Assembly: GCF_035390745.1 (NCBI RefSeq) | Contig: NZ_DAOOUJ010000004.1 | Location: forward strand, 1,375-65,374 | From: Methanosarcina sp. | GTDB lineage: Archaea > Halobacteriota > Methanosarcinia > Methanosarcinales > Methanosarcinaceae | DNA: 64,000 bases | Direction of reading: 5' to 3' | Part shown: one piece after another, positions 1-64,000 of the stretch | How the letters are laid out: each line of letters begins with the position of its first letter | How positions within the stretch are numbered: position 1 is the first letter of the stretch | Translations under genes and position numbers: made by a program | Notes under the pieces: model-generated | What the model saw: only the letters and a program-made list of their open reading frames with translations | What the model was told of the DNA's origin: nothing | Databases searched by the model: none

Positions 1-54
1 TTCAACCTGTGTTTTATATAACGATTATATAATAAAAGGAAGATTCCAAGTACC

Positions 55-666
55 ATGACATTTAATTCCCTGAGACCTGTTGCTACGAGAGTTATTGATC
101 CTCTCGCAGATTTCTTCATAAAATATGAGGTCTCACCTGATACGGTTTCCATAGTTTCCCTTATCTGCGCCTTCTTTGCAGGGCTCAGTTTTTACCTTTC
201 TCCTGGATATAAGGAGCTCGTCCTGCTCGCAGGCATCCTTGTTATATTTAATTCTCTTTTCGATGCCCTTGACGGGGTAATTGCACGCAAATCAAACCGA
301 GCAACTCCGAGAGGGGATTTTCTCGACCATGTAATTGACCGCTATTCGGATATTTTTATCATCTGCAGCATCTTTTTTGCAGGTTATGTATCCTGGCAGA
401 TAGGAGTCACGGCAATTGTGGGAGTGCTTCTTACCAGTTACCTCGGGACTCAGGCTCAGGCACTTAATCTCGGAAGATATTACGGCGGAATTATGGGCAG
501 GGCTGACCGTCTCGTAGTGATAATTATTGCAGCTTTTGCCAGCTCAGTTTACTCTGCTTCCATAGCAGGTTTTTCCATTCTGGGCTGGGCTGTCGTCCTT
601 ATTGCTGTAACCAGCCACATTACGGCAGTTCAGAGAATTTTCTATATCTGGAAAAGGCTGGACTGA
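55..666 (+). CDS. CDP-alcohol phosphatidyltransferase family protein (archaetidylinositol-phosphate synthase-like)
   Basis: CDP-OH-P-transferase motif DALDGVIARKSNRATPRGDFLDHVID; several TM segments. Confidence 0.9.
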   Translation: MTFNSLRPVATRVIDPLADFFIKYEVSPDTVSIVSLICAFFAGLSFYLSPGYKELVLLAGILVIFNSLFDALDGVIARKSNRATPRGDFLDHVIDRYSDIFIICSIFFAGYVSWQIGVTAIVGVLLTSYLGTQAQALNLGRYYGGIMGRADRLVVIIIAAFASSVYSASIAGFSILGWAVVLIAVTSHITAVQRIFYIWKRLD

Positions 667-801
667 TACTTTTCAGCTTCTTTTGATTTGAGTATACACA
701 GTTCTCCTGCCGATCCTGCTAAAAATTTTAAACCTTTTTATGCTTTAAAACCGCTTTCTGAAGCGGATAAGTTAATGTAAGACAAAACCCAATACTGGAA
801 T

Positions 802-1242
802 ATGCCGTCTCAAAGAAAAAAGTACGAGTATCTGGAACATACCGCAGATATAAAGTTCCTGGCCTACGGAGATACCCTGGAAGAGGTATTTGAAAACGCA
901 GCTCTAGCCATGTTTAATGTTATCATAGATACTTCAAAAGTCTCGGGAGAGACGGCAAGAGAAATTTCCCTCACATCGCCTGATCTGGAATCTCTACTTG
1001 TGGACTGGCTTTCCGAGCTTTTATATCTTTTTGAGGTGGATGAAGTTATCTTCTGGAAGTTTCAGGTAGAGGAAATCAAGGAAGAAGAAGGAGAATACTC
1101 TATAAAAGCTCTGGCATCAGGCGAACAGTATTATCCTGAAAGCCATCCCTTTGAAACTGAAATTAAAGCTGTCACATACAATCAGCTGGAGCTTGAGAAA
1201 ACTACCGAAGGCTGGAAAGCTCAGGTTGTTGTTGATATTTAA
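802..1242 (+). CDS. Archease (RtcB cofactor)
   Basis: YEYLEHTADI and EIKAVTY motifs, acidic 146 aa, directly upstream of rtcB. Confidence 0.92.
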   Translation: MPSQRKKYEYLEHTADIKFLAYGDTLEEVFENAALAMFNVIIDTSKVSGETAREISLTSPDLESLLVDWLSELLYLFEVDEVIFWKFQVEEIKEEEGEYSIKALASGEQYYPESHPFETEIKAVTYNQLELEKTTEGWKAQVVVDI

Positions 1243-1481
1243 GAATCAGGAATTTTTAGGATTTTTGAAGATTCTATACATCACTTTTATTTATGGCTGT
1301 TATATATGACTGTAGTGTCCGTCTTTTACACAGTCTCAAACACCGTTTTGTCATGTCCCACAGTAATTTGGAGATCACCAGGGAAACATAAGGTACATGA
1401 GTAATTCCAGAATTACATTAATATCAGGATTATAATTTCAAAATTCTATCCACATTATTAAAGGAGTAGGGAGCATCAATT

Positions 1482-2984
1482 ATGGTAGAGAGTGAAGATA
1501 CCTTTGCTGAGGAATCGTGTACGGAAAGTGTGCATAGAGATGCAAGAAGCATGGTCAGAAAACTTTCCGATAATGACTGGGAAATCCCTAAAGGGCACAT
1601 CCCCAATATGAGGGTTCCAGGGCGCCTGTTTGTATCAGAAAACCTGCTTGAAAGCATTGAGCCTGAGACTATTGACCAGATCGCAAATGTGGCAACTCTT
1701 CCTGGCATTCAGAAATATTCCATGGCAATGCCTGATGCCCACCTCGGATACGGGTTTGCTATAGGGGGCGTTGCAGCTTTTGATACCGAAGAAGGGATTA
1801 TCAGCCCTGGAGGGGTGGGCTTTGATATCAACTGTGGTGTGCGGCTTATCCGCACAAACCTTCAAAAAGAAGAAGTAGTCCCTTATATAAAGAATCTGAC
1901 TGATGAGCTGTTTAACAATGTGCCTGCAGGCGTAGGTGCAAAAAGCCGATTCAGAGCCTCTGATAAAGAACTGGACAGTGCTTTTCTTGAAGGTGCAAAA
2001 TGGGCTGTGGAAGCCGGATATGGTGTGGAGGCAGATGTGGAACACTGTGAAGGAAACGGCTTCCTGGAAGGAGCAGATACTTCTCATGTGAGCACAAAGG
2101 CGAGAAAGCGTGGAAAGCCCCAGTTAGGAACTCTCGGGAGCGGTAACCACTTCCTTGAAGTCCAGTATGTGGATGAGATCTATGACCAGAAGGTTGCATC
2201 GGCTTTCGAGCTTGAAGAAGGCCAGGTTACAGTAATGATACACTGCGGATCAAGGGGGGCAGGGCATCAGATCTGTACTGACCACCTGAAAGAGCTTTCC
2301 CAGGCTGTAAAGAAGTACGGGATTGAGATCCCTGATAAGCAGCTTGCCTGTGCTCCTGCTCAGTCAAAAGAAGCACAGAATTATTTCAAAGCCATGCTCT
2401 GTGCTGCAAACTACGCATGGGCAAACAGGCAGATGATAACTCACTGGACAAGAGAATCTTTTGAAAATGTCTTTGGCAGGGACGCTGATGACATGGGAAT
2501 GAGCCTCCTTTATGATGTTGCCCATAATGTGGCAAAACTGGAAGAGCACAGCATTGACGGCATGAAAAAAGAGGTTTATGTGCACAGAAAAGGGGCAACA
2601 AGGGCATTTCCTCCAGGGCATCCGGAAGTTCCTTCCGCATACAGGGATGTAGGACAGCCGGTTTTAATCCCAGGCAGTATGGGAACTCCTTCTTTCATAC
2701 TTTGCGGCGCAAAAGAAGCTATGGACATTTCTTTCGGTAGTGCCTGTCATGGAGCCGGGAGGGTCATGAGCAGAGCACATGCAAAGAAAGAATTCCACGG
2801 GCAGAGCGTAAAAGAGAACCTGGAAGCTCATGGAATCACTGTAAGGGCCACTCATCCGTCCGTAATTGCTGAAGAAGCTCCCGGAGTATACAAGCCCAGC
2901 AGTGAGGTGGTAAATGTTGTGCACGAACTTGGTATTGCCCGTAAGATTGCAAGAGTAATTCCGCTTGGAGTTGCAAAAGGTTAA
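1482..2984 (+). CDS. rtcB: RNA-splicing ligase RtcB
   Basis: MPDAHLGYGFAIGG, GFDINCG, GSGNHFLE, HRKGAT, SACHGAGR motifs. Confidence 0.97.
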   Translation: MVESEDTFAEESCTESVHRDARSMVRKLSDNDWEIPKGHIPNMRVPGRLFVSENLLESIEPETIDQIANVATLPGIQKYSMAMPDAHLGYGFAIGGVAAFDTEEGIISPGGVGFDINCGVRLIRTNLQKEEVVPYIKNLTDELFNNVPAGVGAKSRFRASDKELDSAFLEGAKWAVEAGYGVEADVEHCEGNGFLEGADTSHVSTKARKRGKPQLGTLGSGNHFLEVQYVDEIYDQKVASAFELEEGQVTVMIHCGSRGAGHQICTDHLKELSQAVKKYGIEIPDKQLACAPAQSKEAQNYFKAMLCAANYAWANRQMITHWTRESFENVFGRDADDMGMSLLYDVAHNVAKLEEHSIDGMKKEVYVHRKGATRAFPPGHPEVPSAYRDVGQPVLIPGSMGTPSFILCGAKEAMDISFGSACHGAGRVMSRAHAKKEFHGQSVKENLEAHGITVRATHPSVIAEEAPGVYKPSSEVVNVVHELGIARKIARVIPLGVAKG

Positions 2985-3065
2985 ATCCTGGAAATTTAAC
3001 CTTCTTTTTTATTTTTTCTCAATTTCTTGAACGAGCTGGCTTTTCAGGAATTCTTTGAGTAAATA

Positions 3066-4196
3066 TCATTCTCCTGAAATAAAATCTGGCTCTGTGAATT
3101 CTTCCACTCCATGTATGCCTGAGCTGTCCTCAGGTCCATGTTCCTCATAGAATCTGAAAACTATCATACTCGAATATGAAGAGGTTACAAAAGAAGTGCC
3201 GTTTTCTCGGAATATATTCGAAAAATATTCCACAAGGCTATGGATAACTTTTTCGTTTTTGAAATCATGGAAAATAGTTACTGATTCTTTTCCGGGTTCA
3301 AGGCAGATTTCTATGTTCTTTACCAGCTGGGTTGCCAGGTACATCTTCCTAAAATAATTAAGTAAATCAGGAAGTGACATCTCATTTATTGACTGTTTGC
3401 ACAGGCGTTCCATGATCTTTGTCGGGTTCGGGACATCTCCCGCTGCAAAGGTTTCAAACTGGCTCCTGTGAAGGGTCACAAGATTGTACCTCTCAACATT
3501 GTATGTATACATTAGCTGTGTCCAGAATTCTGTATTGTCGTCAAGTTCTCTGCATACAATGTCAAGGTAACCAAAATGCTTTCGAATCCCTGGCATGGTT
3601 TCATTAGGAGAGACTGACAGGTTCTTTTTGAATGAAATCTGAGTTGAATTTGCACGCCTGAAAATATGTTCTACATCAAGCTGTTTCCATTTTGCCAGAA
3701 AATGGGCTATAAGCTGGGCAAAGAATTCTCTGCTGTTTACTGTGGCATTGGAGAGAAGTATAAGGGCAGATTCGGGGTCCTGTATGTCTTCACATTTTAT
3801 TGAAGTCCTTATTGTCCACTGATTGTTTCTGAAAATCCTGTTCAGATACTCTTCCAGCTCTTTCATATTGTTGATTTCAAAAGGATTGATAAGCTCATTA
3901 ACCAGTTCTTCATCTGTGAGCCTTCCTTTTGTATACCTGAAAAGCCATTCGAGCATTGTTTTATTGATTATTATATTTTCCCCGCTCTTAATCGTGTCAC
4001 TCAGCTCTTCTTTTGCGGGGGTTTCTTTTAAAAATTTAATTGCCTCTTCAATACTTCTATGATACGTAAGTGCTGTATCTGCAATTTCAATTGTGTCCCT
4101 TACTGCAGCGCTAAGATTCCCATCATTGGCATCCAGAAAGAGCTGTAGTTTTTTAAGGTACTTGTCATCAAGGGATATGTTTTTTCTGATCAGCAT
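3066..4196 (-). CDS. Conserved hypothetical protein, N-terminal ribbon-helix-helix-like segment
   Basis: 380-codon ORF; ATG at 4196 preferred over TTG at 4208; RKNISLDDKYLKKL...GNLSAAVRDTIE resembles RHH. Confidence 0.8.
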   Translation of the reverse strand: MLIRKNISLDDKYLKKLQLFLDANDGNLSAAVRDTIEIADTALTYHRSIEEAIKFLKETPAKEELSDTIKSGENIIINKTMLEWLFRYTKGRLTDEELVNELINPFEINNMKELEEYLNRIFRNNQWTIRTSIKCEDIQDPESALILLSNATVNSREFFAQLIAHFLAKWKQLDVEHIFRRANSTQISFKKNLSVSPNETMPGIRKHFGYLDIVCRELDDNTEFWTQLMYTYNVERYNLVTLHRSQFETFAAGDVPNPTKIMERLCKQSINEMSLPDLLNYFRKMYLATQLVKNIEICLEPGKESVTIFHDFKNEKVIHSLVEYFSNIFRENGTSFVTSSYSSMIVFRFYEEHGPEDSSGIHGVEEFTEPDFISGE

Positions 4197-4652
4197 ATCT
4201 TCACCCAAGATTTTCTGGTTTTATGGTCTTTTATGCCCCGATCCATGGTCTTTACCCCTGATATCGATAGCTTTCTCTCTTTCTTTCTTCAAAGGTTAAA
4301 AAAGTTATTTTGCCAGATCCAATCTATAGTCAGTGCCTGAAAATCTTTCTCAGTAGTTTATATCTTGGTAAGTACTACCGAATATTAAATCTTTCTGTTT
4401 AGTGCCATTTTTTGAGAATTTTCATCAATTTATATTATTCTTTAGATAAGCCAATTAATTTGCAGCTTCAATATTATTCTCCTTTTTTAATTCTTATCAA
4501 TTTTCTTTTCTCTGTAGTTTCTTTCATTACTTGATTGCCTGAAAAATGTAACATTTCCCTCTTAAGTACCAAAGCGGGAAAGTGGCAACTTATTTAAAAC
4601 AGATAATATCGGTTCACAATTCTCTATTTATATATGTAAGACAGTGTACAGC

Positions 4653-4673
4653 TTGTAATTAAATAAATTACAA
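4653..4673. promoter_or_regulatory. Operator-like palindrome TTGTAATT-N5-AATTACAA downstream of a TTTATATA box (4628-4635)
   Basis: Perfect 8-bp inverted repeat read directly; function inferred. Confidence 0.4.
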
Positions 4674-5014
4674 CAGTTAATGGGGCTCAAATACCCTGAG
4701 TATCAGATTACTGACACGCACACTCACAGTTTGTCTGTCTTGTTGTCCTTTGTTTCAGAAGACATAATTAGCCCTTGACAAACAGTGAGCTGGGATGGAT
4801 ATGTATAGCTCCTGATCGAGTGGGGGTTCTAAAAAATGCTCGTTCAGATTCTTACAATATCCTTATCTGATACAGGGTATAGTTGTTTCCCCATAGAGCG
4901 AGTTGGGAGTGGATTCATCGTACCTGGCCGGCTCATTAATACTTCCTCGCCTGCCAGGTACTTTCCTTCCAGTCGTCAATCCGAGAAAATATTCTTTTCG
5001 TAAATTACTTTTTT
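4658..5014 (+). ncRNA. Candidate sRNA or small-ORF transcript
   Basis: TATA-like box upstream, GC-richer than flanks, 9-bp stem GTACCTGGC/GCCAGGTAC (4920-4961), T-tract at end, no ORF of 60 aa or more; speculative. Confidence 0.25.
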
Positions 5015-5177
5015 AGTACCCTATTAATCAATTTTCTAATCCTGTAATTATTATAGTGCTTATTCGAAGAAAATCTTGATAAAAATCTTGATAATAAACA
5101 GGTTCACACTTTGTTAGGCTTATTTAAGAACCCATTTAAAAACAATTTCAGCAAACCGTGAATTAAACTAAAAAAGA

Positions 5178-5207
5178 AAAAGCAAAGAGAAAGCTCTCTT
5201 TGCTTTT
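5178..5207 (-). terminator. Terminator hairpin of the mtr operon
   Basis: Perfect 13-bp stem AAAAGCAAAGAGA/TCTCTTTGCTTTT with 4-nt loop, 32 nt past the mtrH stop, followed by a U-rich tract on the minus strand. Confidence 0.75.
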
Positions 5208-5239
5208 ACCTTGCGGTCTTTTTAACAAACACTTTGAAC

Positions 5240-6190
5240 TTATGTCAGTTTGGTAACAGGGTGGTTTGCCAGATCTGCGATCTCGACGCCAAGTTCCTTT
5301 GCAGTTTCACCGAGCATAATGTCGACCATTGCAACAGCCGGGAAAATCTGGTTGACGTTCTCGATAGGACCGTAGAGCAGGTAGTCAGAGCCTGCAATCT
5401 GGGCTACAAGGTTGGTACCAATGTCTGCAGGCATGTAGATTGCCTTGGGGTCAGGCTGGGTTTTCTTGAATTTGCGGAGCCAGTCCCATGCAGAAGCCAT
5501 GTTGTGGTATCCTCCGCCGATTGGCAGCCCGAATTTTCCTTTAAGTGTGGGTATCGAGCGGATTGTTGCGCCTGATCCTGCACCGAGAGGCATGGCTGCA
5601 ACGTCGATAATGGGATACTTTATTCCACATTCCTTGGCAACCTGGAGCATACCTTTGGTCTGTCCGGAACCTCCGACTTCAAGGATATCGATTTTTCCTT
5701 TTACGGTCGGGTCGGTTGCGTTGAAGGCAAGAACAATTGCAGCTGATACGTCGCTTTCTGTGAGGATATCGATTTCTGACTGCTCAATACTTGCGTTGAT
5801 TGAGTTGTGGATTGCCCTGTCTGCAACACCGATTTCGGTACAGTGCTTGGCTGCGGCTGCACGCACTTCTCCGGCTGAGGAGTCGATCAGGAAAGGTGTC
5901 CTGTCATCGATCTCAACGAACCAGTCAATGTAGCGATTAATTGATTCGGGAGTTTCTCCTACAATCTGGTTTACATAAGGGAGCCCTGTGGCATCGCTCA
6001 GGGATACCTGAGTGTTCCAGAGGGTTTCTGCAGCTGCCCTGTCGAAGATACCCTTGTCCTCATCAGTTACAATCTTGTGCCTTGCATAGAACATGGTACT
6101 GACTAATACGGTTGGGTGTTCACCCGGCTGTCCGCCGAACTTAACTCCGCCGATTTCGAAAACTTCCTGTTTCTTGTCAAACTTGAACAT
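5240..6190 (-). CDS. mtrH: Tetrahydromethanopterin S-methyltransferase subunit H
   Basis: MFKFDKKQEVFEIGGVKFGGQPGEHPTVL N-terminus; last gene of operon. Confidence 0.97.
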   Translation of the reverse strand: MFKFDKKQEVFEIGGVKFGGQPGEHPTVLVSTMFYARHKIVTDEDKGIFDRAAAETLWNTQVSLSDATGLPYVNQIVGETPESINRYIDWFVEIDDRTPFLIDSSAGEVRAAAAKHCTEIGVADRAIHNSINASIEQSEIDILTESDVSAAIVLAFNATDPTVKGKIDILEVGGSGQTKGMLQVAKECGIKYPIIDVAAMPLGAGSGATIRSIPTLKGKFGLPIGGGYHNMASAWDWLRKFKKTQPDPKAIYMPADIGTNLVAQIAGSDYLLYGPIENVNQIFPAVAMVDIMLGETAKELGVEIADLANHPVTKLT

Positions 6191-6203
6191 TTTGATCCCT
6201 CAC

Positions 6204-6422
6204 TTACATGAACATTGATGATACCGAGACATAGATCAGGAAGAGCAGCAAGCCGATTACTCCGCCATATAATATTCCGATATCTCTTCCTACCTTCTTT
6301 CCGATTCTCTGTGCAACTTCACTGTTGACAAACTCTATCTTTTCATCGATCTTATCGAGCCTTTTCATTACTTCGTTAAATTCGCCTGGCTCTACAAACG
6401 CTGCTGGTGCTTTTCCTTCCAT
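6204..6422 (-). CDS. mtrG: Mtr subunit G
   Basis: KIEFVNSEVAQRIGKKVGRDIGILYG; ATG at 6422 after GAGGTG RBS. Confidence 0.95.
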   Translation of the reverse strand: MEGKAPAAFVEPGEFNEVMKRLDKIDEKIEFVNSEVAQRIGKKVGRDIGILYGGVIGLLLFLIYVSVSSMFM

Positions 6423-6440
6423 ATTATTCACCTCTCAAGC

Positions 6441-6665
6441 TCATAGGCCGACAGCTAATGGGAGTACAACGACCATCAGCAGCGAAAAGATGAAACCTGC
6501 TGCAAAGCCGATTATTCCGGTAGCTGCTACTCCGGAGTCAAGCTTCTGGTTTCTCGCGATCAACTGTGCTCTATATCGAATGCTCTCAACAGTCGCATCA
6601 ATTGCACCCATCTGAGGGGCAAGAACCATTGGGACGCCTTTATCATTTTCTTCTGCCATTCTCAT
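6441..6665 (-). CDS. mtrF: Mtr subunit F
   Basis: [20 protein letters not shown] plus C-terminal TM; operon position (alternative start 6659). Confidence 0.95.
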
Positions 6666-7387
6666 TACCTCCCTAGCAGTAACATCCCAAGCAGGGATAT
6701 GGTTATTGTCAACCCAATCATGGCGCCTTCAATCTTTCCTGCGTGAACTCCTGAGTGGAACTTGTTCAAGTTTCCTATGTCCATCATGCGGGCTTCAATT
6801 GCCTTCAACCTGCTCCGGATAACTGCGATTTCTCCTGAGACCGGTCTGACAACACCGCCTTCTTCTTCTTCTCCACCCTCTTCACTGATTTCCACAATCA
6901 ATGGGTCTGCATCAAAGGCACCTGGGTCTTTTGAAGCGAGTTCTCTCACCTTGGATGTGATGGCACCCATATCTTCGGTATCAAGCAGATTGACAACCTG
7001 AACCTGTTCCTGGAAACGGGCAATTGCGGCTGCATTCAGGTTTTCCACATACGGAATTGCACCCAGTGCACCTGCAATTCTGTTATCTTTTACACCGTTT
7101 GCATGGAGGCTCATCATTGACTGTCCGGTTATGTGCCCCTTAACCTCAGAACCGGTTACAAGCAGATATCTGATGTTCGGGTTTGAGATAATGTGGGCAA
7201 CGACCTTTTCAATACCAAGGTTTTCGGTCTTACAGGACCCGGTACAGGCTGCTCCTGCATCAAGGATTGGCTTTCCTGGAAGGTGTGAACCGCAGGTAAT
7301 TACCAGTACGCAGTTCTTGACATCGCCTACTTCATATTCTCCTTTCAGGATAGGCCATCCTGGGGCTGGTTCTCTCTTGTTTACCAT
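6665..7387 (-). CDS. mtrA: Mtr subunit A (corrinoid-binding)
   Basis: [25 protein letters not shown] and [10 protein letters not shown] (His ligand); C-terminal TM. Confidence 0.97.
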
Positions 7388-7388
7388 T

Positions 7389-7715
7389 TTACACCACCCC
7401 TCCCATCAGTCTTGCTATGTATATAACGAGGGCAAGCAGTCCGCTGAATGCAAGACCTACAACAACTCCGTAAAAGGAGTTTGAGTAAATTCCTGCCATA
7501 TAGGAAGTATTCTCACGGCCTGGCCATGAATTAAGAAGCTGTTTGCTGGGCGAAAGGGAATTTAACAGGTCTTCAGCAATTGCATCCAGCTTGTCTATCC
7601 TCTCAAAGACAGGTTCCATGGAGTACTGAATCGAGTCTTTCCTTTCCTGTGTGACGGTCCCCGATTCCGTGTCCATGACTAAATTTATCTCGGGAGCTAT
7701 GCGAACAATGCTCAT
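7389..7715 (-). CDS. mtrB: Mtr subunit B
   Basis: [24 protein letters not shown]; operon position. Confidence 0.95.
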
Positions 7716-8515
7716 TGCAATTCCTCCGCACTTGGCAGCAGACCGGTTCCAACCACTGCATATGCATCTCTCTTAATAAATGCATAGTACCTGTTGAAAG
7801 CAACATACCAGATTACGATTCCCACAAGCATGTTTATGCCGGCAGTCATCAGTCCTTCATGGAGTGAAGATGCAAAGCCTGTAATTATTAATGCAATGGC
7901 TCCTTTTTCAACAGCAAGAGTCAGGGTCCTGTCCTGTTTCTCATCAGGTCCCAGGCAGGCGTTGAAGGGGTGAAGAATGCCTATACCACCTATTATAAAG
8001 ATCAGTGCAATGTATCCGTTTGCTACCACGTAATCGACAACTGAAGCAAAATCAAATGATCCTGCAATAACTACGCTCAGTCCAATAATTACAAGGGTAC
8101 CTGCACATGAAATCTCTACCATTGCCTGTTCCATTATTGGAATACCCATTCCGATTACTTTGTTTGCAAGGGCACCAATAACGCCACCTATAATTGCTGC
8201 TACAACGACGGCTACTATTGGTCCTGCAATACCTCCTATGGAAAGCCCGAAAAGGGCTGCCAGAATACCCATACCAAGGGATAGCATACCAATTGATGGG
8301 ACACCAGTACCAAGTCCATAACTTGCAACACGCCGGACAGCATCAGCACCCCAGACTGTTGCACAGATTGCCCCAATACCTCCGAAGAAGGAATATGCTG
8401 GAGGCATGAAGTGACCAAGGTAGATACCGACAAGACCGCCGACTATACCTAAAGCCATTATTGTTTGTGGAGGATACCCACCTTTAGCTCCTCCTCCTGA
8501 TCCACCTACAGACAT
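7712..8515 (-). CDS. mtrC: Mtr subunit C
   Basis: [22 protein letters not shown] motif; polytopic membrane protein. Confidence 0.96.
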
Positions 8516-8516
8516 T

Positions 8517-9269
8517 TTAGATACCTCCGAGCTGTGCTATTGCAATTACTGCCACGATAGAGCACAGTATTGTTGCTACAAGGGAGGAAATTACCGCCTT
8601 CGGCCATTTCTTGAACTTCGGGTCATGGAAACCTTCGATGGTACCTCCTATGTTATAGGAAGGAATTACAGCGTTCACGAAGAAAATGCCTATTGCAAAT
8701 ATTGCTGCAACTGCTACAAGCATGCTTCCGGTGACCGAATTGGTAACTCCAGAACCCTGCAGACCTACGCTCATACCTACTTCAATGAGTGAGTAATAAA
8801 CGAGGGATCCACCTAATCCTCCAAGACCTCCGCCTATGACTCCGCTCACAAAACTGACTGTTGGAAGCCCATGCCCTTCAGTACCCTGGGATACATACAG
8901 GTCCTGTCTGTACTTTGTGATAGGGTCAACTTTTACTTTCGCTGAAGAAGGAACAACACCTACACCATAAACATAGACCCAGGTACCGACAATCATGGTC
9001 ACAGCGATCATGATCATTGCACCAACTGCACCTGAGGCAAGAATCAGCGGAAGGTTGTCTGTTACATTCATCATGAAGCCTGCACTCACAAGCCCTGTCA
9101 GACCTGCGCCTGCTGCCAGCTGCACGGTACCGGTACCGATACCAGTTGCCTGAGCCATAGCTGCAGGTGCACCGCCTACAGGCACGAAGTGAACACTCCA
9201 GGAAATCAGAACACCGCCGATTGTGATAAGGGCCATCCAGATGATATTTCCTAAGATAGCATCAATCAT
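8517..9269 (-). CDS. mtrD: Mtr subunit D
   Basis: VHFVPVGGAPAAMAQATGIGTGT and SQGTEGHGLPT; true start ATG 9269 overlaps the mtrE stop (ATGA). Confidence 0.96.
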   Translation of the reverse strand: MIDAILGNIIWMALITIGGVLISWSVHFVPVGGAPAAMAQATGIGTGTVQLAAGAGLTGLVSAGFMMNVTDNLPLILASGAVGAMIMIAVTMIVGTWVYVYGVGVVPSSAKVKVDPITKYRQDLYVSQGTEGHGLPTVSFVSGVIGGGLGGLGGSLVYYSLIEVGMSVGLQGSGVTNSVTGSMLVAVAAIFAIGIFFVNAVIPSYNIGGTIEGFHDPKFKKWPKAVISSLVATILCSIVAVIAIAQLGGI

Positions 9270-10180
9270 GCGGAAGCCTCCTCGGTCTTGTCTTCCTTGT
9301 AAGGTCCGAAATCGCTGCGGGCTTTTACTTCGATCTTCCAGTTCCAGATAATTAATATAAGGACAATTACGACACCTGCAATAACAGAGAACCATCCCAT
9401 AGTCAGGCCTTTTGCAGGATCAAAAATAGTGGTTATCCAGCTTCCCAGGAATACAGTCATACCAAAAGCAAGACCTGTGACAGGTCCCCCGAACTTGGCA
9501 CAGAACCAGGAGTTATCGAACCCATCCCTGAGGCCGGACTCGGCATATCTTACAATGTTTCCTGAGTTTGAGGCATTAAGCCCTGAACCGAATTCAAACT
9601 GCTGGAATTCACGCTCTGCACCGTAGTGGACGTCACCTGTTGACGATCCGATTGCACCTACTGTGATGCCCCAGATAAAAGCCAGCATAGTTAGCGGGAA
9701 GGGGTGTCCGAGCACAACGGTCATCAAATACGATACTACTAGAACACAGAAGGTTGTTATAAACGCATATCCCATAATTGCCGGGGTATGAGCTCTTATC
9801 ATATCCAGATAAATCGGCTGCTTGAACCGACTCTGACTGGCACATCTGCCCATTGTGGCAGTTACCGCAAAAGTACCATGTACGCATGCTGCAATAAGGG
9901 AACCAAATACCAGTGCAAAGAGTGGGGATACGGTGAATTCAGCTATTAATACTGTTGCAATGGCTGCACCGATCGAACACATTAATGCGTTGGATGGTGG
10001 TTCTCCAGATATCGCTTTGTTAAATATCCTGTGGGGAAACATCATTTGGGGAGCTAACTGCACCTGAGAGTTAGGGTTACTCTGCGATCCTATATCTGAT
10101 TCCAGGTCTTCTGAAGCACCTGCAATGGTCGCAGCCACTCCGATAAGTGCAAGCACTCCCATGCCTATGAGTGGTTCCAT
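9266..10180 (-). CDS. mtrE: Mtr subunit E
   Basis: ASEDLESDIGSQSNPNSQVQLAPQM and GDVHYGAERE; AGGAGG RBS. Confidence 0.97.
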   Translation of the reverse strand: MEPLIGMGVLALIGVAATIAGASEDLESDIGSQSNPNSQVQLAPQMMFPHRIFNKAISGEPPSNALMCSIGAAIATVLIAEFTVSPLFALVFGSLIAACVHGTFAVTATMGRCASQSRFKQPIYLDMIRAHTPAIMGYAFITTFCVLVVSYLMTVVLGHPFPLTMLAFIWGITVGAIGSSTGDVHYGAEREFQQFEFGSGLNASNSGNIVRYAESGLRDGFDNSWFCAKFGGPVTGLAFGMTVFLGSWITTIFDPAKGLTMGWFSVIAGVVIVLILIIWNWKIEVKARSDFGPYKEDKTEEASA

Positions 10181-10979
10181 TCATTTTCCTCCTTTATATT
10201 ATTACATGTAATAAACTGGATTCCAAAAAACGCTGTACATTTTTTAAAAGCGTCTGCCATATCATTACAAAGAAATATGATTATGACGCACGTTAATTTT
10301 TGGATTAGAGAGGATCATTCATAAACCTTTCGAAATAGGAACGCTTTTAAAATATTATTATAAGATTATATTTTATACAATCACTTTTATAAGATGTGCT
10401 GAACCGGTTAAAATAAACTAAATCCTATATTTATAAAAAAGAGTGAATTTTACTTCTTCCAATATCATATAAAGATTCCGATTATCTCGAATGAATTTTT
10501 TTATTTATTTTTAAAAATATATTAACTATTTTTATAATAATTATTTATGCTGATGTGGTTTTTATATTTCTAAATTTTATATAATCCAGAGCTCTTCAGG
10601 TTCTTTCTTTTTTTCTGGGACAAAAAGGATATTTTTTTCTATTTCAGGGGCTGTAATTATTTTTAATTGTTGTTCTTTTTGGTAAAAGTATATTCTTAAT
10701 GATTGAACTATATATTTATCTCTTATCTATTTATAAATTCTTTTACAAAGAGGGGCAGATAACAATTTATTATATATAAATATGTTGGCTATTTTTCTCT
10801 ATCTGCTCCATCTTAAAGCCTTCTGCCCCGGGTTGAATCCAAAGATCATATTTTTTTTCTCCAGTACTCAGGAGCTTTTTATAAAATTTTCATACTTTAT
10901 TTTTATTTTTACAGCCTTCGATTTCCTGTCTGTTATGGGGTCACAAAAGAACTTTATATATGATATCCTTGCTTAGTAC

Positions 10980-11789
10980 GTGATTTTCGGAGCTTCATCT
11001 TTTGCTGGTTCCCTTCAGGAACTGAAGGAAAACGTGGGGTCTGTAGAATTATATGTTCCTAAACTCGGAATTTACAATGGCCTCGTGCTTGAAAAGGAAA
11101 AACTTGAGCGTATTCTTGACGAAATGTCAACACATAATTTCGCAGGGACTGTGCATGCTCCCTACTCAGCGGCAGATCCAAAGTATCCTGAAGCCCTGCA
11201 GATAGATACTGCAAACATGGGAAAAAGAGAATTTTCTCTTCTTGAAGAATCCATGGCAATTGCAAACAGGATAGGATCTCATGTAGTAGTGCTCCACCCT
11301 GGAAGGATCGGCTCCGATAGGGAGAAGTCCTATGCTTCAATGGTCAGCAACCTCAAGTCCCTTGCGTCTCTGGCTGAGGATTACGGAGTTATGCTGGGGC
11401 TTGAAAACAAAGAAGGAACAGACCCCTCTAACTTTTGTTGCAAAGCAGAAGAACTTTCTCATACTATTGAAATTGTGAACTCAGCCAATCTCAAAGCTAC
11501 TCTTGATATCGGGCATGCAAACCTCACCTGTGGGGGCAACCCTGAAAAACTCAGAAACTTTGTCCTGACCTTAAAAAAACATGTTATCCATATTCATCTG
11601 CACGATAACAGTGGGCAGTGGACAGAAAAATATGATGGGGACGAGCATATGGCACCGGGGAAAGGGTGTGTTGATTTTTCTGCCCTAAAAGTGCTTTCAG
11701 ATTACAGAGGTATCTATAATCTGGAAGTCTTCTCTCTGGAAGATGTTCAGCTTGGAAAAGAAGTCGTTAAGAAAGCTCTGCATTCTTGA
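10980..11789 (+). CDS. Sugar phosphate isomerase/epimerase / AP endonuclease family 2 TIM-barrel protein
   Basis: VHAPY, VVVLHPG, LGLEN, ATLDIGHA, IHIHLHDN..DEH metal-ligand motifs. Confidence 0.88.
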   Translation: MIFGASSFAGSLQELKENVGSVELYVPKLGIYNGLVLEKEKLERILDEMSTHNFAGTVHAPYSAADPKYPEALQIDTANMGKREFSLLEESMAIANRIGSHVVVLHPGRIGSDREKSYASMVSNLKSLASLAEDYGVMLGLENKEGTDPSNFCCKAEELSHTIEIVNSANLKATLDIGHANLTCGGNPEKLRNFVLTLKKHVIHIHLHDNSGQWTEKYDGDEHMAPGKGCVDFSALKVLSDYRGIYNLEVFSLEDVQLGKEVVKKALHS

Positions 11790-11862
11790 AGATTTAATTC
11801 AAAAAAAATAAATCAAGGCTGGGTTCGGTTAAGAACCTCAGTCTTAATTACTCAAATTTCAG

Positions 11863-13782
11863 TTAATTAAAGTCTACTTTAACTCCTTTCTGGCCAAGCA
11901 CTTTCTTTAGCTCTTCGTAGGCTGTAAAAAGCTCTTTTCTCTGCCTTTCAGCTGTTTCAAGTTTTGGTTCGGCTTTGAGCCAGATATCCTGATCTCCTGT
12001 TCCTCTTGTAACCGCAACGCAGGCAAGCATATCTCCCTGGGTCAACCTGTATATGGAATCAAGTCCTGTAGGAGTTACCCACGCAGGAGATACGGTTTTA
12101 AGTTTTTCAATCAAATCGTCCCAGATGAGAGTTCCGGATGCCCGGAGGTTAAGCTGAAGGTGGGCACGTTCTCCTGTAACCTTTTCATCAAGTTTTTTAA
12201 GGAATGCGCTGTACTCCGGATCTTTCTCATTTATTTCTCGTGATTCGTAGCGGGCAAGCTCTTCTGCTTCATCTTCGAAAAAGGGTGCCAGGTTAACCTT
12301 GCTTGAGGGTTTTGTCATAAGGGAGACCCCGAAGAAAGCAACGGCACTCAGCCCCATTCCCACGATAACCCCGTGGCTCATCAGAATTGGATGAATGCTT
12401 TCCAGATAATTCGGTGCAAGAGGGGGAGTCTTAATAAGATCCAGAATTACGAGTGCTACCTGGACAACAAAACCGACCACCATCCCTGCAAAGGCTCCTT
12501 CCTTGGTTGCTCTCTTCCAGTACAGGCCTCCCATGAGGGGGAAGAAGTAAGAAGAGCTTGCAATGAATGTTGCGATATGAATAGCATCGATAATGTTGGG
12601 GATGACAAACGAGCCTGCTGTTGCAGCGAGCACTATAAACAGCACGCTGACTCTGTTTATCAGCATCATTTCTTTCATTGTAGCATCTGGCTTTATGTAT
12701 CTCTGGTAAATGTCCCTTGAGATGCAGGAAGCGCCTGATGTTGAAAAAGTGTCCGTACAGGACATTGAGGCTGCTGCAAGCCCTATCGCACTGAAAGCTA
12801 TAATCAGGGGAGCCGAGGCGAAACGTTCACTTACAAAAGCCAGTAATGCGGGCTCTGCCAGAGACATGCCTGCAGGAAAGCCCATCGGGGCAATTTCAGG
12901 GTATATTGAGCTAAGGGCTATTGCAATCACGGCGCAGGATCCAAAGACCACGGTAATCATGAGAGCGCCGATTATCATTCCAAAGCTGGCAGATTTTGCA
13001 TCTCTCGCAGCCCAGACTTTCTGCCAGGGATCCTGTTCTGTAATCCACCCGGGAATTATAGCAAGGCAGAAAATCAGAACCATGGGAAGTCCAATTGATA
13101 AGGGATTCCACCAGTTCGCAGGCAGGCTTCCGAAGAGCTCTGAAGCACTTATCGCAGAAGTACCAAGACCTCCATCAGCAACTGTTCCTACTGCAGCAAA
13201 AGCCATTGCTATTGTAAAGATAGCAAGGAAAGTGAACTGGATAGTATCTGTCCAGATAACTGCATACAGCCCTCCAAGGGTTACGTAAAGGGAAACTGCA
13301 ATTGCAACAATCGCTGCAGCATAGAAAGGATCAAGGCCGTAAAAAACCTGCAGAACAAGGGAAAGCCCTGTAATATCAGCTACTGAAAATAGAATCATTA
13401 CAACAGTAATTATAATGGCAATTGGCCATCTAACTGCACTGCCATAGCGCTGTTCAAGCAGTTCAGGCTGGGTAATTGCAGGCAGATGTTTGATTTTTCC
13501 CACAAGCACCGCAATAACAAGCAGAGCGATGATGTTAGGCGCTACAAAAGCCCATACAGAGCCCATTCCCTGAAGCATGAAATACCCTACAACCGCAAGA
13601 ATTCCGCCTGCTGTCAGCCAGGAAGCTGCAGCTGAAAATCCCAGGGCGCCGGGTCCTATCCGTCTTCCAGCAAGCCAGAAGTCTGTAACTGATTTCTGTC
13701 TGTTATTAAAATACCAGCCAATAGCCACAAGCGAGGCTATATAGACTGCAAGCATTATAAGAAAAATACTGTAACCATCCAT
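11863..13782 (-). CDS. Sodium:solute symporter family protein with C-terminal soluble extension
   Basis: DFWLAGRRIG, YVTLGGLYAVIWTDTIQ, QDPWQKVWAA motifs; about 13 TM segments. Confidence 0.92.
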   Translation of the reverse strand: MDGYSIFLIMLAVYIASLVAIGWYFNNRQKSVTDFWLAGRRIGPGALGFSAAASWLTAGGILAVVGYFMLQGMGSVWAFVAPNIIALLVIAVLVGKIKHLPAITQPELLEQRYGSAVRWPIAIIITVVMILFSVADITGLSLVLQVFYGLDPFYAAAIVAIAVSLYVTLGGLYAVIWTDTIQFTFLAIFTIAMAFAAVGTVADGGLGTSAISASELFGSLPANWWNPLSIGLPMVLIFCLAIIPGWITEQDPWQKVWAARDAKSASFGMIIGALMITVVFGSCAVIAIALSSIYPEIAPMGFPAGMSLAEPALLAFVSERFASAPLIIAFSAIGLAAASMSCTDTFSTSGASCISRDIYQRYIKPDATMKEMMLINRVSVLFIVLAATAGSFVIPNIIDAIHIATFIASSSYFFPLMGGLYWKRATKEGAFAGMVVGFVVQVALVILDLIKTPPLAPNYLESIHPILMSHGVIVGMGLSAVAFFGVSLMTKPSSKVNLAPFFEDEAEELARYESREINEKDPEYSAFLKKLDEKVTGERAHLQLNLRASGTLIWDDLIEKLKTVSPAWVTPTGLDSIYRLTQGDMLACVAVTRGTGDQDIWLKAEPKLETAERQRKELFTAYEELKKVLGQKGVKVDFN

Positions 13783-14042
13783 AAGGACACCTTTATAAGA
13801 ATCAAGTAATTTATGTGAGCATTATCCATTTTTTAGAAGTTTTCCTGAAAATATCAACATTATTCTGGATGACTTTGTTTTTATATATTCTCATCTTACT
13901 AATTATGAATAAGTAAATTTTACTTCAATTCTACTATCTATTTGTTCTCAGAGTGCTTCAAGAACTCCTTTTTGCAAATGGATTCAAGTTAACTTGAGTT
14001 TAACTCATTTTTAGTTTCCTGATTTTTGCAGGCTTTGAGAAC

Positions 14043-14376
14043 ATGTTGAAATACAGAATTGTTTATGCTGACCGCAGGTTTCTGAGTATAGGAACAGGAA
14101 TCGCAATAATTGATGCTTCCAATGTGGCAGAAGCAGGAGACACAGTATATGTCTTTCTGAGGCCTGAAAACATAGCTTTAAGTAAAACTTCCGCACAATC
14201 CAGCATCAGAAACTCTCTGTATGGCAGGGTCACAGAAGTAGGGATACCTGGAGTTCCTGTGCGGGTAAAGGTTGATTGCGGAATCATTCTGAATGTCCTT
14301 ATAACCTGGCAGAAGAGATGAAGATTTCTCTGGGTATCCAGGTCTATTCTCAAGTTCTGTTCATGTTCTCCGTTAA
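14043..14376 (+). pseudogene. 3' remnant of a ModC/WtpC-like ABC ATPase (TOBE domains only)
   Basis: VYVFLRPENIALS..QSSIRNSLYGRVTEV resembles the TupC C-terminus; continues after frameshifts as AEEMKISLGIQVYSQ and SVHVLR*; no Walker motifs; abuts the modE RBS. Confidence 0.8.
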
Positions 14377-14390
14377 GAAGGTGAAAGTTT

Positions 14391-14978
14391 ATGAAAGCGA
14401 AAACAAAGCTCTGGTTTACCGAAGATGGAAAAACGGTAATGGGCGCTGGTAGAGCTGAGTTGTTGAAAACAATTGACGAAGAACGCTCCCTCCGGAAAGC
14501 CTGCCAGAAACTCGGAATCTCTTACAAGCATGCCTGGATGATGCTTAAGAAAATGAATGAAGCTCTCGGCGAGCCTGCGGTAGTTACTGTGCGCGGGGGA
14601 AAGGAACAGGGCACTTTCCTGACCGATCTCGGAAGAAAACTGCTGGTTGAGTATGAAACGAACAAAAAATTGATTAATGAAGCCTTGGGGGACGAAACCT
14701 CCTGGGAAAATGTAAGTTTCAAGCTTTCTGCCCGAAACAAGCTTCCAGGAAAAGTGATTGAAGTTGAAAAAAGCGGGCTTGTCTCGAAAATCACTATTGA
14801 GATTGAACCTTCAGTCCTGACCTCCGTAGTTACGGAAGAAGCAGTTGAAAAACTGGACATAAAGCCCGGAGACCGTGTTTATGCAGTCATAAAATCCACT
14901 GAAGTAATGGTTGCAAAAGCTGCAGGTGAAACAGCGTCTGCAAAAGCCGGTTCGAAAAAGTCTGGTCTCTCAGACTGA
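14391..14978 (+). CDS. modE: ModE-family molybdate/tungstate-responsive regulator (wHTH + TOBE)
   Basis: GAGRAELLKTIDEERSLRKACQKLGISYKHAW HTH; KLSARNKLPGKV...IKSTEVMV Mop/TOBE domain. Confidence 0.92.
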   Translation: MKAKTKLWFTEDGKTVMGAGRAELLKTIDEERSLRKACQKLGISYKHAWMMLKKMNEALGEPAVVTVRGGKEQGTFLTDLGRKLLVEYETNKKLINEALGDETSWENVSFKLSARNKLPGKVIEVEKSGLVSKITIEIEPSVLTSVVTEEAVEKLDIKPGDRVYAVIKSTEVMVAKAAGETASAKAGSKKSGLSD

Positions 14979-15110
14979 ACATTTTTTTAGATCCTGTATA
15001 TTTTTGAAATCTTTAATTCAAGATCTGTAATTAAAAAGGGTTGAGTGCCTGTAAAAATTATATTTACAGACACATTTCTTTCGGGTTGTTCAGTTATACA
15101 GTTTTCCCGT

Positions 15111-16172
15111 TTATTCCTGCATCTGTTTCTTCTTCCTCATCACAACGAAACATGCTGCCAGGATCATTGCAACACCTGCTCCAATTTCGTATCCTGGAAG
15201 CGATTCTTTTGCTTCCAGAACTTCGGTGTTGATTTTAACAGTATCTGAAACCTGATCATGCCCTTCCGAATCTTCATAGAGAATCTCGCTGCTCAGGGAG
15301 TATGGCTTTGGCGTTGCAGTCTCGTCCACATCCATGTCAAAAACAGCAACAGCTTCTTCACCCGGGTTCAAAGTCCCAAGGTAAGCCTGGTCGTCAGTCG
15401 TACTGAATGGGTCAGCTGCACTTAATCTCACAGTTGCATCCTTTGCTGGTTCTTCTCCGGTATTCTTGTATGTAACGCGGAGCATTCCTCCTTCATCAGG
15501 GTAAAGGTCGCCTGTTACATTCGTAACTTCAAAGTAAGGTTCTTCTTTGACTTTTATGTATATGGTTTGAGTCTGAGTCTTGTTTTCGTACCAGATGCCT
15601 ACATCCTTGTTTGTCACAATGCCTGTAGTAGGGTCGTATTCGTCCCCTCCCAGCTGAACATTGTTCTGGTACTGATATGCAAGTTTAAGGGTAAGAGGAT
15701 ATGTTCCTGCAGAAGCGTTTTTATTTATTTCTATGGTGAACTTTGTAGGGCTTGAGCTCTGTTTTCCCTGTTTGAGGGTACCTGCCTGCTGGGCTCCTGA
15801 TTTGACCTTGATATTTGGGTCATCTGACGTAAGGGTTGCAAGAATTCCTACTGCGGTTGTAACCTGTGATTCATACTGCATTTCTGTCTGCTGGAGCACC
15901 AGATCAACAGCTTCCCCAAATTCCACGTCTTTATCAGCCTCAAATCCTGTAATTGTGCCTTTATTCATCATTTCAATATTGAGGGTTACAGTATCTCCTC
16001 TGGAATATTCATTGTCTCCTATGAGTGTCGCATTGATGTCAGGGCTTCCATAGACATTATAATAGTTCTCACTGATGTCAAAATTTTTTGGGAAAGCAGC
16101 CTGCACTGGCAGGACTGCAGAGAAGAGGATCAGAAGGGTTGTGACCGTAGCAAGTAATCCATTTTTATTCAT
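15111..16172 (-). CDS. COG1361 S-layer-family membrane-anchored protein
   Basis: Signal peptide MNKNGLLATVTTLLILFSAVLPVQA; YPLTLKLAYQYQ; C-terminal TM + KKK; start 16172 after GGTGA. Confidence 0.85.
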   Translation of the reverse strand: MNKNGLLATVTTLLILFSAVLPVQAAFPKNFDISENYYNVYGSPDINATLIGDNEYSRGDTVTLNIEMMNKGTITGFEADKDVEFGEAVDLVLQQTEMQYESQVTTAVGILATLTSDDPNIKVKSGAQQAGTLKQGKQSSSPTKFTIEINKNASAGTYPLTLKLAYQYQNNVQLGGDEYDPTTGIVTNKDVGIWYENKTQTQTIYIKVKEEPYFEVTNVTGDLYPDEGGMLRVTYKNTGEEPAKDATVRLSAADPFSTTDDQAYLGTLNPGEEAVAVFDMDVDETATPKPYSLSSEILYEDSEGHDQVSDTVKINTEVLEAKESLPGYEIGAGVAMILAACFVVMRKKKQMQE

Positions 16173-17358
16173 TTTCATCACCTGATGCATTTTCATCGCC
16201 TGGTGTTTTTTCATCGCTTGATACATTTTCATCGCTTGATGCATTTTCTTCATTCCTGGTTCTTTTCCGGTGCATATTCACGATCTGGTAAAGGGCGATA
16301 ACGATAATCAGTATAATTGCTATTCCTGTTGTGCTGAATTTTTTCTCTGTAGCTTCAAGAGGTATGTTCACTTTCATGCTTTCAGAAAACGATGTCTCTC
16401 CGTCTTCATCAACGTATTTTATTTCACTGTTAATTCCGTAGTTTTTTACAAGTGCGTCCTTGTCTGCCGAAATTTCAAAACTTGCAGTTTTCTCTTCTCC
16501 GGGGCCTATGTCCCCAAGCCTTACTATGGATTTCTCAGTGCTCAGGGGGCTCATGACTATTATCCGGGCTAAAGCGTCTTCTGCTACTTCTTCTCTTGTG
16601 TTTTTATAGGTAACATTGATGAGCCTGCTTTCTCCCTGTACAAGGCTTCCTGAGACATTGCTTACTTCAAATTCAGGTCCGCTTTTTACGGAAACGGGGA
16701 TTCTGAGAGTTTCGTTCTTTGTCTCATATACTCTTGCAAATTCCACACCCGTAACCCCGAGATTTATTGCATCCGAAGTTACGGTTTTGACATTAGCCTG
16801 GTACTGGTAACTTACAGGCAGGAGGAGCTCATAATCCCCGGCAGGTGTATCGCTGTTTATTTTGATGGTGTAACTCAGGGTTGACGTATGGCCTGTTTCA
16901 AGTTCTTCTACACTCTGAGGGTTAGATGTGGACTCGACTTCAATGTATTTTGTTTCCGATTGAAGAGTAGCTTCAATATCTTTTGCAGTTGTAACCCCCT
17001 CTTCTTCTTCCATCTCTGCCATTGCAACTGTTTCTTCAGTGGAGTCGTTTATTAGTCTCTGGTTTGCATTCAGCCTCTGAAAACCATCTATTACTCCGGT
17101 GTTTGCGATTTTTATCTTCAGATCTACTGTTTCTCCCCTTGTTAACTCGGGATCTCCTGTCACTGAAGCCTTTATAACCGGCTCTCCGTAACTCCTGTAA
17201 TAGTCTACAGTAGAGCCCTGATCCAGAATAATGAAGTTCGTTTCATCATCGTCCCCGAGGGCTGGAAGTGCAGTCACTGATACAATTAATAGAATTAATG
17301 CAAATGTAGTAACTTTCTTAATCATTTTTTGCCTTAATTTCCCGGGCACTCGTATCAT
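16165..17358 (-). CDS. COG1361 S-layer-family membrane-anchored protein (paralog)
   Basis: Signal peptide MIKKVTTFALILLIVSVTALPALG (alternative start 17325); YELLLPVSYQYQ; C-terminal TM. Confidence 0.85.
   Translation of the reverse strand: MIRVPGKLRQKMIKKVTTFALILLIVSVTALPALGDDDETNFIILDQGSTVDYYRSYGEPVIKASVTGDPELTRGETVDLKIKIANTGVIDGFQRLNANQRLINDSTEETVAMAEMEEEEGVTTAKDIEATLQSETKYIEVESTSNPQSVEELETGHTSTLSYTIKINSDTPAGDYELLLPVSYQYQANVKTVTSDAINLGVTGVEFARVYETKNETLRIPVSVKSGPEFEVSNVSGSLVQGESRLINVTYKNTREEVAEDALARIIVMSPLSTEKSIVRLGDIGPGEEKTASFEISADKDALVKNYGINSEIKYVDEDGETSFSESMKVNIPLEATEKKFSTTGIAIILIIVIALYQIVNMHRKRTRNEENASSDENVSSDEKTPGDENASGDENE
16170..16253 (-). repeat. Imperfect 18-nt tandem repeat (about 4.5 copies, GATGAAAATGCATCAAGC-like)
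   Basis: Reads DENASS/DENVSS/DEKTPG/DENASG in one frame and MKMHQA-type units in the other. Confidence 0.9.
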
Positions 17359-19715
17359 ATCTCGGCCCCCTGAATTTGTTTTTTTATTTCTGTCTGTTTT
17401 TCTGCTGCCTTATCCCCTTTTATTTTATCGCGCCAGGTATCAAGCAAGACCATCAGCGGTGGGAAGACAACAAAGCTTGCAAGGAGTGCCAGCACAATAT
17501 CAATTACCGTAACCGTACCAAAGTCGGATATCATCGGGAAAGGAGAAGCCAGCAATGCCATGAACCCGAATACTGTTGTAGCCCCTGAAGCAACGATTGC
17601 ACTTCCTATTTTGGAACTGGTCATACTGATTGCTTCCATAGGGGTCATCCCTTTACCTTTTTCTTCAAAGTAACGTTCCATCATGAGGATGGCATACTCT
17701 GACCCAACTCCCAGAATCAGAGCTCCAAGAGTTGCTGTTAAAGGAGTGTATTCGATGTTGAGCAAGCTCATTACTCCTCCTGACCAGCCGATAACTATAA
17801 CCATTGGGATCACAGGGACGAGGGCTTTCACCCAGTCTCTGTAAACAATGTAGAGCCCAATGAGCACGAGTACAAGGCCGAGGAAAGTCATTGCCACTCT
17901 CCCACTGGTAAGGGCAGTAATCACTTCTGTAAATACAACATTGTTTCCTGTGATCGTAACTGCTGTCCCTGGAGGGGCTGGCATCCACTGCATATCCTGC
18001 TCAACAATATCTGTTAGTTCCTGGATACCGGTTACTTTGATATCTGCAACCGCGTTTCCTATATTAAAGTTAAGAAGGAGCATATTTTTTCCGTACATGT
18101 AGCGGTCTTTTTGAGTTTCAGGGATCTCTGAATAAATATCTTCTATCTCCTGGCGGGTATCAGGAATTACTCCATCGTTATATTCCTTTACTAGATCTAC
18201 CATGCTTGAAGCACTGTAAATATGGCTATTGGATGCTACTTCGTGTTCGGAAAACTGATCCATCCATTTCAGGACATCCGGATTTGCAGTATCCTCAACC
18301 TTGATGATAAGGTTCAGTTCATCATTTCCGCCCATGATGTCCCCCATATGCCTGAGATCCACAAGGGCAGGCATATCCTGAGGCACAAAAGTCTGGACAT
18401 CAGTTTGAATAGGTACTGACTGATCGAGGTAGAGACCTCCAAAAGCGAGTAAACATGCAATTCCCAGCACGATAACATCGTATTTGATTGTCAGATTGGT
18501 AGTTTTCTGGAGAGCTCTTCCTATCAGACGGTCGCTTTCACTCTCTCCCTCAGTTTTTTTCTTTTTTTCCGGATTCAAAGGCTTAATCTTTTTTGCTATT
18601 TTCCTCAGGGGATTCCTGCCTGAATAGCTGTCAAATATTGAAAGCGTTACAACCCCTACAAATATTGAAGCAAAGTAACACATGATAATGCCTATCAGGA
18701 GCAGTTTCCCAAAATCCTGAATCATGGGTACTGAGGATGTAAAAAGCGAGAAAAATCCAAGTGCTGTCATTGCCAGAGCTATAAGGACAGCAGGGCCTGT
18801 GTGTTTTATGGTTTCTACTACTGCTCTTGTTTTATTCCCTTTATCCACCATTTCTTCTTCAAGTCTGTTATGAAACTGAATCGCATAGTCAATCCCTACG
18901 CCTATGAGGATTGGGAATGCAGACATAGTAACCATCGACATAGAAATTCCGACGTAACCCATAGCTCCAAAAGTGTAAACAATGCCAAGAAGAACCACAG
19001 GCAGAGGAAGAATACACCAGCGGACATGTTTGAATACAATGAGCAGTACAATAAGCATGAAAATGGCGGAAAGCCCTAAAAGAACTCCCATGCTGGAATT
19101 CATCTCGTAATTCATGGAGATGCTGAACGCCGGGTCACCTGTGACAATGATATTGTAAGAAGGTGGGAAATCCGCAAACGTGACTGCATCTTCGGTGGCG
19201 GTAAGGATATCTTGCTGTGCTGTGTCGCTGGCTGAACCTGCCATGACTACAGAAATCAGCATATGTGTATTATCAGGAATAATCTGGCTGAAAATGTCAG
19301 GATTTCCATCTATTATAGCTTTAATTTCTTCATCGGTTTCTGGAAGTTCATACCTTCCTGTCATCTGGTAGTTGATCTTTTTGATAAGGGAGGCGGGACT
19401 TGTAGTCTCGAGTACTCCATTTGTTGCTCCTACCTGATGTTCAAGCCTGTCTACAGCCTTCATCAGGTCAGCATTCCTCACATCATTGCCCTCTACCATT
19501 ACCACGATGGATTGTGTCTGGAAAATACTCTGATAAAGGTGATCATAGTCCTGGTAGAGAGGAGAGTCTTTCCCGACAAAGGTCTCCGTCCCTGATTTCA
19601 TCTCTATTAGCTGTGCTCCCTGTGTTGATATAATTATGAACAGGAAAGCTATCAGGAGTACGGAAAAACGGTTATTTTGAACAAAAAACCCAAGTTTTTC
19701 AAAAAATTCTTTAAT
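17355..19715 (-). CDS. RND-superfamily (MMPL/HAE3-type) transporter
   Basis: Two-repeat architecture with GVGIDYAIQFHNR and GVGSEYAILMMERY; frame extends 38 codons upstream of ATG 19601 to an ATT with an RBS and supplies TM1. Confidence 0.9.
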   Translation of the reverse strand: MKEFFEKLGFFVQNNRFSVLLIAFLFIIISTQGAQLIEMKSGTETFVGKDSPLYQDYDHLYQSIFQTQSIVVMVEGNDVRNADLMKAVDRLEHQVGATNGVLETTSPASLIKKINYQMTGRYELPETDEEIKAIIDGNPDIFSQIIPDNTHMLISVVMAGSASDTAQQDILTATEDAVTFADFPPSYNIIVTGDPAFSISMNYEMNSSMGVLLGLSAIFMLIVLLIVFKHVRWCILPLPVVLLGIVYTFGAMGYVGISMSMVTMSAFPILIGVGIDYAIQFHNRLEEEMVDKGNKTRAVVETIKHTGPAVLIALAMTALGFFSLFTSSVPMIQDFGKLLLIGIIMCYFASIFVGVVTLSIFDSYSGRNPLRKIAKKIKPLNPEKKKKTEGESESDRLIGRALQKTTNLTIKYDVIVLGIACLLAFGGLYLDQSVPIQTDVQTFVPQDMPALVDLRHMGDIMGGNDELNLIIKVEDTANPDVLKWMDQFSEHEVASNSHIYSASSMVDLVKEYNDGVIPDTRQEIEDIYSEIPETQKDRYMYGKNMLLLNFNIGNAVADIKVTGIQELTDIVEQDMQWMPAPPGTAVTITGNNVVFTEVITALTSGRVAMTFLGLVLVLIGLYIVYRDWVKALVPVIPMVIVIGWSGGVMSLLNIEYTPLTATLGALILGVGSEYAILMMERYFEEKGKGMTPMEAISMTSSKIGSAIVASGATTVFGFMALLASPFPMISDFGTVTVIDIVLALLASFVVFPPLMVLLDTWRDKIKGDKAAEKQTEIKKQIQGAEI

Positions 19716-19933
19716 AGTTGATTCCTCTCTGAGTTTTTAGTATGAAGTGCAATTCAGGAACCTTGATTCAAATCTATAATCGTCGATTTTTCTTCCGGGC
19801 TGGAGGTTCCCATTCCAGACCTTAATATATATTTCCCTTATATAAACTGTCTCAATAGTTATTTAATGTTCTGAACCTGTCTGGTATTAGATTTAGAAAA
19901 GATTTAAATCTATTGTTACTTTAGGGGTAACAG

Positions 19934-20704
19934 ATGTTTTCACAAATTAATCCTCGGTTAATTAGAAACCTTGAAACGCTTGGGCTAACTGAAAATGAAG
20001 CAAAAGCTTATGTGGGGCTTGTCAGTTTGGGAGAGGCTACAGCCAGAGAAATTCATGAACTCACAGATGTGCCAAGAGCCAAAATATATGAGATCCTTAA
20101 AGTACTTGCGAAAAAAGGCTTTCTGGAAGTAAGGCAGGGCACTCCAACTTATTTTCGGGCAGTCGATCCAAAACGTGTAATCGGAAAAATAAAGGAAGAA
20201 TTTCTCAGTTGTGCGCTTGAGGCACTTAACCAGCTTAATGAATTGAGTTATGAGCTTCCTAAAACATCTCCTGTCTGGTGTATTCAGAGTGAGTGGGGAA
20301 TAAAAAATAGAATCCGTGAAATTCTCAACGGGGTGAATGAAGAGCTGATTGTTTTCTCATCAAGTCCCACGTTCTTCGAGGAATTTGAAGCCGAACTGAA
20401 AAAACTGGAAAAAACCTGCCGGTTAATACTTATTGTAACTGAAAGGGAAAAGTTCAAATCTCTGCCTTTTGAGTTTAGAGAGACTACAAAAGAATTCAGT
20501 GAATTCATAAATAATATCGTAGTTGATGGAATTCGGTATGATGAAGAATTCTTTTTGATGGCGGACGGGAAAGAATCAATAGGCGTTCACAATGCAGGAA
20601 ACAAAAGAGAAGCCGTTGTAATTAAATTGCCAGTCGTTTGTTATATGCAGAAAATGATCTATGAAAGGGTGCTTGAGCCGAGTTTCGTTAAAAAGGCTTC
20701 TTAA
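19934..20704 (+). CDS. TrmB-family transcriptional regulator
   Basis: LETLGLTENEAKAYVGL..ATAREIHELTDVPRAKIYEILKVLAKKG; divergent from the RND gene. Confidence 0.9.
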   Translation: MFSQINPRLIRNLETLGLTENEAKAYVGLVSLGEATAREIHELTDVPRAKIYEILKVLAKKGFLEVRQGTPTYFRAVDPKRVIGKIKEEFLSCALEALNQLNELSYELPKTSPVWCIQSEWGIKNRIREILNGVNEELIVFSSSPTFFEEFEAELKKLEKTCRLILIVTEREKFKSLPFEFRETTKEFSEFINNIVVDGIRYDEEFFLMADGKESIGVHNAGNKREAVVIKLPVVCYMQKMIYERVLEPSFVKKAS

Positions 20705-20850
20705 ACATGTCTGAAAACCTTATCACCTCTGCCCTCTGAAGAAGGCAGCGCTTTCAGATACTATTAATATGAGCCAGTATGATTTGAAAATAGAGTTCTC
20801 TAACTGGATTCTTTTCATAAACACAGGGAACAGAGATCACAGGTGATATA

Positions 20851-21510
20851 ATGAACAGTGTAGATATTGAAGGCATCAGGATTCAATGGTTAGGAAACTC
20901 CGGTTTTTTGCTTGAAGGAGAAGGCAAAAAAATCTATATTGATCCATATCAGATCGGTAAAGAGCCGGTTTTCGATGAAAAAGCAGATCTCCTCCTCATT
21001 ACCCACGAGCACTTTGACCACTGCAGCCCTGAAGATATCCGGAAGGTTCGGAAGTCTGATACTACCACCCTCATCCCTGAGAACTGTTCCCTTGAATTCA
21101 GGGGAGATGCCAGGAGGGTTGCGGAAGGTGACATTCTGGCTGACGGGCTTGAGATCAAAGGTGTTCGAATTGAAGTGGTTCCAGCCTATAATCTTGATAA
21201 GCCATATCACCCCAGGGGACTTGGAGTTGGTTATATAATAGAACTTGCAGGGCTGAGAATTTACCATGCAGGAGATTCTGACTTTACTCCTGAGATCGAG
21301 ACTATCATTGCCGATATAGCTCTTCTGCCCATCGGGGGCACATATACAATGGATGAAGAAGAAGCTGCCAGCGCAGCAGCAGCCATATCTCCGGGGGTTG
21401 TCATTCCAATGCACTATGGTTCAGAAGATATTGAAGCTGATCCCGAAAGGTTTAAAGCCCTTGTACACAGCAAGAACCCGGATATTAAAGTGATTATTCT
21501 TGATTCCTGA
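20851..21510 (+). CDS. MBL-fold metallo-hydrolase
   Basis: ITHEHFDHCS, IYHAGDS, IPMHYG motifs. Confidence 0.92.
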   Translation: MNSVDIEGIRIQWLGNSGFLLEGEGKKIYIDPYQIGKEPVFDEKADLLLITHEHFDHCSPEDIRKVRKSDTTTLIPENCSLEFRGDARRVAEGDILADGLEIKGVRIEVVPAYNLDKPYHPRGLGVGYIIELAGLRIYHAGDSDFTPEIETIIADIALLPIGGTYTMDEEEAASAAAAISPGVVIPMHYGSEDIEADPERFKALVHSKNPDIKVIILDS

Positions 21511-21580
21511 TTTTCATTTCTTGATGAATTGAAACAGGATTCCCATCATACTACCATCTAAAAACAAGGATGATTTACCA

Positions 21581-21904
21581 GTGCCTAAAGCAGCCAGGAA
21601 ACAGCAGAAAAACCTTATTCAGAATATAGCCGTCCAGCGTATGTGGAGGCTTTTTGAGCTTGCGAAAGCCGAACTTCCAGAAAACCCTGAGCGCAGCAGG
21701 CATTACGTGCAGCTCATAAGAAACATATCTATGAGAAACAGGATCAGTATTCCAGGAGAAATAAAGCGCAGGATTTGCAAACACTGTTACGCTTTTCTTA
21801 TGCCCGGGCATAATGCCCGCTACAGGCTGAGAGACGGATTCATTGTCATATCCTGCGGGCACTGTGGAAAGGAAATGAGGTATCCTTATAAAAAGTTAAA
21901 ATGA
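21581..21904 (+). CDS. rnp4: Ribonuclease P protein component 4 (Rpp21)
   Basis: IAVQRMWRLFELA; KRRICKHCYAFLMPG...CGHCG Zn ribbon. Confidence 0.93.
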   Translation: MPKAARKQQKNLIQNIAVQRMWRLFELAKAELPENPERSRHYVQLIRNISMRNRISIPGEIKRRICKHCYAFLMPGHNARYRLRDGFIVISCGHCGKEMRYPYKKLK

Positions 21905-21932
21905 AATCTGAGGTTGTTCTATCCTGCCGCGG

Positions 21933-22199
21933 TTAAAACATGGATAAAGCTTCCTTTAAAATCCAGGTAGCTGCGAGGATCACTGCTACAATCCTGAGGT
22001 ACGAGAAAACGTTTCTGTAACCTGTTTTCCAGTCAGATCCCATTTCCATCCCAGAAATTCCGGGACAGTTTTCACATGAAGCAGCTCCACATGCGCATCC
22101 AGGGATTATTTCTTTGTATGTGCTACGGATTTCTTTTTCGGAACTGTCAGAAGTATTTTTATTTATGATAGGCAGCGTCTTTTTGTTGTTTCCGGTCAT
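21933..22199 (-). CDS. Small hypothetical Cys-rich membrane protein
   Basis: GCACGAASCENCPG motif plus C-terminal hydrophobic helix. Confidence 0.6.
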   Translation of the reverse strand: MTGNNKKTLPIINKNTSDSSEKEIRSTYKEIIPGCACGAASCENCPGISGMEMGSDWKTGYRNVFSYLRIVAVILAATWILKEALSMF

Positions 22200-22252
22200 A
22201 TCTTCTGTGGGTTTTGTTTTTGAAATAATATAAAAGTCAGAGAAACTTATGT

Positions 22253-22564
22253 TTACGGTTTTGCAGGTACTTCCTGCCCTCTCATTTTTTTAATTGCTAA
22301 AGCGATCTGTTTTGCAATAACGGACTTTGGGCCCTTATCGTCTACAAGCACTCTCCCGCTAACCTCCCACCACGACTTGGGATATGCTTTCTCAGGCTCC
22401 ACTTCAGGGTTCAGGCCGAGCTGCCTGGCAGCTTCTTTGATTTCATTCAGATGAGGCTCTTTTATGGCATTTTTTCGGGAAATGATCCTCCCGCTGCTTC
22501 TGGATTTTGTCTGGTCGATATATGCCGGCCAGATTACAAGTTTTCCCTTATCTTTCATCATCAT
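22253..22564 (-). CDS. srp19: Signal recognition particle protein Srp19
   Basis: VIWPAYIDQTKSRSSGRIISR and KAYPKSWWEVSGRVLV. Confidence 0.95.
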   Translation of the reverse strand: MMMKDKGKLVIWPAYIDQTKSRSSGRIISRKNAIKEPHLNEIKEAARQLGLNPEVEPEKAYPKSWWEVSGRVLVDDKGPKSVIAKQIALAIKKMRGQEVPAKP

Positions 22565-22737
22565 GTTATCTGCGTCCTAAATTGTTTTCATCAAATTTAA
22601 AACTGCCCGGAAGCTGCTACAATCTCTGACTTTTTTATTGTCCTGAGTTTCTCATTATTAATGAAACTATTCCGTTTTTCAATCTTATAACCTGTAATTA
22701 TTTATCTTTCCCGGATAATTTCTGCACGGTGTGTTTT

Positions 22738-22995
22738 ATGATCCCTTCATTTTCAATTGATGATAAAGTCAGAGCTTACATCAGGAAGACTGGGCAGGAC
22801 TTCAGGCTTTCCACTTCCCAGGATGGACCTGTACTTATTCCTCTCGGAGAAATTTCTCCAAAACCCTCTGATATGAAAATTCTTGTTGGCAGCAATATTC
22901 TTTACGTTTCCAAACTTCAGGCAAAATACATTAAAAAAATTGACTGGCCTATGGTAGAAAGATATTTGAGTTCTTCAGGAGAAACCAGGACCTGA
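22738..22995 (+). CDS. Hypothetical protein (possible Cys-free HesB-like fold)
   Basis: Protein-like 85-aa ORF from ATG 22738; fold call is impression only. Confidence 0.7.
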   Translation: MIPSFSIDDKVRAYIRKTGQDFRLSTSQDGPVLIPLGEISPKPSDMKILVGSNILYVSKLQAKYIKKIDWPMVERYLSSSGETRT

Positions 22996-23178
22996 GCTTC
23001 AGACGACGTTGTTAGAGAGTAGCAATTCAGTTTTGATTTGATTGTCCGTTTTGTTTATTAAGAAGAGAGAGCATAGGGTAAAGACTGACCTGTTACGATC
23101 CTGCAGCTCTTCGCTCTACATACAAAACATGCTACAAGCTGAAAAGAGATCGCTTCAAGTTCAAGGGAGAATTCTTCC

Positions 23179-24042
23179 GTGAAAATGAAAGCAATAAATG
23201 TGTTTATACTCCTTGCCCTGCTGGTGGTCTTCATATCGGGCTGTATTGACCAGAAAAAAGAGATCAATCTGGATGCCGGTAACATCTCTAGCTATGAGTT
23301 TGAGGCTTCTCTGGACGAGTGGGGTAATGAAACTCCGGTAAATACCACCACATACTATGTTCTGGAAAACAAAATCGAAGTACAGGCTGTTCATCTCGTC
23401 ATAAATAGCAGCAAGCTTGAAATTTTCCCTCCCGATACCCTTGGCGGGAGTTCAGATGAGGATCCCATTAAAAACTTCGTACTTCTGGTAGAACCTGCAA
23501 ACGAAACTGCTGCGAGTTCAAAAACCTTTATGAGGCTTTCAAATAGCAGCAACTTTTCGGAAGTGAATTATACTCTCACACAGGATGTTTCCCGGGGCAT
23601 GAAGGTAATAAACCTTGAATTTGAGGAACCTGTTACAGGTTTTATTGCATATACGCTTAAGACCTCTGGAACACAGAGTTTTACCTTTGTGAAGCCTGAC
23701 TCCGAGTTCATCCGTGTAGTTCTCCCTGAGGGCTATGTTACGGGTAACAGGGTTTTTGGCATAGCAAGACCTTCACCTTCTGACACAGGTTTTGATGAAA
23801 AAGGAAGGCAGACTCTTCTGTGGATTTCTTCCGAAATGGGAGAACGTGAGGAAGCTATTCAGGTTAAATATTATATTGAATCTGCGCCTATGTATTTCTT
23901 TGCCGCAATTGTAGCCCTGCTCTTCGGGGTTGTTATTGTGCTTTCACGCTATTCCAGAAGCAGAAAGGAACTGGAAAGCGTCAGGGAAATCTTCGAACTC
24001 GAAAAGGAGTACGAACGGAAAGGGCAGCGGAAAAGGAAATAA
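23179..24042 (+). CDS. Predicted lipoprotein with C-terminal TM anchor (DUF5803-like)
   Basis: Lipobox-type signal LVVFISGC; IRVVLPEGY motif; C-terminal TM and basic tail. Confidence 0.8.
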   Translation: MKMKAINVFILLALLVVFISGCIDQKKEINLDAGNISSYEFEASLDEWGNETPVNTTTYYVLENKIEVQAVHLVINSSKLEIFPPDTLGGSSDEDPIKNFVLLVEPANETAASSKTFMRLSNSSNFSEVNYTLTQDVSRGMKVINLEFEEPVTGFIAYTLKTSGTQSFTFVKPDSEFIRVVLPEGYVTGNRVFGIARPSPSDTGFDEKGRQTLLWISSEMGEREEAIQVKYYIESAPMYFFAAIVALLFGVVIVLSRYSRSRKELESVREIFELEKEYERKGQRKRK

Positions 24043-24150
24043 CTCAAGGGCCAGGAATTTTCCCCACCTCCAACTCTCGTTTTTATACTAAAGAATGTCT
24101 TTTTTTAGACTGAAAGGTAATTATTTATTCAGGATCTGCGTATTATCTAC

Positions 24151-24840
24151 TTGATGAAGGCGTGGGGAAGTATCCGGCATAAATTCTTTTATTTCTTAAG
24201 ATCCGCACCAGAAGGTTTCTCTCCTGTTGTTGGTTCTCTTCTCCTTCTGCTAATTACATTTGTACTTGCCGGGGTGATTATTAGCAGCTTAAATCTCTCC
24301 GGAAGCAGGACAAATCTTCAGCCTCCTGTTGCAAACATAGATCTTGAGTCCTGTGAAGGTGGGCTTTACGGAGTTGGGCCTACGGCTGAGAGGGTCCGGT
24401 GTGAAGAAAACAGGATCATTCTTATGCATGAAGGAGGTGACTCCCTTTCCTTAGACTCTATTTCTATAAGGATTTCCGGGTATGGAAATTCCTACAGGGG
24501 CATTCCAGGTCATGAAGGGAGTAGTTCTCTCAGAGGGGAACTCTCCGTCCTCTACCTGGATTTAAGCTCCATAGGAAAAAATTCCACATGCTATGCTGTT
24601 AACAACAATGCTACTCTCGCAGACGGCTCGTGGGATGTCGGGGAAAGGCTTGTTCTCTGCGGGCAGGATAGTGCGGTAGGGAACGTTAAATCCAGTGTAA
24701 AAGTTAGTGTGGACGGAAACGGGAATACTTCTGATAATTACGGTTTTAAACAGGGCACTGAAATAACTCTGAAAATCATTGACCTTAAAGGCAGAAATGT
24801 TATTGCTGAAAGAAAGGCTACTGTCCAGCTTCCAGATTGA
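24151..24840 (+). CDS. Archaeal type IV pilin N-terminal domain protein
   Basis: Class III signal EG|FSPVVGSLLLLLITFVLAG; ILMHEGGDSL motif. Confidence 0.85.
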   Translation: MMKAWGSIRHKFFYFLRSAPEGFSPVVGSLLLLLITFVLAGVIISSLNLSGSRTNLQPPVANIDLESCEGGLYGVGPTAERVRCEENRIILMHEGGDSLSLDSISIRISGYGNSYRGIPGHEGSSSLRGELSVLYLDLSSIGKNSTCYAVNNNATLADGSWDVGERLVLCGQDSAVGNVKSSVKVSVDGNGNTSDNYGFKQGTEITLKIIDLKGRNVIAERKATVQLPD

Positions 24841-25004
24841 TTAATACAAGCGTGCTGTAGCTTAATGACCCCAAGTAATAAATAATGTAGTCTAACTTTC
24901 TAATCCTCTGTCCAATTGCCCGTACTTTTTTCCAAATATTTCCGCAGCGACTATTTTCTAATTTTTTTTGTAAGATTAGTAATAAATAACTTGAGAACCG
25001 TGTC

Positions 25005-25028
25005 CGTTATGTTCAAATATACATTTCT
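25005..25028. promoter_or_regulatory. Putative ModE box upstream of tupA
   Basis: CGTTATGT-tcaaatat-ACATTTCT; same spacing as the perfect box at 35571. Confidence 0.7.
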
Positions 25029-25056
25029 AACAAAATACTATTTTATGGAGAAGAGT

Positions 25057-26004
25057 ATGAGAAGAGTATTTTTTATTTTGATAATTCTGCTTAGCGTGTT
25101 CCTTGCAATAGGATGCACAGGTACCGAACAGCAACTAAATACTACTACAACGCAACCGAATACCACAGAGACTACGGAACCGGATACTGCCACAACCTCA
25201 CAATCAGACGCGTCAAAACTAATAGTTTCTACTACAACCAGTTTAGAAGATACAGGGCTTTTGGAAGAGATAGAGGCAGCATTTGAAGAAAAATATCCTG
25301 GAGTAGACGTGCTGGTTATATCCGGAGGTACAGGCATAGCCTTACAATACGGTGAAAGAGGAGATGCTGATGTTCTTCTTACTCATGACAAAAGCCGGGA
25401 AGAAGAATTTGTAAGTAATGGATTCGGTACAAACCGTACGGAAATAGCATATAATTATTTCTGGATAGTGGGGCCTGAAAATGATCCCGCAGGAATAGAA
25501 GACCTTAACGCTACAGAGGCATTTAGCAAGATAATGGAAGAGGGTCAAAACAATTCCGATCAGGTTAAATTTGCATCCCGCGGAGACGACTCTGGTACAC
25601 ATGCAAGGGAGAAAAAAATCTGGGAAAGTACTGGTGTAAGTTATGGTGAAGTTAACAGTTCGGGCGAGTGGTACATTGAAAGCGGCAGAGGTATGGGAGA
25701 AACCCTTTTACTTGCCAATGAACAGAATGCTTATACCTTAACTGACTCTGGAACATTCCTTGCATATACTAACGGTGGAAGGATCGAGATTGTACCAATA
25801 GTAACAACGGGCGATGAACTGCTTAATGTTTATGCAGCTATGCCAGTGAATCCAGAAAAACATCCAAATGTTAATTATGAAGGGGCTCAAAACTTCGTAG
25901 ATTTCCTTATTTCTCCTGAAGGGCAGGAAATAATCGGAAACTATGGCAAAGAACAATATGGGCAACCTCTTTTTACTCCTATATCTGAGGGTTTGCCATC
26001 CTGA
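25057..26004 (+). CDS. tupA: Tungstate ABC transporter substrate-binding lipoprotein
   Basis: STTTSLEDTGLL (TTTS signature), FASRGDDSGTH; lipobox LAIGC; ATG 25057 after GGAG. Confidence 0.92.
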   Translation: MRRVFFILIILLSVFLAIGCTGTEQQLNTTTTQPNTTETTEPDTATTSQSDASKLIVSTTTSLEDTGLLEEIEAAFEEKYPGVDVLVISGGTGIALQYGERGDADVLLTHDKSREEEFVSNGFGTNRTEIAYNYFWIVGPENDPAGIEDLNATEAFSKIMEEGQNNSDQVKFASRGDDSGTHAREKKIWESTGVSYGEVNSSGEWYIESGRGMGETLLLANEQNAYTLTDSGTFLAYTNGGRIEIVPIVTTGDELLNVYAAMPVNPEKHPNVNYEGAQNFVDFLISPEGQEIIGNYGKEQYGQPLFTPISEGLPS

Positions 26005-26116
26005 GGATGGATTAAACCCTTAATTATTTTTTAGCCAAAAACTCGAAGAACCTGAAATAAGCGCATAAACTATAAGATCACTAAATTACAAGGTGTATCA
26101 AAGTTCAGGTGGTCGT

Positions 26117-26806
26117 TTGAATGAAATTATCCAGGCAATTTTTCAGGCAATAGAACTAATCATAGAGCTTGATCCCAAATTGATCCAGATAACGAAATTA
26201 AGCCTTTACATTTCGTTAACTGCAACACTCATAGGTTCCTTAATAGCAATTCCCATCGGTGGAATTATCTACTACTATGAATTTTGGGGAAAACGCTCCA
26301 TAATAAATCTCATTCAAACCCTTTACAGCGTTCCTACAGTTCTGGTAGGGCTTTTTCTTTTCCTGCTGATTTCCCAGCAGGGCCCTTTCGGGTTTTTAAA
26401 ACTTCTTTTTACCCCCACCGGAATGATAATAGGGCAGATACTGCTGATACTGCCTCTTCTTATCGGATTTACTATCACTGCTCTTGTCGGGGTCAGCACC
26501 CAGATAAAAGAATTGGCGATATCTCTGGGAGCCAGCACTTATCAAACCATAATCACCATCATAAAGGAAGCTCGTTATGCTATAATGGGCACTGTTATAC
26601 TTGGTTTTGGAAGGGCCATCTCAGAAGTGGGAGTTGCTATACTTATTGGGGGCAATATCAGAGGTTTTACAAGAACATTTACAACTGCCATATCCCTTGA
26701 AACTTCCAGAGGTAATCTGGTACTTTCAATAGCATTAGGATTTATACTTCTTTCTCTTTCTCTAATTATCAATTTACTATTGAATTATCTGCAGGGTAAA
26801 GATTAA
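26117..26806 (+). CDS. tupB: Tungstate ABC transporter permease
   Basis: FGRAISEVGVAILIGGNIRGFTRTFTTAISLE; TTG start after GGTG. Confidence 0.92.
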   Translation: MNEIIQAIFQAIELIIELDPKLIQITKLSLYISLTATLIGSLIAIPIGGIIYYYEFWGKRSIINLIQTLYSVPTVLVGLFLFLLISQQGPFGFLKLLFTPTGMIIGQILLILPLLIGFTITALVGVSTQIKELAISLGASTYQTIITIIKEARYAIMGTVILGFGRAISEVGVAILIGGNIRGFTRTFTTAISLETSRGNLVLSIALGFILLSLSLIINLLLNYLQGKD

Positions 26807-26868
26807 TTGTATCCTCTTCAAATTGAGTGGAAAGCTTTCTTCAATAAAAAGTTAGCTCAGGTTTAACG

Positions 26869-27930
26869 ATGCACATAGTAGAATTGGAAGAAATTTACAA
26901 AAATTATGGAAATCTCCAGGTTCTAAAGAATATTAACCTGCAAATAGAAAAGGGAACCAGCACTGCTCTTGCTGGACCGACCGGCTCTGGAAAAACTGTT
27001 ATGCTCAGATTAATTGATTTACTGGAAAAGCCGTCCTCCGGAACTGTATATTTTGAAGGTGCCGATGCTAATGAATCCAGTAAAACCCGGCTGAATATAA
27101 GAAGGCAAATTGGAATGGTTTTCCAGAAGCCTCTTGCTTTTAAAGCAAGCGTTTATGACAATATTGCCTATGGTTTGAAAGTGAGGGGAATAAAAGAGAA
27201 TATGGACGGGAGGATTAAAGAACTCCTTGAGCTGATTGGACTTCCAGGTTACGAGAATAGAAATGCTCTTAAATTATCTGGGGGGGAAACTCAAAGGCTT
27301 GCACTTGCACGGGCAATGATTACGGATCCTGAGCTGCTATTGCTGGATGAACCAACTGCAAATCTTGATCCTATCTCTAAAAAGAAACTGGAAGAACTGA
27401 TCCTGAAAATTAATCGCGAATCCGAGACAACCGTGATAATGACCACTCATGACCTTTTACAGGGCCAGAAGCTTGCAGACAGGATGGTTTTACTTTATAA
27501 TGGCCAGATCCTGCAGTCCGGAACGCCTGATCAGATATTTAGAAAACCGAAAAACAGATTTGTGGCTGATTTTGTTGGCATTGAAAATATAATGAGCGGC
27601 AGTATTGAGAGCAGTTCAAACGGTTTAGCAAAGATAAAAACAGGTTCCATAACTGTATTTGCCGTAACGGAAAAAGAAGGTGAAGTTCATTTTTCTATCA
27701 GGCCTGATGAAATAACAATATCCAGGGAAAAGGTACAGACCAGTGCCAGAAATACAATTCAGGGTAAAGTTAATGAAATAATCGACACCGGATCACTAAT
27801 AAAGCTGTTAGTGGACACCGGTGAATTGTTCACCGTTTTTATAACTCGCGAGTCCCTTAATGAACTCAATATTTCTATCGGAACCAGTATCTGGTTATAT
27901 TTTAAAGCGTCTGCTGTTCATGTATTTTAA
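26869..27930 (+). CDS. tupC: Tungstate ABC transporter ATPase with C-terminal TOBE domains
   Basis: GPTGSGKT, LSGGETQR, LLLLDEPT; TSARNTIQGKV TOBE. Confidence 0.9.
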   Translation: MHIVELEEIYKNYGNLQVLKNINLQIEKGTSTALAGPTGSGKTVMLRLIDLLEKPSSGTVYFEGADANESSKTRLNIRRQIGMVFQKPLAFKASVYDNIAYGLKVRGIKENMDGRIKELLELIGLPGYENRNALKLSGGETQRLALARAMITDPELLLLDEPTANLDPISKKKLEELILKINRESETTVIMTTHDLLQGQKLADRMVLLYNGQILQSGTPDQIFRKPKNRFVADFVGIENIMSGSIESSSNGLAKIKTGSITVFAVTEKEGEVHFSIRPDEITISREKVQTSARNTIQGKVNEIIDTGSLIKLLVDTGELFTVFITRESLNELNISIGTSIWLYFKASAVHVF

Positions 27931-28014
27931 ATCATAATTGATTGACTTGATTTTCAGGATAATTTGTATTTGCTTAACTGCCTGTTAAGATCCTGGAAAA
28001 TCTCTCCAGCGATC

Positions 28015-28776
28015 TTAATTTTCTCCGCAGATCAAATGGTAATTGTAGTTATAGGCTATCCGTTTCCTGAACGGCATTTTCTTTTTCTGAAGTTCCATAA
28101 TATCTTTCAGGTCCAGGTCTTTGATATTTTTGAATCCTGCAGCCCTGAAGTATTCAAGCATTTTTTCTGGGGGGACTCCATGCCTGTTGGGAAGTTCGCT
28201 ATCGATCTCTCTGGAATAATGGCCTTTTCTGGGGTTCCTTCTTTCAACAAGCAGAGTGAAGAAATCACTTACAAGCCTTCTTATTTTTGTTTCGAATGAA
28301 CCGTCATTCCAGACCCCGTCAACAACAATAAGCTTTCCTCCTTTCCTGAGCACCTTTTTCCAGTTCATGACCGCAGTATCGGGATGCGGGAGAGTCCAGA
28401 GGAGGTGGCGGTTAACAACTATATCAAATGACCTTGCCTCAAAAGGAGGAGCTTCAGCGTCTCCTTTTTTGAAAACACTGTTAAATCCTCTTCTGGAAGC
28501 TTTTTCCCTGGCTTTTGCAAGCATTTTTTCCGAAAGGTCAAGGCCTGTGACATGGTGTCCCATTTCAGCAAATAACAGCCCTATTTCGCATGTCCCGCAG
28601 CCCACGTCAAGCACTTTCAGCCTGCCCGGAGGGAGAAGATTTTTAAATACATTTTTCCAGGCTTCTCTTTCAGCTTCACTCTGAATCCCGTGCCCCTCAT
28701 GGCTGTCATAGGTTTCGGACGAGATATCCCATATGCGGGCAATAGTCTGTTTGATCTGGTTTTCCTGAATGGTCAT
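28015..28776 (-). CDS. Class I SAM-dependent methyltransferase
   Basis: VLDVGCGT, GDAEAPPF, RHLLWTLPHP. Confidence 0.93.
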   Translation of the reverse strand: MTIQENQIKQTIARIWDISSETYDSHEGHGIQSEAEREAWKNVFKNLLPPGRLKVLDVGCGTCEIGLLFAEMGHHVTGLDLSEKMLAKAREKASRRGFNSVFKKGDAEAPPFEARSFDIVVNRHLLWTLPHPDTAVMNWKKVLRKGGKLIVVDGVWNDGSFETKIRRLVSDFFTLLVERRNPRKGHYSREIDSELPNRHGVPPEKMLEYFRAAGFKNIKDLDLKDIMELQKKKMPFRKRIAYNYNYHLICGEN

Positions 28777-29480
28777 ATTTTTATTCCTCTGTTTATGTTT
28801 TCAATTGAGGTAATGGTCCCGTTTTCGAGGTAGGCGATCCTGTGGCAGACTTTCCTTAACACCTCAAGGTCATGGGATATCAGCAGGTAAGAAACGCCTG
28901 TTTCCCTCTGTAATTTCTGCATAAGGCGCAGGATCTGTGCCTGTACTGAAACATCAAGCATGGAAGTTGGCTCGTCAGCGACTATAAAATCCGGAGATAA
29001 AGCCATGATTCTTGCGAGCACTATCCTCTGGATCTCGCCTCCGCTGAGCTGGCCGGGATAGCGGGAAAGGTGTTCCGGGAGCAGGCCTGTAAGTTCTGCC
29101 AGTTCCTCTCCTCTCATCATGAGGTCATCGTGTTCAAGCCCGGAATGAAGTTTCAAAGGTTCGATAAGGTTTTCAAAGGCTTTCATGCGGGGGTCAAGGG
29201 AAGTCTCAGGGTGCTGAAAAATCATCTGGATTTTAGGGCGAAGTTTCCGAAACTCTTTTTTTCCCATGCTCAGGATATCCGCCCCCCTGACCAGGATTTC
29301 TCCTCCTGTTGGTCTTTCAAGCCCTACAATACATCTACCAATAGTGGTTTTTCCCGACCCACTTTTTCCGAAAAGCCCCAGGGTCTCTCCGCGGTCTACT
29401 GAGAAGCTGACGTTTCTGAACACCTCTGTAGTTCCGAACCTCATTGCCAGTCCGTTTACCACAAGGACCGGAAGTGGCAC
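28773..29480 (-). CDS. Peptide/nickel ABC transporter ATPase (DppF-like)
   Basis: GKSGSGKT, IQMIFQHPETSLDP, LSGGEIQR, ADEPTSMLD. Confidence 0.93.
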   Translation of the reverse strand: MPLPVLVVNGLAMRFGTTEVFRNVSFSVDRGETLGLFGKSGSGKTTIGRCIVGLERPTGGEILVRGADILSMGKKEFRKLRPKIQMIFQHPETSLDPRMKAFENLIEPLKLHSGLEHDDLMMRGEELAELTGLLPEHLSRYPGQLSGGEIQRIVLARIMALSPDFIVADEPTSMLDVSVQAQILRLMQKLQRETGVSYLLISHDLEVLRKVCHRIAYLENGTITSIENINRGIKI

Positions 29481-30397
29481 CTTACCAGACCTCCTCTGTG
29501 ATTTTTCATTTCAGGGTGTTTTCTTGAACACTCAATATTTGAGTACCTGCACCTTTCATGGAAAAAACAGCCGTCAGGAAGACTTATCCTGCTAGGGCTC
29601 TGTCCGCTAAGAGGTACAAGCCCGTTTCGAGGCTGAGCCCGGACAAGACCTTTTGTATAAGGGTGAAGAGGCATGCTCAGGACTTTTGAAGCCCCGTCCA
29701 GCTCCACAATCTCTCCTGCATACATCACTGCTATGCGGTCGCATACCTCAAGAGCCAGGTCAAGGTCGTGGGTAATCAGGAGCATTGTCTTTCCGTACTC
29801 TTTTTTTATTCTGGTGAATAGGTCAACTGCACCTGCCTTCGCTTCAGGGTCAAGACCCTTTGTTGGTTCGTCCGCAATCAGAATTTCGGGTTCAAAGGAA
29901 AGGGACATGCAGGCAATCAGCCGCTGCCTCATGCCTCCGGAAAGCTGGTGAGGATAGAGGCTGCAAAGTCTTTCGGGATCTCTCAAAAAGAGCTGTTTCA
30001 TAAGTTTCAGGGCTTTTCTCATTCCTTCTTTTTTTTCTGCCCTGGTTCCCTCAAACACTTCCTCCATTTGAATCCTGTTTTTCAGGACAGGGTTAAGGGC
30101 TCCTGCAGGGTTCTGGGGCATGAGGGAGATTTGTTTGCCCCGGATTTTCCGAAGTTCTGAAGGTTTAAGGGAAAGAATGTCCTGCCCCTGAAAAAGTATT
30201 TCTCCGGAAACCTTTGCATTTGCCTGAAGAAGCCTGAGCACGGCGAGTCCTATTACTGACTTTCCAGATCCGCTTTCCCCTATTATGCCGAAGGTCTCTC
30301 CCTCTTTTACCTCAAAAGAGACGTGAGAAACTGCTTTTACGGTATTTTCTCCTGCGGGGAACTCAATGGAGAGGTCTCTTATTTCAAGCAGGCTCAA
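29456..30397 (-). CDS. Peptide/nickel ABC transporter ATPase (DppD-like)
   Basis: GESGSGKS, YPHQLSGGMRQR, HPYTKGL, C-terminal Cys motif GCFFHERC. Confidence 0.93.
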   Translation of the reverse strand: MSLLEIRDLSIEFPAGENTVKAVSHVSFEVKEGETFGIIGESGSGKSVIGLAVLRLLQANAKVSGEILFQGQDILSLKPSELRKIRGKQISLMPQNPAGALNPVLKNRIQMEEVFEGTRAEKKEGMRKALKLMKQLFLRDPERLCSLYPHQLSGGMRQRLIACMSLSFEPEILIADEPTKGLDPEAKAGAVDLFTRIKKEYGKTMLLITHDLDLALEVCDRIAVMYAGEIVELDGASKVLSMPLHPYTKGLVRAQPRNGLVPLSGQSPSRISLPDGCFFHERCRYSNIECSRKHPEMKNHRGGLVRCHFRSLW

Positions 30398-31296
30398 TAG
30401 ATTTCACCTCCATCGTGGTTAGGGTCAAGAATATCCCTCATGCCGTCTCCCAGGATGCTGAAGATGACCACAATGAGGGTTATGGCAAGCCCGGGAAAGA
30501 TTGTCTGGTAAGGGGCTGTCCTCATGAATTCCTTGCCTGCGGAAAGCATTGCTCACCATTCAGGTACATCTGCAGGTAGCCCTATTCCGAGAAAACTCAG
30601 CGTGGCAATTGAGAGAATAACGTGTCCGAAATCGATTGTTGCAAGCACGAGAAGAGTGGCTATTGCATTGGGCACGATATGCTTCCGGATTATGTAGAAG
30701 TCTCCGGCTCCGCCTGTTATGGCGGAAAGAACAAATTCCTGTTTTTTGATGGAAAGAACCTGTCCCCGCATCATTCTTGCGTACTTTGCCCAGTGGACAA
30801 TCGAGAGGGCGAGCATCAGGTTGAAAACCCCGCCCCCAAGAACCCCCATAACCGCGAGGGCAAATATGACTCCGGGAAAAGAAAGGAAGATATCAATTAC
30901 CCTTGAAACGCTTTCGTCCATAAGTCCCCCATAATAACCTGCTGCACAACCCGCCGCAGTTCCCAGAAACAGGGAAATGAACACCACCCCTGAGGCAATC
31001 GAAAGAGAAGTCCTGGCTCCTATCAGGATTCTGCTGAGCAAATCCCTTCCAAGGTAATCTGTACCCAGAAGGTGTTCCTCTGAAGGATTCTGGTTTTTGT
31101 TCTTCAGGTCAATGGCGTTGGGGTCATAAGGAGATATCAGGGGAGCAAAAAGGGCGATCCCGATGAAAAGCAAAAGGGCTGCCAGAGCAAAAAGCATATC
31201 TTTTCTCTGGAAAACTCTTTTTGCAAATTCGTTTCCGTAAGCTTCAGGCAGTAAGAAGCTTTTTTTTCTTAATTTGTCAGCAAATGCATTGTCCAT
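30394..31296 (-). pseudogene. Peptide/nickel ABC permease (DppC-like) interrupted by in-frame TGA at 30553-30555
   Basis: VPEW-TGA-AMLSAGKEFMRTAPYQTIFPGLAITLIVVIFSILGDGMRDILDP: conserved EWGAML with GGA>TGA; frame stays open 52 more codons. Confidence 0.85.
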
Positions 31297-31300
31297 AGTA

Positions 31301-32242
31301 TCAGCCGTACCTTATCCGCGGGTCCAGATGCGTATAGAGCATATCCACAAGGAAATGCACAAGTAGGAACATCGTAACAATCGCAAGCACACAGCCCTGG
31401 ACAACAGGCAGGTCCCTTGCCGAAATCGAGTCCACAAGAAGGCTCCCTATCCCTGGCCAGGCAAAGATCTTTTCAATAACAACAGCTCCTCCAAGCAGGC
31501 TCCCCATCTGAAAACCAATCACTGTAATGACAGGGAGCATTGCGTTTTTAAGGGCGTGCCGGCTTATGATTTTCCATAAAGGAAGTCCTTTGGCTTTTGC
31601 AAACCTGATATATTCCTGCCCCAGGGTTTCAAGCATGCTTGTCCTTGTGACTCTCATAACCGAAGCAATGGAATGGAGGGAAAGAGCTGCTGCAGGTAAA
31701 AGCAGGTTTTCCAGGCTTCCATAACCTGCCACAGGCACAAGTTTCAGCTTCAGGGAAAATACCAGGATAAGAAGCAGGGCTACCCAGAAACCTGGCATAG
31801 AAACCCCAAAAAGCGTTACAACCCTCAGGATGTGGTCTGAAATCCGGTTTTCCCGGAGGGCAGAATAAATTCCAAGGCTTACTCCCACAAGCACTGAAAG
31901 CGCCATACTTGCCCCTGCAAGCTGGACAGTTGCCGGAAGGCGAAGAGCCAGAAGATAAAAGACCGGTTTTTTATAGACATAGGAGGTTCCAATATCTCCT
32001 CTCAATACTGCTTCTTTTACCCAGATGAAAAACTGAAGGTAAAGGGGGTCATCAAGATTGTACCTTCCTGATATCTGGCTGAGCTGCTCTTCGGTTGCAC
32101 TTTCTTCCAGCCCTACGAGGGTGTGCTTGAGAATTAACTCCGCCGTGCCCCCCGGAATCACGTTCATAAGGAAAAAAGTCAGGGCACAGACCGCAAAAAC
32201 CGTAAATGCCATGAAACCTGCCCTTTTTAAGAAATATTTCAT
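31301..32242 (-). CDS. Peptide/nickel ABC permease (DppB-like)
   Basis: EYIRFAKAKGL EAA loop; IEKIFAWPGIG; RDLPVVQG. Confidence 0.93.
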   Translation of the reverse strand: MKYFLKRAGFMAFTVFAVCALTFFLMNVIPGGTAELILKHTLVGLEESATEEQLSQISGRYNLDDPLYLQFFIWVKEAVLRGDIGTSYVYKKPVFYLLALRLPATVQLAGASMALSVLVGVSLGIYSALRENRISDHILRVVTLFGVSMPGFWVALLLILVFSLKLKLVPVAGYGSLENLLLPAAALSLHSIASVMRVTRTSMLETLGQEYIRFAKAKGLPLWKIISRHALKNAMLPVITVIGFQMGSLLGGAVVIEKIFAWPGIGSLLVDSISARDLPVVQGCVLAIVTMFLLVHFLVDMLYTHLDPRIRYG

Positions 32243-32327
32243 GTTTCCTCCTCTAAATGGACAGAAGGCAGGATTGCCTATCTATCCAGTGTTACTCCTG
32301 GTGAAGGGAAATTCAAAAGGAAATTTA

Positions 32328-32354
32328 GGGGCACAGACCTTAGCTCTGCACCCC
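32328..32354 (-). terminator. Intercistronic stem-loop after the substrate-binding protein gene
   Basis: Minus-strand GGGGUGCAGA-gcuaagg-UCUGUGCCCC: 10-bp stem with 2 G-U pairs, followed by U-rich sequence. Confidence 0.6.
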
Positions 32355-32373
32355 ATCAAGAATCCTCTTGTTT

Positions 32374-34014
32374 TCACTTTTCGAGGTACATTTCTGCATT
32401 TATACGGTAATCGTGGGCGGTAGGGTCGAAAACATAGCCCTTTACGTAATCTTTCTTTACAATTGCACAGCCGTAGTAAGCCACAATGATCATGGGCTGT
32501 TCGTCGTACACGATGGCTTCTACCTCATTGAACTTCTTATAGCGCTCCTCGAGGTCAGTGATTTTTCTGGCTTCCGTTATCAAGGAATCAACTTTCGGAT
32601 TTGAGTACCCGGGTCCGTTGTCAGGTCCGCCTGTCATGTACCAGTTTGTCAGAATATATTCAGGATCAGGAACCATTGCAATGTTGTAGGCTGCAAGGTA
32701 AAGGTCCCAGTTTCCTTTTTCTCTTCTGTCATCTATTGCCCCCATCTCCATCACTTCTGTCTCCACATCTATGCCTGCCTCTTTCAATTGGGCAGCCATA
32801 GCTTCAGCCATTGGGGGAAGTCCTGGCCTTGCGGAATAGGTTATCAGGTTGAGCTTGAGAGGCTTTCCATCTTTGTCCCTTATTCCATCTCCGTCAGTGT
32901 CCACCCAGCCTGCGGCTGTCAGGAGTTCATCGGCTTTTTCAAGGTCCCTTGTGTAAGGGCTCAGGTTCTTATTTGCCCAGACCATTGTGGGGAGGAAGGG
33001 GCCTGCAGCAGCTTCTCCTACATTATAGAGCACGTTTTCAACGATTTCTGCCCTGTCAATGGCATAGGACATCGCCTGCCTGACTCTGACATCTTCAAGA
33101 GGTTCATGCTTCAGGTTGACGTCGATTTTGTAGACCCTGGGAGTTTTGTATTTCTCCACGTTAATGCCGTCTATAGCATCAATCCTGTCAGTTTCGCTGT
33201 AGGGCACATCAACAGTAAAGTCAACTTCCCCATTTTCGATTGCCATCGCTCTTGTGTTCGGGTCAGGTATTCCTTTAAGGACCATTTTATCAAGCCCTAC
33301 TTCTCCTCCCCACCAGTTTTCGTTCTTAACTACAGTTAGGACTCTGGTCTGCTCGTCAAAGGATTCGAATTTATACGGGCCTGTTCCTACGGGTTTTACG
33401 AACTCTCCGTTTTCGTCAAAAGAAGATGGGCTTATTATTGCAGTGTCGGGATAATGGAGAATTCCGGGCAGGATGGGATTTATTTCAGTGGTTTTGATTT
33501 TGAGGGTATAGTTGTCAACTACTTCCATGGAATCTATTTTGAGCATGGAAGCAACCCTCTGGTTTGCTTCAGTGACTTTCTCCAGGGTGAATTTGACTTC
33601 ATTTGCAGTCATCGGGCTTCCATCATGGAAGGTAACATTCTCTCTTAGCTTAAATTCCCAGGTGTTTTCATCAAGCTGTTCCCAGGAAGTTGCAAGCCCG
33701 GGTTTCAGGGAAAAGTCTTCATTTGCACCAACGAGGGTTTCGGTTACTGCAGCTTTCTCGCAGATCAGCGTTCCACCGTCTCCGTCAATAGTGTTAATCG
33801 AGTCGATTTCCCACATTTCACCAAGTACAAGTGTATTATCTTCAGAGTTTCCTTCTGCCTGCGAGGCAGCATCAGATCCTGATGCCATTTCCATCCCGGA
33901 GACTGCTTCTTTTTCTTCGCTTTCTTCTGTACTGCTGCATCCGGAAATCACCAGAAAGGAGCAGGTCAGCAGGATAATTAACAATACAAACAGGGGGGAG
34001 CTTTTATTTTTCAT
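32374..34014 (-). CDS. Family 5 (peptide/nickel) ABC substrate-binding lipoprotein
   Basis: Lipobox LVISGC; KLRENVTFHDGSPMTANEVKFT; PVGTGPYK. Confidence 0.93.
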   Translation of the reverse strand: MKNKSSPLFVLLIILLTCSFLVISGCSSTEESEEKEAVSGMEMASGSDAASQAEGNSEDNTLVLGEMWEIDSINTIDGDGGTLICEKAAVTETLVGANEDFSLKPGLATSWEQLDENTWEFKLRENVTFHDGSPMTANEVKFTLEKVTEANQRVASMLKIDSMEVVDNYTLKIKTTEINPILPGILHYPDTAIISPSSFDENGEFVKPVGTGPYKFESFDEQTRVLTVVKNENWWGGEVGLDKMVLKGIPDPNTRAMAIENGEVDFTVDVPYSETDRIDAIDGINVEKYKTPRVYKIDVNLKHEPLEDVRVRQAMSYAIDRAEIVENVLYNVGEAAAGPFLPTMVWANKNLSPYTRDLEKADELLTAAGWVDTDGDGIRDKDGKPLKLNLITYSARPGLPPMAEAMAAQLKEAGIDVETEVMEMGAIDDRREKGNWDLYLAAYNIAMVPDPEYILTNWYMTGGPDNGPGYSNPKVDSLITEARKITDLEERYKKFNEVEAIVYDEQPMIIVAYYGCAIVKKDYVKGYVFDPTAHDYRINAEMYLEK

Positions 34015-34043
34015 TTCGGAATCTCCATTTTTTTTAATGATTT

Positions 34044-34813
34044 TTACTTCCGGCCGCAGATGAGGTAGTACTGGTAACTGCGTACAATCTGTTCGCCTAA
34101 AGGCATGTTTTCTTTCTGGGCCTCTCTTACCTCTTTCAGGTCAAAAACCTGGATTTTTTCAAAACCCGTATTCGACAGGTACTCCTTCACTTTTTCAAGT
34201 GGAGCCCCTCCGGCGTGGGGAGCCGGGCTTTAAGTTCATCCGAATATCCGGCGTGCCCTTTTCTGGGATCTTTTCTCTCAAGCAGAAGGGTTAAAAGGGC
34301 GCCTGCACTTCTGCGGACTCTGGACTCCAGGGTCCCGCTGTCCCACACTCCATCTATAATCACAACCTTCCCATTTTTCCGGAGAACCCTCTTCCAGTTC
34401 TCGATGGCTTTTTTTGGGTTCGGAAGGGTCCACAGAAGATGGCGGCTGAACACAATGTCAAAAGAGGATGTATCAAAAGGAGGGTTTTCTGCGTCTCCTT
34501 CCTCAAAGGTTATGTCAGCTCCACGGGATTCAGCCTTTGTTTTTGCTGTTTTCAGCATCTGTCTGGAAATATCAATTCCAGTAACCTTATGCCCCATCTC
34601 AGCAAACAGCAAGCTTAATTCTCCTGTCCCGCAGCCGACATCAAGAATTTTTAAATCCTTTTTCGGAAAAACTTCCTGAAAAGCACGCTTCCAGGCATCT
34701 TTTTCTCTCTGGCTCTGAATCCCGTGCCCGGCATGAGTATCAAAAGTTTCGGATGCAAGGTCCCATTTATGGGCTACCATCTCTTTGATCTGGATTTCTG
34801 AAGAAGACATCAA
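34044..34813 (-). pseudogene. Class I SAM-dependent methyltransferase, frameshifted (paralog of 28015-28776)
   Basis: ILDVGCGTG; a 1-nt deletion in the G4 run at 34217-34220; restored frame gives LPHAGGAPLEKVKEYL...YYLICGRK*, matching the paralog end YHLICGEN*. Confidence 0.85.
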
Positions 34814-34832
34814 TCAGTACTTGCCTATCTTA

Positions 34833-34860
34833 TAATTAATAATTTTCTATTTTGTAATAC
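34833..34860. promoter_or_regulatory. Possible NikR-type operator
   Basis: TAATTA-N16-TAATAC, 20 nt upstream of the operon; NikR half-site spacing, left half imperfect. Confidence 0.3.
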
Positions 34861-35478
34861 TAATTGTAATTATTATCTTTTTTTGTAACATTAAGTTCCA
34901 GTGTTATTATTTTTGTGATTACAAAAACGATACTGTTATCTACGGATGTCTTATCTGGTACACGGTTGAAAATTAGAAGCTTCTCTTTTTCGAGGGGTTT
35001 TACGCCATGAAAGCTTGTTTCAGATGGCTAAACTTCTTCACGCTAATTTTTCTTTGTATCGTTTTTATGCGATCATAACATGGCAGGTTGAACTCGGGTC
35101 TGGGCACAGGATAGAAATTCCTGAAGATTTCAGACAGGCTGCCCGGAACACTAACATATTTTGTTTCCCAGGGACAAGCGGGATTTTGTTAAAAAAGTTC
35201 TCATTATTCTCTGTTTTTAAAGGAAAATCTCTTTTTGATCGATAATTTTATAAAATACCTGTTTATATATTTTGAGCGCGAAAGCCCTGTCTTCCGCTTT
35301 TATAGATATGTTGAGCTTTACATATCTGGAAGTTGTAGAGTTCTGGCTGGTGTTTTTTTCTGTGTCCGGCCGATTACGTGGGACTCTGTCCTTTATGTTG
35401 AAACTTCGCCCCAACCCATATTACAAATATAAATAAGTCCTGTAAAAAAGTTACCTATAAATACAGTGTATCCTTCTG

Positions 35479-35502
35479 CGTTATGTTGGAATTTACATAA
35501 TT
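35479..35502. promoter_or_regulatory. Putative ModE box 1 upstream of fmdE
   Basis: CGTTATGT-tggaattt-ACATAATT. Confidence 0.75.
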
Positions 35503-35570
35503 AATTTCTCTAAATCACCTGATTGTCTAACATTTACCTTATTTACTTTATCTATATTCAATATCTTTAG

Positions 35571-35594
35571 CGTTATGTTTATTTGAACATAACG
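35571..35594. promoter_or_regulatory. Putative ModE box 2 upstream of fmdE
   Basis: Perfect CGTTATGT-ttatttga-ACATAACG palindrome. Confidence 0.85.
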
Positions 35595-35651
35595 GTGAAA
35601 CCCACGGTGGTGTACACATTGCATAAGAATTCAGATCAAGAGAAACACAAC

Positions 35652-36221
35652 ATGGAAGCGATCCTGAAGCAGGTAAAGGACCCTGAGTTGCTTTCACAGA
35701 TTGAAAAGGTCGTCCCCTTTCACGGCTTCCTTACCTCAGGGGCATTAATTGGCATTCAGATGCTCAATATTGCACGAAGGGAGCTTAATGTCCGGGAAGG
35801 GGAGCGCATATACGTGACCTGCGAAACAAAAAGCTGCATGCCCGACCCCTTCCAGATCCTCTCCGGAGCCACAATCGGGAACGGCGGGTTGAAGATCAAT
35901 AACTTTGGGAAAATGGCGGTCACGGTAAACAAACAGGCACCTGAAGGAGTGAACGGCATAAAAGGTATCAGGATCTACCTTGATCCTGAAAAAACGAAAG
36001 ACTATCCCAAACTCCATGCTTGGTACCTTAACACTGAAAAGTTTCACCATGAAGAAATTGTGCCTATCCTTCTGGAAGCCGGGGAAAAGGTGTATTCCTG
36101 GAAATTTATGGACCTGGAAGTTCCGGTTAGAATGAAAAAGCGGATACAGTGCTGCGAAAAATGCGGTGAAATGTTCATTCAACACGATAATGAGCTGCTG
36201 TGCGGCGGATGCACAGAATAA
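35652..36221 (+). CDS. fmdE: Formylmethanofuran dehydrogenase subunit E
   Basis: FHGFLTSGALIG, CETKSCMPDPFQ, C-terminal CEKC..CGGC Zn finger; the TTG 35583 start of the ORF track lies inside the operator. Confidence 0.9.
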   Translation: MEAILKQVKDPELLSQIEKVVPFHGFLTSGALIGIQMLNIARRELNVREGERIYVTCETKSCMPDPFQILSGATIGNGGLKINNFGKMAVTVNKQAPEGVNGIKGIRIYLDPEKTKDYPKLHAWYLNTEKFHHEEIVPILLEAGEKVYSWKFMDLEVPVRMKKRIQCCEKCGEMFIQHDNELLCGGCTE

Positions 36222-36239
36222 CGTTGAGAGGTAAATAAA

Positions 36240-37280
36240 ATGCAAGATGAGATGCGATTGTCAGTCTTTTCCGAGAAAAAAGACCGGCAGCTGGTCTATA
36301 AGCCTGAAAAATGTATTGGCTGTGGGACCTGCGTACAGGCATGCCCCAAAGGCACCCTTTCTATAGGTGCCGTGGGAGCTGTAGCTAGAGGGTTACTGGA
36401 TGCTGATTTTCTTGAAATGGCAAAAAGTGAAGAGTGCCTTGTCTGTGGGATCTGTGCAAAAGTCTGCCCCACAGGCGCTCTTGAATTGAAGCAGGAAGGA
36501 AAACCCCTCACAGACATGTCCTATATCTCAAAGGCAGTGAGGCCAACGTCAGTAACCGAAAGCTGCGTCCACTGCGGTCTCTGTGAGGATATCTGCCCCC
36601 AGGGCTGTATTGAGGTTACCCGGAAAATTTCAGCAGACGGAAAACTGAAGCTGGTCGGAAAGACCCATATTGATACCGAGTGCTGCGTCCACTGCGGCTG
36701 GTGTGCTGCAGTATGTCCTGTAAACGCTATTTCCGTGGAAAAGCCCTTTGAAGGGCGCTGGACCAGGGCTGAAGATGTCTGCCAGACCTGCCACACATGT
36801 ATTGATGTCTGTCCTGCAAATGCCCTTTTCAATAAAAAAGCAAAATCCGGAGAAAGGGTTGAAAAGATAACACACCGGCCTGACGCCTGCATTTACTGCG
36901 GAGCCTGTGCGGTTGCCTGTCCTGTGGATGCCATTGATGTCCGAAAAACTGCAATTCTTCCGGAAATGGAGAAAAAGGGTGTCCTCGAGAAAAAGCTGAT
37001 TGAAGCTCCTGTCCCTGCCGCCGCGCTTCGCACCCGCATCGAAAAGGATGAATATGCTTGCCTTGGCTGCGGAAACTGTGTGATCGTCTGTCCGGTAAAC
37101 GCTCTCGATAACCGCGAACTTGCTGCCGGCTACCTGTACGAAATGGATGAAAAAGCTATCCTTGAAGTCAGAAACGGGAAAGTTTCGGTCGTAAACCAGG
37201 AACGCTGCGGAGGGGATGGGACCTGCGCCCTTATCTGCCCTGTAAATGCGGTCTGGCTTGTGAAAAAAGAGGTGGAATAA
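36240..37280 (+). CDS. fmdF: Formylmethanofuran dehydrogenase polyferredoxin subunit F
   Basis: Eight CxxCxxCxxxCP-type motifs (last is CGGDGTC). Confidence 0.95.
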   Translation: MQDEMRLSVFSEKKDRQLVYKPEKCIGCGTCVQACPKGTLSIGAVGAVARGLLDADFLEMAKSEECLVCGICAKVCPTGALELKQEGKPLTDMSYISKAVRPTSVTESCVHCGLCEDICPQGCIEVTRKISADGKLKLVGKTHIDTECCVHCGWCAAVCPVNAISVEKPFEGRWTRAEDVCQTCHTCIDVCPANALFNKKAKSGERVEKITHRPDACIYCGACAVACPVDAIDVRKTAILPEMEKKGVLEKKLIEAPVPAAALRTRIEKDEYACLGCGNCVIVCPVNALDNRELAAGYLYEMDEKAILEVRNGKVSVVNQERCGGDGTCALICPVNAVWLVKKEVE

Positions 37281-39035
37281 ATGGCAGGAACAATTGCAAT
37301 CAAGAACGGATACGTCTTTGATCCCCTCAACGAGATAAATGGGGAGAAAATGGACATCTTCATCAGGGGCGGGAAAGTAGTAAAAGAGCTTTCTGCAGCC
37401 GAAATGAAAACGTCAAAAGTTATCGATGCCTCAGGAATGACCGTTATGCCCGGAGGGGTTGACTCCCACTCCCACGTTGCAGGTGCAAAGGTTAATGCCG
37501 GCAGGTCGATGCGCCCTGAAGACCACTATAAAGCAAATCTTAAGAAAACTGCGCTCACCCATTCAGGTTCAGGATATACCGTCCCCTCTGTTTACAAACA
37601 GGGATACGATTACGCAGCAATGGGCTACACAACGGTTTTTGAAGCTGCGGTTCCTCCTCTCGAAGCCCGGCACACCCATGAAGAAATGTGTGCAACTCCG
37701 CTTCTTGATATGGGCGGTTACCTTGTTCTCGGAAACAACTTTTTCCTGATGCGCTACCTCCGGAACGGCGACATGGAAAAGGCGGCTGCTTATGTTGCCT
37801 GGATGATGAAGACCCACAAGACCTACGGGATCAAATGTGTCAACCCCGCGGGAGTTGAAAACTGGGCATGGGGCAAGAACATACATTCTCTTGACGAAAC
37901 CAACATCCACTTCGAGGTCACCCCAAGAGAGATCATCAAAGGGCTTACTGAAATCAACGAAACCCTCGGCATGCCGATGCCCCTCCATCTGCATGCAAAC
38001 AACCTGGGACACCCTGGCTGCTATGCAATTACCAAGGATTCCCTCAAAATCCCTGATGGGGTAAAGACAAAACAGAACATGGATGTCGAATGGGCGGAAA
38101 CCAAAATGGACCCTTCAAGGGACCGTTCCGTATACCTCACTCACATGATGTTCAACAGTTTTGCAGGCACAACATGGGCAGACTGCGAATCCGGTGTTAA
38201 GGATATTACAGACTACATAAACAACAGGGACCATGTGGTAATCGACAGCGGATGCACTCCTTTCGGAGAAGCGACAGTCATGACAGGAGACGGACCTGCC
38301 ATCCACGATATTTATGCCCTTACAGGAAACAAATGGTCGAACACTGACGTTGAAATGGAATGCGGCTCAGGCGTCATTCCATTTACCTACCTCAAGTCCA
38401 ATCCTGTTCACAGCCTGCAATGGGCAATGGGTCTTGAATGTCTCCTGCTTATAAATGACCCCTGGAAGACAATCATGACCACAGACAGTCCCAACGGCGG
38501 GCCGTTTACTAAATATCCTGAGGTTATGACCTGGATCATGTCCGAGGCTTTCAGGAAGCAGACTTTTAGCGAGTGCCACAAGTGGGCAAATGACAGGAGT
38601 GCACTCGGTGGCGTAAACCGTGAGCTATCCCTCTATGACCTTGCGATCCTTACCAGAGCCAACCCTGCAAAGACAATCGGTATGGTTCACAGAAAAGGTT
38701 CTCTCGGTGTGGGTGCGGATGGAGACGTTACAGTCTACAACATAAACCCGCAGCAGCTTGACGCAAACAATTATGAAGCTCTTCTCAGGGCTTTCAGGAA
38801 GGCAGAATACACCGTAAAGGGCGGCGAAATCGTTGCTGTAAAGGGAGAGATTGTTTCCCTGCCCGAGAAGCGGACTTACTATTCCGAAGTGCATGTTGAA
38901 AACGAGCGGGAAAAAGAGATGCTGGCTGACGTGAAGGAGTGGTTCAGGTACTATACTCTTGGTTTTGCCAACTACCCTACTCCGGAGAAATATCTGGAAA
39001 ACCCAACTCCCATACAGGTTAACGGTGAGAGGTGA
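37281..39035 (+). CDS. fmdA: Formylmethanofuran dehydrogenase subunit A
   Basis: PGGVDSHSHVAG amidohydrolase; LHLHANNLG; TTDSPNGGPF. Confidence 0.97.
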   Translation: MAGTIAIKNGYVFDPLNEINGEKMDIFIRGGKVVKELSAAEMKTSKVIDASGMTVMPGGVDSHSHVAGAKVNAGRSMRPEDHYKANLKKTALTHSGSGYTVPSVYKQGYDYAAMGYTTVFEAAVPPLEARHTHEEMCATPLLDMGGYLVLGNNFFLMRYLRNGDMEKAAAYVAWMMKTHKTYGIKCVNPAGVENWAWGKNIHSLDETNIHFEVTPREIIKGLTEINETLGMPMPLHLHANNLGHPGCYAITKDSLKIPDGVKTKQNMDVEWAETKMDPSRDRSVYLTHMMFNSFAGTTWADCESGVKDITDYINNRDHVVIDSGCTPFGEATVMTGDGPAIHDIYALTGNKWSNTDVEMECGSGVIPFTYLKSNPVHSLQWAMGLECLLLINDPWKTIMTTDSPNGGPFTKYPEVMTWIMSEAFRKQTFSECHKWANDRSALGGVNRELSLYDLAILTRANPAKTIGMVHRKGSLGVGADGDVTVYNINPQQLDANNYEALLRAFRKAEYTVKGGEIVAVKGEIVSLPEKRTYYSEVHVENEREKEMLADVKEWFRYYTLGFANYPTPEKYLENPTPIQVNGER

Positions 39036-39039
39036 AGTC

Positions 39040-39906
39040 ATGACAGAGGGAGTACTTATTCATAAAAAAACTGAAACCGGAAAAAGTGCCGGAGAAATGG
39101 AAGAAGTAACGCTTATTCCTAAAAAAGCGATTGACATTAAACTGGAAGCAGATGTTATAACTCCTGATTCCTTTGCAGGCAAAAGTGCCGCAGAAATAGG
39201 GATGCTGTCCGTCTGGCAGGGCCCAAAGACCTATCCCCTTTCCGATTTCTTTGAAGTGGTAGGCAAAGCAGGCAGTTCTGCAGCCGAGACCCTGATACGC
39301 ATAAAAGGCGATGCGATGAGGATCAAAAGGATCGGAGAAGGCATGAGTGCAGGAAAAATTGAAATCGAAGGTTCTGCAGGCATGCATGTCGGGACAGGAA
39401 TGAAGGGAGGAGAAATCGTCGTTTACGGAGATGCTGATTCCTGGGCTGGCATGGAAATGCTTGGCGGGCTCCTGCACATTAAAGGCAATGCAGGTGACCA
39501 TGTGGGCTGTGCTTACAGAGGAAAGTGGCACGGCATGAAAGGCGGACGCATAGTTATCGAAGGCTCTGCAAGGCACCAGCTTGGAGGCGGCATGGACGGC
39601 GGCGAAATTCTAGTGGAAGGAAACGTTGAAGGTTTCTGCGGGATCCGTCAGAACGGCGGGCTCATCGTTGTAAATGGTAGAGCTCTCCGTGGAGTGGGCG
39701 CAGAAATGGCAGGCGGAACCATAGTTATCGGGGGTAAAATTGAACGCTTCTCCCCTGGTTTCGAATATGTGTCCATGGAAAATAAGGTCACTTCGGGTGA
39801 GATTGAGCTGATAGGCGACTTCAAGAAATTCACAGGGGACTATGCGATCAGCAAGAGGGCAAAAGGAGCTCTCTATGTATCTATAAACGCAAACCCGGAG
39901 CTCTGA
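39040..39906 (+). CDS. fmdC: Formylmethanofuran dehydrogenase subunit C
   Basis: GXGXG beta-helix repeats; ATG 39040 after GAGGTG. Confidence 0.95.
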   Translation: MTEGVLIHKKTETGKSAGEMEEVTLIPKKAIDIKLEADVITPDSFAGKSAAEIGMLSVWQGPKTYPLSDFFEVVGKAGSSAAETLIRIKGDAMRIKRIGEGMSAGKIEIEGSAGMHVGTGMKGGEIVVYGDADSWAGMEMLGGLLHIKGNAGDHVGCAYRGKWHGMKGGRIVIEGSARHQLGGGMDGGEILVEGNVEGFCGIRQNGGLIVVNGRALRGVGAEMAGGTIVIGGKIERFSPGFEYVSMENKVTSGEIELIGDFKKFTGDYAISKRAKGALYVSINANPEL

Positions 39907-39916
39907 GGTGAGAAGC

Positions 39917-40306
39917 ATGGAAGTAATACTCATTACCGGAAGTACGATTGATGAAGGCAGGCTTGCCAAAGGCGGAGACAAATTCACGGATGATTACACT
40001 ATGGAGTGTGCGTCCTGCTGGATTTCCCCTGTAGATTTTGTATCTCTCTGCTCCCCTGAGAAGGTAAAAGTAACAAGCAGGAACGGGAAACATTCGATTG
40101 TCGTTTATTCTAAATGCACTGATTCTGTCCAGCCAGGGCAGGTGTTCATGCCGAGGGCTATCTGGTCGAATGTTATCATCGATCCTGATACCCTTTCTAC
40201 GGGCTCTCCTCTCTATAAGGGTGCTCCCGTATATGTCGAACCCTCAGATGAAGATGTTCTCAGCGCCGAAGATGTAGTATTGAAAGTTTATATCGGAGGG
40301 CAGTAA
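39917..40306 (+). CDS. fmdD: Formylmethanofuran dehydrogenase subunit D
   Basis: EVILITGSTIDEG, GQVFMPRAIW, TGSPLYKG. Confidence 0.95.
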   Translation: MEVILITGSTIDEGRLAKGGDKFTDDYTMECASCWISPVDFVSLCSPEKVKVTSRNGKHSIVVYSKCTDSVQPGQVFMPRAIWSNVIIDPDTLSTGSPLYKGAPVYVEPSDEDVLSAEDVVLKVYIGGQ

Positions 40307-40308
40307 GC

Positions 40309-41610
40309 ATGATTTACAAAAACATAGTCTGTCCGGTCTGCGGGGCATCCTGTGATGATATCCAGGTTGAGTTCGGAGACGGAAAGATCGAAGCCAGAAA
40401 TGCATGTAAAATGGGGAACGCCAAGTTCAAGGAGGTTGTAAGTTCCCACAGGCTCAGGCAGCCCCTTATAAAGGCTGGCGGAAAACTGACCCCTGCAGCC
40501 TGGGACGAAGCCCTTGAAAGAGCTGCCGATATCCTTGTTTCGGCAAAGCGTCCTCTCCTTTTTATGGGCAGTGAAACCTCATGCGAAGCGCATGAAGTAG
40601 GGCTCAAAATAGGGGAATACCTTGGCGCAATTGTTGACTCCAACGCTACCATCTGCCACGGGCCAACTGCAATGGGAATCCAGGAATCAGGAAAAGTCGG
40701 TGCAACCGAAGGTCAGAAGAAAAACAGAGGTGACCTTATTGTTTACTGGGGAACCAACCCTCTTGAATCCATGCCAAGGCAAATGTCAAGGTATGGAGTT
40801 TTCCCGAGAGGCTACTGGACCAAGCGCGGGCGTTTTGACAGGACAGTTATTACTGTGGACCCGAGAAAAACCCCTACAACCGAAGCTTCCGATCTGCACG
40901 TACAGCTCAAACCCGGTTCGGATTATGAACTGATAAGTGCACTTCTCACCCTGCTTCACGGGAAAGTTCCCCACCCTTCAGTAGAAGAGATCACAGGAGT
41001 TCCCATCCCTGTCATGGAAGAGATGCTCGATATGATGAAGAACTGCAACTTCGGTGCCATTTCAGTTGGGCTCGGCCTTTCTTCGTCCATAGGAAAGCAC
41101 AGGAACGCCGAAATTGCCATGAACCTGGTAAAGGAGCTGAACAATTATGCCAAGTTCACCCTCGGAGCTCTAAGAGGCCACTGTAATGTTGCAGGCTTTA
41201 ACCAGGTCGCTTCTTACATGTACGGCTACCCGTTCGGGCTTGATTTCACCCGCGGGCACCCGCGTTACAACCCCGGGGAATACACAACCGTTGACGTGCT
41301 GAGGGAAAAAGATGTGGATGCAGCTCTTGTGATGTGCGCTGACCTTGTCTGCCATATCCCTGCGGACTGTGCTTCTTATCTTGCAGAAATCCCGATGGTC
41401 TGCCTGGACATTGCTCCCTGCCCGACCACAGCGGCTTCGGATATCGTGCTTCCGGGAGTCATTGACGCCATGGAATGTGACGGAACTTTCTACAGGCTCG
41501 ATGACGTGGCAGTGCACTTCGAACCTTTCACAAGCTCGCCTTTCGAGTTTACGAAGAGCAACGAAGACACCCTGAAGCAGCTCTTTGAGAAGATTAAGGC
41601 AAGAAAGTAG
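40309..41610 (+). CDS. fmdB: Formylmethanofuran dehydrogenase subunit B (metallopterin catalytic subunit)
   Basis: CPVCGASCDD Fe-S motif; ATICHGPT catalytic Cys; LRGHCNVAG. Confidence 0.97.
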   Translation: MIYKNIVCPVCGASCDDIQVEFGDGKIEARNACKMGNAKFKEVVSSHRLRQPLIKAGGKLTPAAWDEALERAADILVSAKRPLLFMGSETSCEAHEVGLKIGEYLGAIVDSNATICHGPTAMGIQESGKVGATEGQKKNRGDLIVYWGTNPLESMPRQMSRYGVFPRGYWTKRGRFDRTVITVDPRKTPTTEASDLHVQLKPGSDYELISALLTLLHGKVPHPSVEEITGVPIPVMEEMLDMMKNCNFGAISVGLGLSSSIGKHRNAEIAMNLVKELNNYAKFTLGALRGHCNVAGFNQVASYMYGYPFGLDFTRGHPRYNPGEYTTVDVLREKDVDAALVMCADLVCHIPADCASYLAEIPMVCLDIAPCPTTAASDIVLPGVIDAMECDGTFYRLDDVAVHFEPFTSSPFEFTKSNEDTLKQLFEKIKARK

Positions 41611-41877
41611 TTTGAGTTTGTTTTCATGGATTTTTCAGTTGAGATCGCACAAAACAAACAGATGATTTGAGAGTGATAAAAAGCTCTCACCTTTTTTTCT
41701 TTTTAGTTTCCTGTGGACACAATGCCGGGTCTAGTGACGAATTTTCCTTCAATATTCTGTGATTTTCATAACTGCGACTGCAGTTGAAGTTTAAGCAATT
41801 ATTTAATACGTGCGTGTACATCTATTACTTGCTAGAACTGGCTGAACCGCCAGTTAACAAAGCATTGAACAAGGAGT

Positions 41878-42633
41878 ATGGGAAAAATGTCACAGGATAA
41901 TAAAAACGATAAATCTTACTACGTTATCATTGCTCTGTCAATTGTTCTGGTGCTGATGTCGGCAACGATATACGCCATTTCACAGAGCGGGTCCGAAAAG
42001 GGTGCGGAAAATACTATTTCCATGAGTGGGTATGCTGAACAGAAAGTTGTCCCCGACACTGCAACATTGAACATAGGTGTTGTAGTTCAGTCTGAAACTG
42101 CAAAGGAAGCGTCCGATAAAAATGCAGCCCTTATGAGCGCTGTAATGGCAGAACTCAAAGCAATCGGACTGCAGGACAGGGAAATAAAGACATCCTATGT
42201 TTCCGTGTACCCGGTATACAGCTATGCGAATGATACGCAAACAATCACAGGTTACTCTGCATCCAACAGCGTGCAGATCACAACCACAAAACTCGACAAG
42301 CTGAGTGAGATCATTGACAGGTCCACAGCCGCCGGAGCTAATGAGATTGGAAGCATTTCCTTCTCAGTATCTGATGAAAAGCAAAAACAGCTTAGTGAAG
42401 ACCTGATGAATGAAGCAGTAGCAGATGCATCATCAAAAGCCAATGCGCTTGCTAAGAGCCTGGGTGTTAAGATAACTGGCGTGCAGACCTCATCTGTAAG
42501 TGAAAGCAGCGGCTCCAGAGTATATTACGATATGGCAATGGAAGAAAAGGCTACAGGAGCAGCTTCCACTCCTATCCAGCCAGGCGAGTCTACCGTTTCA
42601 ATGTCAGTACAGGTAACGTACTACATTGAATAA
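41878..42633 (+). CDS. SIMPL (DUF541) domain protein
   Basis: N-terminal TM; KVVPDTATLNIGV; AKSLGVKITGV; IQPGESTVSMSVQVTY. Confidence 0.9.
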   Translation: MGKMSQDNKNDKSYYVIIALSIVLVLMSATIYAISQSGSEKGAENTISMSGYAEQKVVPDTATLNIGVVVQSETAKEASDKNAALMSAVMAELKAIGLQDREIKTSYVSVYPVYSYANDTQTITGYSASNSVQITTTKLDKLSEIIDRSTAAGANEIGSISFSVSDEKQKQLSEDLMNEAVADASSKANALAKSLGVKITGVQTSSVSESSGSRVYYDMAMEEKATGAASTPIQPGESTVSMSVQVTYYIE

Positions 42634-42731
42634 GAAATTAGGATTAAGTAATTTGAACACTGAGGTAACAAATGATCAGGGGCTGCAGATGACAAATGTT
42701 GTTTGCAGCCTCTCAGATCATTCTTTTTCTA

Positions 42732-43739
42732 TCAATCAGTTCCCTTATGAGTTGTTTTGTATAAGGTTTTCGCGATTGAATATTTTTTACTCTCCAGGGT
42801 TACACTATAATATGGAATTAGCTCAGGAGAAAAGCCCATAATAAAATCCACAAATGCAGGAACATTTGCTGCCATTACATTCATGTATTCGAAGTTTCGG
42901 GACTTCAGGTCAAGAAATTCATTATGATACAGAAGAGCAATGGGGCTCAGATGAGCAAAATCCGGGTTCAGGGCTGAGGTCCAGATTACAGCGCATTTTT
43001 TTCCGTATAGATTTAAGTGAGCTGCAACAGCTTCACCTTCAGGGGTCTCTGAGATAAACATGTATCCAGTGTTTTTTTCCTGAATCAGCTTAAATACTCT
43101 ATCATAGAATTCCCTGGGAAGGGGAGGCTCCAAATTCTGTTTTTCATGGGCCAGTGAAAGCAGACTGTAATATGTTTCAGGGTCATTCAATACCCTGGTT
43201 TTAAGCCCTGCCTCAGTTGCAGTTTTAAGTTCTGTCTTTCTTTCCGTTGAAAGCTTGCTGTCTATGTTTTCTTTCAGGTTCAGATAATGGGTGTAATGCA
43301 CGGAGGAATCCCATCCATTCCATGTAAACGGTCTTATATCCTCAAATCCTGGAGCAAATGTTAGATGAATGCTGTCAAATCCCTGCTTGCAGAGAAATTC
43401 CCTGAGCGGATTGAGGATTTCGTGAGTTTCCTGTACCCTTTTAGATGCTCTGGAACTGGCACTTTCTTTTATAAGAGGCCCACTGTAGCTTGTCATTCTA
43501 CAGTTTGAACTTGCCACTTCCAATATTCCCTTTATATTTTTAACAAAAAGGGGGCATCCTCCCACAAGCTCTCCTTTTCTGAAGCAGCCGTAGATTTTCA
43601 GATCTTTTGACAGGGCATCCCTGCAAATTTCGAGCCAGTCACTTGTATGAAAGAGCGTACCGGGTTGAGCTTTTTCTACAAGCAAATCCCATTCTTTGTA
43701 TTCAGACGGCAGTAATTCTCTGACTTCAATTTCTTCCAT
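42732..43739 (-). CDS. GNAT/FemAB-like acyltransferase
   Basis: EWDLLVEKAQPGTLFHTSDWL N-terminus; two-GNAT architecture. Confidence 0.82.
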   Translation of the reverse strand: MEEIEVRELLPSEYKEWDLLVEKAQPGTLFHTSDWLEICRDALSKDLKIYGCFRKGELVGGCPLFVKNIKGILEVASSNCRMTSYSGPLIKESASSRASKRVQETHEILNPLREFLCKQGFDSIHLTFAPGFEDIRPFTWNGWDSSVHYTHYLNLKENIDSKLSTERKTELKTATEAGLKTRVLNDPETYYSLLSLAHEKQNLEPPLPREFYDRVFKLIQEKNTGYMFISETPEGEAVAAHLNLYGKKCAVIWTSALNPDFAHLSPIALLYHNEFLDLKSRNFEYMNVMAANVPAFVDFIMGFSPELIPYYSVTLESKKYSIAKTLYKTTHKGTD

Positions 43740-43813
43740 TTTAAGCTCCTTAAACTTCCATTTTAAGTTCCATAAGAAAGCGGGTTTGATTCGGAAGCCG
43801 CCCGAACAGTCGT

Positions 43814-44614
43814 TTAACTTCGAAATATTATTGCATGGTATTTGTATTCATAATACATTGATTGTACGCAAATCATTTCAAAACCATTTTTATTTGCAAT
43901 TTTTTTAATTTTATTGGGATAATGTGAATACCCCAGAATGTCTCTTGGGCGTCTTTTCAAGCTTGCTGATATTGAGTTTTTAATCCCGCAAACCACTTTG
44001 CTTACTATTTTCCGGCAGCTTTTATCCTGTGAAAACAGCCCCATTTTCCATAAGGGGTATAGGCGAGGGTCCAGCATGTCAAATAATACTATTTTACCCC
44101 CTTCATTAAGATATTTTGATGCATTGAAAAGAAAATCATCAATTTCCTGATATGTCAGGTACTGAAATACTCCGGCTGCAGTTATTCGGTCGAAGGAAGA
44201 GTCCAGCTTGTCCCAGACAGTTTTGTCGTCAGCCAGAATTAAAGTTGTATTTTCACAATTTCTTTCCTTTATTCTTTTGCTTGCTTCCTCAAGCATTGAT
44301 GGGGAAAAGTCAACTCCTATAGTTTTTTCATATTCTGGCGCATAGTATACCAGAAGTTCTCCGGCTCCGCATCCAAAGTCAAGAATGGTTTTCCCGCCGT
44401 CCAGATGGAATAGTTTTTCCCTTGCTTCCATAGCAAGAAATTCTTCAGCTGATGATCTGTGCCCTCCCCTTCTCTTATCTGCAAAAAACTCTTCCCATAC
44501 GTTTTTTGGCTTTAATACCTTTTTTTCATATTCTTCTGAAACGTTTTGTTCATATCCGGCAGACCTGTTTTTTTCATAAATTCCAGACACTTTTTTTTCA
44601 TGCCCCACAGACAT
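43814..44614 (-). CDS. Class I SAM-dependent methyltransferase
   Basis: ILDFGCGAGELL, GVDFSPSML, FDRITAAGVFQY. Confidence 0.9.
   Translation of the reverse strand: MSVGHEKKVSGIYEKNRSAGYEQNVSEEYEKKVLKPKNVWEEFFADKRRGGHRSSAEEFLAMEAREKLFHLDGGKTILDFGCGAGELLVYYAPEYEKTIGVDFSPSMLEEASKRIKERNCENTTLILADDKTVWDKLDSSFDRITAAGVFQYLTYQEIDDFLFNASKYLNEGGKIVLFDMLDPRLYPLWKMGLFSQDKSCRKIVSKVVCGIKNSISASLKRRPRDILGYSHYPNKIKKIANKNGFEMICVQSMYYEYKYHAIIFRS
44507..44602 (-). repeat. Imperfect 24-nt tandem repeat x4 at the methyltransferase N-terminus
   Basis: HEKKVSGI/YEKNRSAG/YEQNVSEE/YEKKVLKP; each unit starts YATGAAMAAAA. Confidence 0.7.
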
Positions 44615-45120
44615 ATTTTCTTTAAACCCCCAGATATTGCCTTTTTCGATACGCCTCTCTATGCAATCTGAAATTAACTATACAATCCGGTTTGTTACAG
44701 CATCCGGTTTGTTACATTATCAAGTTCTCTCAGTTATTTTCCCCAAAATAACCCAAAACCGTAAAAATGTACTGAAGAGTTCTATTTTTATCGATATATA
44801 TAAATTTCTCTGGCGGCTGAAACTTCTTCAAATTTGTTTTTTAATATTCATTACTTCCCGGTTATGTCTTTCTTTCTGTTCATAAATATGAATCTCTTCC
44901 CAATTTATTCTAAACATGAATCCCTATGGTTTCAAAAATGTGTATCCTTTGAGTCATAGTTTCTCGTTTCAAGCGAATAAAGTATAAAATTAGAAAATTT
45001 AAAAAGTATTTTATGCTCTGCCAATGTCTTATGTAAGGAAATTTCGCAGTTGAGCTCTAATGTATAGTTTAGCTTGATGTATAGTTAAATTTATGAAATA
45101 ACTAATAAGGTCTGATCTGA

Positions 45121-46140
45121 ATGCTTAAAAGAAGGTATATTGGCAAATGGCTGATGCTTATCTTTTCTGTTTCTGTTTTTTTGTGTGTTTCTGCAAGTGC
45201 AGATGATAACGAATCGAAAGGCACTGATTATGATGACATCTCCAATTCTGTAAAGGATTTTGCAAATGATCCCTCGTTTATAGCTTTCAGAGGAACCATA
45301 CCAGAAACGGTTGATCAGGAGTGGAAAAATTCAATTACAGATTGCTGGCTAAATCTTAACAAAATAGGGTCTTCATACTCTGAATTTGACAAGTCTATAA
45401 AAAGTGTTGCAGTCGGTCATGTAATAATAATTGAACTGGGCTCTGCCTATAAAGGAGAAGTAGACAACTCCAGAATTGACGAGATGTATCAGAAAATTGA
45501 GAATTACTGTGAAGAGCAGGAAGGGGTAAGTGAAATTCCTGTGGTCTTTATGTGGGCTCTGGATGAGGAGGACCTTCCATTGCCGGACTACGGACCTCAG
45601 ATTTTTGAAGAAGCTAAGAAGAATCCATTGTTCGTAGCTGCTCGAGGAACAATGCCTGTAATTACAGATTCCAGTGAAAAAGCGGAATGGACAGATTCAC
45701 TTGTTCAGTGTAGTCGGTCACTTTCTAGCCCTTCTAAAGCGGATACAGGAATTAACCCGTATTTTGCTTCATCCGGTGGCCCTGTGAGCACCTTCGGAAC
45801 CGACATTAATGGATATTTAGCAGTGGGTTTCGAGGGATACAGTTCCGAAAAAGTAAATGAATCATTAATTGACGAGATATATAAGGTAATAGATGAACAA
45901 TGTGAGCAGGAAGGCATCAGTGATGTACCGGTGGTTTTTGAGTTTGAAGGCTACGAGGTTGAAGAAGTAGAACTTTTACCGGAAGATGAGATCCCAAATG
46001 TGAGTGAAAGTGATGATTCCAGCTTATCAGGTAATGAAGAAGAGACTGCTGGTAATAAGATGATCAATCAAACACCCGGCTTTACTTCAATAATGACTAT
46101 TCTAGGGCTTTTATCGTTGCTGACAATCAAGCGTTCATAA
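45121..46140 (+). CDS. Secreted two-repeat protein with PGF-CTERM-like sorting signal
   Basis: Signal peptide; repeats FIAFRGTIP..IPVVFMW and FVAARGTMP..VPVVFEF; TPGF + TM + KRS tail. Confidence 0.82.
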   Translation: MLKRRYIGKWLMLIFSVSVFLCVSASADDNESKGTDYDDISNSVKDFANDPSFIAFRGTIPETVDQEWKNSITDCWLNLNKIGSSYSEFDKSIKSVAVGHVIIIELGSAYKGEVDNSRIDEMYQKIENYCEEQEGVSEIPVVFMWALDEEDLPLPDYGPQIFEEAKKNPLFVAARGTMPVITDSSEKAEWTDSLVQCSRSLSSPSKADTGINPYFASSGGPVSTFGTDINGYLAVGFEGYSSEKVNESLIDEIYKVIDEQCEQEGISDVPVVFEFEGYEVEEVELLPEDEIPNVSESDDSSLSGNEEETAGNKMINQTPGFTSIMTILGLLSLLTIKRS

Positions 46141-46224
46141 CGTTTTTTAAGCCCTGTTTTGCCAGCTTTTTTAGATTTCTTCTGGATTTTTTGCTTTTTT
46201 TCTCCAGCATAATTATTTTTCTTT

Positions 46225-46671
46225 TTACTCTCTTTTTCTGAAAGCCACTTTTTCCCCGCAGTACTGGTGCAGTTTCTTAGTGCCTCCAGCCTCGCTGACC
46301 ACCGTAAGCATTGTTAAGGGATCAATAATTCTGGTCCCCATTATTGCAGTAATACCTCTACTGAAGAACGGGGCAGGGTAAAGAGGCGCGCTTGGACCCA
46401 GCAGGACAACTTCCCCTGCTGCACCCCGGAATGAAATAAGTTCGTCAAAAGTCCGGTTGGCGAGGGTACTTGCACTGAGAATAATCACATCCGACGCGGG
46501 GATAATCTCTTTTGCTTTTTCCGATGGGATAATCGTGGTTTGAGGTGATTCTATTTCACGCTTTTCAAGGACAGTAAGTTTATCTGTAATTTTCAGGATT
46601 TTCGGAACGAGAGGCCCGAAATAGCCTACCATTGCAACCCTGTCTTCTGGTTTTATAAGGTCAATTTTCAC
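46225..46671 (-). pseudogene. DUF364-like Rossmann domain, apparently N-terminally truncated
   Basis: VAMVGYFGP, SDVIILSASTLANRTFDELI, VVLLGPSAPL; 148 aa, weak GTG start, no RBS. Confidence 0.6.
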
Positions 46672-46699
46672 TCAAAAATCTCTTAAGATAGAATTTCAA

Positions 46700-46723
46700 T
46701 GATATGTCTGAACACACATAACG
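46700..46723. promoter_or_regulatory. Putative ModE box upstream of the DUF364-like gene
   Basis: TGATATGT-ctgaacac-ACATAACG (14/16 match). Confidence 0.7.
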
Positions 46724-46844
46724 GTTAATAAGATTTTTTCTAAAAACATGGTATGCAAATATCATTTAAAAAGTAGTATGAGATTCAGGCTGCTTCTCAG
46801 TCCTGAATTCTTAAAAAATAAAGAAAAGGCGTTTTCCTTTCTAT

Positions 46845-47486
46845 TTAAAGCTCGGAGATTCTCTGACTGTATTTCTCGAGTTCTTCAGCCCCTCTTTCTC
46901 TTTTCATGGCGCTGGCTTCGTAAACTATGAAGGAAGGCAGGACTTTCATTCCCATATACTCAAAGACGCAGTGGGTTACGGATTCCATATGTTTGTGAAT
47001 GTCCCCGTGTGCCCCACCTTCGGAATACATCTCTTTTGGAGCTCCGGTAGTAAAGGCGAGCATTGCAGATTTTCCTTTGAAGAGCCCGGTATCGTAGGCG
47101 CTGTTAGTAACAGGATTAAAACCAAACCCCGGAGCCAGAACACGGTCTATCCATCCTTTCATTATGGCTGGCATGGCTGTAAAGAATATAGGGAACTGAA
47201 AGATCAGCAGGTCAGCCCATTTCACTTTTTCCATCTCTTCTTTAATATCGGGTGAAAAAGCCCCTGTTTTTGAGGCTTTGATGGCTTCGAGGAAGGGATT
47301 AAATAAATCCGGATTTTTTCTATCAGTAAAGTCTGAAGCTTTCAATACAGGGTTAAATTCCATTGCATAAAGGTCGGAGAGCTTTACTTCGTGCCCTTTT
47401 TCCTTCAGGGCAGAGAGAGCTGTATCTTTCATGGCAGCGTTAAAGGACTTCGGCTCAGGATGTGCAAAAATATAAAGGACTTTCAT
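46845..47486 (-). CDS. NAD(P)H-dependent (quinone) oxidoreductase, flavodoxin-2 family
   Basis: FAHPEPKSFN, LYAMEFNP, MPAIMKGWIDRV. Confidence 0.92.
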   Translation of the reverse strand: MKVLYIFAHPEPKSFNAAMKDTALSALKEKGHEVKLSDLYAMEFNPVLKASDFTDRKNPDLFNPFLEAIKASKTGAFSPDIKEEMEKVKWADLLIFQFPIFFTAMPAIMKGWIDRVLAPGFGFNPVTNSAYDTGLFKGKSAMLAFTTGAPKEMYSEGGAHGDIHKHMESVTHCVFEYMGMKVLPSFIVYEASAMKRERGAEELEKYSQRISEL

Positions 47487-47554
47487 TTTATTCCCCCTTA
47501 TCCCATGAAATTCGTTTCCCTGAATAAATAAGTAAGGCTGCCTCCCCTGTTAAG

Positions 47555-48130
47555 TTACGCACTGAGCTTTTTCAAAAGCCATGCCATGTTCTGTCCCAGA
47601 ACCTGCATGGTCCGGATTCCTTCTTCATCTTTTTCGACATCCCCTTCAGCAAGCCCCATCCCCATATTCCAGTAGCTGGACCCGGGAATTATCATCTGGG
47701 AAATTGTGAAGAAATGGTTAATGGAATCAAAAACATGAATTGATCCGGCTCTCCTTACCGCAACAACGGCTGCCCCAACTTTGTGTTTGAACATTTCGTT
47801 ATTTGCTTTCGCAACAAAGCCTGCCCTGTCTATAAGGGCTTTGAGTTCAGGTGTCAGGTCTGCAAAATATGTGGGTGATGCAAGGATTATGCCGTCGGCT
47901 TCAAGCATTTTTCCAATGCATTCATTGACAATGTCTTTGTCAATTACACACCTTCGGTCTCTATTTTCATAGCATTTTGAGCAGGCGATACAGCCGTGTA
48001 CACTCTTTCCTCCAATCTGCACGACTTCGGTTTCTATTCCCTCTTTTTCAAGCTCTGCAAGGACATGCTTTATCAGAGAAGCTGTATTTCCTTCCTTTCG
48101 CGGGCTTCCGTTAAATGCAACGACTTTCAT
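47555..48130 (-). CDS. Iron-sulfur flavoprotein (Isf)-like flavodoxin-family protein
   Basis: GSPRKEGNT; CIACSKC...C; ASPTYF; SSYWN. Confidence 0.9.
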
Positions 48131-48253
48131 TATTTGTCTCTCCTTTTGTCTCTCCTGGTTATTTGTTACCTATTTTTCAGATTAATTTTCTTCAGCAATT
48201 CTTTAATGGGAGCAGAATTTGAGAACTGAAAAAGATAGAACTGAAAAGATAAA

Positions 48254-48562
48254 TCACAGCTTTTTTCTGTATACATTGATTTCAGTTTCTTTCTCAAGGC
48301 ATTCTGAAAGCAAAGGAAATATTTCCTTGAAATGACTGGAGTTTAAATGTGCATCCAGGCTTTTTTCATCTTCCCACTCTTCTAAAAACGTCAGGATCCC
48401 CGAATTCTCCAGTTCCCCATACAGCCCATATTCTATGCAGCCTTCATCTTTTAATGACGCTTCAACAAGTTTTTTGCATAAACCCATAAATTCCTGAACT
48501 TTTTCAGGTTTAACCTGATTTTTTGCAACAACTCTTATAGTCAACAAATCACCAGCCTGCAA
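48254..48562 (-). CDS. Putative quinol monooxygenase (ABM family)
   Basis: DEGCIEYGLY, FLEEWEDEKSLDAHLNSSHF; true start probably TTG near 48547. Confidence 0.88.
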   Translation of the reverse strand: MQAGDLLTIRVVAKNQVKPEKVQEFMGLCKKLVEASLKDEGCIEYGLYGELENSGILTFLEEWEDEKSLDAHLNSSHFKEIFPLLSECLEKETEINVYRKKL

Positions 48563-48589
48563 ACAGTCCTGATTCTGCCGTTTACATAA

Positions 48590-49114
48590 TCATTCTCTCA
48601 TCTGACCGTACCTGTTGTGGTAAACTTTCTCTTTCCTGTACCTGTCCTGAGGTCCGGGTTTTTCGGCAGGGTAGCCTAAAGGCACAAGCCCGAGAGGAAA
48701 GACATAATCAGGCAGCCCAAAAGCTTTTCTGAAGCCTTTAACTCTGTCTGTCATGGGAAAAATTCCTGTCCATACGGCTCCCAGCCCTGCATCATGAGCT
48801 GCGAGCAGGAGGTTCTGAATGGCTGCCGAGCAGTCCTGTACCCAGAATCCCGGCGCTTTTTCCTGGGTAGTATCCCCGCATACCAGGATTGCCATGGGAG
48901 CTTCCCTGCACATGCCGGCATAGGGGCTGAATGTGGGAATCTCGTCCAGAATTTTTCTGTCATCGATTACAATGAAAACCCAGGGCTGGGCATTAACCGC
49001 AGACGGAGCACTCATCGCAGCCCTGAGCAGTTCGGTAACAAGCTCTCTCGGAACTGGTCTGTCAGTGTATTTTCGGATGCTTCGGCGGGTATGGATTGCT
49101 TCAAGAGTTTCCAT
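48590..49114 (-). CDS. Nitroreductase family protein
   Basis: EAIHTRRSIRKY, AMSAPSAVNAQPW; ATG 49114 after AGGAGG. Confidence 0.92.
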   Translation of the reverse strand: METLEAIHTRRSIRKYTDRPVPRELVTELLRAAMSAPSAVNAQPWVFIVIDDRKILDEIPTFSPYAGMCREAPMAILVCGDTTQEKAPGFWVQDCSAAIQNLLLAAHDAGLGAVWTGIFPMTDRVKGFRKAFGLPDYVFPLGLVPLGYPAEKPGPQDRYRKEKVYHNRYGQMRE

Positions 49115-49220
49115 ATCCAGACTCCTCCTGTTCATTTCTGAAATATGGGCGAGGAAATTTCTCTTCAGTTTTCTCTCGCCCTATTCTCTTTCCTTTTTGT
49201 TTCTTTTCTCAATTTGTTTC

Positions 49221-49778
49221 TTACTTGAAAAGGTTAAGACCTGCGTTTTTCGCTCTCTCCATAATTTCGGAATCTCCCTTTACTTCTCCGGGCGCATGAT
49301 ATCCGATTCCCACAATCGTGTCCTTTACATCCATGCGCATGAAGTTGGAAATCTGCCCTCCGAATTCCTCATAGACCCCTTTGAAAGCTGCCGCATCAGG
49401 TGCCCCCTGGGTTCCTATAATCACTGCTTTTTTCCCGGCAGGGAGACGGGGAGAGAAGTCAGCGTTTATAAGTGAATAACAGCGGTCAATGAATAACCGC
49501 ATCTGGCCTGTAAACTGGCCAAAGTAGATAGGAGATCCGAAGACTACTCCATCTGCCGATGCGAGTTCATCGAATAATTCCACAAGGTCGTCTTCAAGCT
49601 TGCACTTATCATGGCTCTTGCAGTAGCCGCAACCCTGGCAACCTCTGTAGTTCATCTCGTTGAGGAAAAAGTTCCGGGTTTCAGCGCCTGCCTCTGCTGC
49701 GCCTTCCAGGACCTGCTGCACAAGGATATTCGTATTTCCATTCTTTCGGGGACTTCCAACAATTCCTATAACTTTCAT
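49221..49778 (-). CDS. Isf-like flavodoxin-family protein
   Basis: GSPRKNGNT; CQGCGYC..C; GSPIYFG. Confidence 0.9.
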   Translation of the reverse strand: MKVIGIVGSPRKNGNTNILVQQVLEGAAEAGAETRNFFLNEMNYRGCQGCGYCKSHDKCKLEDDLVELFDELASADGVVFGSPIYFGQFTGQMRLFIDRCYSLINADFSPRLPAGKKAVIIGTQGAPDAAAFKGVYEEFGGQISNFMRMDVKDTIVGIGYHAPGEVKGDSEIMERAKNAGLNLFK

Positions 49779-49909
49779 TTTTACACCTTTTATCTTTTAA
49801 TTTGAGCTCCTTTTAGCAAAAGAGAGGCTCTTCTGTAGTCACTTACGTTTATTGATATTTAATTTACAGCAACTATACTTATATACTATACATACTATCC
49901 GGATACTTA

Positions 49910-49925
49910 GTAACAAAAAGGATAC
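49910..49925. promoter_or_regulatory. Possible HxlR-family operator
   Basis: GTAAC-N6-GATAC imperfect palindrome in the divergent promoter; nearby TATCCGGATA at 49896-49905. Confidence 0.3.
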
Positions 49926-49936
49926 AATGAAATCTT

Positions 49937-50323
49937 ATGGCAGGCGAGGCAAAAAATAATAAACGCTATCAATGTCCTGTTGAAGCGACTCTGGACGTAA
50001 TCGGCGGCAAATGGAAACCCATTATTCTCTGGCAGCTGAAAGCAGAAAAATTGAGGTTTTCAGGGCTCCAGCAAAGCATGCAGGGGATCTCCCCCAAAAT
50101 GCTCACAAAACAGCTCAGGGAGCTTGAAGAAGCCGGGCTTGTCTTGAGAGAGGTTTATCCTGAAATCCCACCCCGAGTTGAGTATTCTCTGACAGAATTC
50201 GGAAAAACCGTGCTCCCCGTCCTGGATGCACTTTGCGAATGGGGAAATAAATACCTTGAAAGAGAGTGCGCTTCTGGTGAAAATGAGGGCTTAAAAGTCT
50301 CTGGATGCCCCACCTTACATTAA
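49937..50323 (+). CDS. HxlR-family winged-helix regulator
   Basis: CPVEATLDVIGGKWK, ISPKMLTKQLRELE, PPRVEYSLT. Confidence 0.93.
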   Translation: MAGEAKNNKRYQCPVEATLDVIGGKWKPIILWQLKAEKLRFSGLQQSMQGISPKMLTKQLRELEEAGLVLREVYPEIPPRVEYSLTEFGKTVLPVLDALCEWGNKYLERECASGENEGLKVSGCPTLH

Positions 50324-50615
50324 TCTGATAATGTCAGAAATGTAGCATCAGGAATCCATTTTTATAGGACTTATTTCGAAGAGTACATAATTCTCGAAAA
50401 ATGTTTCTATGAAGCTTGTTATGGCTTTTATAAAAATAAACTTCAAAATATTTAATTACTGTAGAAGGGATATTTAATTACATTTCTTAAAATTCTCAAT
50501 TGCGGCTCTCTAAATATATCCGAAGAAAATAATTGCGCTGACACTACAACTAAATGGACAATACCTGTAAGCTATACAGAGTTCTGGAAACAGTAGAGAT
50601 CTCAGGATTAAGCAT

Positions 50616-52943
50616 ATGATGCAGAACAACGGATACATGCGATATTTCACAAAAAAAAGCTGCTACCCAAACCAGGCAGAGGCTATGGAGAAGATTCATT
50701 CTGCCCTCCTGCATGAGAAAATAGTTCTCTTTGAAGGGGCGTGCGGCACAGGCAAGACCCTGAGTGCACTTGCTCCTGCGCTGCATGTGGGAAAGAAACT
50801 CAACAAGGTAGTAATCATAGTCACGAATGTCCACCAGCAGATGGTCCAGTTTATGAATGAGGCAAGGGACATCAACAGGGACAACAGCATAAAAACAATC
50901 GTTTTTAAAGGCAAAACCTCGATGTGCCCTGATAACCTTGACTATGAAGAGTGCCGGCTCAAAGGGGAAAACACATATGACCTCCTTGATTTTGAGCGTG
51001 AAGTCTCTTCAAAGGAAAAAGAGCTAAAAGATGCCTTTGAAAAGCACAAAAAATCAAAAGACCCTGCACTCTATATCCTCAGGAACGAGCTTGAAAAAGA
51101 ACTCGACGAAGCCCGAAAAAAGGCTCAGTCCCTGAGAAACCATTCCTGCCCCAGGCTTTACGAAGTCCTCAGGTTTGAAGGAAATGAATTTTCTTCCTGG
51201 CTCTTTTCTGATGTCAGAAGTCCGGAAGAGATTATGGAATATGCGGAAGACCGGGGCATGTGCGGGTATGAGCTGCTCAAAAAAGAACTCAAAAACGCGG
51301 AGCTTCTTATCTGCAACTTCCATCACGTGTTAAGTGCTGAGATCTTCCTTACTCTCCTCAAATGGCTTGAGAAAGATCCTGAAGATATTATTCTTATTTT
51401 TGACGAAGCTCACAATATCGAGGCTTCAGCCCGCTCCCACTCTTCCATAATGCTTTCGGAACTGACCGTTGAAAAAGCCCTTTCAGAGGTGGGAGAGATC
51501 CCTGAACCTGACAGTTCTCCCGTATTCGGGGCCGGGTCAGGGATTCCTCTTGACGAGGACTATGCATCCAGACTTTATGCTAAAAAACTCTTTTCCTGCC
51601 TTCTCAACGCAATAAGGGATACTTACGACTCAAAATTGAAATTCGGGGATAGAAACAGGCTTGGAAAGCACTGGCAGGATATACAGATAAGCGACCCTTA
51701 TGAGCGCCGTGATGTCCTGAAGATTCGTTTTTTGCGGGATGCACAGAAAGAAGGGTTTGCAGATGAAGAAAAGGTTCTGACCCGGCTGCGGGAAATCGGG
51801 GAGTTCGGAGGCAGACTGGAAGAGATTTACGCTGAAAATTACAAAAAGGGGCTTCTTTCCGTTCCCAAGCGTTCCCAGATCCGCTATGTTGCAGATTTCC
51901 TTTCTTCTTATCTTGTGCTTTCAGACAGGCAGAACTATTATCCGATTCTGAACATGCGCAGGGACTTTAAAAGCGACAGGGTGGTCGGCAGGCTTGAACT
52001 CTTCACCTGCATCCCAAAGAATGTGACCCAGCCTCTGCTTGATTCCGTTTATTCTGCAGTGCTGATGTCAGCTACCCTGCGTCCTTTTGAAATGGTTAAA
52101 TCAACACTGGGCATTAGCCGGGAAGTTGAAGAAATCACCTACGGGACCACTTTTCCGCAGGAAAGAAGGCTTACTCTTGCGGTTTCAGTCCCCCCACTCT
52201 TTGCAAAAAACAGGGACAGCCCTGAAACCCTGGAAGGTTTGAGAGAGGCTCTTCTTGCTGCTACTGCTGCTTCGCCGGGAAATGTAATCATTTATTTCCA
52301 GAGCTATGCGGAAGCACTCCGCTATACAAAACTCCTTGAGCCTGAACTTTCGGTTCCCATTTTCCTTGACGAGGTCGGTGTCTCAGCCCAGGAGATAAGG
52401 CAGAAGTTCTTCAAAATAGGGGAAGAGGGAGGAAAAGCCGTGCTCATAACCTACCTCTGGGGGACCCTGAGCGAAGGTGTTGATTTCAGAGATTCCCGAG
52501 GCAGGACAGTAATTGTTGTGGGTGTGGGATATCCGGCTCTTAATGACAGGATAAAGGCGGTCGAGTCGGCATATGATACGGTCTTTGGCTGCGGAGAGGG
52601 CTGGGAATTTGCAGTCCAGGTGCCGACAATCAGAAAAGTAAGGCAGGCGATGGGAAGGGTTGTCCGCTCTCCTGGAGATTTCGGGGTAAGGATACTCCTT
52701 GATGCCCGTTATCAGGGCTCTCAGATGCGCAAACTGGGAAAATTTTCGGTTTTTGGGTATTTCCCGCCCGAAGAAAGCAGAGAATTTCTTGATGTAGCTC
52801 CAAAGGATGTAGGAAGCCTGGTAGAAGAGTTTTTTGCAAATATAACTCCTTATAAACCCGAAATAAATGAGGCTGAAAAAAAGGAGCCGGAATCCCCGGC
52901 TTCAGGCAGGCTGGAATTCGGGAGCCTCGCAGAAAAGCTCTAA
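50616..52943 (+). CDS. XPD/Rad3/DinG-family Fe-S DNA helicase
   Basis: GACGTGKT, FDEAHN, MSATL, LSEGVDF, QAMGRVVR; Fe-S Cys cluster. Confidence 0.94.
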   Translation: MMQNNGYMRYFTKKSCYPNQAEAMEKIHSALLHEKIVLFEGACGTGKTLSALAPALHVGKKLNKVVIIVTNVHQQMVQFMNEARDINRDNSIKTIVFKGKTSMCPDNLDYEECRLKGENTYDLLDFEREVSSKEKELKDAFEKHKKSKDPALYILRNELEKELDEARKKAQSLRNHSCPRLYEVLRFEGNEFSSWLFSDVRSPEEIMEYAEDRGMCGYELLKKELKNAELLICNFHHVLSAEIFLTLLKWLEKDPEDIILIFDEAHNIEASARSHSSIMLSELTVEKALSEVGEIPEPDSSPVFGAGSGIPLDEDYASRLYAKKLFSCLLNAIRDTYDSKLKFGDRNRLGKHWQDIQISDPYERRDVLKIRFLRDAQKEGFADEEKVLTRLREIGEFGGRLEEIYAENYKKGLLSVPKRSQIRYVADFLSSYLVLSDRQNYYPILNMRRDFKSDRVVGRLELFTCIPKNVTQPLLDSVYSAVLMSATLRPFEMVKSTLGISREVEEITYGTTFPQERRLTLAVSVPPLFAKNRDSPETLEGLREALLAATAASPGNVIIYFQSYAEALRYTKLLEPELSVPIFLDEVGVSAQEIRQKFFKIGEEGGKAVLITYLWGTLSEGVDFRDSRGRTVIVVGVGYPALNDRIKAVESAYDTVFGCGEGWEFAVQVPTIRKVRQAMGRVVRSPGDFGVRILLDARYQGSQMRKLGKFSVFGYFPPEESREFLDVAPKDVGSLVEEFFANITPYKPEINEAEKKEPESPASGRLEFGSLAEKL

Positions 52944-53078
52944 GGAAGATTGCTCCATTATTCCAGCCTTTAAACTTATTTTCTTTGAATTCTTTATTTT
53001 TTTCTTCTTTTCTATTTTCTACTCTCTTTTTTATTGCTCTTTTCTCCGTTTAACGGCTTCAACGACTTAATATCAGGC

Positions 53079-55258
53079 TTATGATACTACTATGTAGTTG
53101 TATTTTGTCACCGAAGTGCTGCCTGCCACATTGGTTACTGTCAGCTTTATCGTGTAACTTCCTGCTGCTGAATATATGTGCTTTGGATTCTGGAGTGTTG
53201 AGGTCGTTCCGTCTCCGAAACTCCAGTTCCATGCAGTAGGTGAACCTGTAGAATTGTCCTTAAAGTACACAGTCAGGGGAGCAGTTCCCGTTCTTGGAGA
53301 ACCCCAGCAGTTTATAACTGGTTTTGCTACAGTTGTTCCTGTTACTGTTATGTAGTTTGATTTTGTGTTGTATTGCTGCCTGCTGAATTACTTACTGTAA
53401 GCGCTACGGTGTAATTTCCGGCTGTCGAATAATTATGCACCGGGTTTTTAGTTGTTGAGGTCGTTCCGTCTCCGAAACTCCAGTTCCATGATGTTGGCGA
53501 ACCTGTACTTGTGTCCGAAAACAGGACGTTAAGAGGTGCACTCCCTGACGTTACATTGCTGCTGAAGCCTGCAACCGGCATTGTCGAAGAGGTTCCTGTT
53601 ACTGTTATGTAATTCGATTTTGTTGTTGTATTGTTGCCCGCTGCATTGGTTACTGTAAGTGCTACCGTGTAGTTTCCTGCTGCAGAGTACGTGTGTACAG
53701 GATTCTGGGATGTTGAAGATGTTCCGTCTCCAAAACTCCAGCTCCATGCTGTTGGCGAACCTGTACTGCTGTCCGTAAATGTCACATTCAGGGGCGAATT
53801 TCCTGAGGTTGGAGATGCCGAAAACGCAGCAACCGGCGTTTGGGAGGCATTTCCTGTAACTGTTATGTAATTCAATTTTGTTGATGTACTGCTTCCCGCG
53901 GCATTGCTTGCTGTAAGTGATATCGTGTAACTCCCTGCTGCTGTGTATGTATGCTTTGGGTTCTTCTCTGTTGAATATGTCCCGTCTCCAAAGCTCCAGT
54001 TCCACGCTGTTGGCGAACCTGTAGAATTGTCTTTAAAGGTTACAGTCAGAGGCGCAGTTCCCGATCTTGGAGATCCCCAGTAGTTTAAGACAGGTTTCGT
54101 TCCAGTAGTGGATACTGCAGTTATATAATTCGATTTTGTTGTTGTATTGTTGCCTGCAGAATTGCTTACTGTAAGCGTAACGGTATAATTCCCTGCTGTC
54201 GAATAGTTATGGGTCGGGTTTTGAGTTGTTGCACTCCCTCCGTCTCCGAAATTCCAGCTCCATGCAGTTGGTGAACCTGTACTGGTATCAGTAAACAGAA
54301 CATTAAACGGCACGTTTCCTGAGGTTACATTGCTGCTGAAGTTCGCTGTAAGAGCTGTTGGGTTTGAAGAGGTCACGAGAGGCAGGTAGTCAGAGTATAT
54401 GCTGCCTGTTATATTGGTGTATGCGGAATCGGAAATCCCATCTCCGTCTTTATCCACAGCTTTATTGGAGAAACCTGTGCCATCGGGTTTGCCCCAGAAG
54501 TTTCCTCCAATATAGGACCCTCCTGCAATGTTTTTGCCTGAAACTTTTGTAGTATTATAGGCGTTCCCTGTCCCGTTTTTGATGGTCATATTGGTATTGT
54601 TGAAGTAATTGTTGTAAATAGAGTTCCTGTCGCTGAGCCCGCAGACATACATGCCGTAAGCACTGTTTGATGTCACGGTGTTGCCTGAAAGCTTATTGTC
54701 ATCAGAAGACCCCACATGGATTCCACGGCTGTCGTTAGTAGCTGTATTCCCGGAAACAGTATTTTTGCTGGAACTCCCGAGATAAATCCCGTATACTCCA
54801 TTATTTATAGCGGTGTTTTTCGAGATCGTGCATTTACTGGAGCTTCCAAGGCGAATTCCATATCCGTTATTCATTACTTTGCTGTTTTCAATTACACAGT
54901 TACTGCATTTGTACAGATAAATTCCCGAGTAGCTGGATCCGCTTCCTGTGGCTTTTATCCCGCGAATTGTAACATTGCTTGCCTGTACTATGAGCACATC
55001 TTTTGTTGATTTAGCTTTAATTATTGTGTCATCAGGGTTTCCTGACTGTGATCTTATCGTAATGTTACCTTTGGTTATGTTGAGATTTTCGGTATATGTC
55101 CCGGCTTTTAAGGTTATCGTATCGCCCGAACTTGCATTGTTTACAGCAGCCTGTATTGAATTTCCCGGCTGGACAATTATCTCAGCCGCCGATCCAATAC
55201 CTGATATTAATAATAATAGGAAAATAGCAATTGGTAAAATGAATAGTTTATTTTTAAT
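53079..55258 (-). CDS. Cell-surface NosD beta-helix + 5 PKD protein, frameshifted near 53366 (PKD5 out of frame)
   Basis: Signal peptide, beta-helix repeats, IGGNFWGKPDG, WNFGDG PKD motifs; ACAACAACAAAA reduced by 1 nt before the last PKD; probable ATT start. Confidence 0.88.
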
Positions 55259-55622
55259 TTCTATTCCTCCATCCACTCAAGAAAGTTAGGGGTGAAATCC
55301 ATATCAAGGACTAAATTTGTATTGTTAGCAAATAATGAAAACTGCATTTCATGTGCAACGAATGTGCAGATGCAGAGCTAACTCATTTGCGCCGATTTGC
55401 CTTTAATCGGAACAAAGTTTCCGCATAAATCACTTTATCATACGGGAATATTTATAACAATATAATTATACCGATTTAAAGTATTACTCCCTCAAAAACG
55501 AAAAAAACGCATACAGATCAGTGAATTAATTGTTTAATTGTAGGAATAGTTTAATTGCAGGCAGTAATTTATCTTTTGCTTCTCGTAAAAAGAGAAATGG
55601 AATGTTGTGAAACATTCCAGTC

Positions 55623-58010
55623 TTATTTCTTTACACTTTTCAGTACTATCCCGATTACTGCCAGCGCTACGATCGCAATCAATCCCATTAAAATGATCTC
55701 GCTGTTGTCCTCATCAGATTCAGGTTCTTGAGTATCATTTCCTTCTGATTGAATCTCACCAACAGATCTCTCTTCTGCAGCGATCTGGGTACCTTCTGTA
55801 TCCACCTGCTGGACAGCCTTACCTGTTATTGCAAAGAAGGAGTATCCTGAAACATCGGCTGTAAAGTACAGATATTTGCTGTCTTCATTCAACAGGCTGG
55901 CCGGCATCTGTTCCCATGTTTCGTCACTGTACCTGTTCAGAGTTATTGAATCCTGATCTATATTATTGTCCTGCAGCCAGGACTTTTCAACCTTGAAGCA
56001 GATCACAGGATTTTCTATGTTCTCTGAGCTTGCAAACCCGCTGTTTCCTACCCAGACATTGAAGTACTTATAGACCTCTCCTTCAGTCAGGTTGGATGTG
56101 AGCGTAGATTTGCTTTTCAACTGCTCGGCAATTGTTGTGGTTTTTCCAAAGGTCTTCCTGGAATCAAAGCCCACATACACTACACAGGTTGCATTCTTCG
56201 TGAAATCAAACTGTATGGGCTTTCCATTGGTGACGAATACCTGGGAAATTTCCTTTACCTCAACGTTCTTTGCGGGCTCAGGTGAACCCCCACCGCCACC
56301 GCCGCCACCGCTGCTTCCACTGCTGTGGCTGCTTCCTTCATCATCTTCATCATCTACGTCTATCGTAGTAGTTTTTTCACTTGTGCCGTTTGCATTGATT
56401 GCAGTCAATTTAGCTGTGTAAGTACCTGCAGAAGCATACTCATATGTAAAGCTTGAAGCGTTTGAGTCTTCAATCCCATCGCCGTTGACATCCCAGCTTA
56501 TAGATGCTGCATTTTGCGAAAGGTCGGTAAAGGTAACTGATAGTGGAGCATAGCCGCCGGTAGCACTGGTGCTGAAGTCTGCTACAGGAAAGCCTTCTTT
56601 TTCTGCTTCCAGAACTTTTATGCCAAGGGTTTTTGAAGCCGTACCGTTTTCATTGCTTACTGTCAGGTTAACGTTATAGTCTCCGGGATTTTCATAAACA
56701 TGAACTGGATTCTGGTCTGTAGAAGAAGAACTATCACCAAAGTCCCAGTTCCATGAAACTGCTTTTTGTGAAAGGTCCGTAAACTGGATTGCAAGTGGGG
56801 CAGATCCCTGAGTGGCATTGGTGCCGAAGTCTGCCACAGGCAGCTCAGAATTCTGTAAGACCGTTATTGTACCAGTTTTTGAAGTCTCACCGTTTGCATT
56901 GTTTACTTTTAACGTTACATTGTAATTCCCTGCTGAGGTATACGTGTGTATGGGGGTCTTGTCCTGTGAATTAGTTCCATCTCCGAAATCCCAGTTCCAC
57001 GAAGTGGGAGTTCCTGTGCTTTTATCAGTAAACAGGACGTCAAGAGGTGCATTTCCCGAAGTAATGCTGCTGCTGAAGTCCGCAACCGGGATTGTGGGCG
57101 CAGCCGAGTTTGAAGACGACACAAGAGGCAGGTAATCCTTATACGAGCTGTCACCCGGCAGGCTGTATGCTGAATCGGCAATCCCGTCTCCATCACTATC
57201 CACTGCCGTATCGGAAAATCCCTTGCCATCAGGTTTTCCCCAGTAGTTTCCGCCGATATAAGAGCCGCCAATTATATTTGTGCCTGCGGTTTTTGTAATA
57301 TTATAGGAGTTTCCAGATCCTTTTTTTACGGTCACATCGGTGTTATTGAAATAGTTGTTGTACACGGTATTATAGTCGCAAAGGCTGCATTCATAGAACC
57401 CTAAATAATTATTATAAGTTACTTTGTTACCTGAAATTGTATTGTAGTCAGCGGAACCCAGATAGATACCACGGCTGCTATTATAAACCGTATTATCAGA
57501 AATGGTATTGTTTCTGGAGCTCCCTACCTCAATTCCGTATACTCCGTTATCCATGACTGTGTTTTTCGAGACAGAGCACTTACTGGAACTTGTGAGGCGA
57601 ATTCCATATCCGTTATTCGTAAGTTTATTATTTTCAAGTGTGCAGTCACTGCATTTGTAAAGGTAAATCCCCGAATAGCTGGATCCGCTTCCTGTGGCTT
57701 TGATCCCTCTAATCGCAACATTATTTGCTTCGTACACCAGGAGTACATTTGCTGCTGATCTTTTAGCATGAATTATCGTATCATCAGGATTTCCAGACTC
57801 TGACCTGATTGTAAGATTACCTTTGGTTATGTTGACATTTTCGATATAAGTACCTGGTTTTATGATTATTTCATCATATGGACTTGCACTGTCAACAGCA
57901 GTCTGTATCGAATTTCCCGGCTCGACAGTTATCTCGGCCGCTGATCCGATAAATGAAATTAATAATAATAGGAAAATAGCAATTGGTAAAATGAATAGTT
58001 TATTTTTAAT
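55623..58010 (-). CDS. Cell-surface NosD beta-helix + 3 PKD + PGF-pre-PGF protein with C-terminal TM
   Basis: N-terminal 300 aa paralogous to the neighbour; Gly-rich linker then SPEPAKNVEVKEISQ; TM + KSVKK; probable ATT start. Confidence 0.9.
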   Translation of the reverse strand: MKNKLFILPIAIFLLLLISFIGSAAEITVEPGNSIQTAVDSASPYDEIIIKPGTYIENVNITKGNLTIRSESGNPDDTIIHAKRSAANVLLVYEANNVAIRGIKATGSGSSYSGIYLYKCSDCTLENNKLTNNGYGIRLTSSSKCSVSKNTVMDNGVYGIEVGSSRNNTISDNTVYNSSRGIYLGSADYNTISGNKVTYNNYLGFYECSLCDYNTVYNNYFNNTDVTVKKGSGNSYNITKTAGTNIIGGSYIGGNYWGKPDGKGFSDTAVDSDGDGIADSAYSLPGDSSYKDYLPLVSSSNSAAPTIPVADFSSSITSGNAPLDVLFTDKSTGTPTSWNWDFGDGTNSQDKTPIHTYTSAGNYNVTLKVNNANGETSKTGTITVLQNSELPVADFGTNATQGSAPLAIQFTDLSQKAVSWNWDFGDSSSSTDQNPVHVYENPGDYNVNLTVSNENGTASKTLGIKVLEAEKEGFPVADFSTSATGGYAPLSVTFTDLSQNAASISWDVNGDGIEDSNASSFTYEYASAGTYTAKLTAINANGTSEKTTTIDVDDEDDEGSSHSSGSSGGGGGGGGSPEPAKNVEVKEISQVFVTNGKPIQFDFTKNATCVVYVGFDSRKTFGKTTTIAEQLKSKSTLTSNLTEGEVYKYFNVWVGNSGFASSENIENPVICFKVEKSWLQDNNIDQDSITLNRYSDETWEQMPASLLNEDSKYLYFTADVSGYSFFAITGKAVQQVDTEGTQIAAEERSVGEIQSEGNDTQEPESDEDNSEIILMGLIAIVALAVIGIVLKSVKK

Positions 58011-58660
58011 TTCCAATTCCTCCATCCACTTACAAAATTTAGGGGTAAAATCTGTGTTCTGGATGAATTGATTTATTAGCAATCAATCAAACTCACTCAC
58101 AGCGCTAACAATCTACAGGTTCAGTTATTAGTTCCAATAACTGATTTTTTATATCCAGATTTACACCTCATACTCCATACTTTAACCTGAGTGGAAGACA
58201 TATTATACAATATAAATATGCTGATTTAGATTAATACTTTTTAATAGAAATAAAAACCTGATTTTCGCAGCCTAATGGAGCAATGCTTTTAAAGTCAAAA
58301 ACAGTCTGTTTGTTCTTGTTTAATTACTCAGTTTTTTTATACTTCCAGTCTTCTGTCCAAGAATACTCCTTTTTTGGTACTTCATTTTTTAGTTATTTGC
58401 CAGAAACAATCCCGAAATTATTATTATATTATAGGAAAGACAATAATAAATCCTGAAAGGTTACTACAAAAGGACTATAATGTCGTATAATGAATTATAT
58501 TGGGAACAATGAGAGTTATGTTTGGACTTGAGGTTCCATAATTACAGAAATATGTTAAAACTAATATTATAGTAACTTTAAGCGGAAAGTATAACAGAGA
58601 ATAGATAACATTATTCTCCATATAAAAAAATGATTCCTTACACATCGGGGGATAAATTAG

Positions 58661-59065
58661 ATGGGCGTAGAAGAAACCATTAAACAAATCGCATGCGAAC
58701 TTGAAAAAGTTGCAAGCACGAAAACTGTTGTTGGAGATCCTATTACAGCTGCCGGGAAAACAATCATTCCTGTCTCCAAAATCTCAATGGGGTTCGGAGC
58801 AGGAGGCGGGGAAGGCAAGAAAGATACTGAATCTGGATTCGGAGGAGGGGGAGGTGCAGGTGCGAAGATCGAGCCTGTTGCTTTTATCATGCTTTCCGAA
58901 GATGATGCAAAGATCTTCAGGATCTCTGAAAAAGGCGATGTAGGGGCAATTCTCAGTTCCCTTCAAGAGGTAGTGCCTGAACTTCTGGATAAAATCAAAG
59001 GCAAAACCGGGAAGCATAAAAAAGAAGAAAGTTCTGAAGCCGAAAAAACTGAAGTTAATGAGTAA
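58661..59065 (+). CDS. GerW/YtfJ family protein
   Basis: TVVGDPI...IIPVSKISMGFGAGGGEG...GGGGGAGAKIEPVAFI. Confidence 0.9.
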   Translation: MGVEETIKQIACELEKVASTKTVVGDPITAAGKTIIPVSKISMGFGAGGGEGKKDTESGFGGGGGAGAKIEPVAFIMLSEDDAKIFRISEKGDVGAILSSLQEVVPELLDKIKGKTGKHKKEESSEAEKTEVNE

Positions 59066-59198
59066 AAAAATCTCTGTTGAGAATGGAGACGGTTTCCACT
59101 AAATTTTTCGGGTTAAACCCCCTTCAGTGATTTTTCACGGGGCAGGACTAATAGGTTATGATTTCAGGGGATGATCAGTAGTACTCTTTCCCTTTCAC

Positions 59199-60110
59199 TT
59201 GTTTAGCATGCTTGCCATATACCTCATCCTTCTGGTTTTTCTAATTATTCTGTTTGTACTCCTTACAGCAATAGTCCTTACTCTCAAGCTCAAGGTACTT
59301 AGTTTGAAAGAAAAAAACGAATTTGAAGGCACATTTACTGTTAAATGGCTGTTTTTTTCCCATACTTTTTTAATAGGAGAACCAGGGGAGAAAAAATACC
59401 ATATTGAAGAGCCGGGTACAGGGGAGAAAGGAAAAGAAACAATAGCGGAAATGGAATCTCAGCAGGAAAAAGCAGGTCCTGAACAAACCGAAAGCAGGGA
59501 AGAAGATCTGAGCTCAGAGTATAAAGTGCAGGCCGAAGAAAGAGGGTCCGAAGAAAAAATGCCTGAGGAGAAAACGGTAATCTTTGAAGATGAGGAGAGA
59601 ATTGAGGTTAAAGAAAAAACCCCGGTTAAAAAGAAAAGAGGAATATTTGACCGGATAAGAAGGAAAAAAAGAGCCGGTGAAGAAGGTGAAGTTGAATCGG
59701 AAAAGGGAATGACTATCAGAGAAAAGCTCCACTGGGGACTGGAAGCTTACAAAGCCCTTAGAAAACCTCTTTTCCGCCTGTTTTCCGATATGCTTAATGC
59801 AGTAAAAATCAAAAACCTGAAAGCTGACCTCACTTTCGGGCTTCCCGATCCTGCAGATACGGGGATGCTTTGCGGGTTTATACATGCCATACTGGGAATA
59901 GTATACAGCCGCTGCCGGAGCTGCAGTTTTTCTGTCTGTCCTGTTTTTATGGAATCCCTGCTGGACTTCCGGGGGAGCGCGGAGATCCGTGTAAAAATAT
60001 ATTCTCTGATTTTCCCCTTCATCAAATTTATATTAAACGGGAAAACTTTATCTTTTACTTATTCGATTGTTAAGGAAAAACTTCGGGGTAGTTCGAAGAT
60101 AAACTCCTAA
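59199..60110 (+). CDS. DUF2953 (YtfI-like) domain protein
   Basis: N-terminal TM, charged low-complexity linker, FGLPDPADTGMLCG motif. Confidence 0.85.
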   Translation: MFSMLAIYLILLVFLIILFVLLTAIVLTLKLKVLSLKEKNEFEGTFTVKWLFFSHTFLIGEPGEKKYHIEEPGTGEKGKETIAEMESQQEKAGPEQTESREEDLSSEYKVQAEERGSEEKMPEEKTVIFEDEERIEVKEKTPVKKKRGIFDRIRRKKRAGEEGEVESEKGMTIREKLHWGLEAYKALRKPLFRLFSDMLNAVKIKNLKADLTFGLPDPADTGMLCGFIHAILGIVYSRCRSCSFSVCPVFMESLLDFRGSAEIRVKIYSLIFPFIKFILNGKTLSFTYSIVKEKLRGSSKINS

Positions 60111-60126
60111 GCTTTATGAATAAGCA

Positions 60127-61110
60127 ATGAGGATACAGATGAATATGATTAATGTGGTGTCTCCATCCAGACTGCACCTCACCCTTATCGATCTCAATGC
60201 AGAGATTGGCAGGGTCGATGGAGGGGTAGGAATTACTCTCGAGTCACCCAGCCTGGAAATTTCTGCATCTGAAGCGGATACTGTTGAAGTCGTGGGTTCT
60301 TCTCTTCTCGCGGGCAGGATGCTAAAAGCAGCAAAAGCTGTGCTTCCGGAAGGCAAAGGGATAAGAATCCTTATTAAAAGGGATCTCCCTGACCATGTGG
60401 GGCTTGGTTCCGGAACCCAGGCTGCACTTTCGGTAGCTGCAGCCATAAATGAGATTTACGGGCTTGGTAAAAGTGTCAGGGAACTTGCAGTTGCCGTAGG
60501 CAGAGGAGGAACTTCTGGAATAGGGGTTGCTGCTTTTGAAAACGGAGGTTTTATCGTGGACGGAGGTCACAAGTTCAAGGAAAAGGGTGCATTTTCTCCT
60601 TCCGCAGCCAGCAAAATGCCTCCAGGACCTGTACTTTTCAGAAGAGCGTTTCCTGACTGGAATATTGTCCTTGCAATCCCCAATACCAAAGGAGTTCATG
60701 ACGCAGAAGAAGTGGATATTTTCAAAAAGGTCTGTCCCATCCCTCTTGCAGAAGTTCAGGAGATCTCCCACGTAATCCTTATGCAGATGCTCCCTGCGCT
60801 TATCGAAGAAGATATTGAAAGTTTCGGCAGGGCAGTCAACCATTTCCAGACTGCAGGTTTCAAAAAACGGGAAGTCGAACTTCAGCCAAAACCTGTACTC
60901 GATGCTATGAAATACATGCAGGACAACGGAGCAAGTGGTTCAGGAGTAAGTTCTTTCGGTCCCGTTGTTTATGGAATTGTCGGGAGTTCTGGAGACGCCA
61001 GAAAACTCCAGAAAGACGTCCAGAGCATGCTTGATGAATCACTTGGCGGAGAAGTTCTGCTTACAAAGGGAAGGAACCGGGGTGCGGATATCTTCGGAGG
61101 CTCCGATTGA
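60127..61110 (+). CDS. Beta-ribofuranosylaminobenzene 5'-phosphate (RFAP) synthase, GHMP-kinase fold
   Basis: PSRLHLTLID, HVGLGSGTQ, GRGGTSGIG, SSFGP; start may be 60139 or 60145. Confidence 0.9.
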   Translation: MRIQMNMINVVSPSRLHLTLIDLNAEIGRVDGGVGITLESPSLEISASEADTVEVVGSSLLAGRMLKAAKAVLPEGKGIRILIKRDLPDHVGLGSGTQAALSVAAAINEIYGLGKSVRELAVAVGRGGTSGIGVAAFENGGFIVDGGHKFKEKGAFSPSAASKMPPGPVLFRRAFPDWNIVLAIPNTKGVHDAEEVDIFKKVCPIPLAEVQEISHVILMQMLPALIEEDIESFGRAVNHFQTAGFKKREVELQPKPVLDAMKYMQDNGASGSGVSSFGPVVYGIVGSSGDARKLQKDVQSMLDESLGGEVLLTKGRNRGADIFGGSD

Positions 61111-62117
61111 TAATCAATACCTGGTTTGGAGTTCTTGAGCTGGGCAGTAACGGGAAGCTGTCCGCCTCCGAGCTTTTTCCAAAGGATGTAAGAGAGCTTG
61201 CACTTCGTTCTCTCTCTCTGAGGGACAGCAGGCAAAATCTGCCGCCCGAAGGATTTGACCTGAAAACTGCAGCTATAGAGTGTGGTTTTGCAGATTCTTC
61301 TTCCGAATACTATTCCCTTTTACATGAAGTTACTCTGGAAACCGTAAAACTCCAGGTTTCACAGGCTCTCACCCCTGACCAGCGTATCGTTCAGGCAGTA
61401 GAAGCTCTGGACGACATTAATGAAACCACTAACTCCCTTTCCGAAAGGCTTTTTGAATGGTATGGAGGCTATTTCCCCGAAAGCGGGCTCAATGGGGAAT
61501 CACTTGCGGTTTTCGTTGCAAAATACGGTTCTCGCGAGAATATTCCTCCTGAAGATCCTCTCTATTTAAAAGCCCAAAATTCTATGGGTGCAAAACTTGA
61601 AGCCGCAGATGAATTGCTTCTTAAAAGCTTTGCAGAAAGCGTATGCAGCCTCTATGAACGGCGGAAACAGATTGAGGCTTATATTGAAAGCAGCATGGAA
61701 ACTCTTGCCCCCAATCTTACTGCGCTTGCGGGTCCCATGCTCGGGGCAAGGCTCATAAGCATTGCAGGCAGCCTCGAAAAACTCGCTGCTTTCCCTTCAA
61801 GCACCATTCAGGTAATAGGAGCAAATAAAGCTCTCTTTAAACACCTCCGTGCCAGGGCTCCGTCCCCCAAGCACGGTATCATCTACAGCCATCCTCTTAT
61901 CAACACCTCTCCCTGGTGGGTGAGGGGAAAGGTAGCAAGAGCCCTTGCAGCAAAACTTTCTCTTGCTGCAAGAATTGACTTTTATTCCGCAAAAAAAGAA
62001 CCTTCCCTTGAAGGCGAACTGGAAGAAAAGATCCGGAAGATCAGGGAAGCAAACCCGAGACCTCCTCAAAAGAGGCAGGAAAGCAGAGCAAAGCCAAAAA
62101 AGAAGAGGAGGAGGTAA
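61107..62117 (+). CDS. nop5: C/D box sRNP protein Nop5/Nop56
   Basis: LAPNLTALAGPMLGARLI, SSTIQVIGANKALF, PKHGIIY. Confidence 0.94.
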   Translation: MIINTWFGVLELGSNGKLSASELFPKDVRELALRSLSLRDSRQNLPPEGFDLKTAAIECGFADSSSEYYSLLHEVTLETVKLQVSQALTPDQRIVQAVEALDDINETTNSLSERLFEWYGGYFPESGLNGESLAVFVAKYGSRENIPPEDPLYLKAQNSMGAKLEAADELLLKSFAESVCSLYERRKQIEAYIESSMETLAPNLTALAGPMLGARLISIAGSLEKLAAFPSSTIQVIGANKALFKHLRARAPSPKHGIIYSHPLINTSPWWVRGKVARALAAKLSLAARIDFYSAKKEPSLEGELEEKIRKIREANPRPPQKRQESRAKPKKKRRR

Positions 62118-62801
62118 ATGACCGAAATAAGGCTGCTTTCCGAAGGGATTTTCGAGGTTACAAAGGATAAAAAGCAGCTTTCCACCCTTAACCTTGACCC
62201 CGGAAAAGTTGTTTACGGAGAAAAGCTGATCTCTGTTGAAGGAGCAGAATACAGGACATGGGACCCCCGCAGGAGCAAGCTTGGAGCCATGGTCCTCAAA
62301 AAATTCGATATTCCTCTTAAAAGGGATTCAAAAGTCCTTTATCTCGGAGCTGCGTCAGGCACAACGGTGAGCCACGTCTCAGATATCGTATCCGAAGGGG
62401 TAGTTTATTCTGTGGAATTTGCTCCCCGGAGCATGCGCGACTTCATAGGGCTTGCTTCCCGACGAAAAAATATTTTCCCTATCCTTGCTGATGCGGGAAA
62501 GCCGGACAGTTACGCCCATATTGTTGAGCCTGTAGACATTATCTTCCAGGATGTTGCTCAGCCCAACCAGGCAGAGATAGCTGCAAGAAATGCAGTCCGC
62601 TTTTTGAAAAAAGACGGATATCTTCTGCTCTCTATCAAGGCCCGCAGCATTGACACTGCGGCAAGCCCGAAGGAGATCTTCAAAGAAGAGGTAAAAAAGC
62701 TTGAACAGGCTTTTGAGAAGGGATTTGAAATTTTGACTGCCAGGGACCTTATGCCCTATCATGAAGACCATCTTGGGGTGCTGGCGAAGTTAAAGGCATA
62801 A
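62118..62801 (+). CDS. flpA: Fibrillarin-like rRNA 2'-O-methyltransferase
   Basis: YRTWDPRRSKL, VLYLGAASGTTVSHVSD, FQDVAQPNQA. Confidence 0.96.
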   Translation: MTEIRLLSEGIFEVTKDKKQLSTLNLDPGKVVYGEKLISVEGAEYRTWDPRRSKLGAMVLKKFDIPLKRDSKVLYLGAASGTTVSHVSDIVSEGVVYSVEFAPRSMRDFIGLASRRKNIFPILADAGKPDSYAHIVEPVDIIFQDVAQPNQAEIAARNAVRFLKKDGYLLLSIKARSIDTAASPKEIFKEEVKKLEQAFEKGFEILTARDLMPYHEDHLGVLAKLKA

Positions 62802-62970
62802 ATTCCCTTTTTGAATCCTGCTCTTTCGGAAGACCAAAAATCTCTGTGGTCTGTCCGGGCAGGAATTTTAACTGGTAGTGAAGTACTTTAGTAGAGGCAC
62901 TGCAGAGGAGACTCTCACCGGGATTATTTAGCGGGATTATTTATTGAAACCTGGTCCAATCAGGATTGAT

Positions 62971-63516
62971 TTACCTTCTTATATTTACAAATAGCCTCTT
63001 TTTCGTGACAGGAATCAGTTTCTTCCACTCAACAACCGAATCTTCGTGAAACTCGTACTCGTCTACAGTTTTATCCGAAAATTTGCCGTCCACTTCATAT
63101 ACATAAAAACCCTCTTCTCCATCCGTAGATACGACTTTTACCCTGTCTCCCATTTTCTTTACCTCAACAGCAGCTACACTTTTCAGGGCTTCAAGTAAAT
63201 TCGTGCCTTCTTCTACCTCAATATGTCTGTTTTCTGCAAAACGGTCAAGGAAAGAATAGACATTGCTCAGTTTTATTCCTATCATGTGGGTATTTCCAAA
63301 CTTTTTCCTTTCTATAAGTTCGGCTTTTTCCAGGACTTTCACATGTTTCGCAGCTACAGGCACAGAGATCCCTATTTCCCTTGCAAGACCTGAGATATGC
63401 TTATCTCCTTCACTCAGGCTCTCAAGGATTGAAAGGCGTGTATCACTTGAAATCGCTTTGAAGAGGTTTTCTCTACCTCCGTTAATTCCTGAATCCCTCA
63501 TAACACTTACTACCAT
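62971..63516 (-). CDS. ArsR-family regulator with C-terminal beta-grasp (DUF4430-like) domain
   Basis: LFKAISSDTRLSILESL..HISGLAREIGISVPVAAKHVKVLE HTH; C-terminal NLLEAL..FYVYEVDG..DEY..VVEW. Confidence 0.85.
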   Translation of the reverse strand: MVVSVMRDSGINGGRENLFKAISSDTRLSILESLSEGDKHISGLAREIGISVPVAAKHVKVLEKAELIERKKFGNTHMIGIKLSNVYSFLDRFAENRHIEVEEGTNLLEALKSVAAVEVKKMGDRVKVVSTDGEEGFYVYEVDGKFSDKTVDEYEFHEDSVVEWKKLIPVTKKRLFVNIRR

Positions 63517-63953
63517 GATGATCCTCTATTTTACCTCAAATACTTATAATTATTGCCCATTCTAACTCAAGTAAAGTATATCATTCTTTCTACTAATAAT
63601 CTTTTTATTTATTCTTCTAGCAAATTTGCTTTAGTTATTATTTTTCTGGTTTCGTTCTCTCTAATTTAGTAACTAGTTAACAGTGAAGAAATTTGCATAT
63701 TTATTCTTAAATTCTGTTGTTCTTTTGCTATTGGTCCTGTCTGGTCTTTTTTTAAAACTGGTCTTATTTTTATGAGCTTCGATGCCTGTCCCTTTACTTT
63801 TATAATTATTTCTTCTTCTCTTCTCGTTGAAAGTCAGAAGTTAAACTTTTCATCTAAAAACAGCTTTCTTTGCACTTGTTATCCAAAAAGATAACAAACA
63901 TTACCCAAAAACCAGTTTTTATTTAATCCTACCATAGATGCTCAGAAGGTACT

Positions 63954-64000
63954 ATGGACTCTGCGACGTTAACTGTTATTGGAATTATGATAGGTATCCT
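63954..64000 (+). CDS. 5' fragment of a probable membrane protein running off the window
   Basis: GAAGGT RBS-like then MDSATLTVIGIMIGI...; only 15 codons visible. Confidence 0.45.
   Translation, partial: MDSATLTVIGIMIGI

Follow-up and report, generated by a model that had tools for sequence, protein, structure and literature searches.

A deleted Wtp-type transporter operon upstream of modE in Methanosarcina and a candidate modE control element in its remnant

In the stretch of Methanosarcina DNA analyzed here (the window, 64,000 nucleotides [nt] of a 3.37-Mb genome in 142 contigs), an intact modE gene is preceded by the tail end of an ABC ATPase gene and nothing else of a transporter. What stood upstream of modE, and how often has it been lost in the genus? 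Why was the regulator kept? And what accounts for the piece of ATPase gene that remains in front of it? A first-pass annotation had proposed that the transporter operon was deleted and the regulator retained, and this much stands, given that modE follows ABC transporter genes both in relatives and in M. acetivorans (MA0283). The identity of the transporter and the distribution of the loss prove to be different from what had been supposed, and the tail probably has a significance of its own. The features discussed below are collected in Table 1.

Table 1. Features of the window, and portions of the intact reference locus (L017) kept in deleted lineages
Feature	Coordinates	Strand	Basis or remark
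mtr operon	5.2-10.2 kb	-	
TIM-barrel gene	10980-11789		
Sodium:solute symporter (SSF) gene, conserved left flank	11863-13782	-	Pfam SSF, E 7.8e-35
Spacer between SSF and modE	13783-14390		608 bp
First ~241 nt of ancestral SSF-wtpA intergenic region, kept	13783-14027	+	blastn to L017 positions 1-241, 83%
Deletion junction, 3-nt TTT microhomology	14025-14027	+	two BLAST segments overlapping there
wtpC (modC-like ABC ATPase) pseudogene tail, codons ~227-348	14025-14376	+	
92-aa ORF inside wtpC pseudogene	14043-14321	+	gene-finder call
Conserved ~50-nt block GAAAACATAGCTTTAAGTAAAACTTCCGCACAATCCAGCATCAGAAACTC	14166-14218	+	proposed modE promoter or leader element
TATA-like TTTAAGTA in block	14177-14184		~210 nt upstream of modE start codon
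modE, intact, 195 aa	14391-14978	+	winged-helix DNA-binding domain and single Mop/TOBE domain
Two S-layer-like genes, then RND transporter gene			downstream of modE
Tup-like tungstate-type ABC transporter (binding protein, permease, ATPase)	24916-27930	+	
Two exact ModE boxes before fmdEFACDB	35480-35501, 35572-35593	+	motif scan
Second deletion scar	46225-46722	-	junction 46664/46665
148-aa ORF, DUF364 domain only	46225-46671	-	
ModE box, 1 mismatch	46701-46722		motif scan
Kept in window	reference 1-241, then 3221 to end		
Kept in L013 (M. hadiensis)	reference 2-347, then 3331 to end		
Kept in L018	reference 3-456, then 3077 to end		
Kept in L016	reference 1-226; 3022-3090; 3332 to end		
Kept in L025	reference 1-226; 3029-3090; 3326 to end		
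Kept in L043	reference 1-240; 2715-2783; 3330 to end		
Kept in L032	reference 7-157; 447-575; 2833-2997; 3338 to end		
Kept in L039	reference 96-142; 499-705; 3344 to end		
Kept in L028, L036, L037	reference 3067, 3185, 3131 to end, respectively		nothing else kept
Kept in L035, L038			tiny fragments

The wtpABC deletion and its remnant

The slot between the SSF gene and modE holds intact wtpA-wtpB-wtpC in 21 other Methanosarcina genomes. In a DNA search of 40 related genomes, many matched the query as two segments with about 3 kb between them, and directly 5′ of modE in relatives are genes for a 272-amino-acid (aa) permease and a 348-aa ABC ATPase. A ModE-anchored scan of 34 Methanosarcina or Methanosarcinaceae loci, with flanks of up to 10 kb, gave a single gene order throughout (TIM-barrel gene, SSF, wtpABC where present, modE, S-layer-like gene; 34/34), with wtpB and wtpC intact in 21 loci and present as remnants in 13, and SSF lies upstream of wtpA or of the scar in every locus of the genus that extends that far. 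In a metagenome contig of the same species (L076, positions 490-2392), the SSF gene is called as two genes, of 206 and 441 aa; either the allele is disrupted or, perhaps, the sequence contains an error. On the other side of modE, the interval 15111-17358 (minus strand) encodes two tandem paralogous secreted or S-layer-like proteins of 380 and 397 aa with faint NPCBM_assoc/CARDB matches, the first of which has a repetitive MK(M/K)HQAMK N terminus and ranges from 355 to 380 aa among assemblies.

As the intact reference, we used L017 (Methanosarcina sp. DH2), in which 3,603 nt separate the start of SSF from the start of modE. Local BLAST segments pair window positions 13783-14027 with reference positions 1-241 and window positions 14025-14388 with reference positions 3221-3601; about 2.98 kb (reference 242-3220) is missing, comprising the wtpA-proximal half of the intergenic region with its ModE operator, wtpA, wtpB, and wtpC codons 1 to ~226. 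The lost system belongs with WtpABC and not with the classical ModABC that the first-pass annotation had named: in this relative, the binding protein is a WtpA (474.6 bits vs a cut-off of 355), the permease is WtpB-like (300.7 bits vs 340), and the ATPase is WtpC-like (415.6 bits vs 440). The expectation that modE was the last gene of the transporter operon holds for its position, with the ABC genes directly upstream in relatives, but the operon is of the Wtp rather than the ModABC type.

The WtpABC system has its origin in Pyrococcus furiosus. It is a tungstate/molybdate ABC transporter (Bevers et al. 2006, as cited in PMC12327845), and the relatives' genes at this locus match NCBIfam WtpA (above the cut-off), WtpB, and WtpC, with WtpC also the best match of the remnant. 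Of such a transporter, however, the window encodes no working component at this locus, the binding protein, the permease, and the nucleotide-binding domain all being absent. The closest described counterpart is in M. acetivorans, in which the gene for ModE (MA0283; bioRxiv 10.1101/2021.06.03.447018) comes after those of a WtpABC-related ABC transporter for molybdate/tungstate (Chanderban & Lessner 2025, PMC12327845). That WtpABC-like/ModE locus is the same one, between the mtr and fmd operons, where the first-pass annotation had placed it. In contrast to M. acetivorans, the window has lost the three transporter genes along with the ModE operator, and the last third of wtpC is a pseudogene.

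How much of wtpC is left? A tblastn search with the WtpC of an intact relative aligned window positions 14025-14312 with residues 227-322 at 72% identity, and the remnant as a whole stands at 72% amino acid identity to intact WtpC versus about 85-90% for neighboring genes. The first-pass annotation had placed the start of the remnant at 14043, which is only the first ATG, with homology to wtpC extending from 14025. Its description of a degenerate TOBE tail ending before the modE ribosome-binding site (GGTGA, 14380-14384) was accurate, but the “several frameshifts” come down to two deletions, of 7 nt after 14308 and of 10 nt after 14350. A premature stop lies at 14319-14321, past which three-frame translation shows TOBE-like sequence going on in another frame, and the ancestral wtpC stop lies at ~14374-14376, which leaves 14 nt between it and the start codon of modE (14391). 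The remnant lacks the nucleotide-binding domain (Walker A, Walker B, and ABC signature), with no ABC_tran match and homology only from residue ~227 of 348, and it lacks a complete C-terminal TOBE domain in one frame, covering positions 1-28 of the 64 in the TOBE profile. Genes for a WtpA-type binding protein and a WtpB permease are absent from 13783-14390.

Taken together, these observations leave us with next to no doubt that there is a deletion and a pseudogene at this locus. An ancestor of the species had wtpA-wtpB-wtpC-modE between the SSF symporter gene and the S-layer-like gene; a deletion of ~2.98 kb on the 3-nt microhomology took the ModE-controlled wtpA promoter/operator, wtpA, wtpB, and the first ~226 codons of wtpC; and the leftover tail then decayed through the two frameshifting deletions, the premature stop, and a fall in identity to 72%. 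Could the gap instead be an artefact of assembly or binning, given that the genome is a 142-contig draft? We consider the chance of this negligible. Twenty-two contigs from other assemblies encode an identical ModE, and all six of the independent metagenome contigs that were fetched (ENA, JGI) carry the same 608-bp spacer with 0-2 mismatches; the scar is thus fixed in a widespread species. Moreover, the remnant has frameshifts and substitutions of its own, and analogous scars occur in complete genomes, e.g., M. hadiensis.

Recurrent loss in the genus and retention of modE

The first-pass annotation treated the loss as a peculiarity of this strain, while recognizing that relatives might also lack the transporter here. 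Neither extreme applies. Among 35 distinct sequences from the genus (ModE-anchored loci plus loci from the DNA search, duplicates removed), the operon is deleted in 14 and intact in 21; the loss is fixed in the species of the window and recurs across the genus. The fragments retained differ among the deleted lineages (Table 1, in L017 coordinates). On a maximum-likelihood tree of the locus, built from codon-aligned SSF, TIM-barrel, and modE genes, the best tree has seven state changes, at least five of which are forced by well-supported branches, and intact and deleted loci occur as sisters (L030/L032, support 100/100; L029/L039, 98/90; L024/[L028, L037], 98/99). The locus is intact in the outgroup genus. 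For the window's own 13-row clade, the AU test of a single clade of deleted rows gave a P value of 0.045, in a group that was named after the tree had been seen. We regard it as very likely that independent losses have recurred in the genus; one ancient deletion, followed by different erosion and by re-acquisition through recombination, would be the less likely alternative.

Has modE itself been affected? It has an open reading frame in all lineages compared, and its domains are recognizable here by Pfam TOBE (57.9 bits vs 22.3) and HTH_1 (28.8 bits vs 26.6) and by TIGR00638 (65.1 bits vs 55), with TIGR00637 at 61 bits, under its cut-off of 98.5. The two tandem Mop domains of the E. coli type were not found in this protein, which has one TOBE stretch and reaches 59 bits vs 369 for NF007957. 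In this respect it is like the ModE of M. acetivorans, which also has a winged helix and a single Mop domain (PMC12327845). The E. coli modABC/modE locus likewise places a molybdate-uptake operon beside the regulator, with the operator overlapping the transporter promoter, but E. coli ModE has two Mop domains and its gene is divergently transcribed, whereas here modE lies downstream in the same orientation, encodes one Mop domain, and outlives the transporter. Mean pairwise dN/dS values for modE are 0.090 in deleted and 0.082 in intact lineages. Thus, modE is under purifying selection in both groups, and its low dN/dS in deleted lineages indicates that it has been maintained after loss of the transporter.

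What, then, is modE kept for? We scanned both strands of the window for the published ModE motif, RTTATGT-N8-RCATAAY, allowing up to two mismatches, and found seven sites, i.e., 14 both-strand matches versus 2.4 expected; none of 100 shuffles reached 14. The fmd operon is intact in the window, in line with the first-pass annotation, which had also noted that a Tup-type ABC system remains. Two of the boxes, both exact, precede this operon. The same RTTATGT-N8-RCATAAY boxes precede fmd in M. acetivorans, for which two ModE sites are listed at ma0304-0309, the counterparts of the fmd boxes here (Table 1 of PMC12327845). In that organism, the nitrogenase operons vnf and anf are under ModE repression, and ModE also binds ahead of vht and of iron-transporter operons; its sites before Mo transporters and fmd are predicted (PMC12327845). 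From the exact boxes at fmd and the M. acetivorans targets, modE is retained under purifying selection as a regulon-wide regulator, and its maintenance independently of the adjoining transporter fits such a role. Loss of a single transporter would not be expected to take with it a regulator that serves so many targets.

The adjoining transporter would have been part of that regulon. A ModE box lies directly before wtpA in all 14 intact loci scanned (in L017 at 7088-7109, abutting the wtpA start codon), so that the modE-adjacent Wtp operon is a predicted ModE target, one that is absent from Table 1 of PMC12327845. The box is lost in 11 of 12 deleted loci, the window included, and no ModE box with up to two mismatches occurs in 13783-14390. 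Because both the box and the wtpA-proximal promoter region are gone, modE cannot be transcribed from the wtpA promoter here.

A candidate modE control element in the wtpC tail

Where might modE be expressed from instead? The wtpC tail was probably kept on account of a conserved element 5′ of modE, a possibility that the first-pass annotation did not raise. No deleted lineage has lost the final ~260 bp of wtpC. In 13 deleted loci, homology resumes 18-295 nt upstream of the block listed in Table 1 (18-36 nt in eight of them) and never inside it, these points being the ends of BLAST segments and not proven junctions. Mean pairwise identity in the block is 84% in the 14 deleted lineages, versus 38-66% in its flanks, and no ORF over the block is conserved among them. 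An independent test, which makes no use of the deleted lineages, comes from synonymous codons in the 21 intact wtpC genes: normalized entropy falls steeply at one place only, codons 276-295, where values of 0.225-0.25 (mean of the gene, 0.52) are below those of the Walker and signature motifs. Two lineages carry changes within the block, a 1-nt deletion in L038 and, in L028 (Methanosarcina sp. UBA5), a 14-nt tandem duplication (GAGAACATAGTT…) ~230 nt 5′ of modE, between the ACATAG and TAAGTAA parts of the block. The duplication would amount to a natural spacing variant of the proposed element.

Several features temper the assignment. As a TATA box, TTTAAGTA is imperfect and lacks a clear purine-rich BRE beside it, and the block is at its most invariant further downstream. 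Because the block encodes SKTSAQSSIRN, a conserved TOBE motif, part of its conservation in deleted lineages may date from the time when it was coding. Conservation of the block was not found in the outgroup genus. Two other readings can be set aside. Gene conversion does not account for the conservation, as neither the window nor any of the loci has a second copy of the block; and, by inspection, the block is not a ModE half-site, since its ACATAGC is not matched by another half-site at the proper distance.

What is known of related archaea is compatible with a promoter at this position. The modE transcript of M. acetivorans is unresponsive to Mo or fixed nitrogen (PMC12327845), which fits a modE promoter separate from the ModE-repressed wtpA promoter. 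In the related genus Methanolobus, 24% of 5′ untranslated regions (UTRs) are longer than 150 nt and transcription frequently starts within genes, and long 5′ UTRs are reported for M. mazei (PMC5378194). The gene-internal promoters of Methanolobus in the 3′ ends of upstream genes (PMC5378194) likewise combine a dually constrained coding region with a long 5′ UTR; unlike those starts, the candidate element here comes from comparison, through synonymous constraint and survival after gene loss. In total, we lean, by a modest degree, towards a modE promoter or leader that lies within wtpC and has the block as its core. In this model, the last ~260 bp of wtpC would hold cis-information for modE expression, transcription would start near 14205-14212 and give a leader of ~180 nt, and deletions reaching into the block would be removed by selection.

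Is there a simpler explanation? The tail could be a neutral scar, with deletions that happen to stop there, slow decay, and a block conserved only through the former TOBE motif. That the block does encode SKTSAQSSIRN speaks for this view, as does the young look of several remnants (e.g., L018, at 83% aa identity with one frameshift). Nonetheless, we think it unlikely: the synonymous sites of the block are constrained in the 21 intact genes beyond any other part of wtpC, the block is the best-preserved piece in the oldest and most decayed remnants (L035 and L038), and it has been lost in none of 13 deleted loci. To a similar degree, we find it improbable that the block is some other nucleic acid element, be it an operator bound by a different regulator, an antisense promoter, or an element that acts as RNA within a longer transcript. 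Archaeal repressors often bind downstream of the TATA box, which is where the most invariant part, CACAATCCAGCATCAGAAACTC, is situated, and the minus strand is also TATA-like (TTTACTTAAA). However, Rfam has no match to the block (a scan of 13700-15100 returned two hits at chance level, E ~0.8), the sequence 5′ of the block differs among deleted lineages and offers no shared upstream promoter for a common RNA, and the sequence downstream on the minus strand is equally variable, which argues against an antisense promoter.

A further alternative is that the 92-aa ORF, which spans the block, is the gene of a functional stand-alone small TOBE (molbindin-like) protein, a reading that would have overturned the first-pass annotation. 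The ORF is ATG initiated, appears among the called genes of six metagenome assemblies, and matches WtpC residues 260-321 (NCBIfam NF040840, E 2.4e-8), with weak, partial matches to Pfam TOBE_2 (19.7 bits vs a cut-off of 21) and TOBE (17.8 vs 22.3). Yet it covers only the first 28 of 64 profile positions before running out of frame, and the other deleted lineages have no conserved ORF that corresponds to it. In these, the frame over the block varies from 14 to 128 aa; seven of 14 have no start codon upstream of the block, with no start at all in L013, L008, L036, and L038 and a start only downstream of the block in L002, L028, and L032; and the L028 duplication and the L038 deletion both fall inside the block. 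We reject the stand-alone gene as highly improbable. The 92-aa ORF is an accidental reading frame within the pseudogene and should be labeled a pseudogene fragment.

With these rivals weighed, we favor as reasonably probable the explanation as a whole, i.e., a deletion, a modE gene that was kept, and a tail that would be needed for modE expression. A broader claim can be put forward only tentatively, and we hold it to be rather less probable than its converse: that the 3′ end of wtpC is of dual use and contains a genus-specific promoter/control element of ~50 nt, whose upstream boundary would be mapped within ~20 nt by at least five independent deletions, in a species that shed both of the ModE-controlled uptake systems of the region while keeping ModE, the fmd boxes, and a Tup-type transporter. 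Even so, the repeated deletions and the synonymous constraint point to a precise candidate modE control element, one that would be cheap to test.

A second loss and the remaining Tup-like transporter

The window has lost a second uptake operon, which the first-pass annotation did not mention: a true modABC-modD set is deleted. In the relative L069, modA, modB, modC, modD, and a DUF4213/DUF364 gene come after a flavodoxin-like gene that the two loci share. Window positions 47537-46665 correspond to L069 positions 1465-2352 and window positions 46664-45474 to L069 positions 6395-7557, i.e., a clean deletion of 4,042 bp that took modA-modB-modC-modD together with the 5′ portion of the DUF4213/DUF364 gene. 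The scar fuses the ModE operator and the start of modA to the C-terminal half of the DUF364 gene, and the 148-aa DUF364 ORF should be labeled a deletion-fusion product. Short DUF364 homologs without the DUF4213 domain (148-192 aa) also occur in other assemblies.

Two ModE-controlled uptake operons are thus gone from the 64-kb window, and the transporter remaining there is Tup-like only. The Tup-like set scores 192 bits for TupA, 170.5 for TupB, and 341 for WtpC in NCBIfam, all under the equivalog cut-offs. Homologs of its binding protein are 295-327 aa long and are named tungstate binding by their sources at the protein level; based on these lengths, the gene probably begins near 25.05 kb, downstream of the TTG listed as its start at 24916. 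Just upstream of that probable start, at 25006-25027, is a ModE-like box with two mismatches, its left half-site intact and its right half-site degenerate (GTTATGTTCAAATATACATTTC).

What do these losses mean for the organism? The first-pass annotation had suggested that Fmd may be supplied through Tup, that it may use W, or that another mod copy may serve it. Besides the modE-adjacent Wtp-like set, M. acetivorans has the Mo/W transporters MA0325-27, MA1235-37, MA2280-82, and MA3902-03. Taken alone, the loss is ordinary gene loss in a genus with several redundant Mo/W transporters. A species without two ModE-regulated systems, and with a Tup-like transporter and fmd, is nonetheless a natural genotype for asking which metal, Mo or W, is used in Fmd. 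If the account given here is correct, it would offer a natural test of whether a “Mo-type” Fmd (cf. M. acetivorans ma0304-0309) can be served by tungsten.

Follow-up and report, generated by a model that had tools for sequence, protein, structure and literature searches.

A 64,000-nucleotide stretch of Methanosarcina DNA (the window) holds four copies of an inverted repeat together with a gene for a ModE-type regulator. This raises the question of whether the repeats are operators of that protein and, if they are, which genes it controls and in which direction.

ModE and its probable operators in the window

14391..14978, + strand: modE, 195 aa, winged-HTH regulator, one Mop/TOBE domain

The first-pass annotation had taken this product for ModE, and domain searches bear this out. 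Pfam identifies TOBE (57.9 bits) and HTH_1 (28.8 bits), NCBIfam finds Mop and ModE_repress domains, and residues 17-107 match ModE N-terminal domains in the PDB (2ijl, E=6e-12; 1o7l, E=7e-6), with further matches to Mop proteins; the protein shares 87% identity with M. acetivorans ModE. It carries one Mop/TOBE domain (residues 111-176), and the two tandem Mop domains of the E. coli type (NF007957 / PRK10676) are absent. The TIGR00637 score of 61 bits is under the cut-off of 98.5, with the N-terminal ModE-type winged HTH present.

The motif RTTATGT-N8-RCATAAY was predicted in 2003 by Studholme & Pau (as cited in PMC12327845), in agreement with the annotation's statement that ModE-like sites had been predicted earlier in Methanosarcina. 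Chanderban & Lessner (2025) found in EMSA that recombinant M. acetivorans ModE binds the motif, and EMSA and CRISPRi together provide evidence that ModE acts through it (PMC12327845). The promoters bound in EMSA were those of anfH, vnf, ma1200 and ma1234, the fmd, ma0325 and ma2280 sites lying outside the EMSA set; Table 1 of the same paper includes two fmd boxes and the counterpart of the box at 46700 (PMC12327845).

Allowing up to three mismatches to CGTTATGT-N8-ACATAACG, the window contains exactly four matches:

25005: 3 mismatches
35479: 2 mismatches
35571: perfect match
46700: 2 mismatches

Dinucleotide-shuffled versions of the window contained 0.07 matches on average, and four were reached in none of 100 shuffles, so the four boxes that had been annotated here, with their 8-bp spacing and the perfect copy at 35571, all stand. 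Measured against the published 22-nt motif, the cores at 35480 and 35572 have no mismatch and that at 46701 has one; the core at 25006 has a perfect left half and two mismatches, both in the right half (ACATTTC).

The genome-wide matrix scan that the first-pass annotation had proposed was run over the whole 3.375 Mb genome with a matrix built from the 12 published M. acetivorans sites only. The four boxes rank 2nd (35571, score 32.1), 3rd (35479, 23.0), 6th (46700, 17.7) and 7th (25005, 17.6). The top seven matches are all intergenic and all adjoin Mo/W genes, namely fmd (two), modA, tupA, a relic mod promoter, fwdDBAC and an orphan fmdB. At a score of at least 17 there are seven matches in the genome, compared with one for the matrix read backwards, 1.4 for local shuffles and 0.7 expected from a third-order Markov simulation, which contained one odd maximum and agrees in magnitude with the other two controls. 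For the two boxes at about 17.6 the score alone carries no significance; they are carried by position and orthology. The M. acetivorans genome has 15 exact copies of the motif and none of its backwards control, and across the 13 to 30 species compared the spacers vary and the half-sites are constant.

Three of the four window boxes have orthologues among the published M. acetivorans sites, and the boxes match the motif that ModE of that species requires in EMSA (PMC12327845), in keeping with their annotation as ModE-type operators. We consider it very probable that they are operators of the ModE encoded at 14391-14978 and belong to the same regulon as in M. acetivorans. It is highly improbable that these AT-rich palindromes arose by chance or that some regulator besides ModE binds them instead. 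Scores near 17 do arise about once per genome by chance, and purified M. acetivorans ModE binds DNA only at micromolar concentrations (PMC12327845), but the enrichment, the adjacency to Mo/W genes, the orthology and the conservation of the half-sites all speak against this, as does the loss of ModE binding in EMSA once the motif is mutated (PMC12327845). The presumed metal sensor is ModE itself; however, the purified M. acetivorans protein held no Mo and its DNA binding in vitro was unaltered by Mo (PMC12327845), which leaves uncertain the earlier proposal that one sensor links tungstate uptake, Fmd and a DUF364 protein.

The regulon is therefore already known and not new: its prediction dates from 2003 and its test from 2025. 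For M. acetivorans the literature already contains the motif, the regulator, both boxes of the fmd pair and the box of the mod operon, so that our finding contributes an orthologous case from a further species of Methanosarcina.

Predicted promoter geometry before tupA and fmd

24980..24989, + strand: TATA-like element TAATAAATAA of the inferred promoter of tupA, with box 1 following 16 nt downstream
25005..25028, + strand: ModE box 1 (core 25006-25027, GTTATGTTCAAATATACATTTC), 29 nt before the ATG at 25057
25057..26004, + strand: TupA-like binding protein
26093..26806, + strand: TupB-like permease
26869..27930, + strand: ABC ATPase with TOBE domain

The genes at 25057..27930 encode a transporter in which Pfam recognises PBP_like_2, BPD_transp_1 and ABC_tran plus TOBE. 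The best specific NCBIfam families all score below their equivalog cut-offs (TupA, 192.7 against 400 bits; TupB, 170.5 against 320; WtpC for the ATPase, 341 against 440). Of the name tupA given to the first gene, the part that holds is that a TupA-like binding protein follows box 1; the score is too low for a TupA equivalog. On these profile matches the transporter is a TupA-like relative, with W or Mo as candidate substrate. Of 58 other Methanosarcina genomes, 8 carry true orthologues of the cluster, and blastn synteny shows it to be absent from M. acetivorans. Box 1 keeps its position and sequence in the four closest TupA-bearing species and is decayed or absent in four more distant ones, while the TATA-like element is kept in 5/5 orthologous promoters. 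The conservation of the tupA box is confined to close relatives, whose entire promoter is conserved.

35305..35326, + strand: third, far-upstream fmd box GATATGTTGAGCTTTACATATC, a symmetric motif variant, PWM score 12.5
35456..35463, + strand: TATA-like element TATAAATA, inferred core promoter with an A-rich stretch ahead of it, 16 nt before the distal box
35479..35502, + strand: distal fmd ModE box (core 35480-35501, GTTATGTTGGAATTTACATAAT), score 23.0
35571..35594, + strand: proximal fmd ModE box (core 35572-35593), perfect palindrome, score 32.1
35607..41610, + strand: fmdEFACDB, molybdenum-type formylmethanofuran dehydrogenase

The fmd operon is 87% identical in nucleotide sequence to M. 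acetivorans ma0304-0309. Pfam finds FmdE, eight Fer4, Amidohydro_3, GXGXG, Molydop_binding and Molybdopterin domains in it, and FmdB matches TIGR03129 with 636.9 bits; the start of fmdE is ambiguous (GTG at 35607 or 35610, TTG at 35619 or ATG at 35652). The distal and proximal boxes are orthologous to the published M. acetivorans sites GTTATGTTGAAATCTACATAAT and GTTATGTTTATTTAAACATAAC, respectively. What had been annotated as a tandem pair is a set of three conserved boxes, the one at 35305-35326 having been missed; an alignment of 13 Methanosarcina sequences from upstream of fmd shows its palindrome, GATATGT-N8-ACATATC, kept in most of them.

The TATA-like element before the distal box is conserved in the same 13-species alignment, and its 16-nt spacing equals that at tupA. 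Directly before the proximal box this alignment contains no conserved TATA; a second TATA present there in this genome, TATCTATATT, was rejected as the main promoter because the other species are without it. TATA-like elements lie 10-16 nt before the boxes at tupA, at the distal fmd site and at both modA genes, and the M. acetivorans anfH, vnf, ma1200 and ma1234 promoters likewise have a TATA followed by a box. A literature search returned no transcription-start map for Methanosarcina. With a TATA-like element 16 nt before each of them, the tupA and distal fmd boxes would cover the likely transcription start, an arrangement that favours repression at both promoters over the contrast between activation at fmd and repression at tupA suggested by the first-pass annotation.

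We propose that a ModE dimer would bind the inverted repeat GTTATGT-N8-ACATAAC, which at the transporter promoters and the distal fmd box lies 10-16 nt downstream of the TATA-like element, over the likely transcription start, where TBP and TFB could still bind and RNA polymerase would be excluded, the usual position of an archaeal repressor. When Mo is plentiful, ModE would hold down the TupA-like transporter, the modABC operon still present on another contig, fmdEFACDB and the relic promoter at 46700, which would now be functionless; when Mo is scarce, these targets would be released. The proximal fmd box, which would fall within the transcribed leader, and the third box, some 175 bp ahead of the distal box, may add occupancy to the same repression. 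Repressing a Mo enzyme in the presence of Mo is counter-intuitive.

The converse reading of fmd, in which ModE activates fmdEFACDB when Mo is available, represses only the transporters and recruits the transcription machinery through the upstream boxes, appears to us unlikely. E. coli ModE activates at moaA, dmsA and napF, physiological logic leads one to expect a Mo enzyme when Mo is present, and the third box, like any other lying ahead of the true TATA, would stand where activators typically bind. Activation would also suit the abundant fmd1 transcripts of M. acetivorans in standard medium that contains Mo (PMC2838876), and the option is explicitly left open by the 2025 authors (PMC12327845). 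However, the sole cross-species TATA-like element lies upstream of the distal box, and the distal and proximal boxes are at or past the likely start; the order of TATA and then box is that of the ModE-bound M. acetivorans promoters, where repression in vivo concerns the vnf and anf operons only; and ModE has so far been demonstrated in the genus only as a repressor (PMC12327845). A little less improbable, but still doubtful, is that the multiple fmd boxes act through DNA looping or cooperative ModE oligomers that need a fixed helical phase. The presence of three conserved boxes before fmd is in its favour, as are the four boxes in the M. acetivorans vnf-anf intergenic region and the two shifted bands and high-molecular-weight complexes that recombinant ModE gives in EMSA (PMC12327845). 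Between the centres of the proximal and distal boxes, however, lie 79, 82, 84, 85, 88, 92 or 118 bp depending on the species; this amounts to 7.5 to 11.2 helical turns without a shared phase and argues against the phase-dependent looping that the tandem sites had suggested. Repression at fmd, with the extra boxes adding occupancy, is the reading we prefer.

The box at 46700 and lost transporter operons

14136..14390, + strand: 3' remnant of a wtpC-like ATPase gene, directly before modE
46225..46671, - strand: 5'-truncated DUF364 gene, 148 aa, Rossmann-like C-terminal domain only
46662..46671, - strand: deletion junction, modA start codon (GTG AAA A) in frame with mid-DUF364
46700..46723, - strand: apparent relic ModE operator of a lost modABC-modD-DUF364 operon, core GTTATGTGTGTTCAGACATATC, score 17.7

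The fourth box had been annotated as standing before a DUF364-like gene. That gene is a 148-aa deletion remnant, and the box, judged from synteny, is the leftover operator of a deleted molybdate-transporter operon (modABC-modD-DUF364). It is orthologous to the published ma0325 site, and in M. hadiensis the same box lies 29 nt before modA. The blastn alignment to M. acetivorans breaks between 379552 and 383676, so that about 4.1 kb are gone, comprising modABC, modD and the 5' half of DUF364. In most Methanosarcina DUF364 closes a modABC-type operon, and the occurrence of DUF364/DUF4213 genes in molybdate transporter operons is a published genome-context association (PMC2954201; M. maripaludis RB-TnSeq preprint 10.1101/2024.03.05.583561). 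In the fragment Pfam finds PF04016 only, and the N-terminal enolase-like DUF4213 is missing; residues 3-148 align with residues 130-275 of the 279-aa M. hadiensis protein, in which DUF4213 is present. Complete copies in relatives are nearly all of 273-314 aa.

A functional stand-alone DUF364 protein driven by this box under ModE control seems to us quite improbable. Its 148-aa frame is open, with a start 29 nt after the box, and in five other Methanosarcina genomes a box lies directly before a full-length DUF364 gene, so that ModE control of DUF364 is real in the genus. Here, however, the N-terminal domain, which forms half of the active-site cleft in the crystal structure (PMC2954201), is missing, and the modA start codon is joined cleanly to what remains of the gene. 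No other genome examined has the truncation; it is therefore probably recent, and the open frame proves nothing. The published DUF364/DUF4213 genes have two domains, whereas the C-terminal domain stands alone in this genome.

A second transporter operon has been lost upstream of modE. In M. acetivorans a ModE-like box is followed by ORFs of 352, 272 and 348 aa (wtpABC) and then by modE; blastn synteny shows that the segment 336645-339858 of that genome is missing from the window, and wtpABC and that box with it.

The fwd-upstream box and comparison with known systems

Upstream of fwdDBAC, the tungsten-type operon, a ModE box is present in 30 of 30 genomes with fwd and in 1 of 11 without. It lies 470-820 bp from the operon and is a perfect motif in M. 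acetivorans, though absent from the published table (PMC12327845). Facing fwdD is a conserved TATA-like element, and the box adjoins it directly on its upstream side, whereas the fmd and transporter boxes lie downstream of theirs. Its candidacy as an operator of a tRNA-Met was rejected, since the tRNA and its own promoter persist boxless in 10 of the 11 fwd-less genomes. An intron-containing tRNA-Met is missed by default ARAGORN and by Rfam and is found by ARAGORN with introns allowed. Rfam gave no match on the window and two other loci, and no known riboswitch, the Moco motif included, in the fmd and fwd leaders; a literature search on ModE and fwdD returned nothing relevant. SurR and TrmBL1 are regulators whose sign of regulation depends on operator position. 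By analogy, ModE might control both formylmethanofuran dehydrogenase isoenzymes in a position-dependent manner, switching Fmd and Fwd reciprocally with metal supply; we hold this to be a speculative possibility with the odds against it, but if true it could explain repressor-like ModE sites at a 'Mo-type' Fmd.

Taken together, these results add several points to the published picture. The regulon in this genome is free of nitrogenase targets, and ModE would govern only Mo/W transporters and Fmd/Fwd. The Mo/W transporters have turned over, two operons having disappeared by deletion, the operator surviving in one case, and a TupA-like system with a weak box being present instead. There is a third conserved fmd box; the promoter geometry predicts repression at fmd, a point left open by the 2025 authors (PMC12327845); and the conserved fwd-linked box would extend the published regulon.

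The system shares with M. acetivorans the motif RTTATGT-N8-RCATAAY, a single-Mop ModE, and orthologous boxes before fmdEFACDB (two in the paper), at the ma0325 modABC site and, on another contig of this genome, before a ma2280-type modABC operon. It differs in that this genome has nif only, without vnf or anf, so that the nitrogenase half of the regulon is absent. Furthermore, Table 1 for M. acetivorans is without the third fmd box and the fwd-upstream box (PMC12327845), and that species has no TupA-like transporter; conversely, wtpABC upstream of modE and, except for its operator, the ma0325 operon have been lost here. With the E. coli ModE/modA operator the likeness lies in a winged-HTH dimer and an AT-rich inverted repeat placed over the start of transcription, here the likely one, of a molybdate transporter operon, and in the action of the same protein at molybdoenzyme genes. 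The Methanosarcina protein differs in having one Mop domain (195 aa here, compared with 262 aa in E. coli) and in binding DNA in vitro without Mo, and the half-site is TATGT rather than TATAT. As with archaeal repressors that bind downstream of the TATA, such as MDR1, NrpR and Phr, the operators predicted here at tupA, modA and the distal fmd box would lie between the TATA and about +20; these proteins, like the position-dependent SurR and TrmBL1, belong to families unrelated to ModE.

ModE boxes in the window and across the genome

A search of the window for CGTTATGT-N8-ACATAACG, allowing up to three mismatches, returned exactly four matches, in agreement with the four boxes claimed in the first-pass annotation. 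Dinucleotide shuffles of the window give a chance expectation of 0.07 matches for this palindrome, and none of 100 shuffles contained four. The gene names proposed at that stage (ModE, a Tup-like cluster, fmdEFACDB and a DUF364 match) were likewise confirmed by Pfam, NCBIfam and PDB searches. The features are:

14391-14978, ModE-like protein, winged HTH plus a single Mop/TOBE domain
25057-27930, TupA-like binding protein, TupB-like permease and TOBE-containing ABC ATPase
about 35.6-41.6 kb, fmdEFACDB, the molybdenum-type formylmethanofuran dehydrogenase operon
46225-46671, minus strand, match to DUF364

The ModE of the window is 87% identical to the M. acetivorans ModE studied by EMSA, where a DNA shift by the recombinant protein requires the palindrome RTTATGT-N8-RCATAAY (PMC12327845); that paper credits the earliest prediction of this motif to Studholme and Pau (2003). 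A genome-wide matrix scan had been proposed as a check on the boxes. A position weight matrix derived exclusively from 12 published M. acetivorans sites was symmetrized and run over the whole 3.375 Mb source genome, in which the four window boxes rank second, third, sixth and seventh.

Table. Best matrix matches in the source genome, with mismatches from the pattern search for the window boxes (C6 and C83 are other contigs of this genome)
Rank; score; position; mismatches; context
1; 32.9; C6:80269; –; adjoins orphan fmdB gene
2; 32.1; window 35571; 0; proximal fmd box
3; 23.0; window 35479; 2; distal fmd box
4; 21.0; C6:82964; –; 29 nt ahead of a ModA-type modABC operon
5; 18.6; C83:9569; –; upstream of fwdDBA
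6; 17.7; window 46700; 2; mod/DUF364 box
7; 17.6; window 25005; 3; tupA box

Each of the seven is in an intergenic region and adjoins molybdenum or tungsten genes, while matches scoring below about 15 have coding sequence mixed in. The seven matches scoring 17 or more compare with one for the backwards matrix, 1.4 in local shuffles and 0.7 in a Markov simulation. The published motif, orthology to published sites and the genome scan support the boxes as ModE operators, and as sequence-based predictions we consider them well supported.

Predicted regulatory sites of fmd and fwd

The boxes ahead of fmd had been described as a tandem pair suggestive of activation or looping. An alignment of 13 species instead reveals three conserved palindromes, at 35305, 35480 and 35572. 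The only TATA-like element conserved across these species is CTATAAATA, which follows an A-rich stretch and precedes the distal box by 16 nt, a spacing equal to that at tupA; the sequence directly ahead of the proximal box is unconserved, and GC-rich in many species. The distance between the proximal and distal boxes varies from 79 to 118 bp with no common helical phase. In M. acetivorans, a TATA-like element also precedes the box by 1-16 nt at the ModE-binding promoters of anfH, vnf, ma1200 and ma1234 and at both modA promoters. From this shared order we infer that the transcription start falls within the distal fmd, tupA and mod boxes, where ModE would act as a repressor, with the proximal fmd box presumably located in the transcribed leader. 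The activation idea needs correction, since the conserved TATA-like element upstream of the distal box would favor repression. Such repression of fmd conflicts with the high expression of fmd1 in standard medium in M. acetivorans (PMC2838876) and with the intuition that molybdenum induces the molybdenum enzyme, a puzzle also pointed out by the authors of PMC12327845.

Two further features of this region were observed. In two Methanosarcina species CTG or ATA stands where the window has the fmdE ATG at 35652, and the in-frame stretch upstream is conserved, so the true start may be GTG at 35607 or 35610, or TTG at 35619, only 13-25 nt past the proximal box. A block, TCGATAATTTTATAAAATACCTGTTTATATA (35230-35275), which precedes the third box by about 35-70 nt, is strongly conserved in the genus and may be a second upstream fmd promoter or the promoter of a divergent methyltransferase gene.

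The tungsten-type operon also carries a box. Each of the 30 Methanosarcina genomes with fwdDBAC has it, 470-820 bp upstream of fwdD (orthologues L118-L146); in the source genome it is at C83:9569-9590 (L002:4070-4091). Its half-sites are almost invariant across the 30 genomes and its spacers variable. A conserved GGTAATATATAA follows immediately on the fwdD-facing side; on the opposite side, about 160 bp from the box, is a tRNA-Met gene that contains an intron. The box could in principle be an element of this tRNA gene; we reject this because 10 of 11 genomes without fwdDBAC retain the tRNA-Met and its promoter while the box is gone, which argues that the box belongs with fwd. The fwd box is upstream of the TATA element, unlike the other sites, and this opens a position-dependent reading of low probability, in which ModE might govern both fmd and fwd, the sign of regulation being set by the position of the box relative to TATA.

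In one genome with no fwdD match, a ModE box, ATTATGTCAGCACTAACATAAT, is found about 155 nt upstream of tRNA-Met (L163, G006:C7) and may be a relic operator left after operon loss. The tRNA-Met(CAT) of the source genome (C83:9748-9859) has a 36-nt intron; neither default ARAGORN nor Rfam at the gathering threshold reports it, and only ARAGORN run with introns allowed does.

The top-scoring box of the genome (C6:80269-80290; L001:4270-4291) follows the stop of a 474-aa orphan fmdB-like gene by 13 nt, with a TATATATA element immediately adjoining it. M. acetivorans keeps this box (1996799) with a downstream TTGAGGATCACAGGAG. The site could be the promoter region of a small transcript downstream, or of an antisense RNA against fmdB.

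Predicted transporter operators, retained and relic

The box at 46700 had been taken to place a DUF364 gene under ModE. This holds for the genus, but the window gene is a remnant of a deleted mod operon. It encodes only 148 aa; of the relatives that retain a complete copy, nearly all have 273-314 aa and an N-terminal DUF4213 domain. The gene order in M. hadiensis is box, 29 nt, modA, modB, modC (with TOBE), a modD-like gene and DUF364; in our alignment A1 the window runs from promoter and box through GTG AAA A straight into mid-DUF364, residues 3-148 of the fragment being 88% identical to residues 130-275 of a 279-aa orthologue. By blastn synteny, about 4.1 kb of M. acetivorans (379552-383676) has no counterpart in the window. 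This junction and the missing segment indicate, at the sequence level, a deletion that took modA past codon 2, modB, modC, modD and the 5' half of DUF364 and fused the remainder in frame, which makes the 46700 box a relic operator. As the DUF364 active site is at the interface between both domains (crystal structure, PMC2954201), the single-domain fragment is probably inactive. No other genome in our search has the same truncation, so it is likely to be recent.

Comparison of 32 Methanosarcina loci (L036-L067) places this loss in a wider pattern. The box is about 3.5-4.1 kb upstream of DUF364 in 16 loci with the full operon, about 0.9-1.1 kb upstream in six with modD and DUF364 only, and 28-73 nt upstream in five with DUF364 alone; no box was found near DUF364 in the remaining five. 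These classes indicate repeated decay of the modABC-modD-DUF364 operon in Methanosarcina, with the predicted ModE box retained. The association of DUF364 with mod operons is already published (PMC2954201; 10.1101/2024.03.05.583561).

A second deletion, in the region 13790-14390, lies ahead of modE. The M. acetivorans modE comes fourth, behind ORFs of 352, 272 and 348 aa related to WtpABC (PMC12327845) and preceded by a near-motif box, GTTATATTCAAGAAGACATAAC. This 3.2 kb wtpABC-like operon and its box are absent from the window, where the sole remnant in front of modE is the 3' end of the ATPase gene.

By blastn synteny, M. acetivorans lacks the TupA-like cluster, and true orthologues occur in only eight of 58 other Methanosarcina genomes; the TupA identity is that of a best match scoring under the NCBIfam equivalog cut-off. 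In the four closest orthologues the box, GTTATGTTCAAATAYACATTTC, is still found 29-33 nt ahead of the ATG (one copy being weaker); in the four more distant ones it is decayed or absent. The TATA-like element and ribosome-binding site are likewise kept in the four closest promoters, and because the whole promoter is conserved among close relatives the footprint of the box has little power. The tupA box, whose right half reads ACATTTC, is plausibly a weak operator and a new, lineage-restricted member of the predicted regulon; ModE would be expected to bind it, and GATATGT/ACATATC variants such as the 35305 box, less strongly. All three transporter-type promoters (25028-25057, 46671-46700 and L001:6987-7015) have the same arrangement: a TATA-like element is followed after 10-16 nt by the 22-nt box, and exactly 29 nt separate the box from the start codon.

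Comparison with the M. acetivorans regulon

Repression of vnf and anf by ModE in vivo has been shown in M. acetivorans (Chanderban and Lessner, 2025; PMC12327845). The source genome has one nif cluster and a search for vnf and anf found neither, so its regulon is without the nitrogenase branch. The exact motif occurs 15 times in the M. acetivorans genome, and the backwards control not at all. Two sites there would extend the published table: a perfect motif upstream of fwd (974526) and the orphan fmdB box are both missing from it. Table 1 of PMC12327845 gives two boxes ahead of fmd (ma0304-0309) and one ahead of a 'molybdate ABC transporter ma0325-0323'; the fmd, ma0325 and ma2280 sites are listed in that work, in which EMSA covered other sites. 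The proximal and distal fmd boxes and the 46700 box of the window are orthologues, by blastn synteny, of the three published sites at 362669, 362751 and 383712 in M. acetivorans C2A. The ModE system is thereby one already known from this sister species.

Follow-up and report, generated by a model that had tools for sequence, protein, structure and literature searches.

Candidate AUU and AUA start codons in a conserved family of Methanosarcina surface-protein genes

Introduction

Two adjacent surface-protein genes, referred to here as gene 1 and gene 2, lie on the minus strand of the 64,000-nucleotide stretch of Methanosarcina DNA that was analysed (the window), and they raise the question of where their translation begins. 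Start codons other than AUG, GUG and UUG are usually regarded as rare curiosities, and most gene finders skip them in archaea. Reporter work in Haloferax is said to have found only AUG, GUG and UUG efficient. Translation table 11 nevertheless lists ATT, ATC, ATA and CTG as possible initiators in bacteria and archaea. Comparison of the two genes with their relatives across the genus makes it very probable that translation starts at AUU (55258..55256 in gene 1, 58010..58008 in gene 2) and not at the GTG, ATG or TTG codons found upstream.

The two genes and their leaders

The leader of gene 1 reads GTGGATGGAGGAATAGAA-ATT-AAAAATAAA and that of gene 2 GTGGATGGAGGAATTGGAA-ATT-AAAAATAAA. Read from ATT, both genes give MKNKLFILPIAIFLLLLIS... 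In gene 1 the frame stays open between GTG 55276 and the stop at 53348, and that of gene 2 ends at 55623. In the two genes Pfam NosD is matched at E=6e-44 and 2e-43 and PKD_4 at E=4e-82 and 2e-47, and TIGR03804 repeats are found too. Gene 2 also matches TIGR04213 (PGF-pre-PGF, E=1e-59) at residues 602-754, and a hydrophobic helix comes after this domain at the C-terminus; gene 1 has no PGF-pre-PGF domain. The N-termini share a conserved motif, recognized by eye and with a simple hydrophobicity rule, that consists of a K/R n-region, about 15 hydrophobic residues and G-x-G-[ST]-A-A. As part of one joint reading with the AUU start, which as a whole we hold to be very probable, both products are predicted to be exported Methanosarcina cell-surface proteins.

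Table 1. Features of the two surface-protein genes and of the RND transporter gene (window positions)
Feature	Position	Strand	Remarks
Gene 1, read from ATT	53348..55258	-	Predicted signal peptide, NosD/right-handed beta-helix, 4 PKD domains (Pfam NosD, Beta_helix, PKD; TIGR03804)
TATA-like box, gene 1 (TATAATTATATTG)	55470..55458	-	Conserved; conserved promoter and leader blocks
5' UTR, gene 1	55259..55416	-	At least ~158 nt; metatranscriptome contig 55266-55416
GTG, in-frame rival start, gene 1	55274..55276	-	Upstream of SD; gene callers' choice; frame not kept in orthologues
GGAGG Shine-Dalgarno (SD), gene 1	55266..55270	-	Columns invariant across 15-leader alignment
ATT, proposed initiation codon, gene 1	55256..55258	-	7-nt spacer after GGAGG; ATT/ATA at homologous position in 30/30 genus loci
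Predicted signal peptide, gene 1 (KNKLFILPIAIFLLLLISGIGSAA)	55184..55255	-	Lys-rich n-region, hydrophobic core, GSAA cleavage-type motif; protein-level conservation in all loci
Gene 2, read from ATT	55623..58010	-	Predicted signal peptide, NosD beta-helix, 3 PKD, PGF-pre-PGF domain, C-terminal membrane anchor
TATA-like box, gene 2 (ATATTTATATTG)	58219..58208	-	Conserved; conserved promoter and leader blocks
5' UTR, gene 2	58011..58158	-	At least ~148 nt; RNA-run contig stops at 58158, DNA runs go on
ATG, in-frame rival start, gene 2	58023..58025	-	Overlaps SD
GGAGG Shine-Dalgarno, gene 2	58019..58023	-	8 nt 5' of ATT; columns invariant across 15-leader alignment
TTG, in frame, gene 2	58016..58014	-	Only 2 nt 3' of GGAGG
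ATT, proposed initiation codon, gene 2	58008..58010	-	Same in RNA-run contig 57958-58158
HAE3-family RND transporter gene, read from ATT (19715..19713)	17355..19715	-	GAGG 19727..19724, 8-nt spacer

The initial annotation described the two leaders as differing by one base. The difference is in fact a 1-nt indel plus one substitution, and the consequence drawn from it stands: because of the indel, the GTG (55276..55274) is in frame in gene 1 only and the ATG (58025..58023) in gene 2 only. Both codons had been said to overlap the GGAGG, which is true of the ATG but not of the GTG, situated 3 nt upstream. The main proposal, that ATT is the shared in-frame start 7-8 nt from the ribosome-binding site, is supported (GGAGG-7-ATT and GGAGG-8-ATT), and the frame argument behind it holds in 30 leaders.

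Both genes are covered in one metatranscriptome run, in which contigs end ~150 nt upstream of the ATT; the run is taken as RNA from its metatranscriptomic label and was read as contigs, not as individual reads. A scan of leaders and genes against Rfam gave chance-level matches only (E about 0.8). With RNAalifold, 15 leaders yielded only a weak 6-bp pairing of a conserved CUUUCUU tract with the SD (GAGGAA), at -0.68 kcal/mol. The pairing shows no compensatory changes and does not count as evidence for a regulatory structure.

Conservation of the ATT/ATA position in the genus

The homologous position was compared in 30 Methanosarcina leaders, a check that the initial annotation had itself proposed. 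All 30 carry ATT (12) or ATA (18), 6-8 nt after GGAGG or GGGGG, so that ATA is the more frequent of the two in the surface-protein family. In every locus the frame that follows is open for hundreds of codons, in some as far as the end of the locus, its first residues forming an n-region rich in K/R and then a hydrophobic core. It must be noted that the leaders are homologous and cannot be counted as 30 separate events. The query with which they were retrieved by DNA similarity also contained the ATT, which introduces a minor ascertainment bias. A protein-based census avoids this bias; among 19 genes of the close subfamily, taken from four complete genomes, it gave ATA 10, ATT 4, ATG 3 and TTG 2.

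What is kept among the 30 leaders is the position of ATT/ATA, its spacing from the SD and the signal peptide downstream. The upstream canonical codons vary (GTG at -6, ATG at -5 or -6, TTG at -2, or none), drifting in and out of frame because the spacer between SD and ATH codon is 6, 7 or 8 nt long. This inconsistency implies that the stretch 5' of the ATH codon is free of reading-frame constraint. In six loci (L003, L006, L008, L009, L027, L029) there is no ATG, GTG or TTG from the upstream stop to codon 35, and in five (L010, L011, L026, L028, L029) a stop codon stands immediately 5' of the ATA. Canonical codons do occur at the ATH position itself in other relatives: one locus (L031) has ATG AAT AAG CTA ACA, a paralog in the same genome (C18:6849-7271) has GGAGG-N6-ATG, and ATG or TTG is found there in L194, L198, L199, L212 and L214. 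The loci without a canonical start, the stops before ATA and the relatives with ATG or TTG in its place together would fix the start at the ATH codon. The family thus presents SD spacing, a conserved position and interchange with canonical starts, as expected of near-cognate initiation, and it includes members with no usable canonical start. Genes 1 and 2 do have upstream canonical codons, whose frames differ relative to the shared leader.

Alternative explanations

The most serious alternative is that translation starts at GTG 55276 in gene 1 and at ATG 58025 or TTG 58016 in gene 2, the ATT being a plain isoleucine codon. These codons are in frame and are the ones picked by gene callers, and some orthologues also have an in-frame GTG or ATG there. 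Their placement is nevertheless awkward, since the GTG lies 5' of the sole SD, the ATG overlaps it, the TTG follows only 2 nt past it and no other SD-like sequence precedes any of them. Their frame is not conserved, the 1-nt spacer indel separating even gene 1 from gene 2. Most leaders of orthologues have C in place of the T of the gene 2 ATG (GGACGGAGG), and, as described above, six loci lack a canonical codon and several have a stop directly before ATA. Moreover, the extensions MDGGIEI-, MEELEI- and MEI- would place two to three acidic residues on a Lys/Arg-rich n-region. We therefore regard exclusive use of the upstream codons as unlikely, although some initiation at them (GTG in gene 1; ATG and TTG in gene 2) may accompany the proposed start.

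Could the genes be decaying or untranslated copies, in which ATT is a degraded ATG without function? A 1-nt frameshift near 53366, seen relative to a database protein that is 93% identical, has probably truncated the 3' end of gene 1, and such surface-protein families are large and turn over fast, with 14-25 NosD-domain matches per genome. Decay is nonetheless hard to reconcile with frames of several hundred codons and intact domains after the ATH codon in all 30 loci, with the conservation of SD, spacing, signal peptide, promoter and leader blocks, or with the presence of both genes in the metatranscriptome run. Starts of the same kind in rpoB'' and ksgA, essential genes of the genus, also speak against it, and this possibility appears very remote. 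An error of assembly or sequencing is more improbable still, as is conversion of the codon to AUG in the RNA, and we give these next to no credence. The genome is indeed a draft of 142 contigs, apparently a metagenome bin, and another run disagrees with the window over one indel near 53366. At the start of gene 2, however, independent DNA runs and the RNA-labelled run agree with the window, the sole difference being 58083 T>C, and the ATT or ATA codon recurs in 30 independently assembled genomes, complete ones among them. Editing of AUU to AUG was rejected as the RNA-run contig retains ATT.

Proposed mode of initiation

For initiation at AUU the following course is envisaged. Each gene would have a conserved TATA-box promoter to itself, giving a transcript whose 5' UTR measures about 150-175 nt. 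The GGAGG near the 3' end of the leader would pair with the 3' end of 16S rRNA and so bring the codon that lies 7-8 nt further on into the P site. There Met-tRNAi presumably decodes AUU, or AUA in most relatives, despite a mismatch at the third position. The protein would begin with Met-Lys-Asn-Lys and continue into a Sec-type signal peptide. Such a near-cognate start would be expected to lower the initiation rate and to make initiation sensitive to the fidelity factor aIF1; translation of the surface-protein family is therefore probably attenuated, and possibly tunable. As signal peptides are cleaved, proteomics cannot show the N-termini of the proteins encoded by genes 1 and 2.

Near-cognate starts elsewhere in the genome

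The RND transporter gene had been put forward as a third case, and it has held up. A TAA lies 8 codons upstream of its ATT, the nearest downstream ATG, GTG or TTG is 38 codons on, position 2 of the TIGR00921 profile aligns with residue 14, and the ATT is invariant in 29 loci of the genus. The recurrence of such starts, claimed for three envelope genes, turned out to be wider than that. The frhA gene has ATT where its orthologues have TTG (25) or ATG (1), hflX has a proposed ATT start, and so, probably, does mtbC. ATA is found in radB, cbiG and a GT2 gene, ATC in hps and rpoB'', and CTG in ksgA and a ravA-like gene; in these seven, the NCBIfam profiles begin 1-16 residues from the proposed start. 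The ATC of rpoB'' and the CTG of ksgA are retained in 30/30 Methanosarcina genomes. ACG is probably used as well elsewhere in the genome. When ORFs of the same genome with an SD and a signal peptide and no canonical start were collected, all the convincing ones had ATA, ATT, ATC or ACG, placed 7-9 nt from the SD (5 nt in one case). From these comparisons we infer near-cognate starts in the surface-protein family and in at least about 20 other genes of the genome, RNA polymerase included.

The N-termini predicted from these starts are (M)IALESSILSQAYFTR or (M)ALESSILSQAYFTR for RpoB'', MVR.../VR... for KsgA, MEK... for RadB and MSK... for FrhA.

The idea that ATTAAA forms a special initiation context did not survive. 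The frhA gene reads ATT TCG, hflX reads ATT CCA, and in the family ATA AAT or ATA AAA prevails; the A-rich second codon is accounted for by the Lys/Asn/Arg n-region that it encodes and is not a start determinant. The genome-wide scan that had been suggested gave little by itself. GGAGG-N5-10-ATTAAA is present twice where 0.39 would be expected, a count also reached in 6 of 100 shuffles, and both copies are the paralogs; the bare pattern is not significant, and the weight rests on the cross-genome comparison. Among codons behind strong SDs at ORF starts, ATG, TTG and GTG stand out genome-wide and ATT does not, because such starts are rare relative to about 6,400 stop-to-stop ORFs. Codon-usage scoring of the N-terminal extensions (all 61 codons) suffered from interference by adjacent codons and internal SD-like sites and was left out of the counts. 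Self-regulation like that of infC was considered and rejected, as the aIF1/SUI1 gene of this genome starts with ATG.

Database annotation

Annotation pipelines were said to miss such starts, and for the surface proteins this is so: among about 90 homologues in the databases, not one is called from the ATH codon. Genes of the type of genes 1 and 2 are called as MDGGIEIKNK... and MEELEIKNK..., and the calls for homologues begin at many places, several of them without a signal peptide (MAAEIIV..., MISGIG...). This scatter appears to be the signature of a start codon that the callers cannot use. The claim does not extend to the RND protein, which NCBI records give from ATT in some entries (P0095, P0096, P0100, P0102). 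Table 11 and PGAP allow near-cognate starts, and the RND ATT is called, yet no ATH call was seen among the NosD/PKD homologues. In any case this provision is one of bookkeeping and does not describe the phenomenon.

Relation to known systems

The type of start is itself already known. The closest parallel is ebpA of Enterococcus faecalis, encoding a pilus tip protein, in which, according to the start-codon data of Montealegre et al. (2015; PMC4447247), a rare ATT start attenuates expression. As presented there, the ebpA product is, like those of genes 1 and 2, an exported surface protein; its signal peptide is encoded 5' of the ATG that had been annotated, so that the protein was at first truncated in the annotation (PMC4447247). 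In contrast, ebpA is one bacterial gene with a start demonstrated by experiment, whereas the present case is an archaeal paralog family in which ATT/ATA is kept genus-wide and the start is deduced from sequence.

In the examples compiled in PMC13009471, infC starts with AUU in E. coli and AUA in S. aureus, and pcnB with AUU in E. coli (Binns and Masters 2002, cited there). They share with the genes described here a conserved AUH codon served by an SD, decoding by initiator tRNA and a lower initiation rate (PMC13009471). In contrast to genes 1 and 2, infC encodes a translation factor and is autoregulated, IF3 itself rejecting AUU; with aIF1, the archaeal counterpart, starting at ATG, no such self-loop is visible here. 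Other S. aureus genes, cvfC1 (AUU), ccpN (AUA) and citZ (AUA), each have an extended SD, and their reporters gave roughly 10-30% of AUG (PMC13009471). The SD here is the 5-nt GGAGG core and not an extended motif. The S. aureus set comprises four bacterial genes mapped by retapamulin Ribo-seq, as against at least about 20 archaeal genes proposed by comparison.

In vitro, aIF1 discriminates against non-AUG codons (PMC6237735). Ribo-seq in M. mazei reports, for small ORFs only, ATG, GTG, TTG and a few CTG, with no mention of ATT or ATA (PMC11456600). Our literature search found no paper describing ATT, ATA, ATC or CTG starts in Methanosarcina.

Implications

A broader reading is tentative and on balance doubtful: Methanosarcinaceae may choose start codons in a relaxed yet selective way, keeping dozens of genes on AUU, AUA, AUC, CUG or ACG starts with strong SDs as a translational regulon that tracks initiation fidelity. 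Its members may comprise the large surface-protein family, RNA polymerase B'', KsgA, HflX, RadB and F420-hydrogenase, with output following the level of aIF1 or the state of the ribosome. If true, this would extend the principle of the bacterial IF3-infC circuit to the whole cell, in a form maintained for as long as the family has existed.

The proposed starts would mean that in Methanosarcina, a main model methanogen, many exported surface proteins have wrong N-termini in the databases, because most gene finders ignore such codons in archaea. Some of these entries lack the signal peptide, which would mislead work on localisation and the surface proteome. Likewise, rpoB'', ksgA, radB and hflX would be truncated by callers restricted to ATG, GTG and TTG, there being no such codon before their conserved N-termini. 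The preference of the family for AUA and AUU, together with the invariant AUC and CUG of housekeeping genes, offers testable cases for the parts played by the SD, aIF1 and Met-tRNAi in archaeal initiation. As Methanosarcina is genetically tractable, the same genes would allow weak starts to be tested as a regulatory device.

Gene layout and leaders

The assembly to which the window belongs (3.38 Mb, 142 contigs, 42% G+C) carries gene 1 and gene 2 as adjacent paralogs on the minus strand. In the gene 1 product, four PKD domains follow a right-handed beta-helix of the NosD type. Gene 2 shares this N-terminal module and adds to it three PKD domains, a PGF-pre-PGF domain (TIGR04213 on residues 602-754) and, at the C-terminus, a hydrophobic anchor. 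Nearly all database homologues of the two proteins come from Methanosarcina. At the 3' end of gene 1 (53082-53370, minus strand) an apparent 1-nt frameshift shortens the gene: the 732-aa, 93%-identical database protein P0003 aligns over residues 1-634 in a single frame, and its C-terminal 95 residues, which form a fifth PKD domain, align with 99% identity in a different one. An extra C behind 53366 is found in another DNA run.

The leaders read, on the coding strand, ...CTTGA GTG G ATG GAGG AATAGAA ATT AAA AAT AAA... in gene 1 and ...GTAA GTG G ATG GAGG AATTGGAA ATT AAA AAT AAA... in gene 2. The placement of both ATT codons behind GGAGG in the initial annotation is borne out. Its statement that the leaders differ by one base needs amendment, since the spacers differ by a 1-nt indel and one substitution; it is for this reason that the upstream GTG shares the frame of gene 1 alone and the upstream ATG that of gene 2 alone, as had been claimed. 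Gene 2 has a further in-frame TTG 2 nt past the Shine-Dalgarno (SD) sequence. Translation from ATT gives M-KNKLFILPIAIFLLLLIS-(G/F)IGSAAE in both proteins, a predicted N-terminus typical of signal peptides, again as proposed.

Features of gene 1, gene 2 and other genes with proposed near-cognate starts (C numbers are contigs of the same assembly; other positions are in the window)
Gene	Feature	Location	Strand	Distance past SD (nt)
Gene 1	open frame, GTG to stop	55276 to 53348	minus	
Gene 1	promoter and leader	55259-55475	minus	
Gene 1	GGAGG	55270..55266	minus	
Gene 1	ATT	55258..55256	minus	7
Gene 2	gene end	55623	minus	
Gene 2	promoter and leader	58011-58226	minus	
Gene 2	GGAGG	58023..58019	minus	
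Gene 2	ATT	58010..58008	minus	8
RND (HAE3)	ATT	19715..19713	minus	8 (GAGG)
frhA	ATT	C73:7546	minus	
mtbC	ATT	C89:4976		
hflX	ATT	C13:40639		7 (GAGG)
radB	ATA	C19:29026		
cbiG	ATA	C66		
GT2 glycosyltransferase	ATA	C2		
hps-type	ATC	C12:11995		
rpoB''	ATC	C6:63470-63475		
ksgA	CTG	C11:53706		
ravA-like ATPase	CTG	C8		

Conservation of the start position in the genus

A DNA-level search for the leader in 60 related genomes yielded matches confined to the genus (35 genomes), and 30 loci were read. In every one the codon 6, 7 or 8 nt past the SD is ATT (12 loci) or ATA (18), so that the orthologues uphold ATT as the start shared by the two genes. The SD is GGAGG, or GGGGG in two loci. A Lys/Arg/Asn-rich n-region and a hydrophobic core follow in all 30, in a frame open for hundreds of codons that in some loci reaches the locus end.

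The main alternative is initiation at the canonical codons 5' of the ATT. Such in-frame codons are indeed present in gene 1 and gene 2, but among the 30 loci they vary (GTG at -6, ATG at -5 or -6, TTG at -2, or none) and the T of 'ATGGAGG' is replaced by C in most family leaders; there is no coding-level conservation 5' of ATT/ATA. Six loci (L003, L006, L008, L009, L027, L029) lack ATG, GTG and TTG from the upstream stop to codon 35. In L010, L011 and L023 the sole canonical codon is an ATG at codon 21, within the cleavage motif, and in L010, L011, L026, L028 and L029 a stop (TGA, TAA or TAG) lies immediately 5' of ATA. In these orthologues a non-canonical start would therefore be unavoidable, provided that the signal peptide is made. 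A bare count of the motif is not significant (2 found versus 0.39 expected, with 6 of 100 shuffles reaching two), and both copies are moreover paralogs of one another.

Family members with canonical starts have them exactly at the ATT/ATA site, which by this alignment would be the start position. In a metagenome homologue the sequence is AAGGAG-8 nt-ATG AAT AAG CTA ACA (MNKLTT) where relatives have ATA AAT AAA TTA ACC, and the own-genome paralog at C18:6849-7271 has GGAGG-6 nt-ATG. A protein-based census, selected independently of leader similarity, found ATA 10, ATT 4, ATG 3 and TTG 2 among 19 close-subfamily genes of four complete genomes of the genus; sister subfamilies have ATG, TTG, GTG and a single CTG at this position. 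Within the close subfamily of the own genome, ATT occurs four times, ATA four or five times and ATG once. Family starts are mostly near-cognate, though ATG also occurs.

Transcripts and leader

All family leaders carry a TATA-like box (consensus ...CAGTATATTTATATTG) some 200 nt ahead of the start and have several conserved blocks in common (alignment A2). One of these blocks, a CUUUCUU pyrimidine tract some 10 nt 5' of the SD, could pair weakly with GAGGAA. This pairing shows no covariation or compensatory changes; no convincing leader structure and no Rfam match were found for the leaders. In contigs of a run labelled metatranscriptomic, the gene 1 leader is covered to 55416 and that of gene 2 to 58158, where these contigs end and DNA-run contigs extend beyond. 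The ends are compatible with 5' UTRs at least about 150 nt long; the mRNAs would accordingly be leadered and SD-dependent, and leaderless initiation is excluded. The transcript extent is compatible with either ATT or the nearby GTG/ATG and does not discriminate between them. The RNA-run contig keeps the gene 2 ATT and differs from the window only by 58083 T>C.

Other proposed near-cognate starts in the genome

The RND gene, proposed with the surface genes as a third ATT case, conforms to it. Its frame has an upstream stop 8 codons off and its next canonical codon 38 codons downstream, past the first membrane helix; the TIGR00921 match begins at residue 14 counting from ATT. This ATT is unchanged in 29 genus loci, 70%-identity paralogs included, while adjacent codons vary.

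A screen of the own genome for ORFs that combine an SD and a start-like codon with a signal peptide gave 355, of which 125 carry a canonical codon within the SD window and 30 lack one nearby. The dozen convincing ORFs among these 30 all have ATA, ATT, ATC or ACG, 7-9 nt from the SD (5 nt in one). Judged by sequence reading, surface-protein genes on C3 and C17 and the DUF362-like gene at C90:3296 have candidate ACG starts behind GGAGG/GAGG, upstream of any ATG/GTG/TTG. The adjacent paralogous membrane/lipoprotein genes at C44:4260 and C44:6038 (IKKNQQ...) differ in their starts: in one, TTG immediately precedes ATT; the sole candidate in the other is ATC, 7 nt past GGAGG, and no canonical codon occurs for 25 codons.

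The suspected recurrence extends to cytoplasmic genes with ATT, ATA, ATC or CTG, where the first canonical codon lies deep within conserved sequence. NCBIfam profiles align from profile position 1-7 to within 1-16 residues of the proposed start (for the ravA-like ATPase, from position 22 of 498). In radB, cbiG, GT2, hps, ravA-like and mtbC the profiles open at or near a near-cognate codon behind GGAGG/GAGG, and conserved N-termini precede any ATG/GTG/TTG. At the start position of frhA (F420-hydrogenase alpha subunit), 25 genomes have TTG, one has ATG and three, the own among them, have ATT (L062-L091), a natural replacement of a canonical by a near-cognate start codon. Each of the 30 hflX loci read (a GTPase gene; L092-L121) retains the ATT, in some judged by eye because indels displace the automatic anchor; in the own genome 73 codons lack a canonical start. 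Two codons 5' of the ATT, relatives show ATG, GTG, ATA or GTA, at an impossible SD spacing of 1 nt.

All 30 Methanosarcina genomes have ATC ATC behind AGAGGGTG in rpoB'' (RNA polymerase subunit B''; L122, L123-L151) and lack ATG/GTG/TTG ahead of codon 19. Five further genera of the family retain AT(C/A) (L218-L229); the order's other families have ATG, GTG or TTG one codon downstream. For ksgA/rsmA (16S rRNA dimethyltransferase) CTG stands in 30 of 30 genus genomes (L152, L153-L181), 7-9 nt (mostly 7) past GGAGG(T/C), and in the own genome no canonical codon occurs until 130 codons further on. Judged from these comparisons, near-cognate starts appear to be in stable use in the genus and, for rpoB'', in the whole family. 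The ATT reading of gene 1 and gene 2 would therefore be unexceptional for this organism.

Proposed mechanism

The best-supported model is that SD-anti-SD pairing brings AUU or AUA into the P site, where Met-tRNAi would tolerate the third-position mismatch, the resulting start being weak. Bacteria offer well-known cases of AUU/AUA initiation (infC, pcnB and S. aureus cvfC1 and ccpN; PMC13009471). By analogy with these starts, which in S. aureus reporters reach about 10-30% of AUG (PMC13009471), output of the archaeal genes should be attenuated. Since aIF1 destabilises non-AUG complexes in vitro (PMC6237735), output may also vary with aIF1 activity. That AUA/AUU outnumber AUG in a surface family which evolves fast, and that AUC, CUG and AUU never vary in rpoB'', ksgA and the RND gene, suggests that the weak codon is maintained, not just tolerated. 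An infC-like loop was not found, as aIF1/SUI1 itself starts with ATG. In that gene (L182, C5:90577-90870, minus strand) GGAGG lies 12 nt before the ATG, an unusually long spacing.

Gene calls and implications

Near-cognate starts are permitted by translation table 11. The N-termini of about 90 database homologues of the surface proteins are widely scattered, and none lies at the ATH (ATT/ATA) codon behind the SD. Some records start upstream (MDGGIEIKNK, MEELEIKNK), others carry long spurious N-terminal extensions, and others begin within or past the signal peptide (MLILLGIF, MISGIG, MAAEIIVQ). The suggestion that pipelines miss such starts therefore holds for this family but not entirely for the RND protein, the one case of this genome's set already called by the NCBI pipeline: some NCBI records begin at the ATT (MK..FEKLGFF, 783-786 aa), and older and Prodigal-type annotations place the N-terminus at ATG +30 or +38.

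The closest analogue is E. faecalis ebpA, an exported pilus protein with an AUU start (PMC4447247). No description of near-cognate starts in Methanosarcina was found in the literature searched. The own genome would hold at least about 20 genes with such starts, some of them essential and conserved family-wide, and the annotation of these organisms would be affected accordingly.

What the first reader, a model, noticed from the sequence alone, without database searches (positions are those of the whole stretch)
62971..63516. ArsR regulator fused to a transcobalamin-C-terminal-like (DUF4430) domain: candidate corrinoid sensor
The C-terminal 75 aa (GTNLLEALKSVAAVEVKKMGDRVKVVSTDGEEGFYVYEVDGKFSDKTVDEYEFHEDSVVEW) follow the DUF4430 pattern by eye: T-x-L-x-A-L, V-x-S-x-x-G, aromatic-x-Y-x-V-[ND]-G, D-x-Y, V-x-W. 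That beta-grasp fold is the cobalamin-binding beta-domain of transcobalamins. The HTH lacks obvious metal-binding Cys. A protein B12/cobamide-sensing repressor in a corrinoid-rich methanogen would be notable. It is divergent from a membrane-protein gene starting at 63954.
Basis: inference. Interest (0 to 1): 0.62.

Follow-up and report, generated by a model that had tools for sequence, protein, structure and literature searches.

The report
Candidate archaeal vitamin B12-sensing gene regulator
This methanogen gene joins an ArsR-type DNA-binding domain to a small domain related to the B12-binding part of the animal B12 carrier transcobalamin; with a conserved DNA operator in front of corrinoid and cobalt uptake genes, it probably does in archaea what B12 riboswitches do in bacteria, though no binding has been measured.

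Summary
ORF 62971-63516 (-) encodes a 181-aa, cysteine-free protein with an ArsR winged helix and a C-terminal DUF4430 / transcobalamin-beta-like domain.

- **Domain.** The window protein alone scores just under Pfam's cut-off. The family matches PF14478 (21 of 29 members). Its profile retrieves canonical DUF4430 repeat proteins, and with stand-alone DUF4430 proteins added it has the human transcobalamin beta domain as top PDB hit. The folded C-domain matches only DUF4430, transcobalamin, intrinsic factor and haptocorrin; ThiS ranks far below.
- **Context.** The gene lies beside different corrinoid or cobalt genes in different lineages: DUF2162-ExbB-DUF2149-CobN-like (here), BtuFCD-CbiZ, or CbiMNQO with cbi genes. 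No riboswitch was found.
- **Operator.** I derived tttg-GNTAAC-N4-GTTANC-N6-GNTAAC-aa (window 63878-63905). It is conserved in Methanosarcina promoters with varying spacers. Two of three out-of-sample distant members carry it at their own promoter. The pattern also matches unrelated phage/plasmid repeat arrays.

Best reading, about 0.6: a corrinoid-responsive one-component regulator of corrinoid and cobalt acquisition. Ligand, DNA binding and the sign of regulation are untested. This scan reached the same reading for a distant relative in another genome (e1-3312765). No paper describing it was found.

The parts
62971..63516 (-). Gene for the 181-aa ArsR-DUF4430 regulator (stop codon included)
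   Evidence: ORF; Pfam; 172 homologues at E<=1e-3 in the 90%-identity cluster database, the named ones Methanosarcinales plus one Hydrothermarchaeota; 252 species genomes encode a relative
63274..63468 (-). ArsR-type winged helix-turn-helix (residues ~17-81); recognition helix ISVPVAAKH is invariant in the family
   Evidence: HTH_5 E=4.4e-9; Foldseek hits to SrnR, NolR, CzrA, CadC at E 1e-5 to 1e-3; invariant columns in alignment A1
62980..63234 (-). DUF4430 / transcobalamin-beta-like domain (residues ~95-179), the proposed ligand sensor
   Evidence: PF14478 21.1 bits in this protein, and 21 of 29 family members at E<=0.01 with best 4e-9; the C-domain profile hits canonical DUF4430 repeat proteins at 1e-31 to 1e-11; the profile with stand-alone DUF4430 proteins added has the human TC beta domain 5no0 as top PDB hit, E=0.008; fold match
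63878..63905 (-). Candidate operator. Read on the minus strand it is tttg-GGTAAT-GTTT-GTTATC-TTTTTG-GATAAC-aa, three half-sites fitting GNTAAC-N4-GTTANC-N6-GNTAAC with 1 mismatch
   Evidence: The only match in the 64-kb window. Half-sites are conserved and spacers vary across the Methanosarcina loci held. The same layout recurs in other lineages and in 2 of 3 out-of-sample loci
63907..63927 (+). Conserved palindrome AAAAAC-CA-GTTTTT (63907-63920) overlapping a TATA-like TTTTTATTTAAT (63916-63927): the putative core promoter of the DUF2162 operon, 10 nt from the operator
   Evidence: Conserved block in the Methanosarcina alignment; exact palindrome. Its promoter role is inferred; no transcript data were available
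63954..64000 (+). Start of the divergent DUF2162 gene, cut by the window end. It is the first gene of DUF2162 - MotA/ExbB - DUF2149, followed by CobN-like genes with their own operator copies
   Evidence: Identical contigs L001-L004; PF09930 E=7e-72 and PF09919 E=7.5e-33
63539..63556 (-). Conserved AT-rich block (GCAATAATTATAAGTATT on the gene strand) about 30 nt before the regulator's ATG: its putative TATA box
   Evidence: Conserved in the Methanosarcina alignment; near-palindrome. Inferred only

Best explanation
The gene encodes a one-component transcription factor. An ArsR-type winged-helix dimer recognises the operator tttg-GNTAAC-N4-GTTANC-N6-GNTAAC-aa. Its C-terminal domain, related to the transcobalamin beta domain (DUF4430), binds a complete corrinoid. 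In Methanosarcina that corrinoid would be 5-hydroxybenzimidazolyl-cobamide (my knowledge of the genus). Ligand occupancy changes DNA binding, so that genes for corrinoid and cobalt acquisition follow the cell's corrinoid status. These are the genes that B12 riboswitches control in bacteria.

In this genome the target is the divergent DUF2162-ExbB-DUF2149 operon, plus CobN-like genes that carry their own operator copies. In other lineages the targets are BtuFCD-CbiZ, CbiMNQO, surface DUF4430 proteins and the regulator's own gene.

**Shown here:** the domain identities, the gene neighbourhoods, and the operator with its positions.

**Inferred:** that the ligand is a corrinoid, that this protein is what binds the operator, and the sign of regulation.

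At target promoters the operator ends about 10-12 nt upstream of the TATA-like box and 40-45 nt from the start codon. That fits either occlusion of BRE/TFB (holo-repressor) or recruitment of TFB (apo-activator released by ligand, which is the usual ArsR allostery). I rate these two as about equal. At the regulator's own gene in several lineages the operator covers the start codon, which indicates autorepression.
For: **1. Domain.**
- PF14478 matches 21 of 29 family members, best 4e-9.
- The C-domain profile retrieves proteins with 4-10 canonical DUF4430 repeats at 1e-31 to 1e-11.
- A profile of the C-domains plus stand-alone DUF4430 proteins has the human transcobalamin beta domain as its top PDB sequence hit, E=0.008, over nearly the whole domain.
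- The AF2 C-domain model (pLDDT 87.5) has only DUF4430, TC, IF and HC among its top 18 PDB matches.
- The isolated TC beta domain binds cobalamin and cobinamide by itself (PMC5599065).

**2. Context.** Different B12 gene sets adjoin the regulator in different lineages:
- CobN-like/ExbB system in Methanosarcina and ANME-3.
- BtuFCD-CbiZ in ANME-2, M. zhilinae, L070 and L093.
- CbiMNQO with CbiX/C/D in Hydrothermarchaeota, and CbiMQO in Methanocellales and some Methanosarcina.
- The bacterial counterpart hmuSTUV (CobN-like, MotA/ExbB, DUF2149) is reported to be preceded by a B12-box riboswitch (PMC11681262).

**3. Operator.**
- It is conserved with variable spacers in Methanosarcina and has extra copies before CobN paralogues.
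- It is present at BtuF, APendo2-regulator and own promoters in other lineages.
- In the out-of-sample test, L091 has a 0-mismatch site over the regulator's ATG, and L093 has a 2-mismatch site in the 77-bp BtuF/regulator divergent region.
- Background is 10 hits in 894 kb, and 9 of those are themselves tttg/tatg-prefixed sites.
- In the metagenome scan, the four non-array archaeal hits outside Methanosarcina lie before CbiMNQO, PKD-BtuF-BtuC, a stand-alone DUF4430 gene next to a regulator, and a beta-propeller-DUF4430 giant.

**4. No alternative sensor.** No Rfam riboswitch was found in the window or in five related loci. The protein has no Cys and no alpha5 His, so the canonical ArsR metal sites are absent.
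Against: - No ligand or DNA binding has been measured.
- The window protein's own PF14478 score is below Pfam's cut-off, and the Foldseek E-values for the small domain are weak (0.07-1).
- The regulators lack a roughly 6-residue loop of canonical DUF4430/TC, and the canonical Trp (TC W377) is Tyr here. The binding pocket may therefore differ.
- Prokaryotic TC-beta-like proteins have not been shown to bind B12 in the papers I could search. One preprint proposes haem for a TC-beta/alpha-like pair in L. sakei (10.1101/864751).
- Context is not universal. Most Methanococcoides loci, L005/L081, L091 and L092 show no adjacent B12 gene.
- With 3 mismatches allowed, the cross-lineage operator test is only moderately significant: 5 of 12 lineages against 1.46 expected, reached by 3 of 200 shuffles.
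- The exact pattern also occurs in 53 phage/plasmid-like repeat arrays, so the pattern alone is not diagnostic.
- The rest of this genome could not be searched, and no RNA data were available.
Confidence: 0.6

Rival explanations
1. The regulator and operator are as described, but the effector is another tetrapyrrole rather than a finished corrinoid. Candidates are haem, a cobalt-precorrin or cobyrinate intermediate, sirohydrochlorin or F430.
For: The Methanosarcina target operon shares three gene families with the haem-utilisation genes hmuSTUV of P. gingivalis. A TC-beta/alpha-like pair in L. sakei was proposed to scavenge haem (10.1101/864751). The regulators differ from TC in the 368-375 loop and at W377. 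One distant member lies 4 kb from HemA and precorrin-2 dehydrogenase genes.
Against: CbiZ, a corrinoid salvage enzyme, is in the linked operons of several lineages. CbiMNQO with CbiX/C/D and surface DUF4430 proteins are typical B12 regulon members. The hmu operon itself is reported to carry a B12-box riboswitch. The only experimentally defined ligands of this fold are corrinoids.
Confidence: 0.15
2. It is a Co(II)/Ni(II)-sensing or ligand-independent ArsR regulator. The DUF4430-like domain serves only for oligomerisation or partner contact.
For: ArsR/SmtB proteins classically sense metals, including Co and Ni (PMC7689651). CbiMNQO and CobN-like chelatase genes are metal-handling genes. The PDB entry 3u7z (DUF4430) was deposited as a 'putative metal binding protein'. 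The three-half-site operator suggests higher-order oligomers.
Against: The protein has no cysteine and no alpha5 His/Asp/Glu cluster. The conserved His residues sit in generic ArsR positions. The NCBIfam metalloregulator model scores below its cut-off, 48.1 against 55. The C-domain has no conserved His or Cys. BtuFCD-CbiZ and DUF4430 surface proteins handle corrinoids, not free metal.
Confidence: 0.12
3. It is a transcription factor unrelated to B12. For example, it might control the radical-SAM/HhH-DUF4130 pair that follows it in many Methanosarcinaceae, with the adjacency to B12 genes being inherited synteny.
For: The order APendo2-regulator-rSAM_HHH-DUF4130 is conserved in Methanococcoides, Methanolobus, Methanomethylovorans, Methanohalophilus and Methanosalsum. 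Some members have no B12 neighbour.
Against: The B12 neighbours differ in kind and arrangement between lineages, which argues against inherited synteny. The operator is found before B12 genes and before the regulator itself, not before rSAM_HHH. The rSAM_HHH gene has its own, different conserved element, AATACTTTCAC-N3-GCTTRC.
Confidence: 0.08

Closest known systems
Beta domain of transcobalamin / intrinsic factor / haptocorrin (Pfam PF14478, DUF4430; PDB 5no0/5np4, 2bb5, 2pmv, 4kki) and bacterial DUF4430 proteins (3u7z)
   Same: The fold is the same (TM 0.58-0.68) and homology is detectable at sequence-profile level. Hydrophobic or aromatic residues align with TC F376/W377/L379 (F137/Y138/Y140 here). 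The isolated TC beta domain binds cobalamin and cobinamide on its own and assembles with a second domain only when ligand is present (PMC5599065).
   Different: This domain is cytoplasmic and fused to a DNA-binding domain, not secreted. There is no alpha (alpha6/alpha6 barrel) partner domain. A roughly 6-residue loop is shorter, and Trp is replaced by Tyr. A conserved basic tail, KKLxPVTKKxLxVxVK, is added. Ligand binding is untested.
ArsR/SmtB family repressors (PF01022; e.g. SmtB, CzrA, CadC, NolR, SrnR)
   Same: The winged-helix fold and HMM match. The operator is an inverted repeat with half-site centres about 10 bp apart.
   Different: It has no alpha3 or alpha5 metal ligands and no cysteine. 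The sensor is a separate C-terminal domain. The likely targets are uptake and biosynthesis genes rather than efflux or detoxification genes.
Cobalamin riboswitch (Rfam RF00174 clan)
   Same: The inferred regulon is the same: btuFCD-type transport, cbiMNQO, cbi genes, and hmuSTUV-like CobN/ExbB systems. The presumed logic, feedback by the finished cofactor, is the same.
   Different: The sensor is a protein acting at transcription initiation, not an RNA element in the 5' leader. No riboswitch was detected in these loci.
B12-binding transcription factors of bacteria (CarH/LitR, AerR/PpaA), from my own knowledge
   Same: These are proteins in which a corrinoid bound to a sensor domain controls DNA binding or a partner regulator.
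   Different: They use the Rossmann-type B12-binding domain (PF02310) or the SCHIC domain and work as light sensors. No such domain is present here, and the role proposed here is metabolic feedback.
Archaeal vitamin regulators built as wHTH + cofactor-binding domain (RbkR riboflavin kinase-wHTH, PDB 3cta/5trd; ThiR), from my own knowledge
   Same: The design principle is the same: a winged helix fused to a domain borrowed from the metabolism or transport of the vitamin. These replace the bacterial FMN and TPP riboswitches. The riboflavin kinase chain 3cta/5trd appeared as a weak HTH hit.
   Different: The sensor domain and the vitamin are different, and there is no sequence relationship beyond the HTH.

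Membership tests
ArsR/SmtB wHTH (PF01022) | HMM match above the curated cut-off | tested here: met
   HTH_5 36.5 bits against a cut-off of 22, E=4.4e-9; all 29 aligned members match
ArsR/SmtB wHTH (PF01022) | Winged-helix fold superposable on solved ArsR proteins | tested here: met
   Foldseek: SrnR 7p6f E=1e-5, rmsd 1.2 A over 73 columns; also NolR, CadC and CzrA
ArsR/SmtB metalloregulators | Metal ligands at the alpha3(N) Cys site or the alpha5 His/Asp/Glu site | tested here: not met
   The protein has zero Cys and no His in helix 83-91 (sequence). NF033788 scores 48.1, below its cut-off of 55
DUF4430 / transcobalamin beta domain (PF14478) | HMM match above the curated cut-off | tested here: inconclusive
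   The window protein scores 21.1 bits against a cut-off of 23.8. At family level, 21 of 29 members match at E<=0.01, best 4e-9
DUF4430 / transcobalamin beta domain (PF14478) | Reciprocal profile search recovers canonical members | tested here: met
   The C-domain profile hits P0122 (10 DUF4430 repeats) at 1.8e-31, and also P0129, P0150 and P0156. The profile with stand-alone DUF4430 proteins added hits the TC beta domain 5no0 at E=0.008 as top PDB hit
DUF4430 / transcobalamin beta domain (PF14478) | Same fold as solved TC/IF/HC beta domains | tested here: met
   The top 18 Foldseek PDB matches are all from this family, TM 0.58-0.68, probability 0.91-1.0. ThiS is at rank 22 with probability 0.38
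DUF4430 / transcobalamin beta domain (PF14478) | Binds a corrinoid on the nucleotide-loop face | not testable with these tools
   Only alignment-level conservation of hydrophobic positions could be shown. This needs UV-vis, ITC or a structure
Corrinoid-responsive regulon (functional analogue of the B12 riboswitch regulon) | A shared operator in front of several B12 transport or biosynthesis operons and of the regulator gene | tested here: met
   The sites lie before DUF2162/CobN-like, BtuF, CbiMNQO and DUF4430 genes and over the regulator's own ATG in several lineages. The whole-genome regulon of this organism could not be tested
CarH/LitR-type B12 photoreceptor regulators | B12-binding domain PF02310 with the His-on motif | tested here: not met
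   No PF02310 hit even at E<=10, and no conserved His in the C-domain

The most novel reading that the evidence does not exclude
Archaea that lack B12 riboswitches use a cytoplasmic transcobalamin-type beta domain as the corrinoid sensor of a dedicated transcription factor. As in transcobalamin, the ligand would act by gluing the beta domain to a second protein surface, here the wHTH or the partner subunit. That would switch binding to a three-half-site operator that abuts BRE/TATA of all corrinoid and cobalt acquisition operons. This would be the first protein-based feedback regulator of B12 homeostasis. It would also be a prokaryotic, intracellular use of the fold that animals use for B12 carriage.
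Probability: 0.5. Interest if true: 0.8.

Novelty: new variant of a known kind. Interest (0 to 1): 0.7.

Why it matters
In bacteria, B12 uptake and synthesis are controlled almost everywhere by cobalamin riboswitches. None was found by Rfam in the window or in five related loci. I found no published account of how methanogens set the level of these costly pathways, even though their energy metabolism depends on corrinoids.

A protein sensor with a defined operator would make that question directly testable with EMSA, ITC, and deletion or RNA-seq in Methanosarcina. It would give the widespread DUF4430 domain a functional assignment in prokaryotes. It would define a B12 regulon that includes an uncharacterised secreted CobN-like/ExbB-type system. 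It could also provide a corrinoid-responsive genetic switch for archaeal genetics.

Tried and rejected
- **Exact palindrome enumeration.** Listing exact 5+5 palindromes upstream of the regulator across 13 lineages found nothing shared. The operator only emerged from half-site scans that allowed a degenerate second position.
- **A different enriched k-mer.** The most enriched k-mer, AATACTTTCAC-N3-GCTTRC, belongs to the promoter of the downstream rSAM_HHH gene in seven lineages. It is not palindromic and is absent from B12 promoters. I rejected it as the operator.
- **PDB searches with family profiles alone.** Sequence searches with the family profiles A1 and A2 found only ArsR proteins or noise. 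The transcobalamin link needed stand-alone DUF4430 proteins in the profile.
- **Full-length fold search.** Foldseek with the full-length model returned only ArsR proteins, so the C-domain had to be folded alone.
- **A wrong recollection.** I recalled that Bacteroides BtuH carries DUF4430, but the literature search did not support this, so I dropped it.
- **Metagenome operator scan.** Of 78 loci, 53 were repeat arrays. Phage or plasmid replication genes (DnaB, DnaC/IstB-like, primase) were detectable on 17 of the 78 loci. These arrays are unrelated to this system and show that the pattern alone is not diagnostic.
- **AmzR.** The AmzR family of Methanosarcina (bioRxiv 10.1101/2025.05.05.652248) is an unrelated regulator.
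Full report
**1. What is in the window**

The ORF 62971-63516 on the minus strand encodes 181 aa.

- Pfam gives an ArsR HTH_5 match at residues 25-69 (E=4.4e-9, above the cut-off).
- Pfam also gives a PF14478 (DUF4430) match at residues 104-165. It covers positions 1-69 of the 72-position profile, with E=4.5e-4 and 21.1 bits. This is just under the gathering score of 23.8.
- NCBIfam sees only a generic ArsR/SmtB HTH, below its own cut-off.
- The protein has no cysteine, and no histidine in the short helix after the wing. The classical alpha3 and alpha5 metal sites of ArsR/SmtB sensors are therefore absent (sequence).
- On the 3' side lie fibrillarin, Nop5 and a GHMP kinase, which are convergent and unrelated.
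- On the 5' side, 437 bp away and divergent, a gene starts at 63954 and is cut by the window end.

**2. Is the C-terminal domain really DUF4430 / transcobalamin-beta-like?**

Four independent lines say yes.

- **(a) Pfam on the family.** Of 29 aligned family members at 48-93% identity, 21 match PF14478 at E<=0.01, the best at 4e-9.
- **(b) Reciprocal search.** A profile of the C-domain alone (A2) was searched against 1.8 billion representative proteins.
  - It finds 77 proteins at E<=1e-3.
  - Besides the ~165-185-aa fusion proteins, these include proteins with 3-10 canonical DUF4430 repeats, at E from 1.8e-31 to 1.6e-11. Two of these also carry prenyltransferase-like alpha/alpha toroids and SLH domains.
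- **(c) PDB by sequence.** A profile that combines the regulator C-domains with stand-alone DUF4430 proteins (A3) has the human transcobalamin beta domain (5no0/5np4) as its best PDB sequence hit. The E-value is 0.008, over residues 8-106 of 108.
- **(d) Fold.** The AlphaFold model of the C-domain has pLDDT 87.5.
  - Its 18 best PDB matches are the bacterial DUF4430 protein 3u7z, transcobalamin, intrinsic factor and haptocorrin (TM 0.58-0.68, rmsd 1.4-3.1 A, probability 0.91-1.0).
  - After these the probabilities collapse. ThiS is rank 22 with probability 0.38.

There are differences from the canonical domain. The regulators lack about six residues of the loop that corresponds to TC 368-375. 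They have Tyr where TC has W377. They add a conserved basic tail.

The isolated human TC beta domain binds cobalamin, cobinamide and an antivitamin on its own. It assembles with the alpha domain only in the presence of ligand (PMC5599065). That supplies a precedent for ligand-driven domain assembly.

**3. Distribution and neighbourhood**

The protein is identical on several digester metagenome contigs. The closest named genome is Methanosarcina hadiensis, at 96%. In total 252 species-representative genomes encode a relative, and I fetched 80 loci.

I ran a tblastn census with reference proteins taken from annotated loci, together with precomputed Pfam annotation. The results by lineage:

| Lineage | Genes next to the regulator |
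|---|---|
| Methanosarcina, ANME-3 | Divergent from DUF2162 - MotA/ExbB - DUF2149, followed by one to several very large CobN-like genes. The 1852-aa one begins with a signal-peptide-like N-terminus. |
| Some Methanosarcina | Followed instead by CbiMQO. |
| ANME-2 | Precedes BtuF-BtuC-BtuD-CbiZ. |
| M. zhilinae, L070 | A BtuFCD operon diverges from an AP_endonuc_2-regulator pair. |
| Methanolobus, Methanomethylovorans, Methanohalobium | CbiZ lies 0.9-2.7 kb upstream. |
| Methanocellales | CbiQOM is adjacent. |
| One Hydrothermarchaeota | Divergent from CbiM-N-Q-O-CbiX-CbiC-CbiD and further cbi genes. |
| Most Methanococcoides, two Methanohalophilus loci | No B12 neighbour. The conserved order there is AP_endonuc_2 - regulator - radical-SAM/HhH - DUF4130. 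|

The Methanosarcina target set shares three families with hmuSTUV of Porphyromonas gingivalis: CobN-like, MotA/ExbB and DUF2149. A B12-box riboswitch is reported upstream of hmuS (PMC11681262).

Rfam finds no riboswitch, and no other RNA family, in the window or in five of these loci.

**4. The operator**

Aligning the Methanosarcina intergenic regions showed a conserved block next to the DUF2162 start. Half-site scans resolved it as tttg-GNTAAC-N4-GTTANC-N6-GNTAAC-aa. The half-sites are conserved while both spacers vary between species.

In the window it is at 63878-63905 with 1 mismatch, and it is the only copy in 64 kb. A TATA-like TTTTTATTTAAT follows 10 nt later, and the DUF2162 ATG follows 45 nt after the operator edge.

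Further copies in Methanosarcina loci:
- upstream of CobN paralogues (L001:600; L003:1990, 6817 and 7512; L011:3434; L014:4218);
- L037:2433, between a BtuC-like gene and a cation-efflux gene;
- L040:4677, before a DUF1638 gene.

Copies of the same layout outside Methanosarcina:
- L070: in the BtuF / AP_endonuc_2-regulator divergent region, 1 mismatch.
- M. zhilinae: same region, 3 mismatches, with again 10 nt to a TATA-like box.
- Methanoperedens: over the regulator's own ATG, 2-3 mismatches.
- ANME-2: over the regulator's own ATG, 3 mismatches. This one is partly explained by the D-N codons.
- ANME-2 BtuF promoter: the core palindrome GCTAAC-ACCT-GTAACC, 11 nt before a TATA box.

With 3 mismatches allowed, 5 of 12 non-Methanosarcina lineages have a site near the regulator. 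The expectation is 1.46, and 3 of 200 shuffles reach 5. That is only moderate support.

**5. Out-of-sample test**

I then looked up three distant family members that I had not used before.

- **L093.** The regulator is divergent from BtuF-BtuF-x-CbiZ-BtuC-BtuD, with CbiM-PDGLE-CbiO-CbiQ 1 kb away. It carries a 2-mismatch operator in the 77-bp divergent region.
- **L091.** The neighbours are pilin and CRISPR genes, with no B12 gene. It carries a perfect operator spanning the regulator's own ATG.
- **L092.** It has none.

For sites with up to 2 mismatches, the background far from regulators is 10 in 894 kb. Nine of those ten carry the tttg/tatg prefix and are themselves family sites. Two hits in a few hundred bases is therefore far beyond chance.

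**6. Metagenome scan with the exact pattern**

The scan used 19 specified bases and returned 78 loci. They fall into four groups:

- 11 are Methanosarcina DUF2162 promoters.
- 53 are arrays of six or more half-sites. Phage or plasmid replication genes (DnaB, DnaC/IstB-like, primase) were detectable on 17 of the 78 loci. This is an unrelated iteron-like class and shows that the pattern alone is not diagnostic.
- 10 are unclassified.
- 4 are other archaeal loci, and in all four the site precedes a B12-type gene:
  - CbiM-N-Q-O (L133);
  - a PKD-BtuF-like gene plus BtuC, 41 nt away (L100);
  - a membrane-anchored stand-alone DUF4430 gene, 40 nt away, with an L091-type regulator nearby (L131);
  - a 1565-aa beta-propeller protein with two DUF4430 domains (L143).

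The distance of 40-45 nt from operator edge to start codon recurs in three gene types.

**7. Interpretation**

*Shown:*
- an ArsR wHTH fused to a genuine, if divergent, transcobalamin-beta-type domain;
- an invariant recognition helix across the family;
- a matching conserved operator at the regulator's own promoter in several lineages, and at promoters of corrinoid and cobalt acquisition genes;
- absence of canonical metal sites and of riboswitches.

*Inferred:*
- that the domain binds a corrinoid;
- that this protein is the operator-binding factor;
- the direction of control.

The target-promoter geometry places the operator just upstream of BRE/TATA. That is compatible with a holo-repressor that occludes TFB. 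It is equally compatible with an apo-activator released by ligand. Sites over the regulator's own start codon indicate autorepression.

**8. Rivals**

- Another tetrapyrrole as effector. The haem precedent is, and the Hmu similarity is.
- Metal sensing, or a merely structural role for the domain.
- A B12-unrelated regulon.

The diversity of B12 neighbours, CbiZ, and the DUF4430 surface proteins in the regulon argue against all three, but none is excluded without biochemistry.

**9. Novelty**

Full-text searches were for DUF4430; DUF2162/DUF2149; archaea + cobalamin + ArsR + riboswitch; an archaeal cobalamin regulon; and cobamide + methanogen + regulator. None found a description of this regulator. 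A review of cobalt and B12 homeostasis lists only metal-sensing ArsR proteins (PMC7689651).

I re-derived the domain, context and operator evidence independently here.

Two kinds of evidence could not be obtained.

Noticed in passing
L001:1539-7097 (-), beyond the window's right edge; operator-like sites at L001:600 and L003:1990, 6817 and 7512: The CobN-like genes downstream of DUF2162-ExbB-DUF2149 are huge (1442-1852 aa). The 1852-aa one starts with a signal-peptide-like N-terminus (MNKIIHLLFLSALLFLVFTPGVLAEE). This suggests an extracytoplasmic chelatase or dechelatase energised by an ExbB-type channel, like hmuSTUV of Bacteroidota. Each paralogue has its own copy of the operator.
   Followed up: partly
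Downstream of the regulator in L005, L045, L046, L050, L061, L063-L074, L076-L078, L080-L084, L086, L089 and L090 (e.g. L005:8532-8560): A strongly conserved, non-palindromic element AATACTTTCAC-N3-GCTT(A/G)C lies about 20 nt before the TATA box of a radical-SAM/HhH - DUF4130 gene pair in seven Methanosarcinaceae lineages. It is probably the site of a different regulator.
   Followed up: partly
L094-L171 (53 of 78 loci, e.g. L110:5350-5480): Arrays of 22-bp units (G-N-TAAC N4 GTTA-N-C TGTTTR) lie in about 700 bp of non-coding DNA. Phage or plasmid replication genes (DnaB, DnaC/IstB-like, primase-helicase) were detectable on 17 of the 78 loci. The variable base co-varies between all half-sites of one array (GGTAAC/GTTACC, GATAAC/GTTATC, GCTAAC/GTTAGC, GTTAAC). 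They look like iterons or DnaA-box-like origin repeats with element-specific specificity.
   Followed up: partly
window 63609-63620: A perfect 12-bp palindrome AGCAAATTTGCT sits in the middle of the divergent intergenic region. The block AAAG(C/T)AAATTTG is conserved in Methanosarcina but is not always palindromic. Its function is unknown.
   Followed up: no
P0137 (234 aa), P0128 (413 aa), L143:4998-9695 (-): The regulator-type DUF4430 domain occurs in other architectures: NUDIX + C-domain, a 190-aa N-terminal extension + ArsR + C-domain, and a 1565-aa PQQ-type beta-propeller protein with two DUF4430 domains. The last recalls the beta-propeller B12-binding lipoprotein BtuG of Bacteroides.
   Followed up: no
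L006:7276-8004 and the homologous gene in L005, L051, L055, L066-L071, L077, L080 and L081: A xylose-isomerase-like TIM-barrel gene (PF01261, AP_endonuc_2) lies directly upstream of the regulator in several genera, and in M. zhilinae it overlaps the regulator's start by 4 nt. In M. zhilinae and L070 the pair appears to be driven from the operator-bearing divergent promoter shared with BtuFCD. It may be an unrecognised corrinoid-related enzyme.
   Followed up: no
L040:4677 and L040:5312-6016; L139:55-675; L155:11315-11995: A DUF1638 gene lies about 600 nt after an operator copy in one Methanosarcinaceae genome. It sits directly after the DUF2162-ExbB-DUF2149 genes in two metagenome contigs. It is a possible further member of the regulon.
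   Followed up: no
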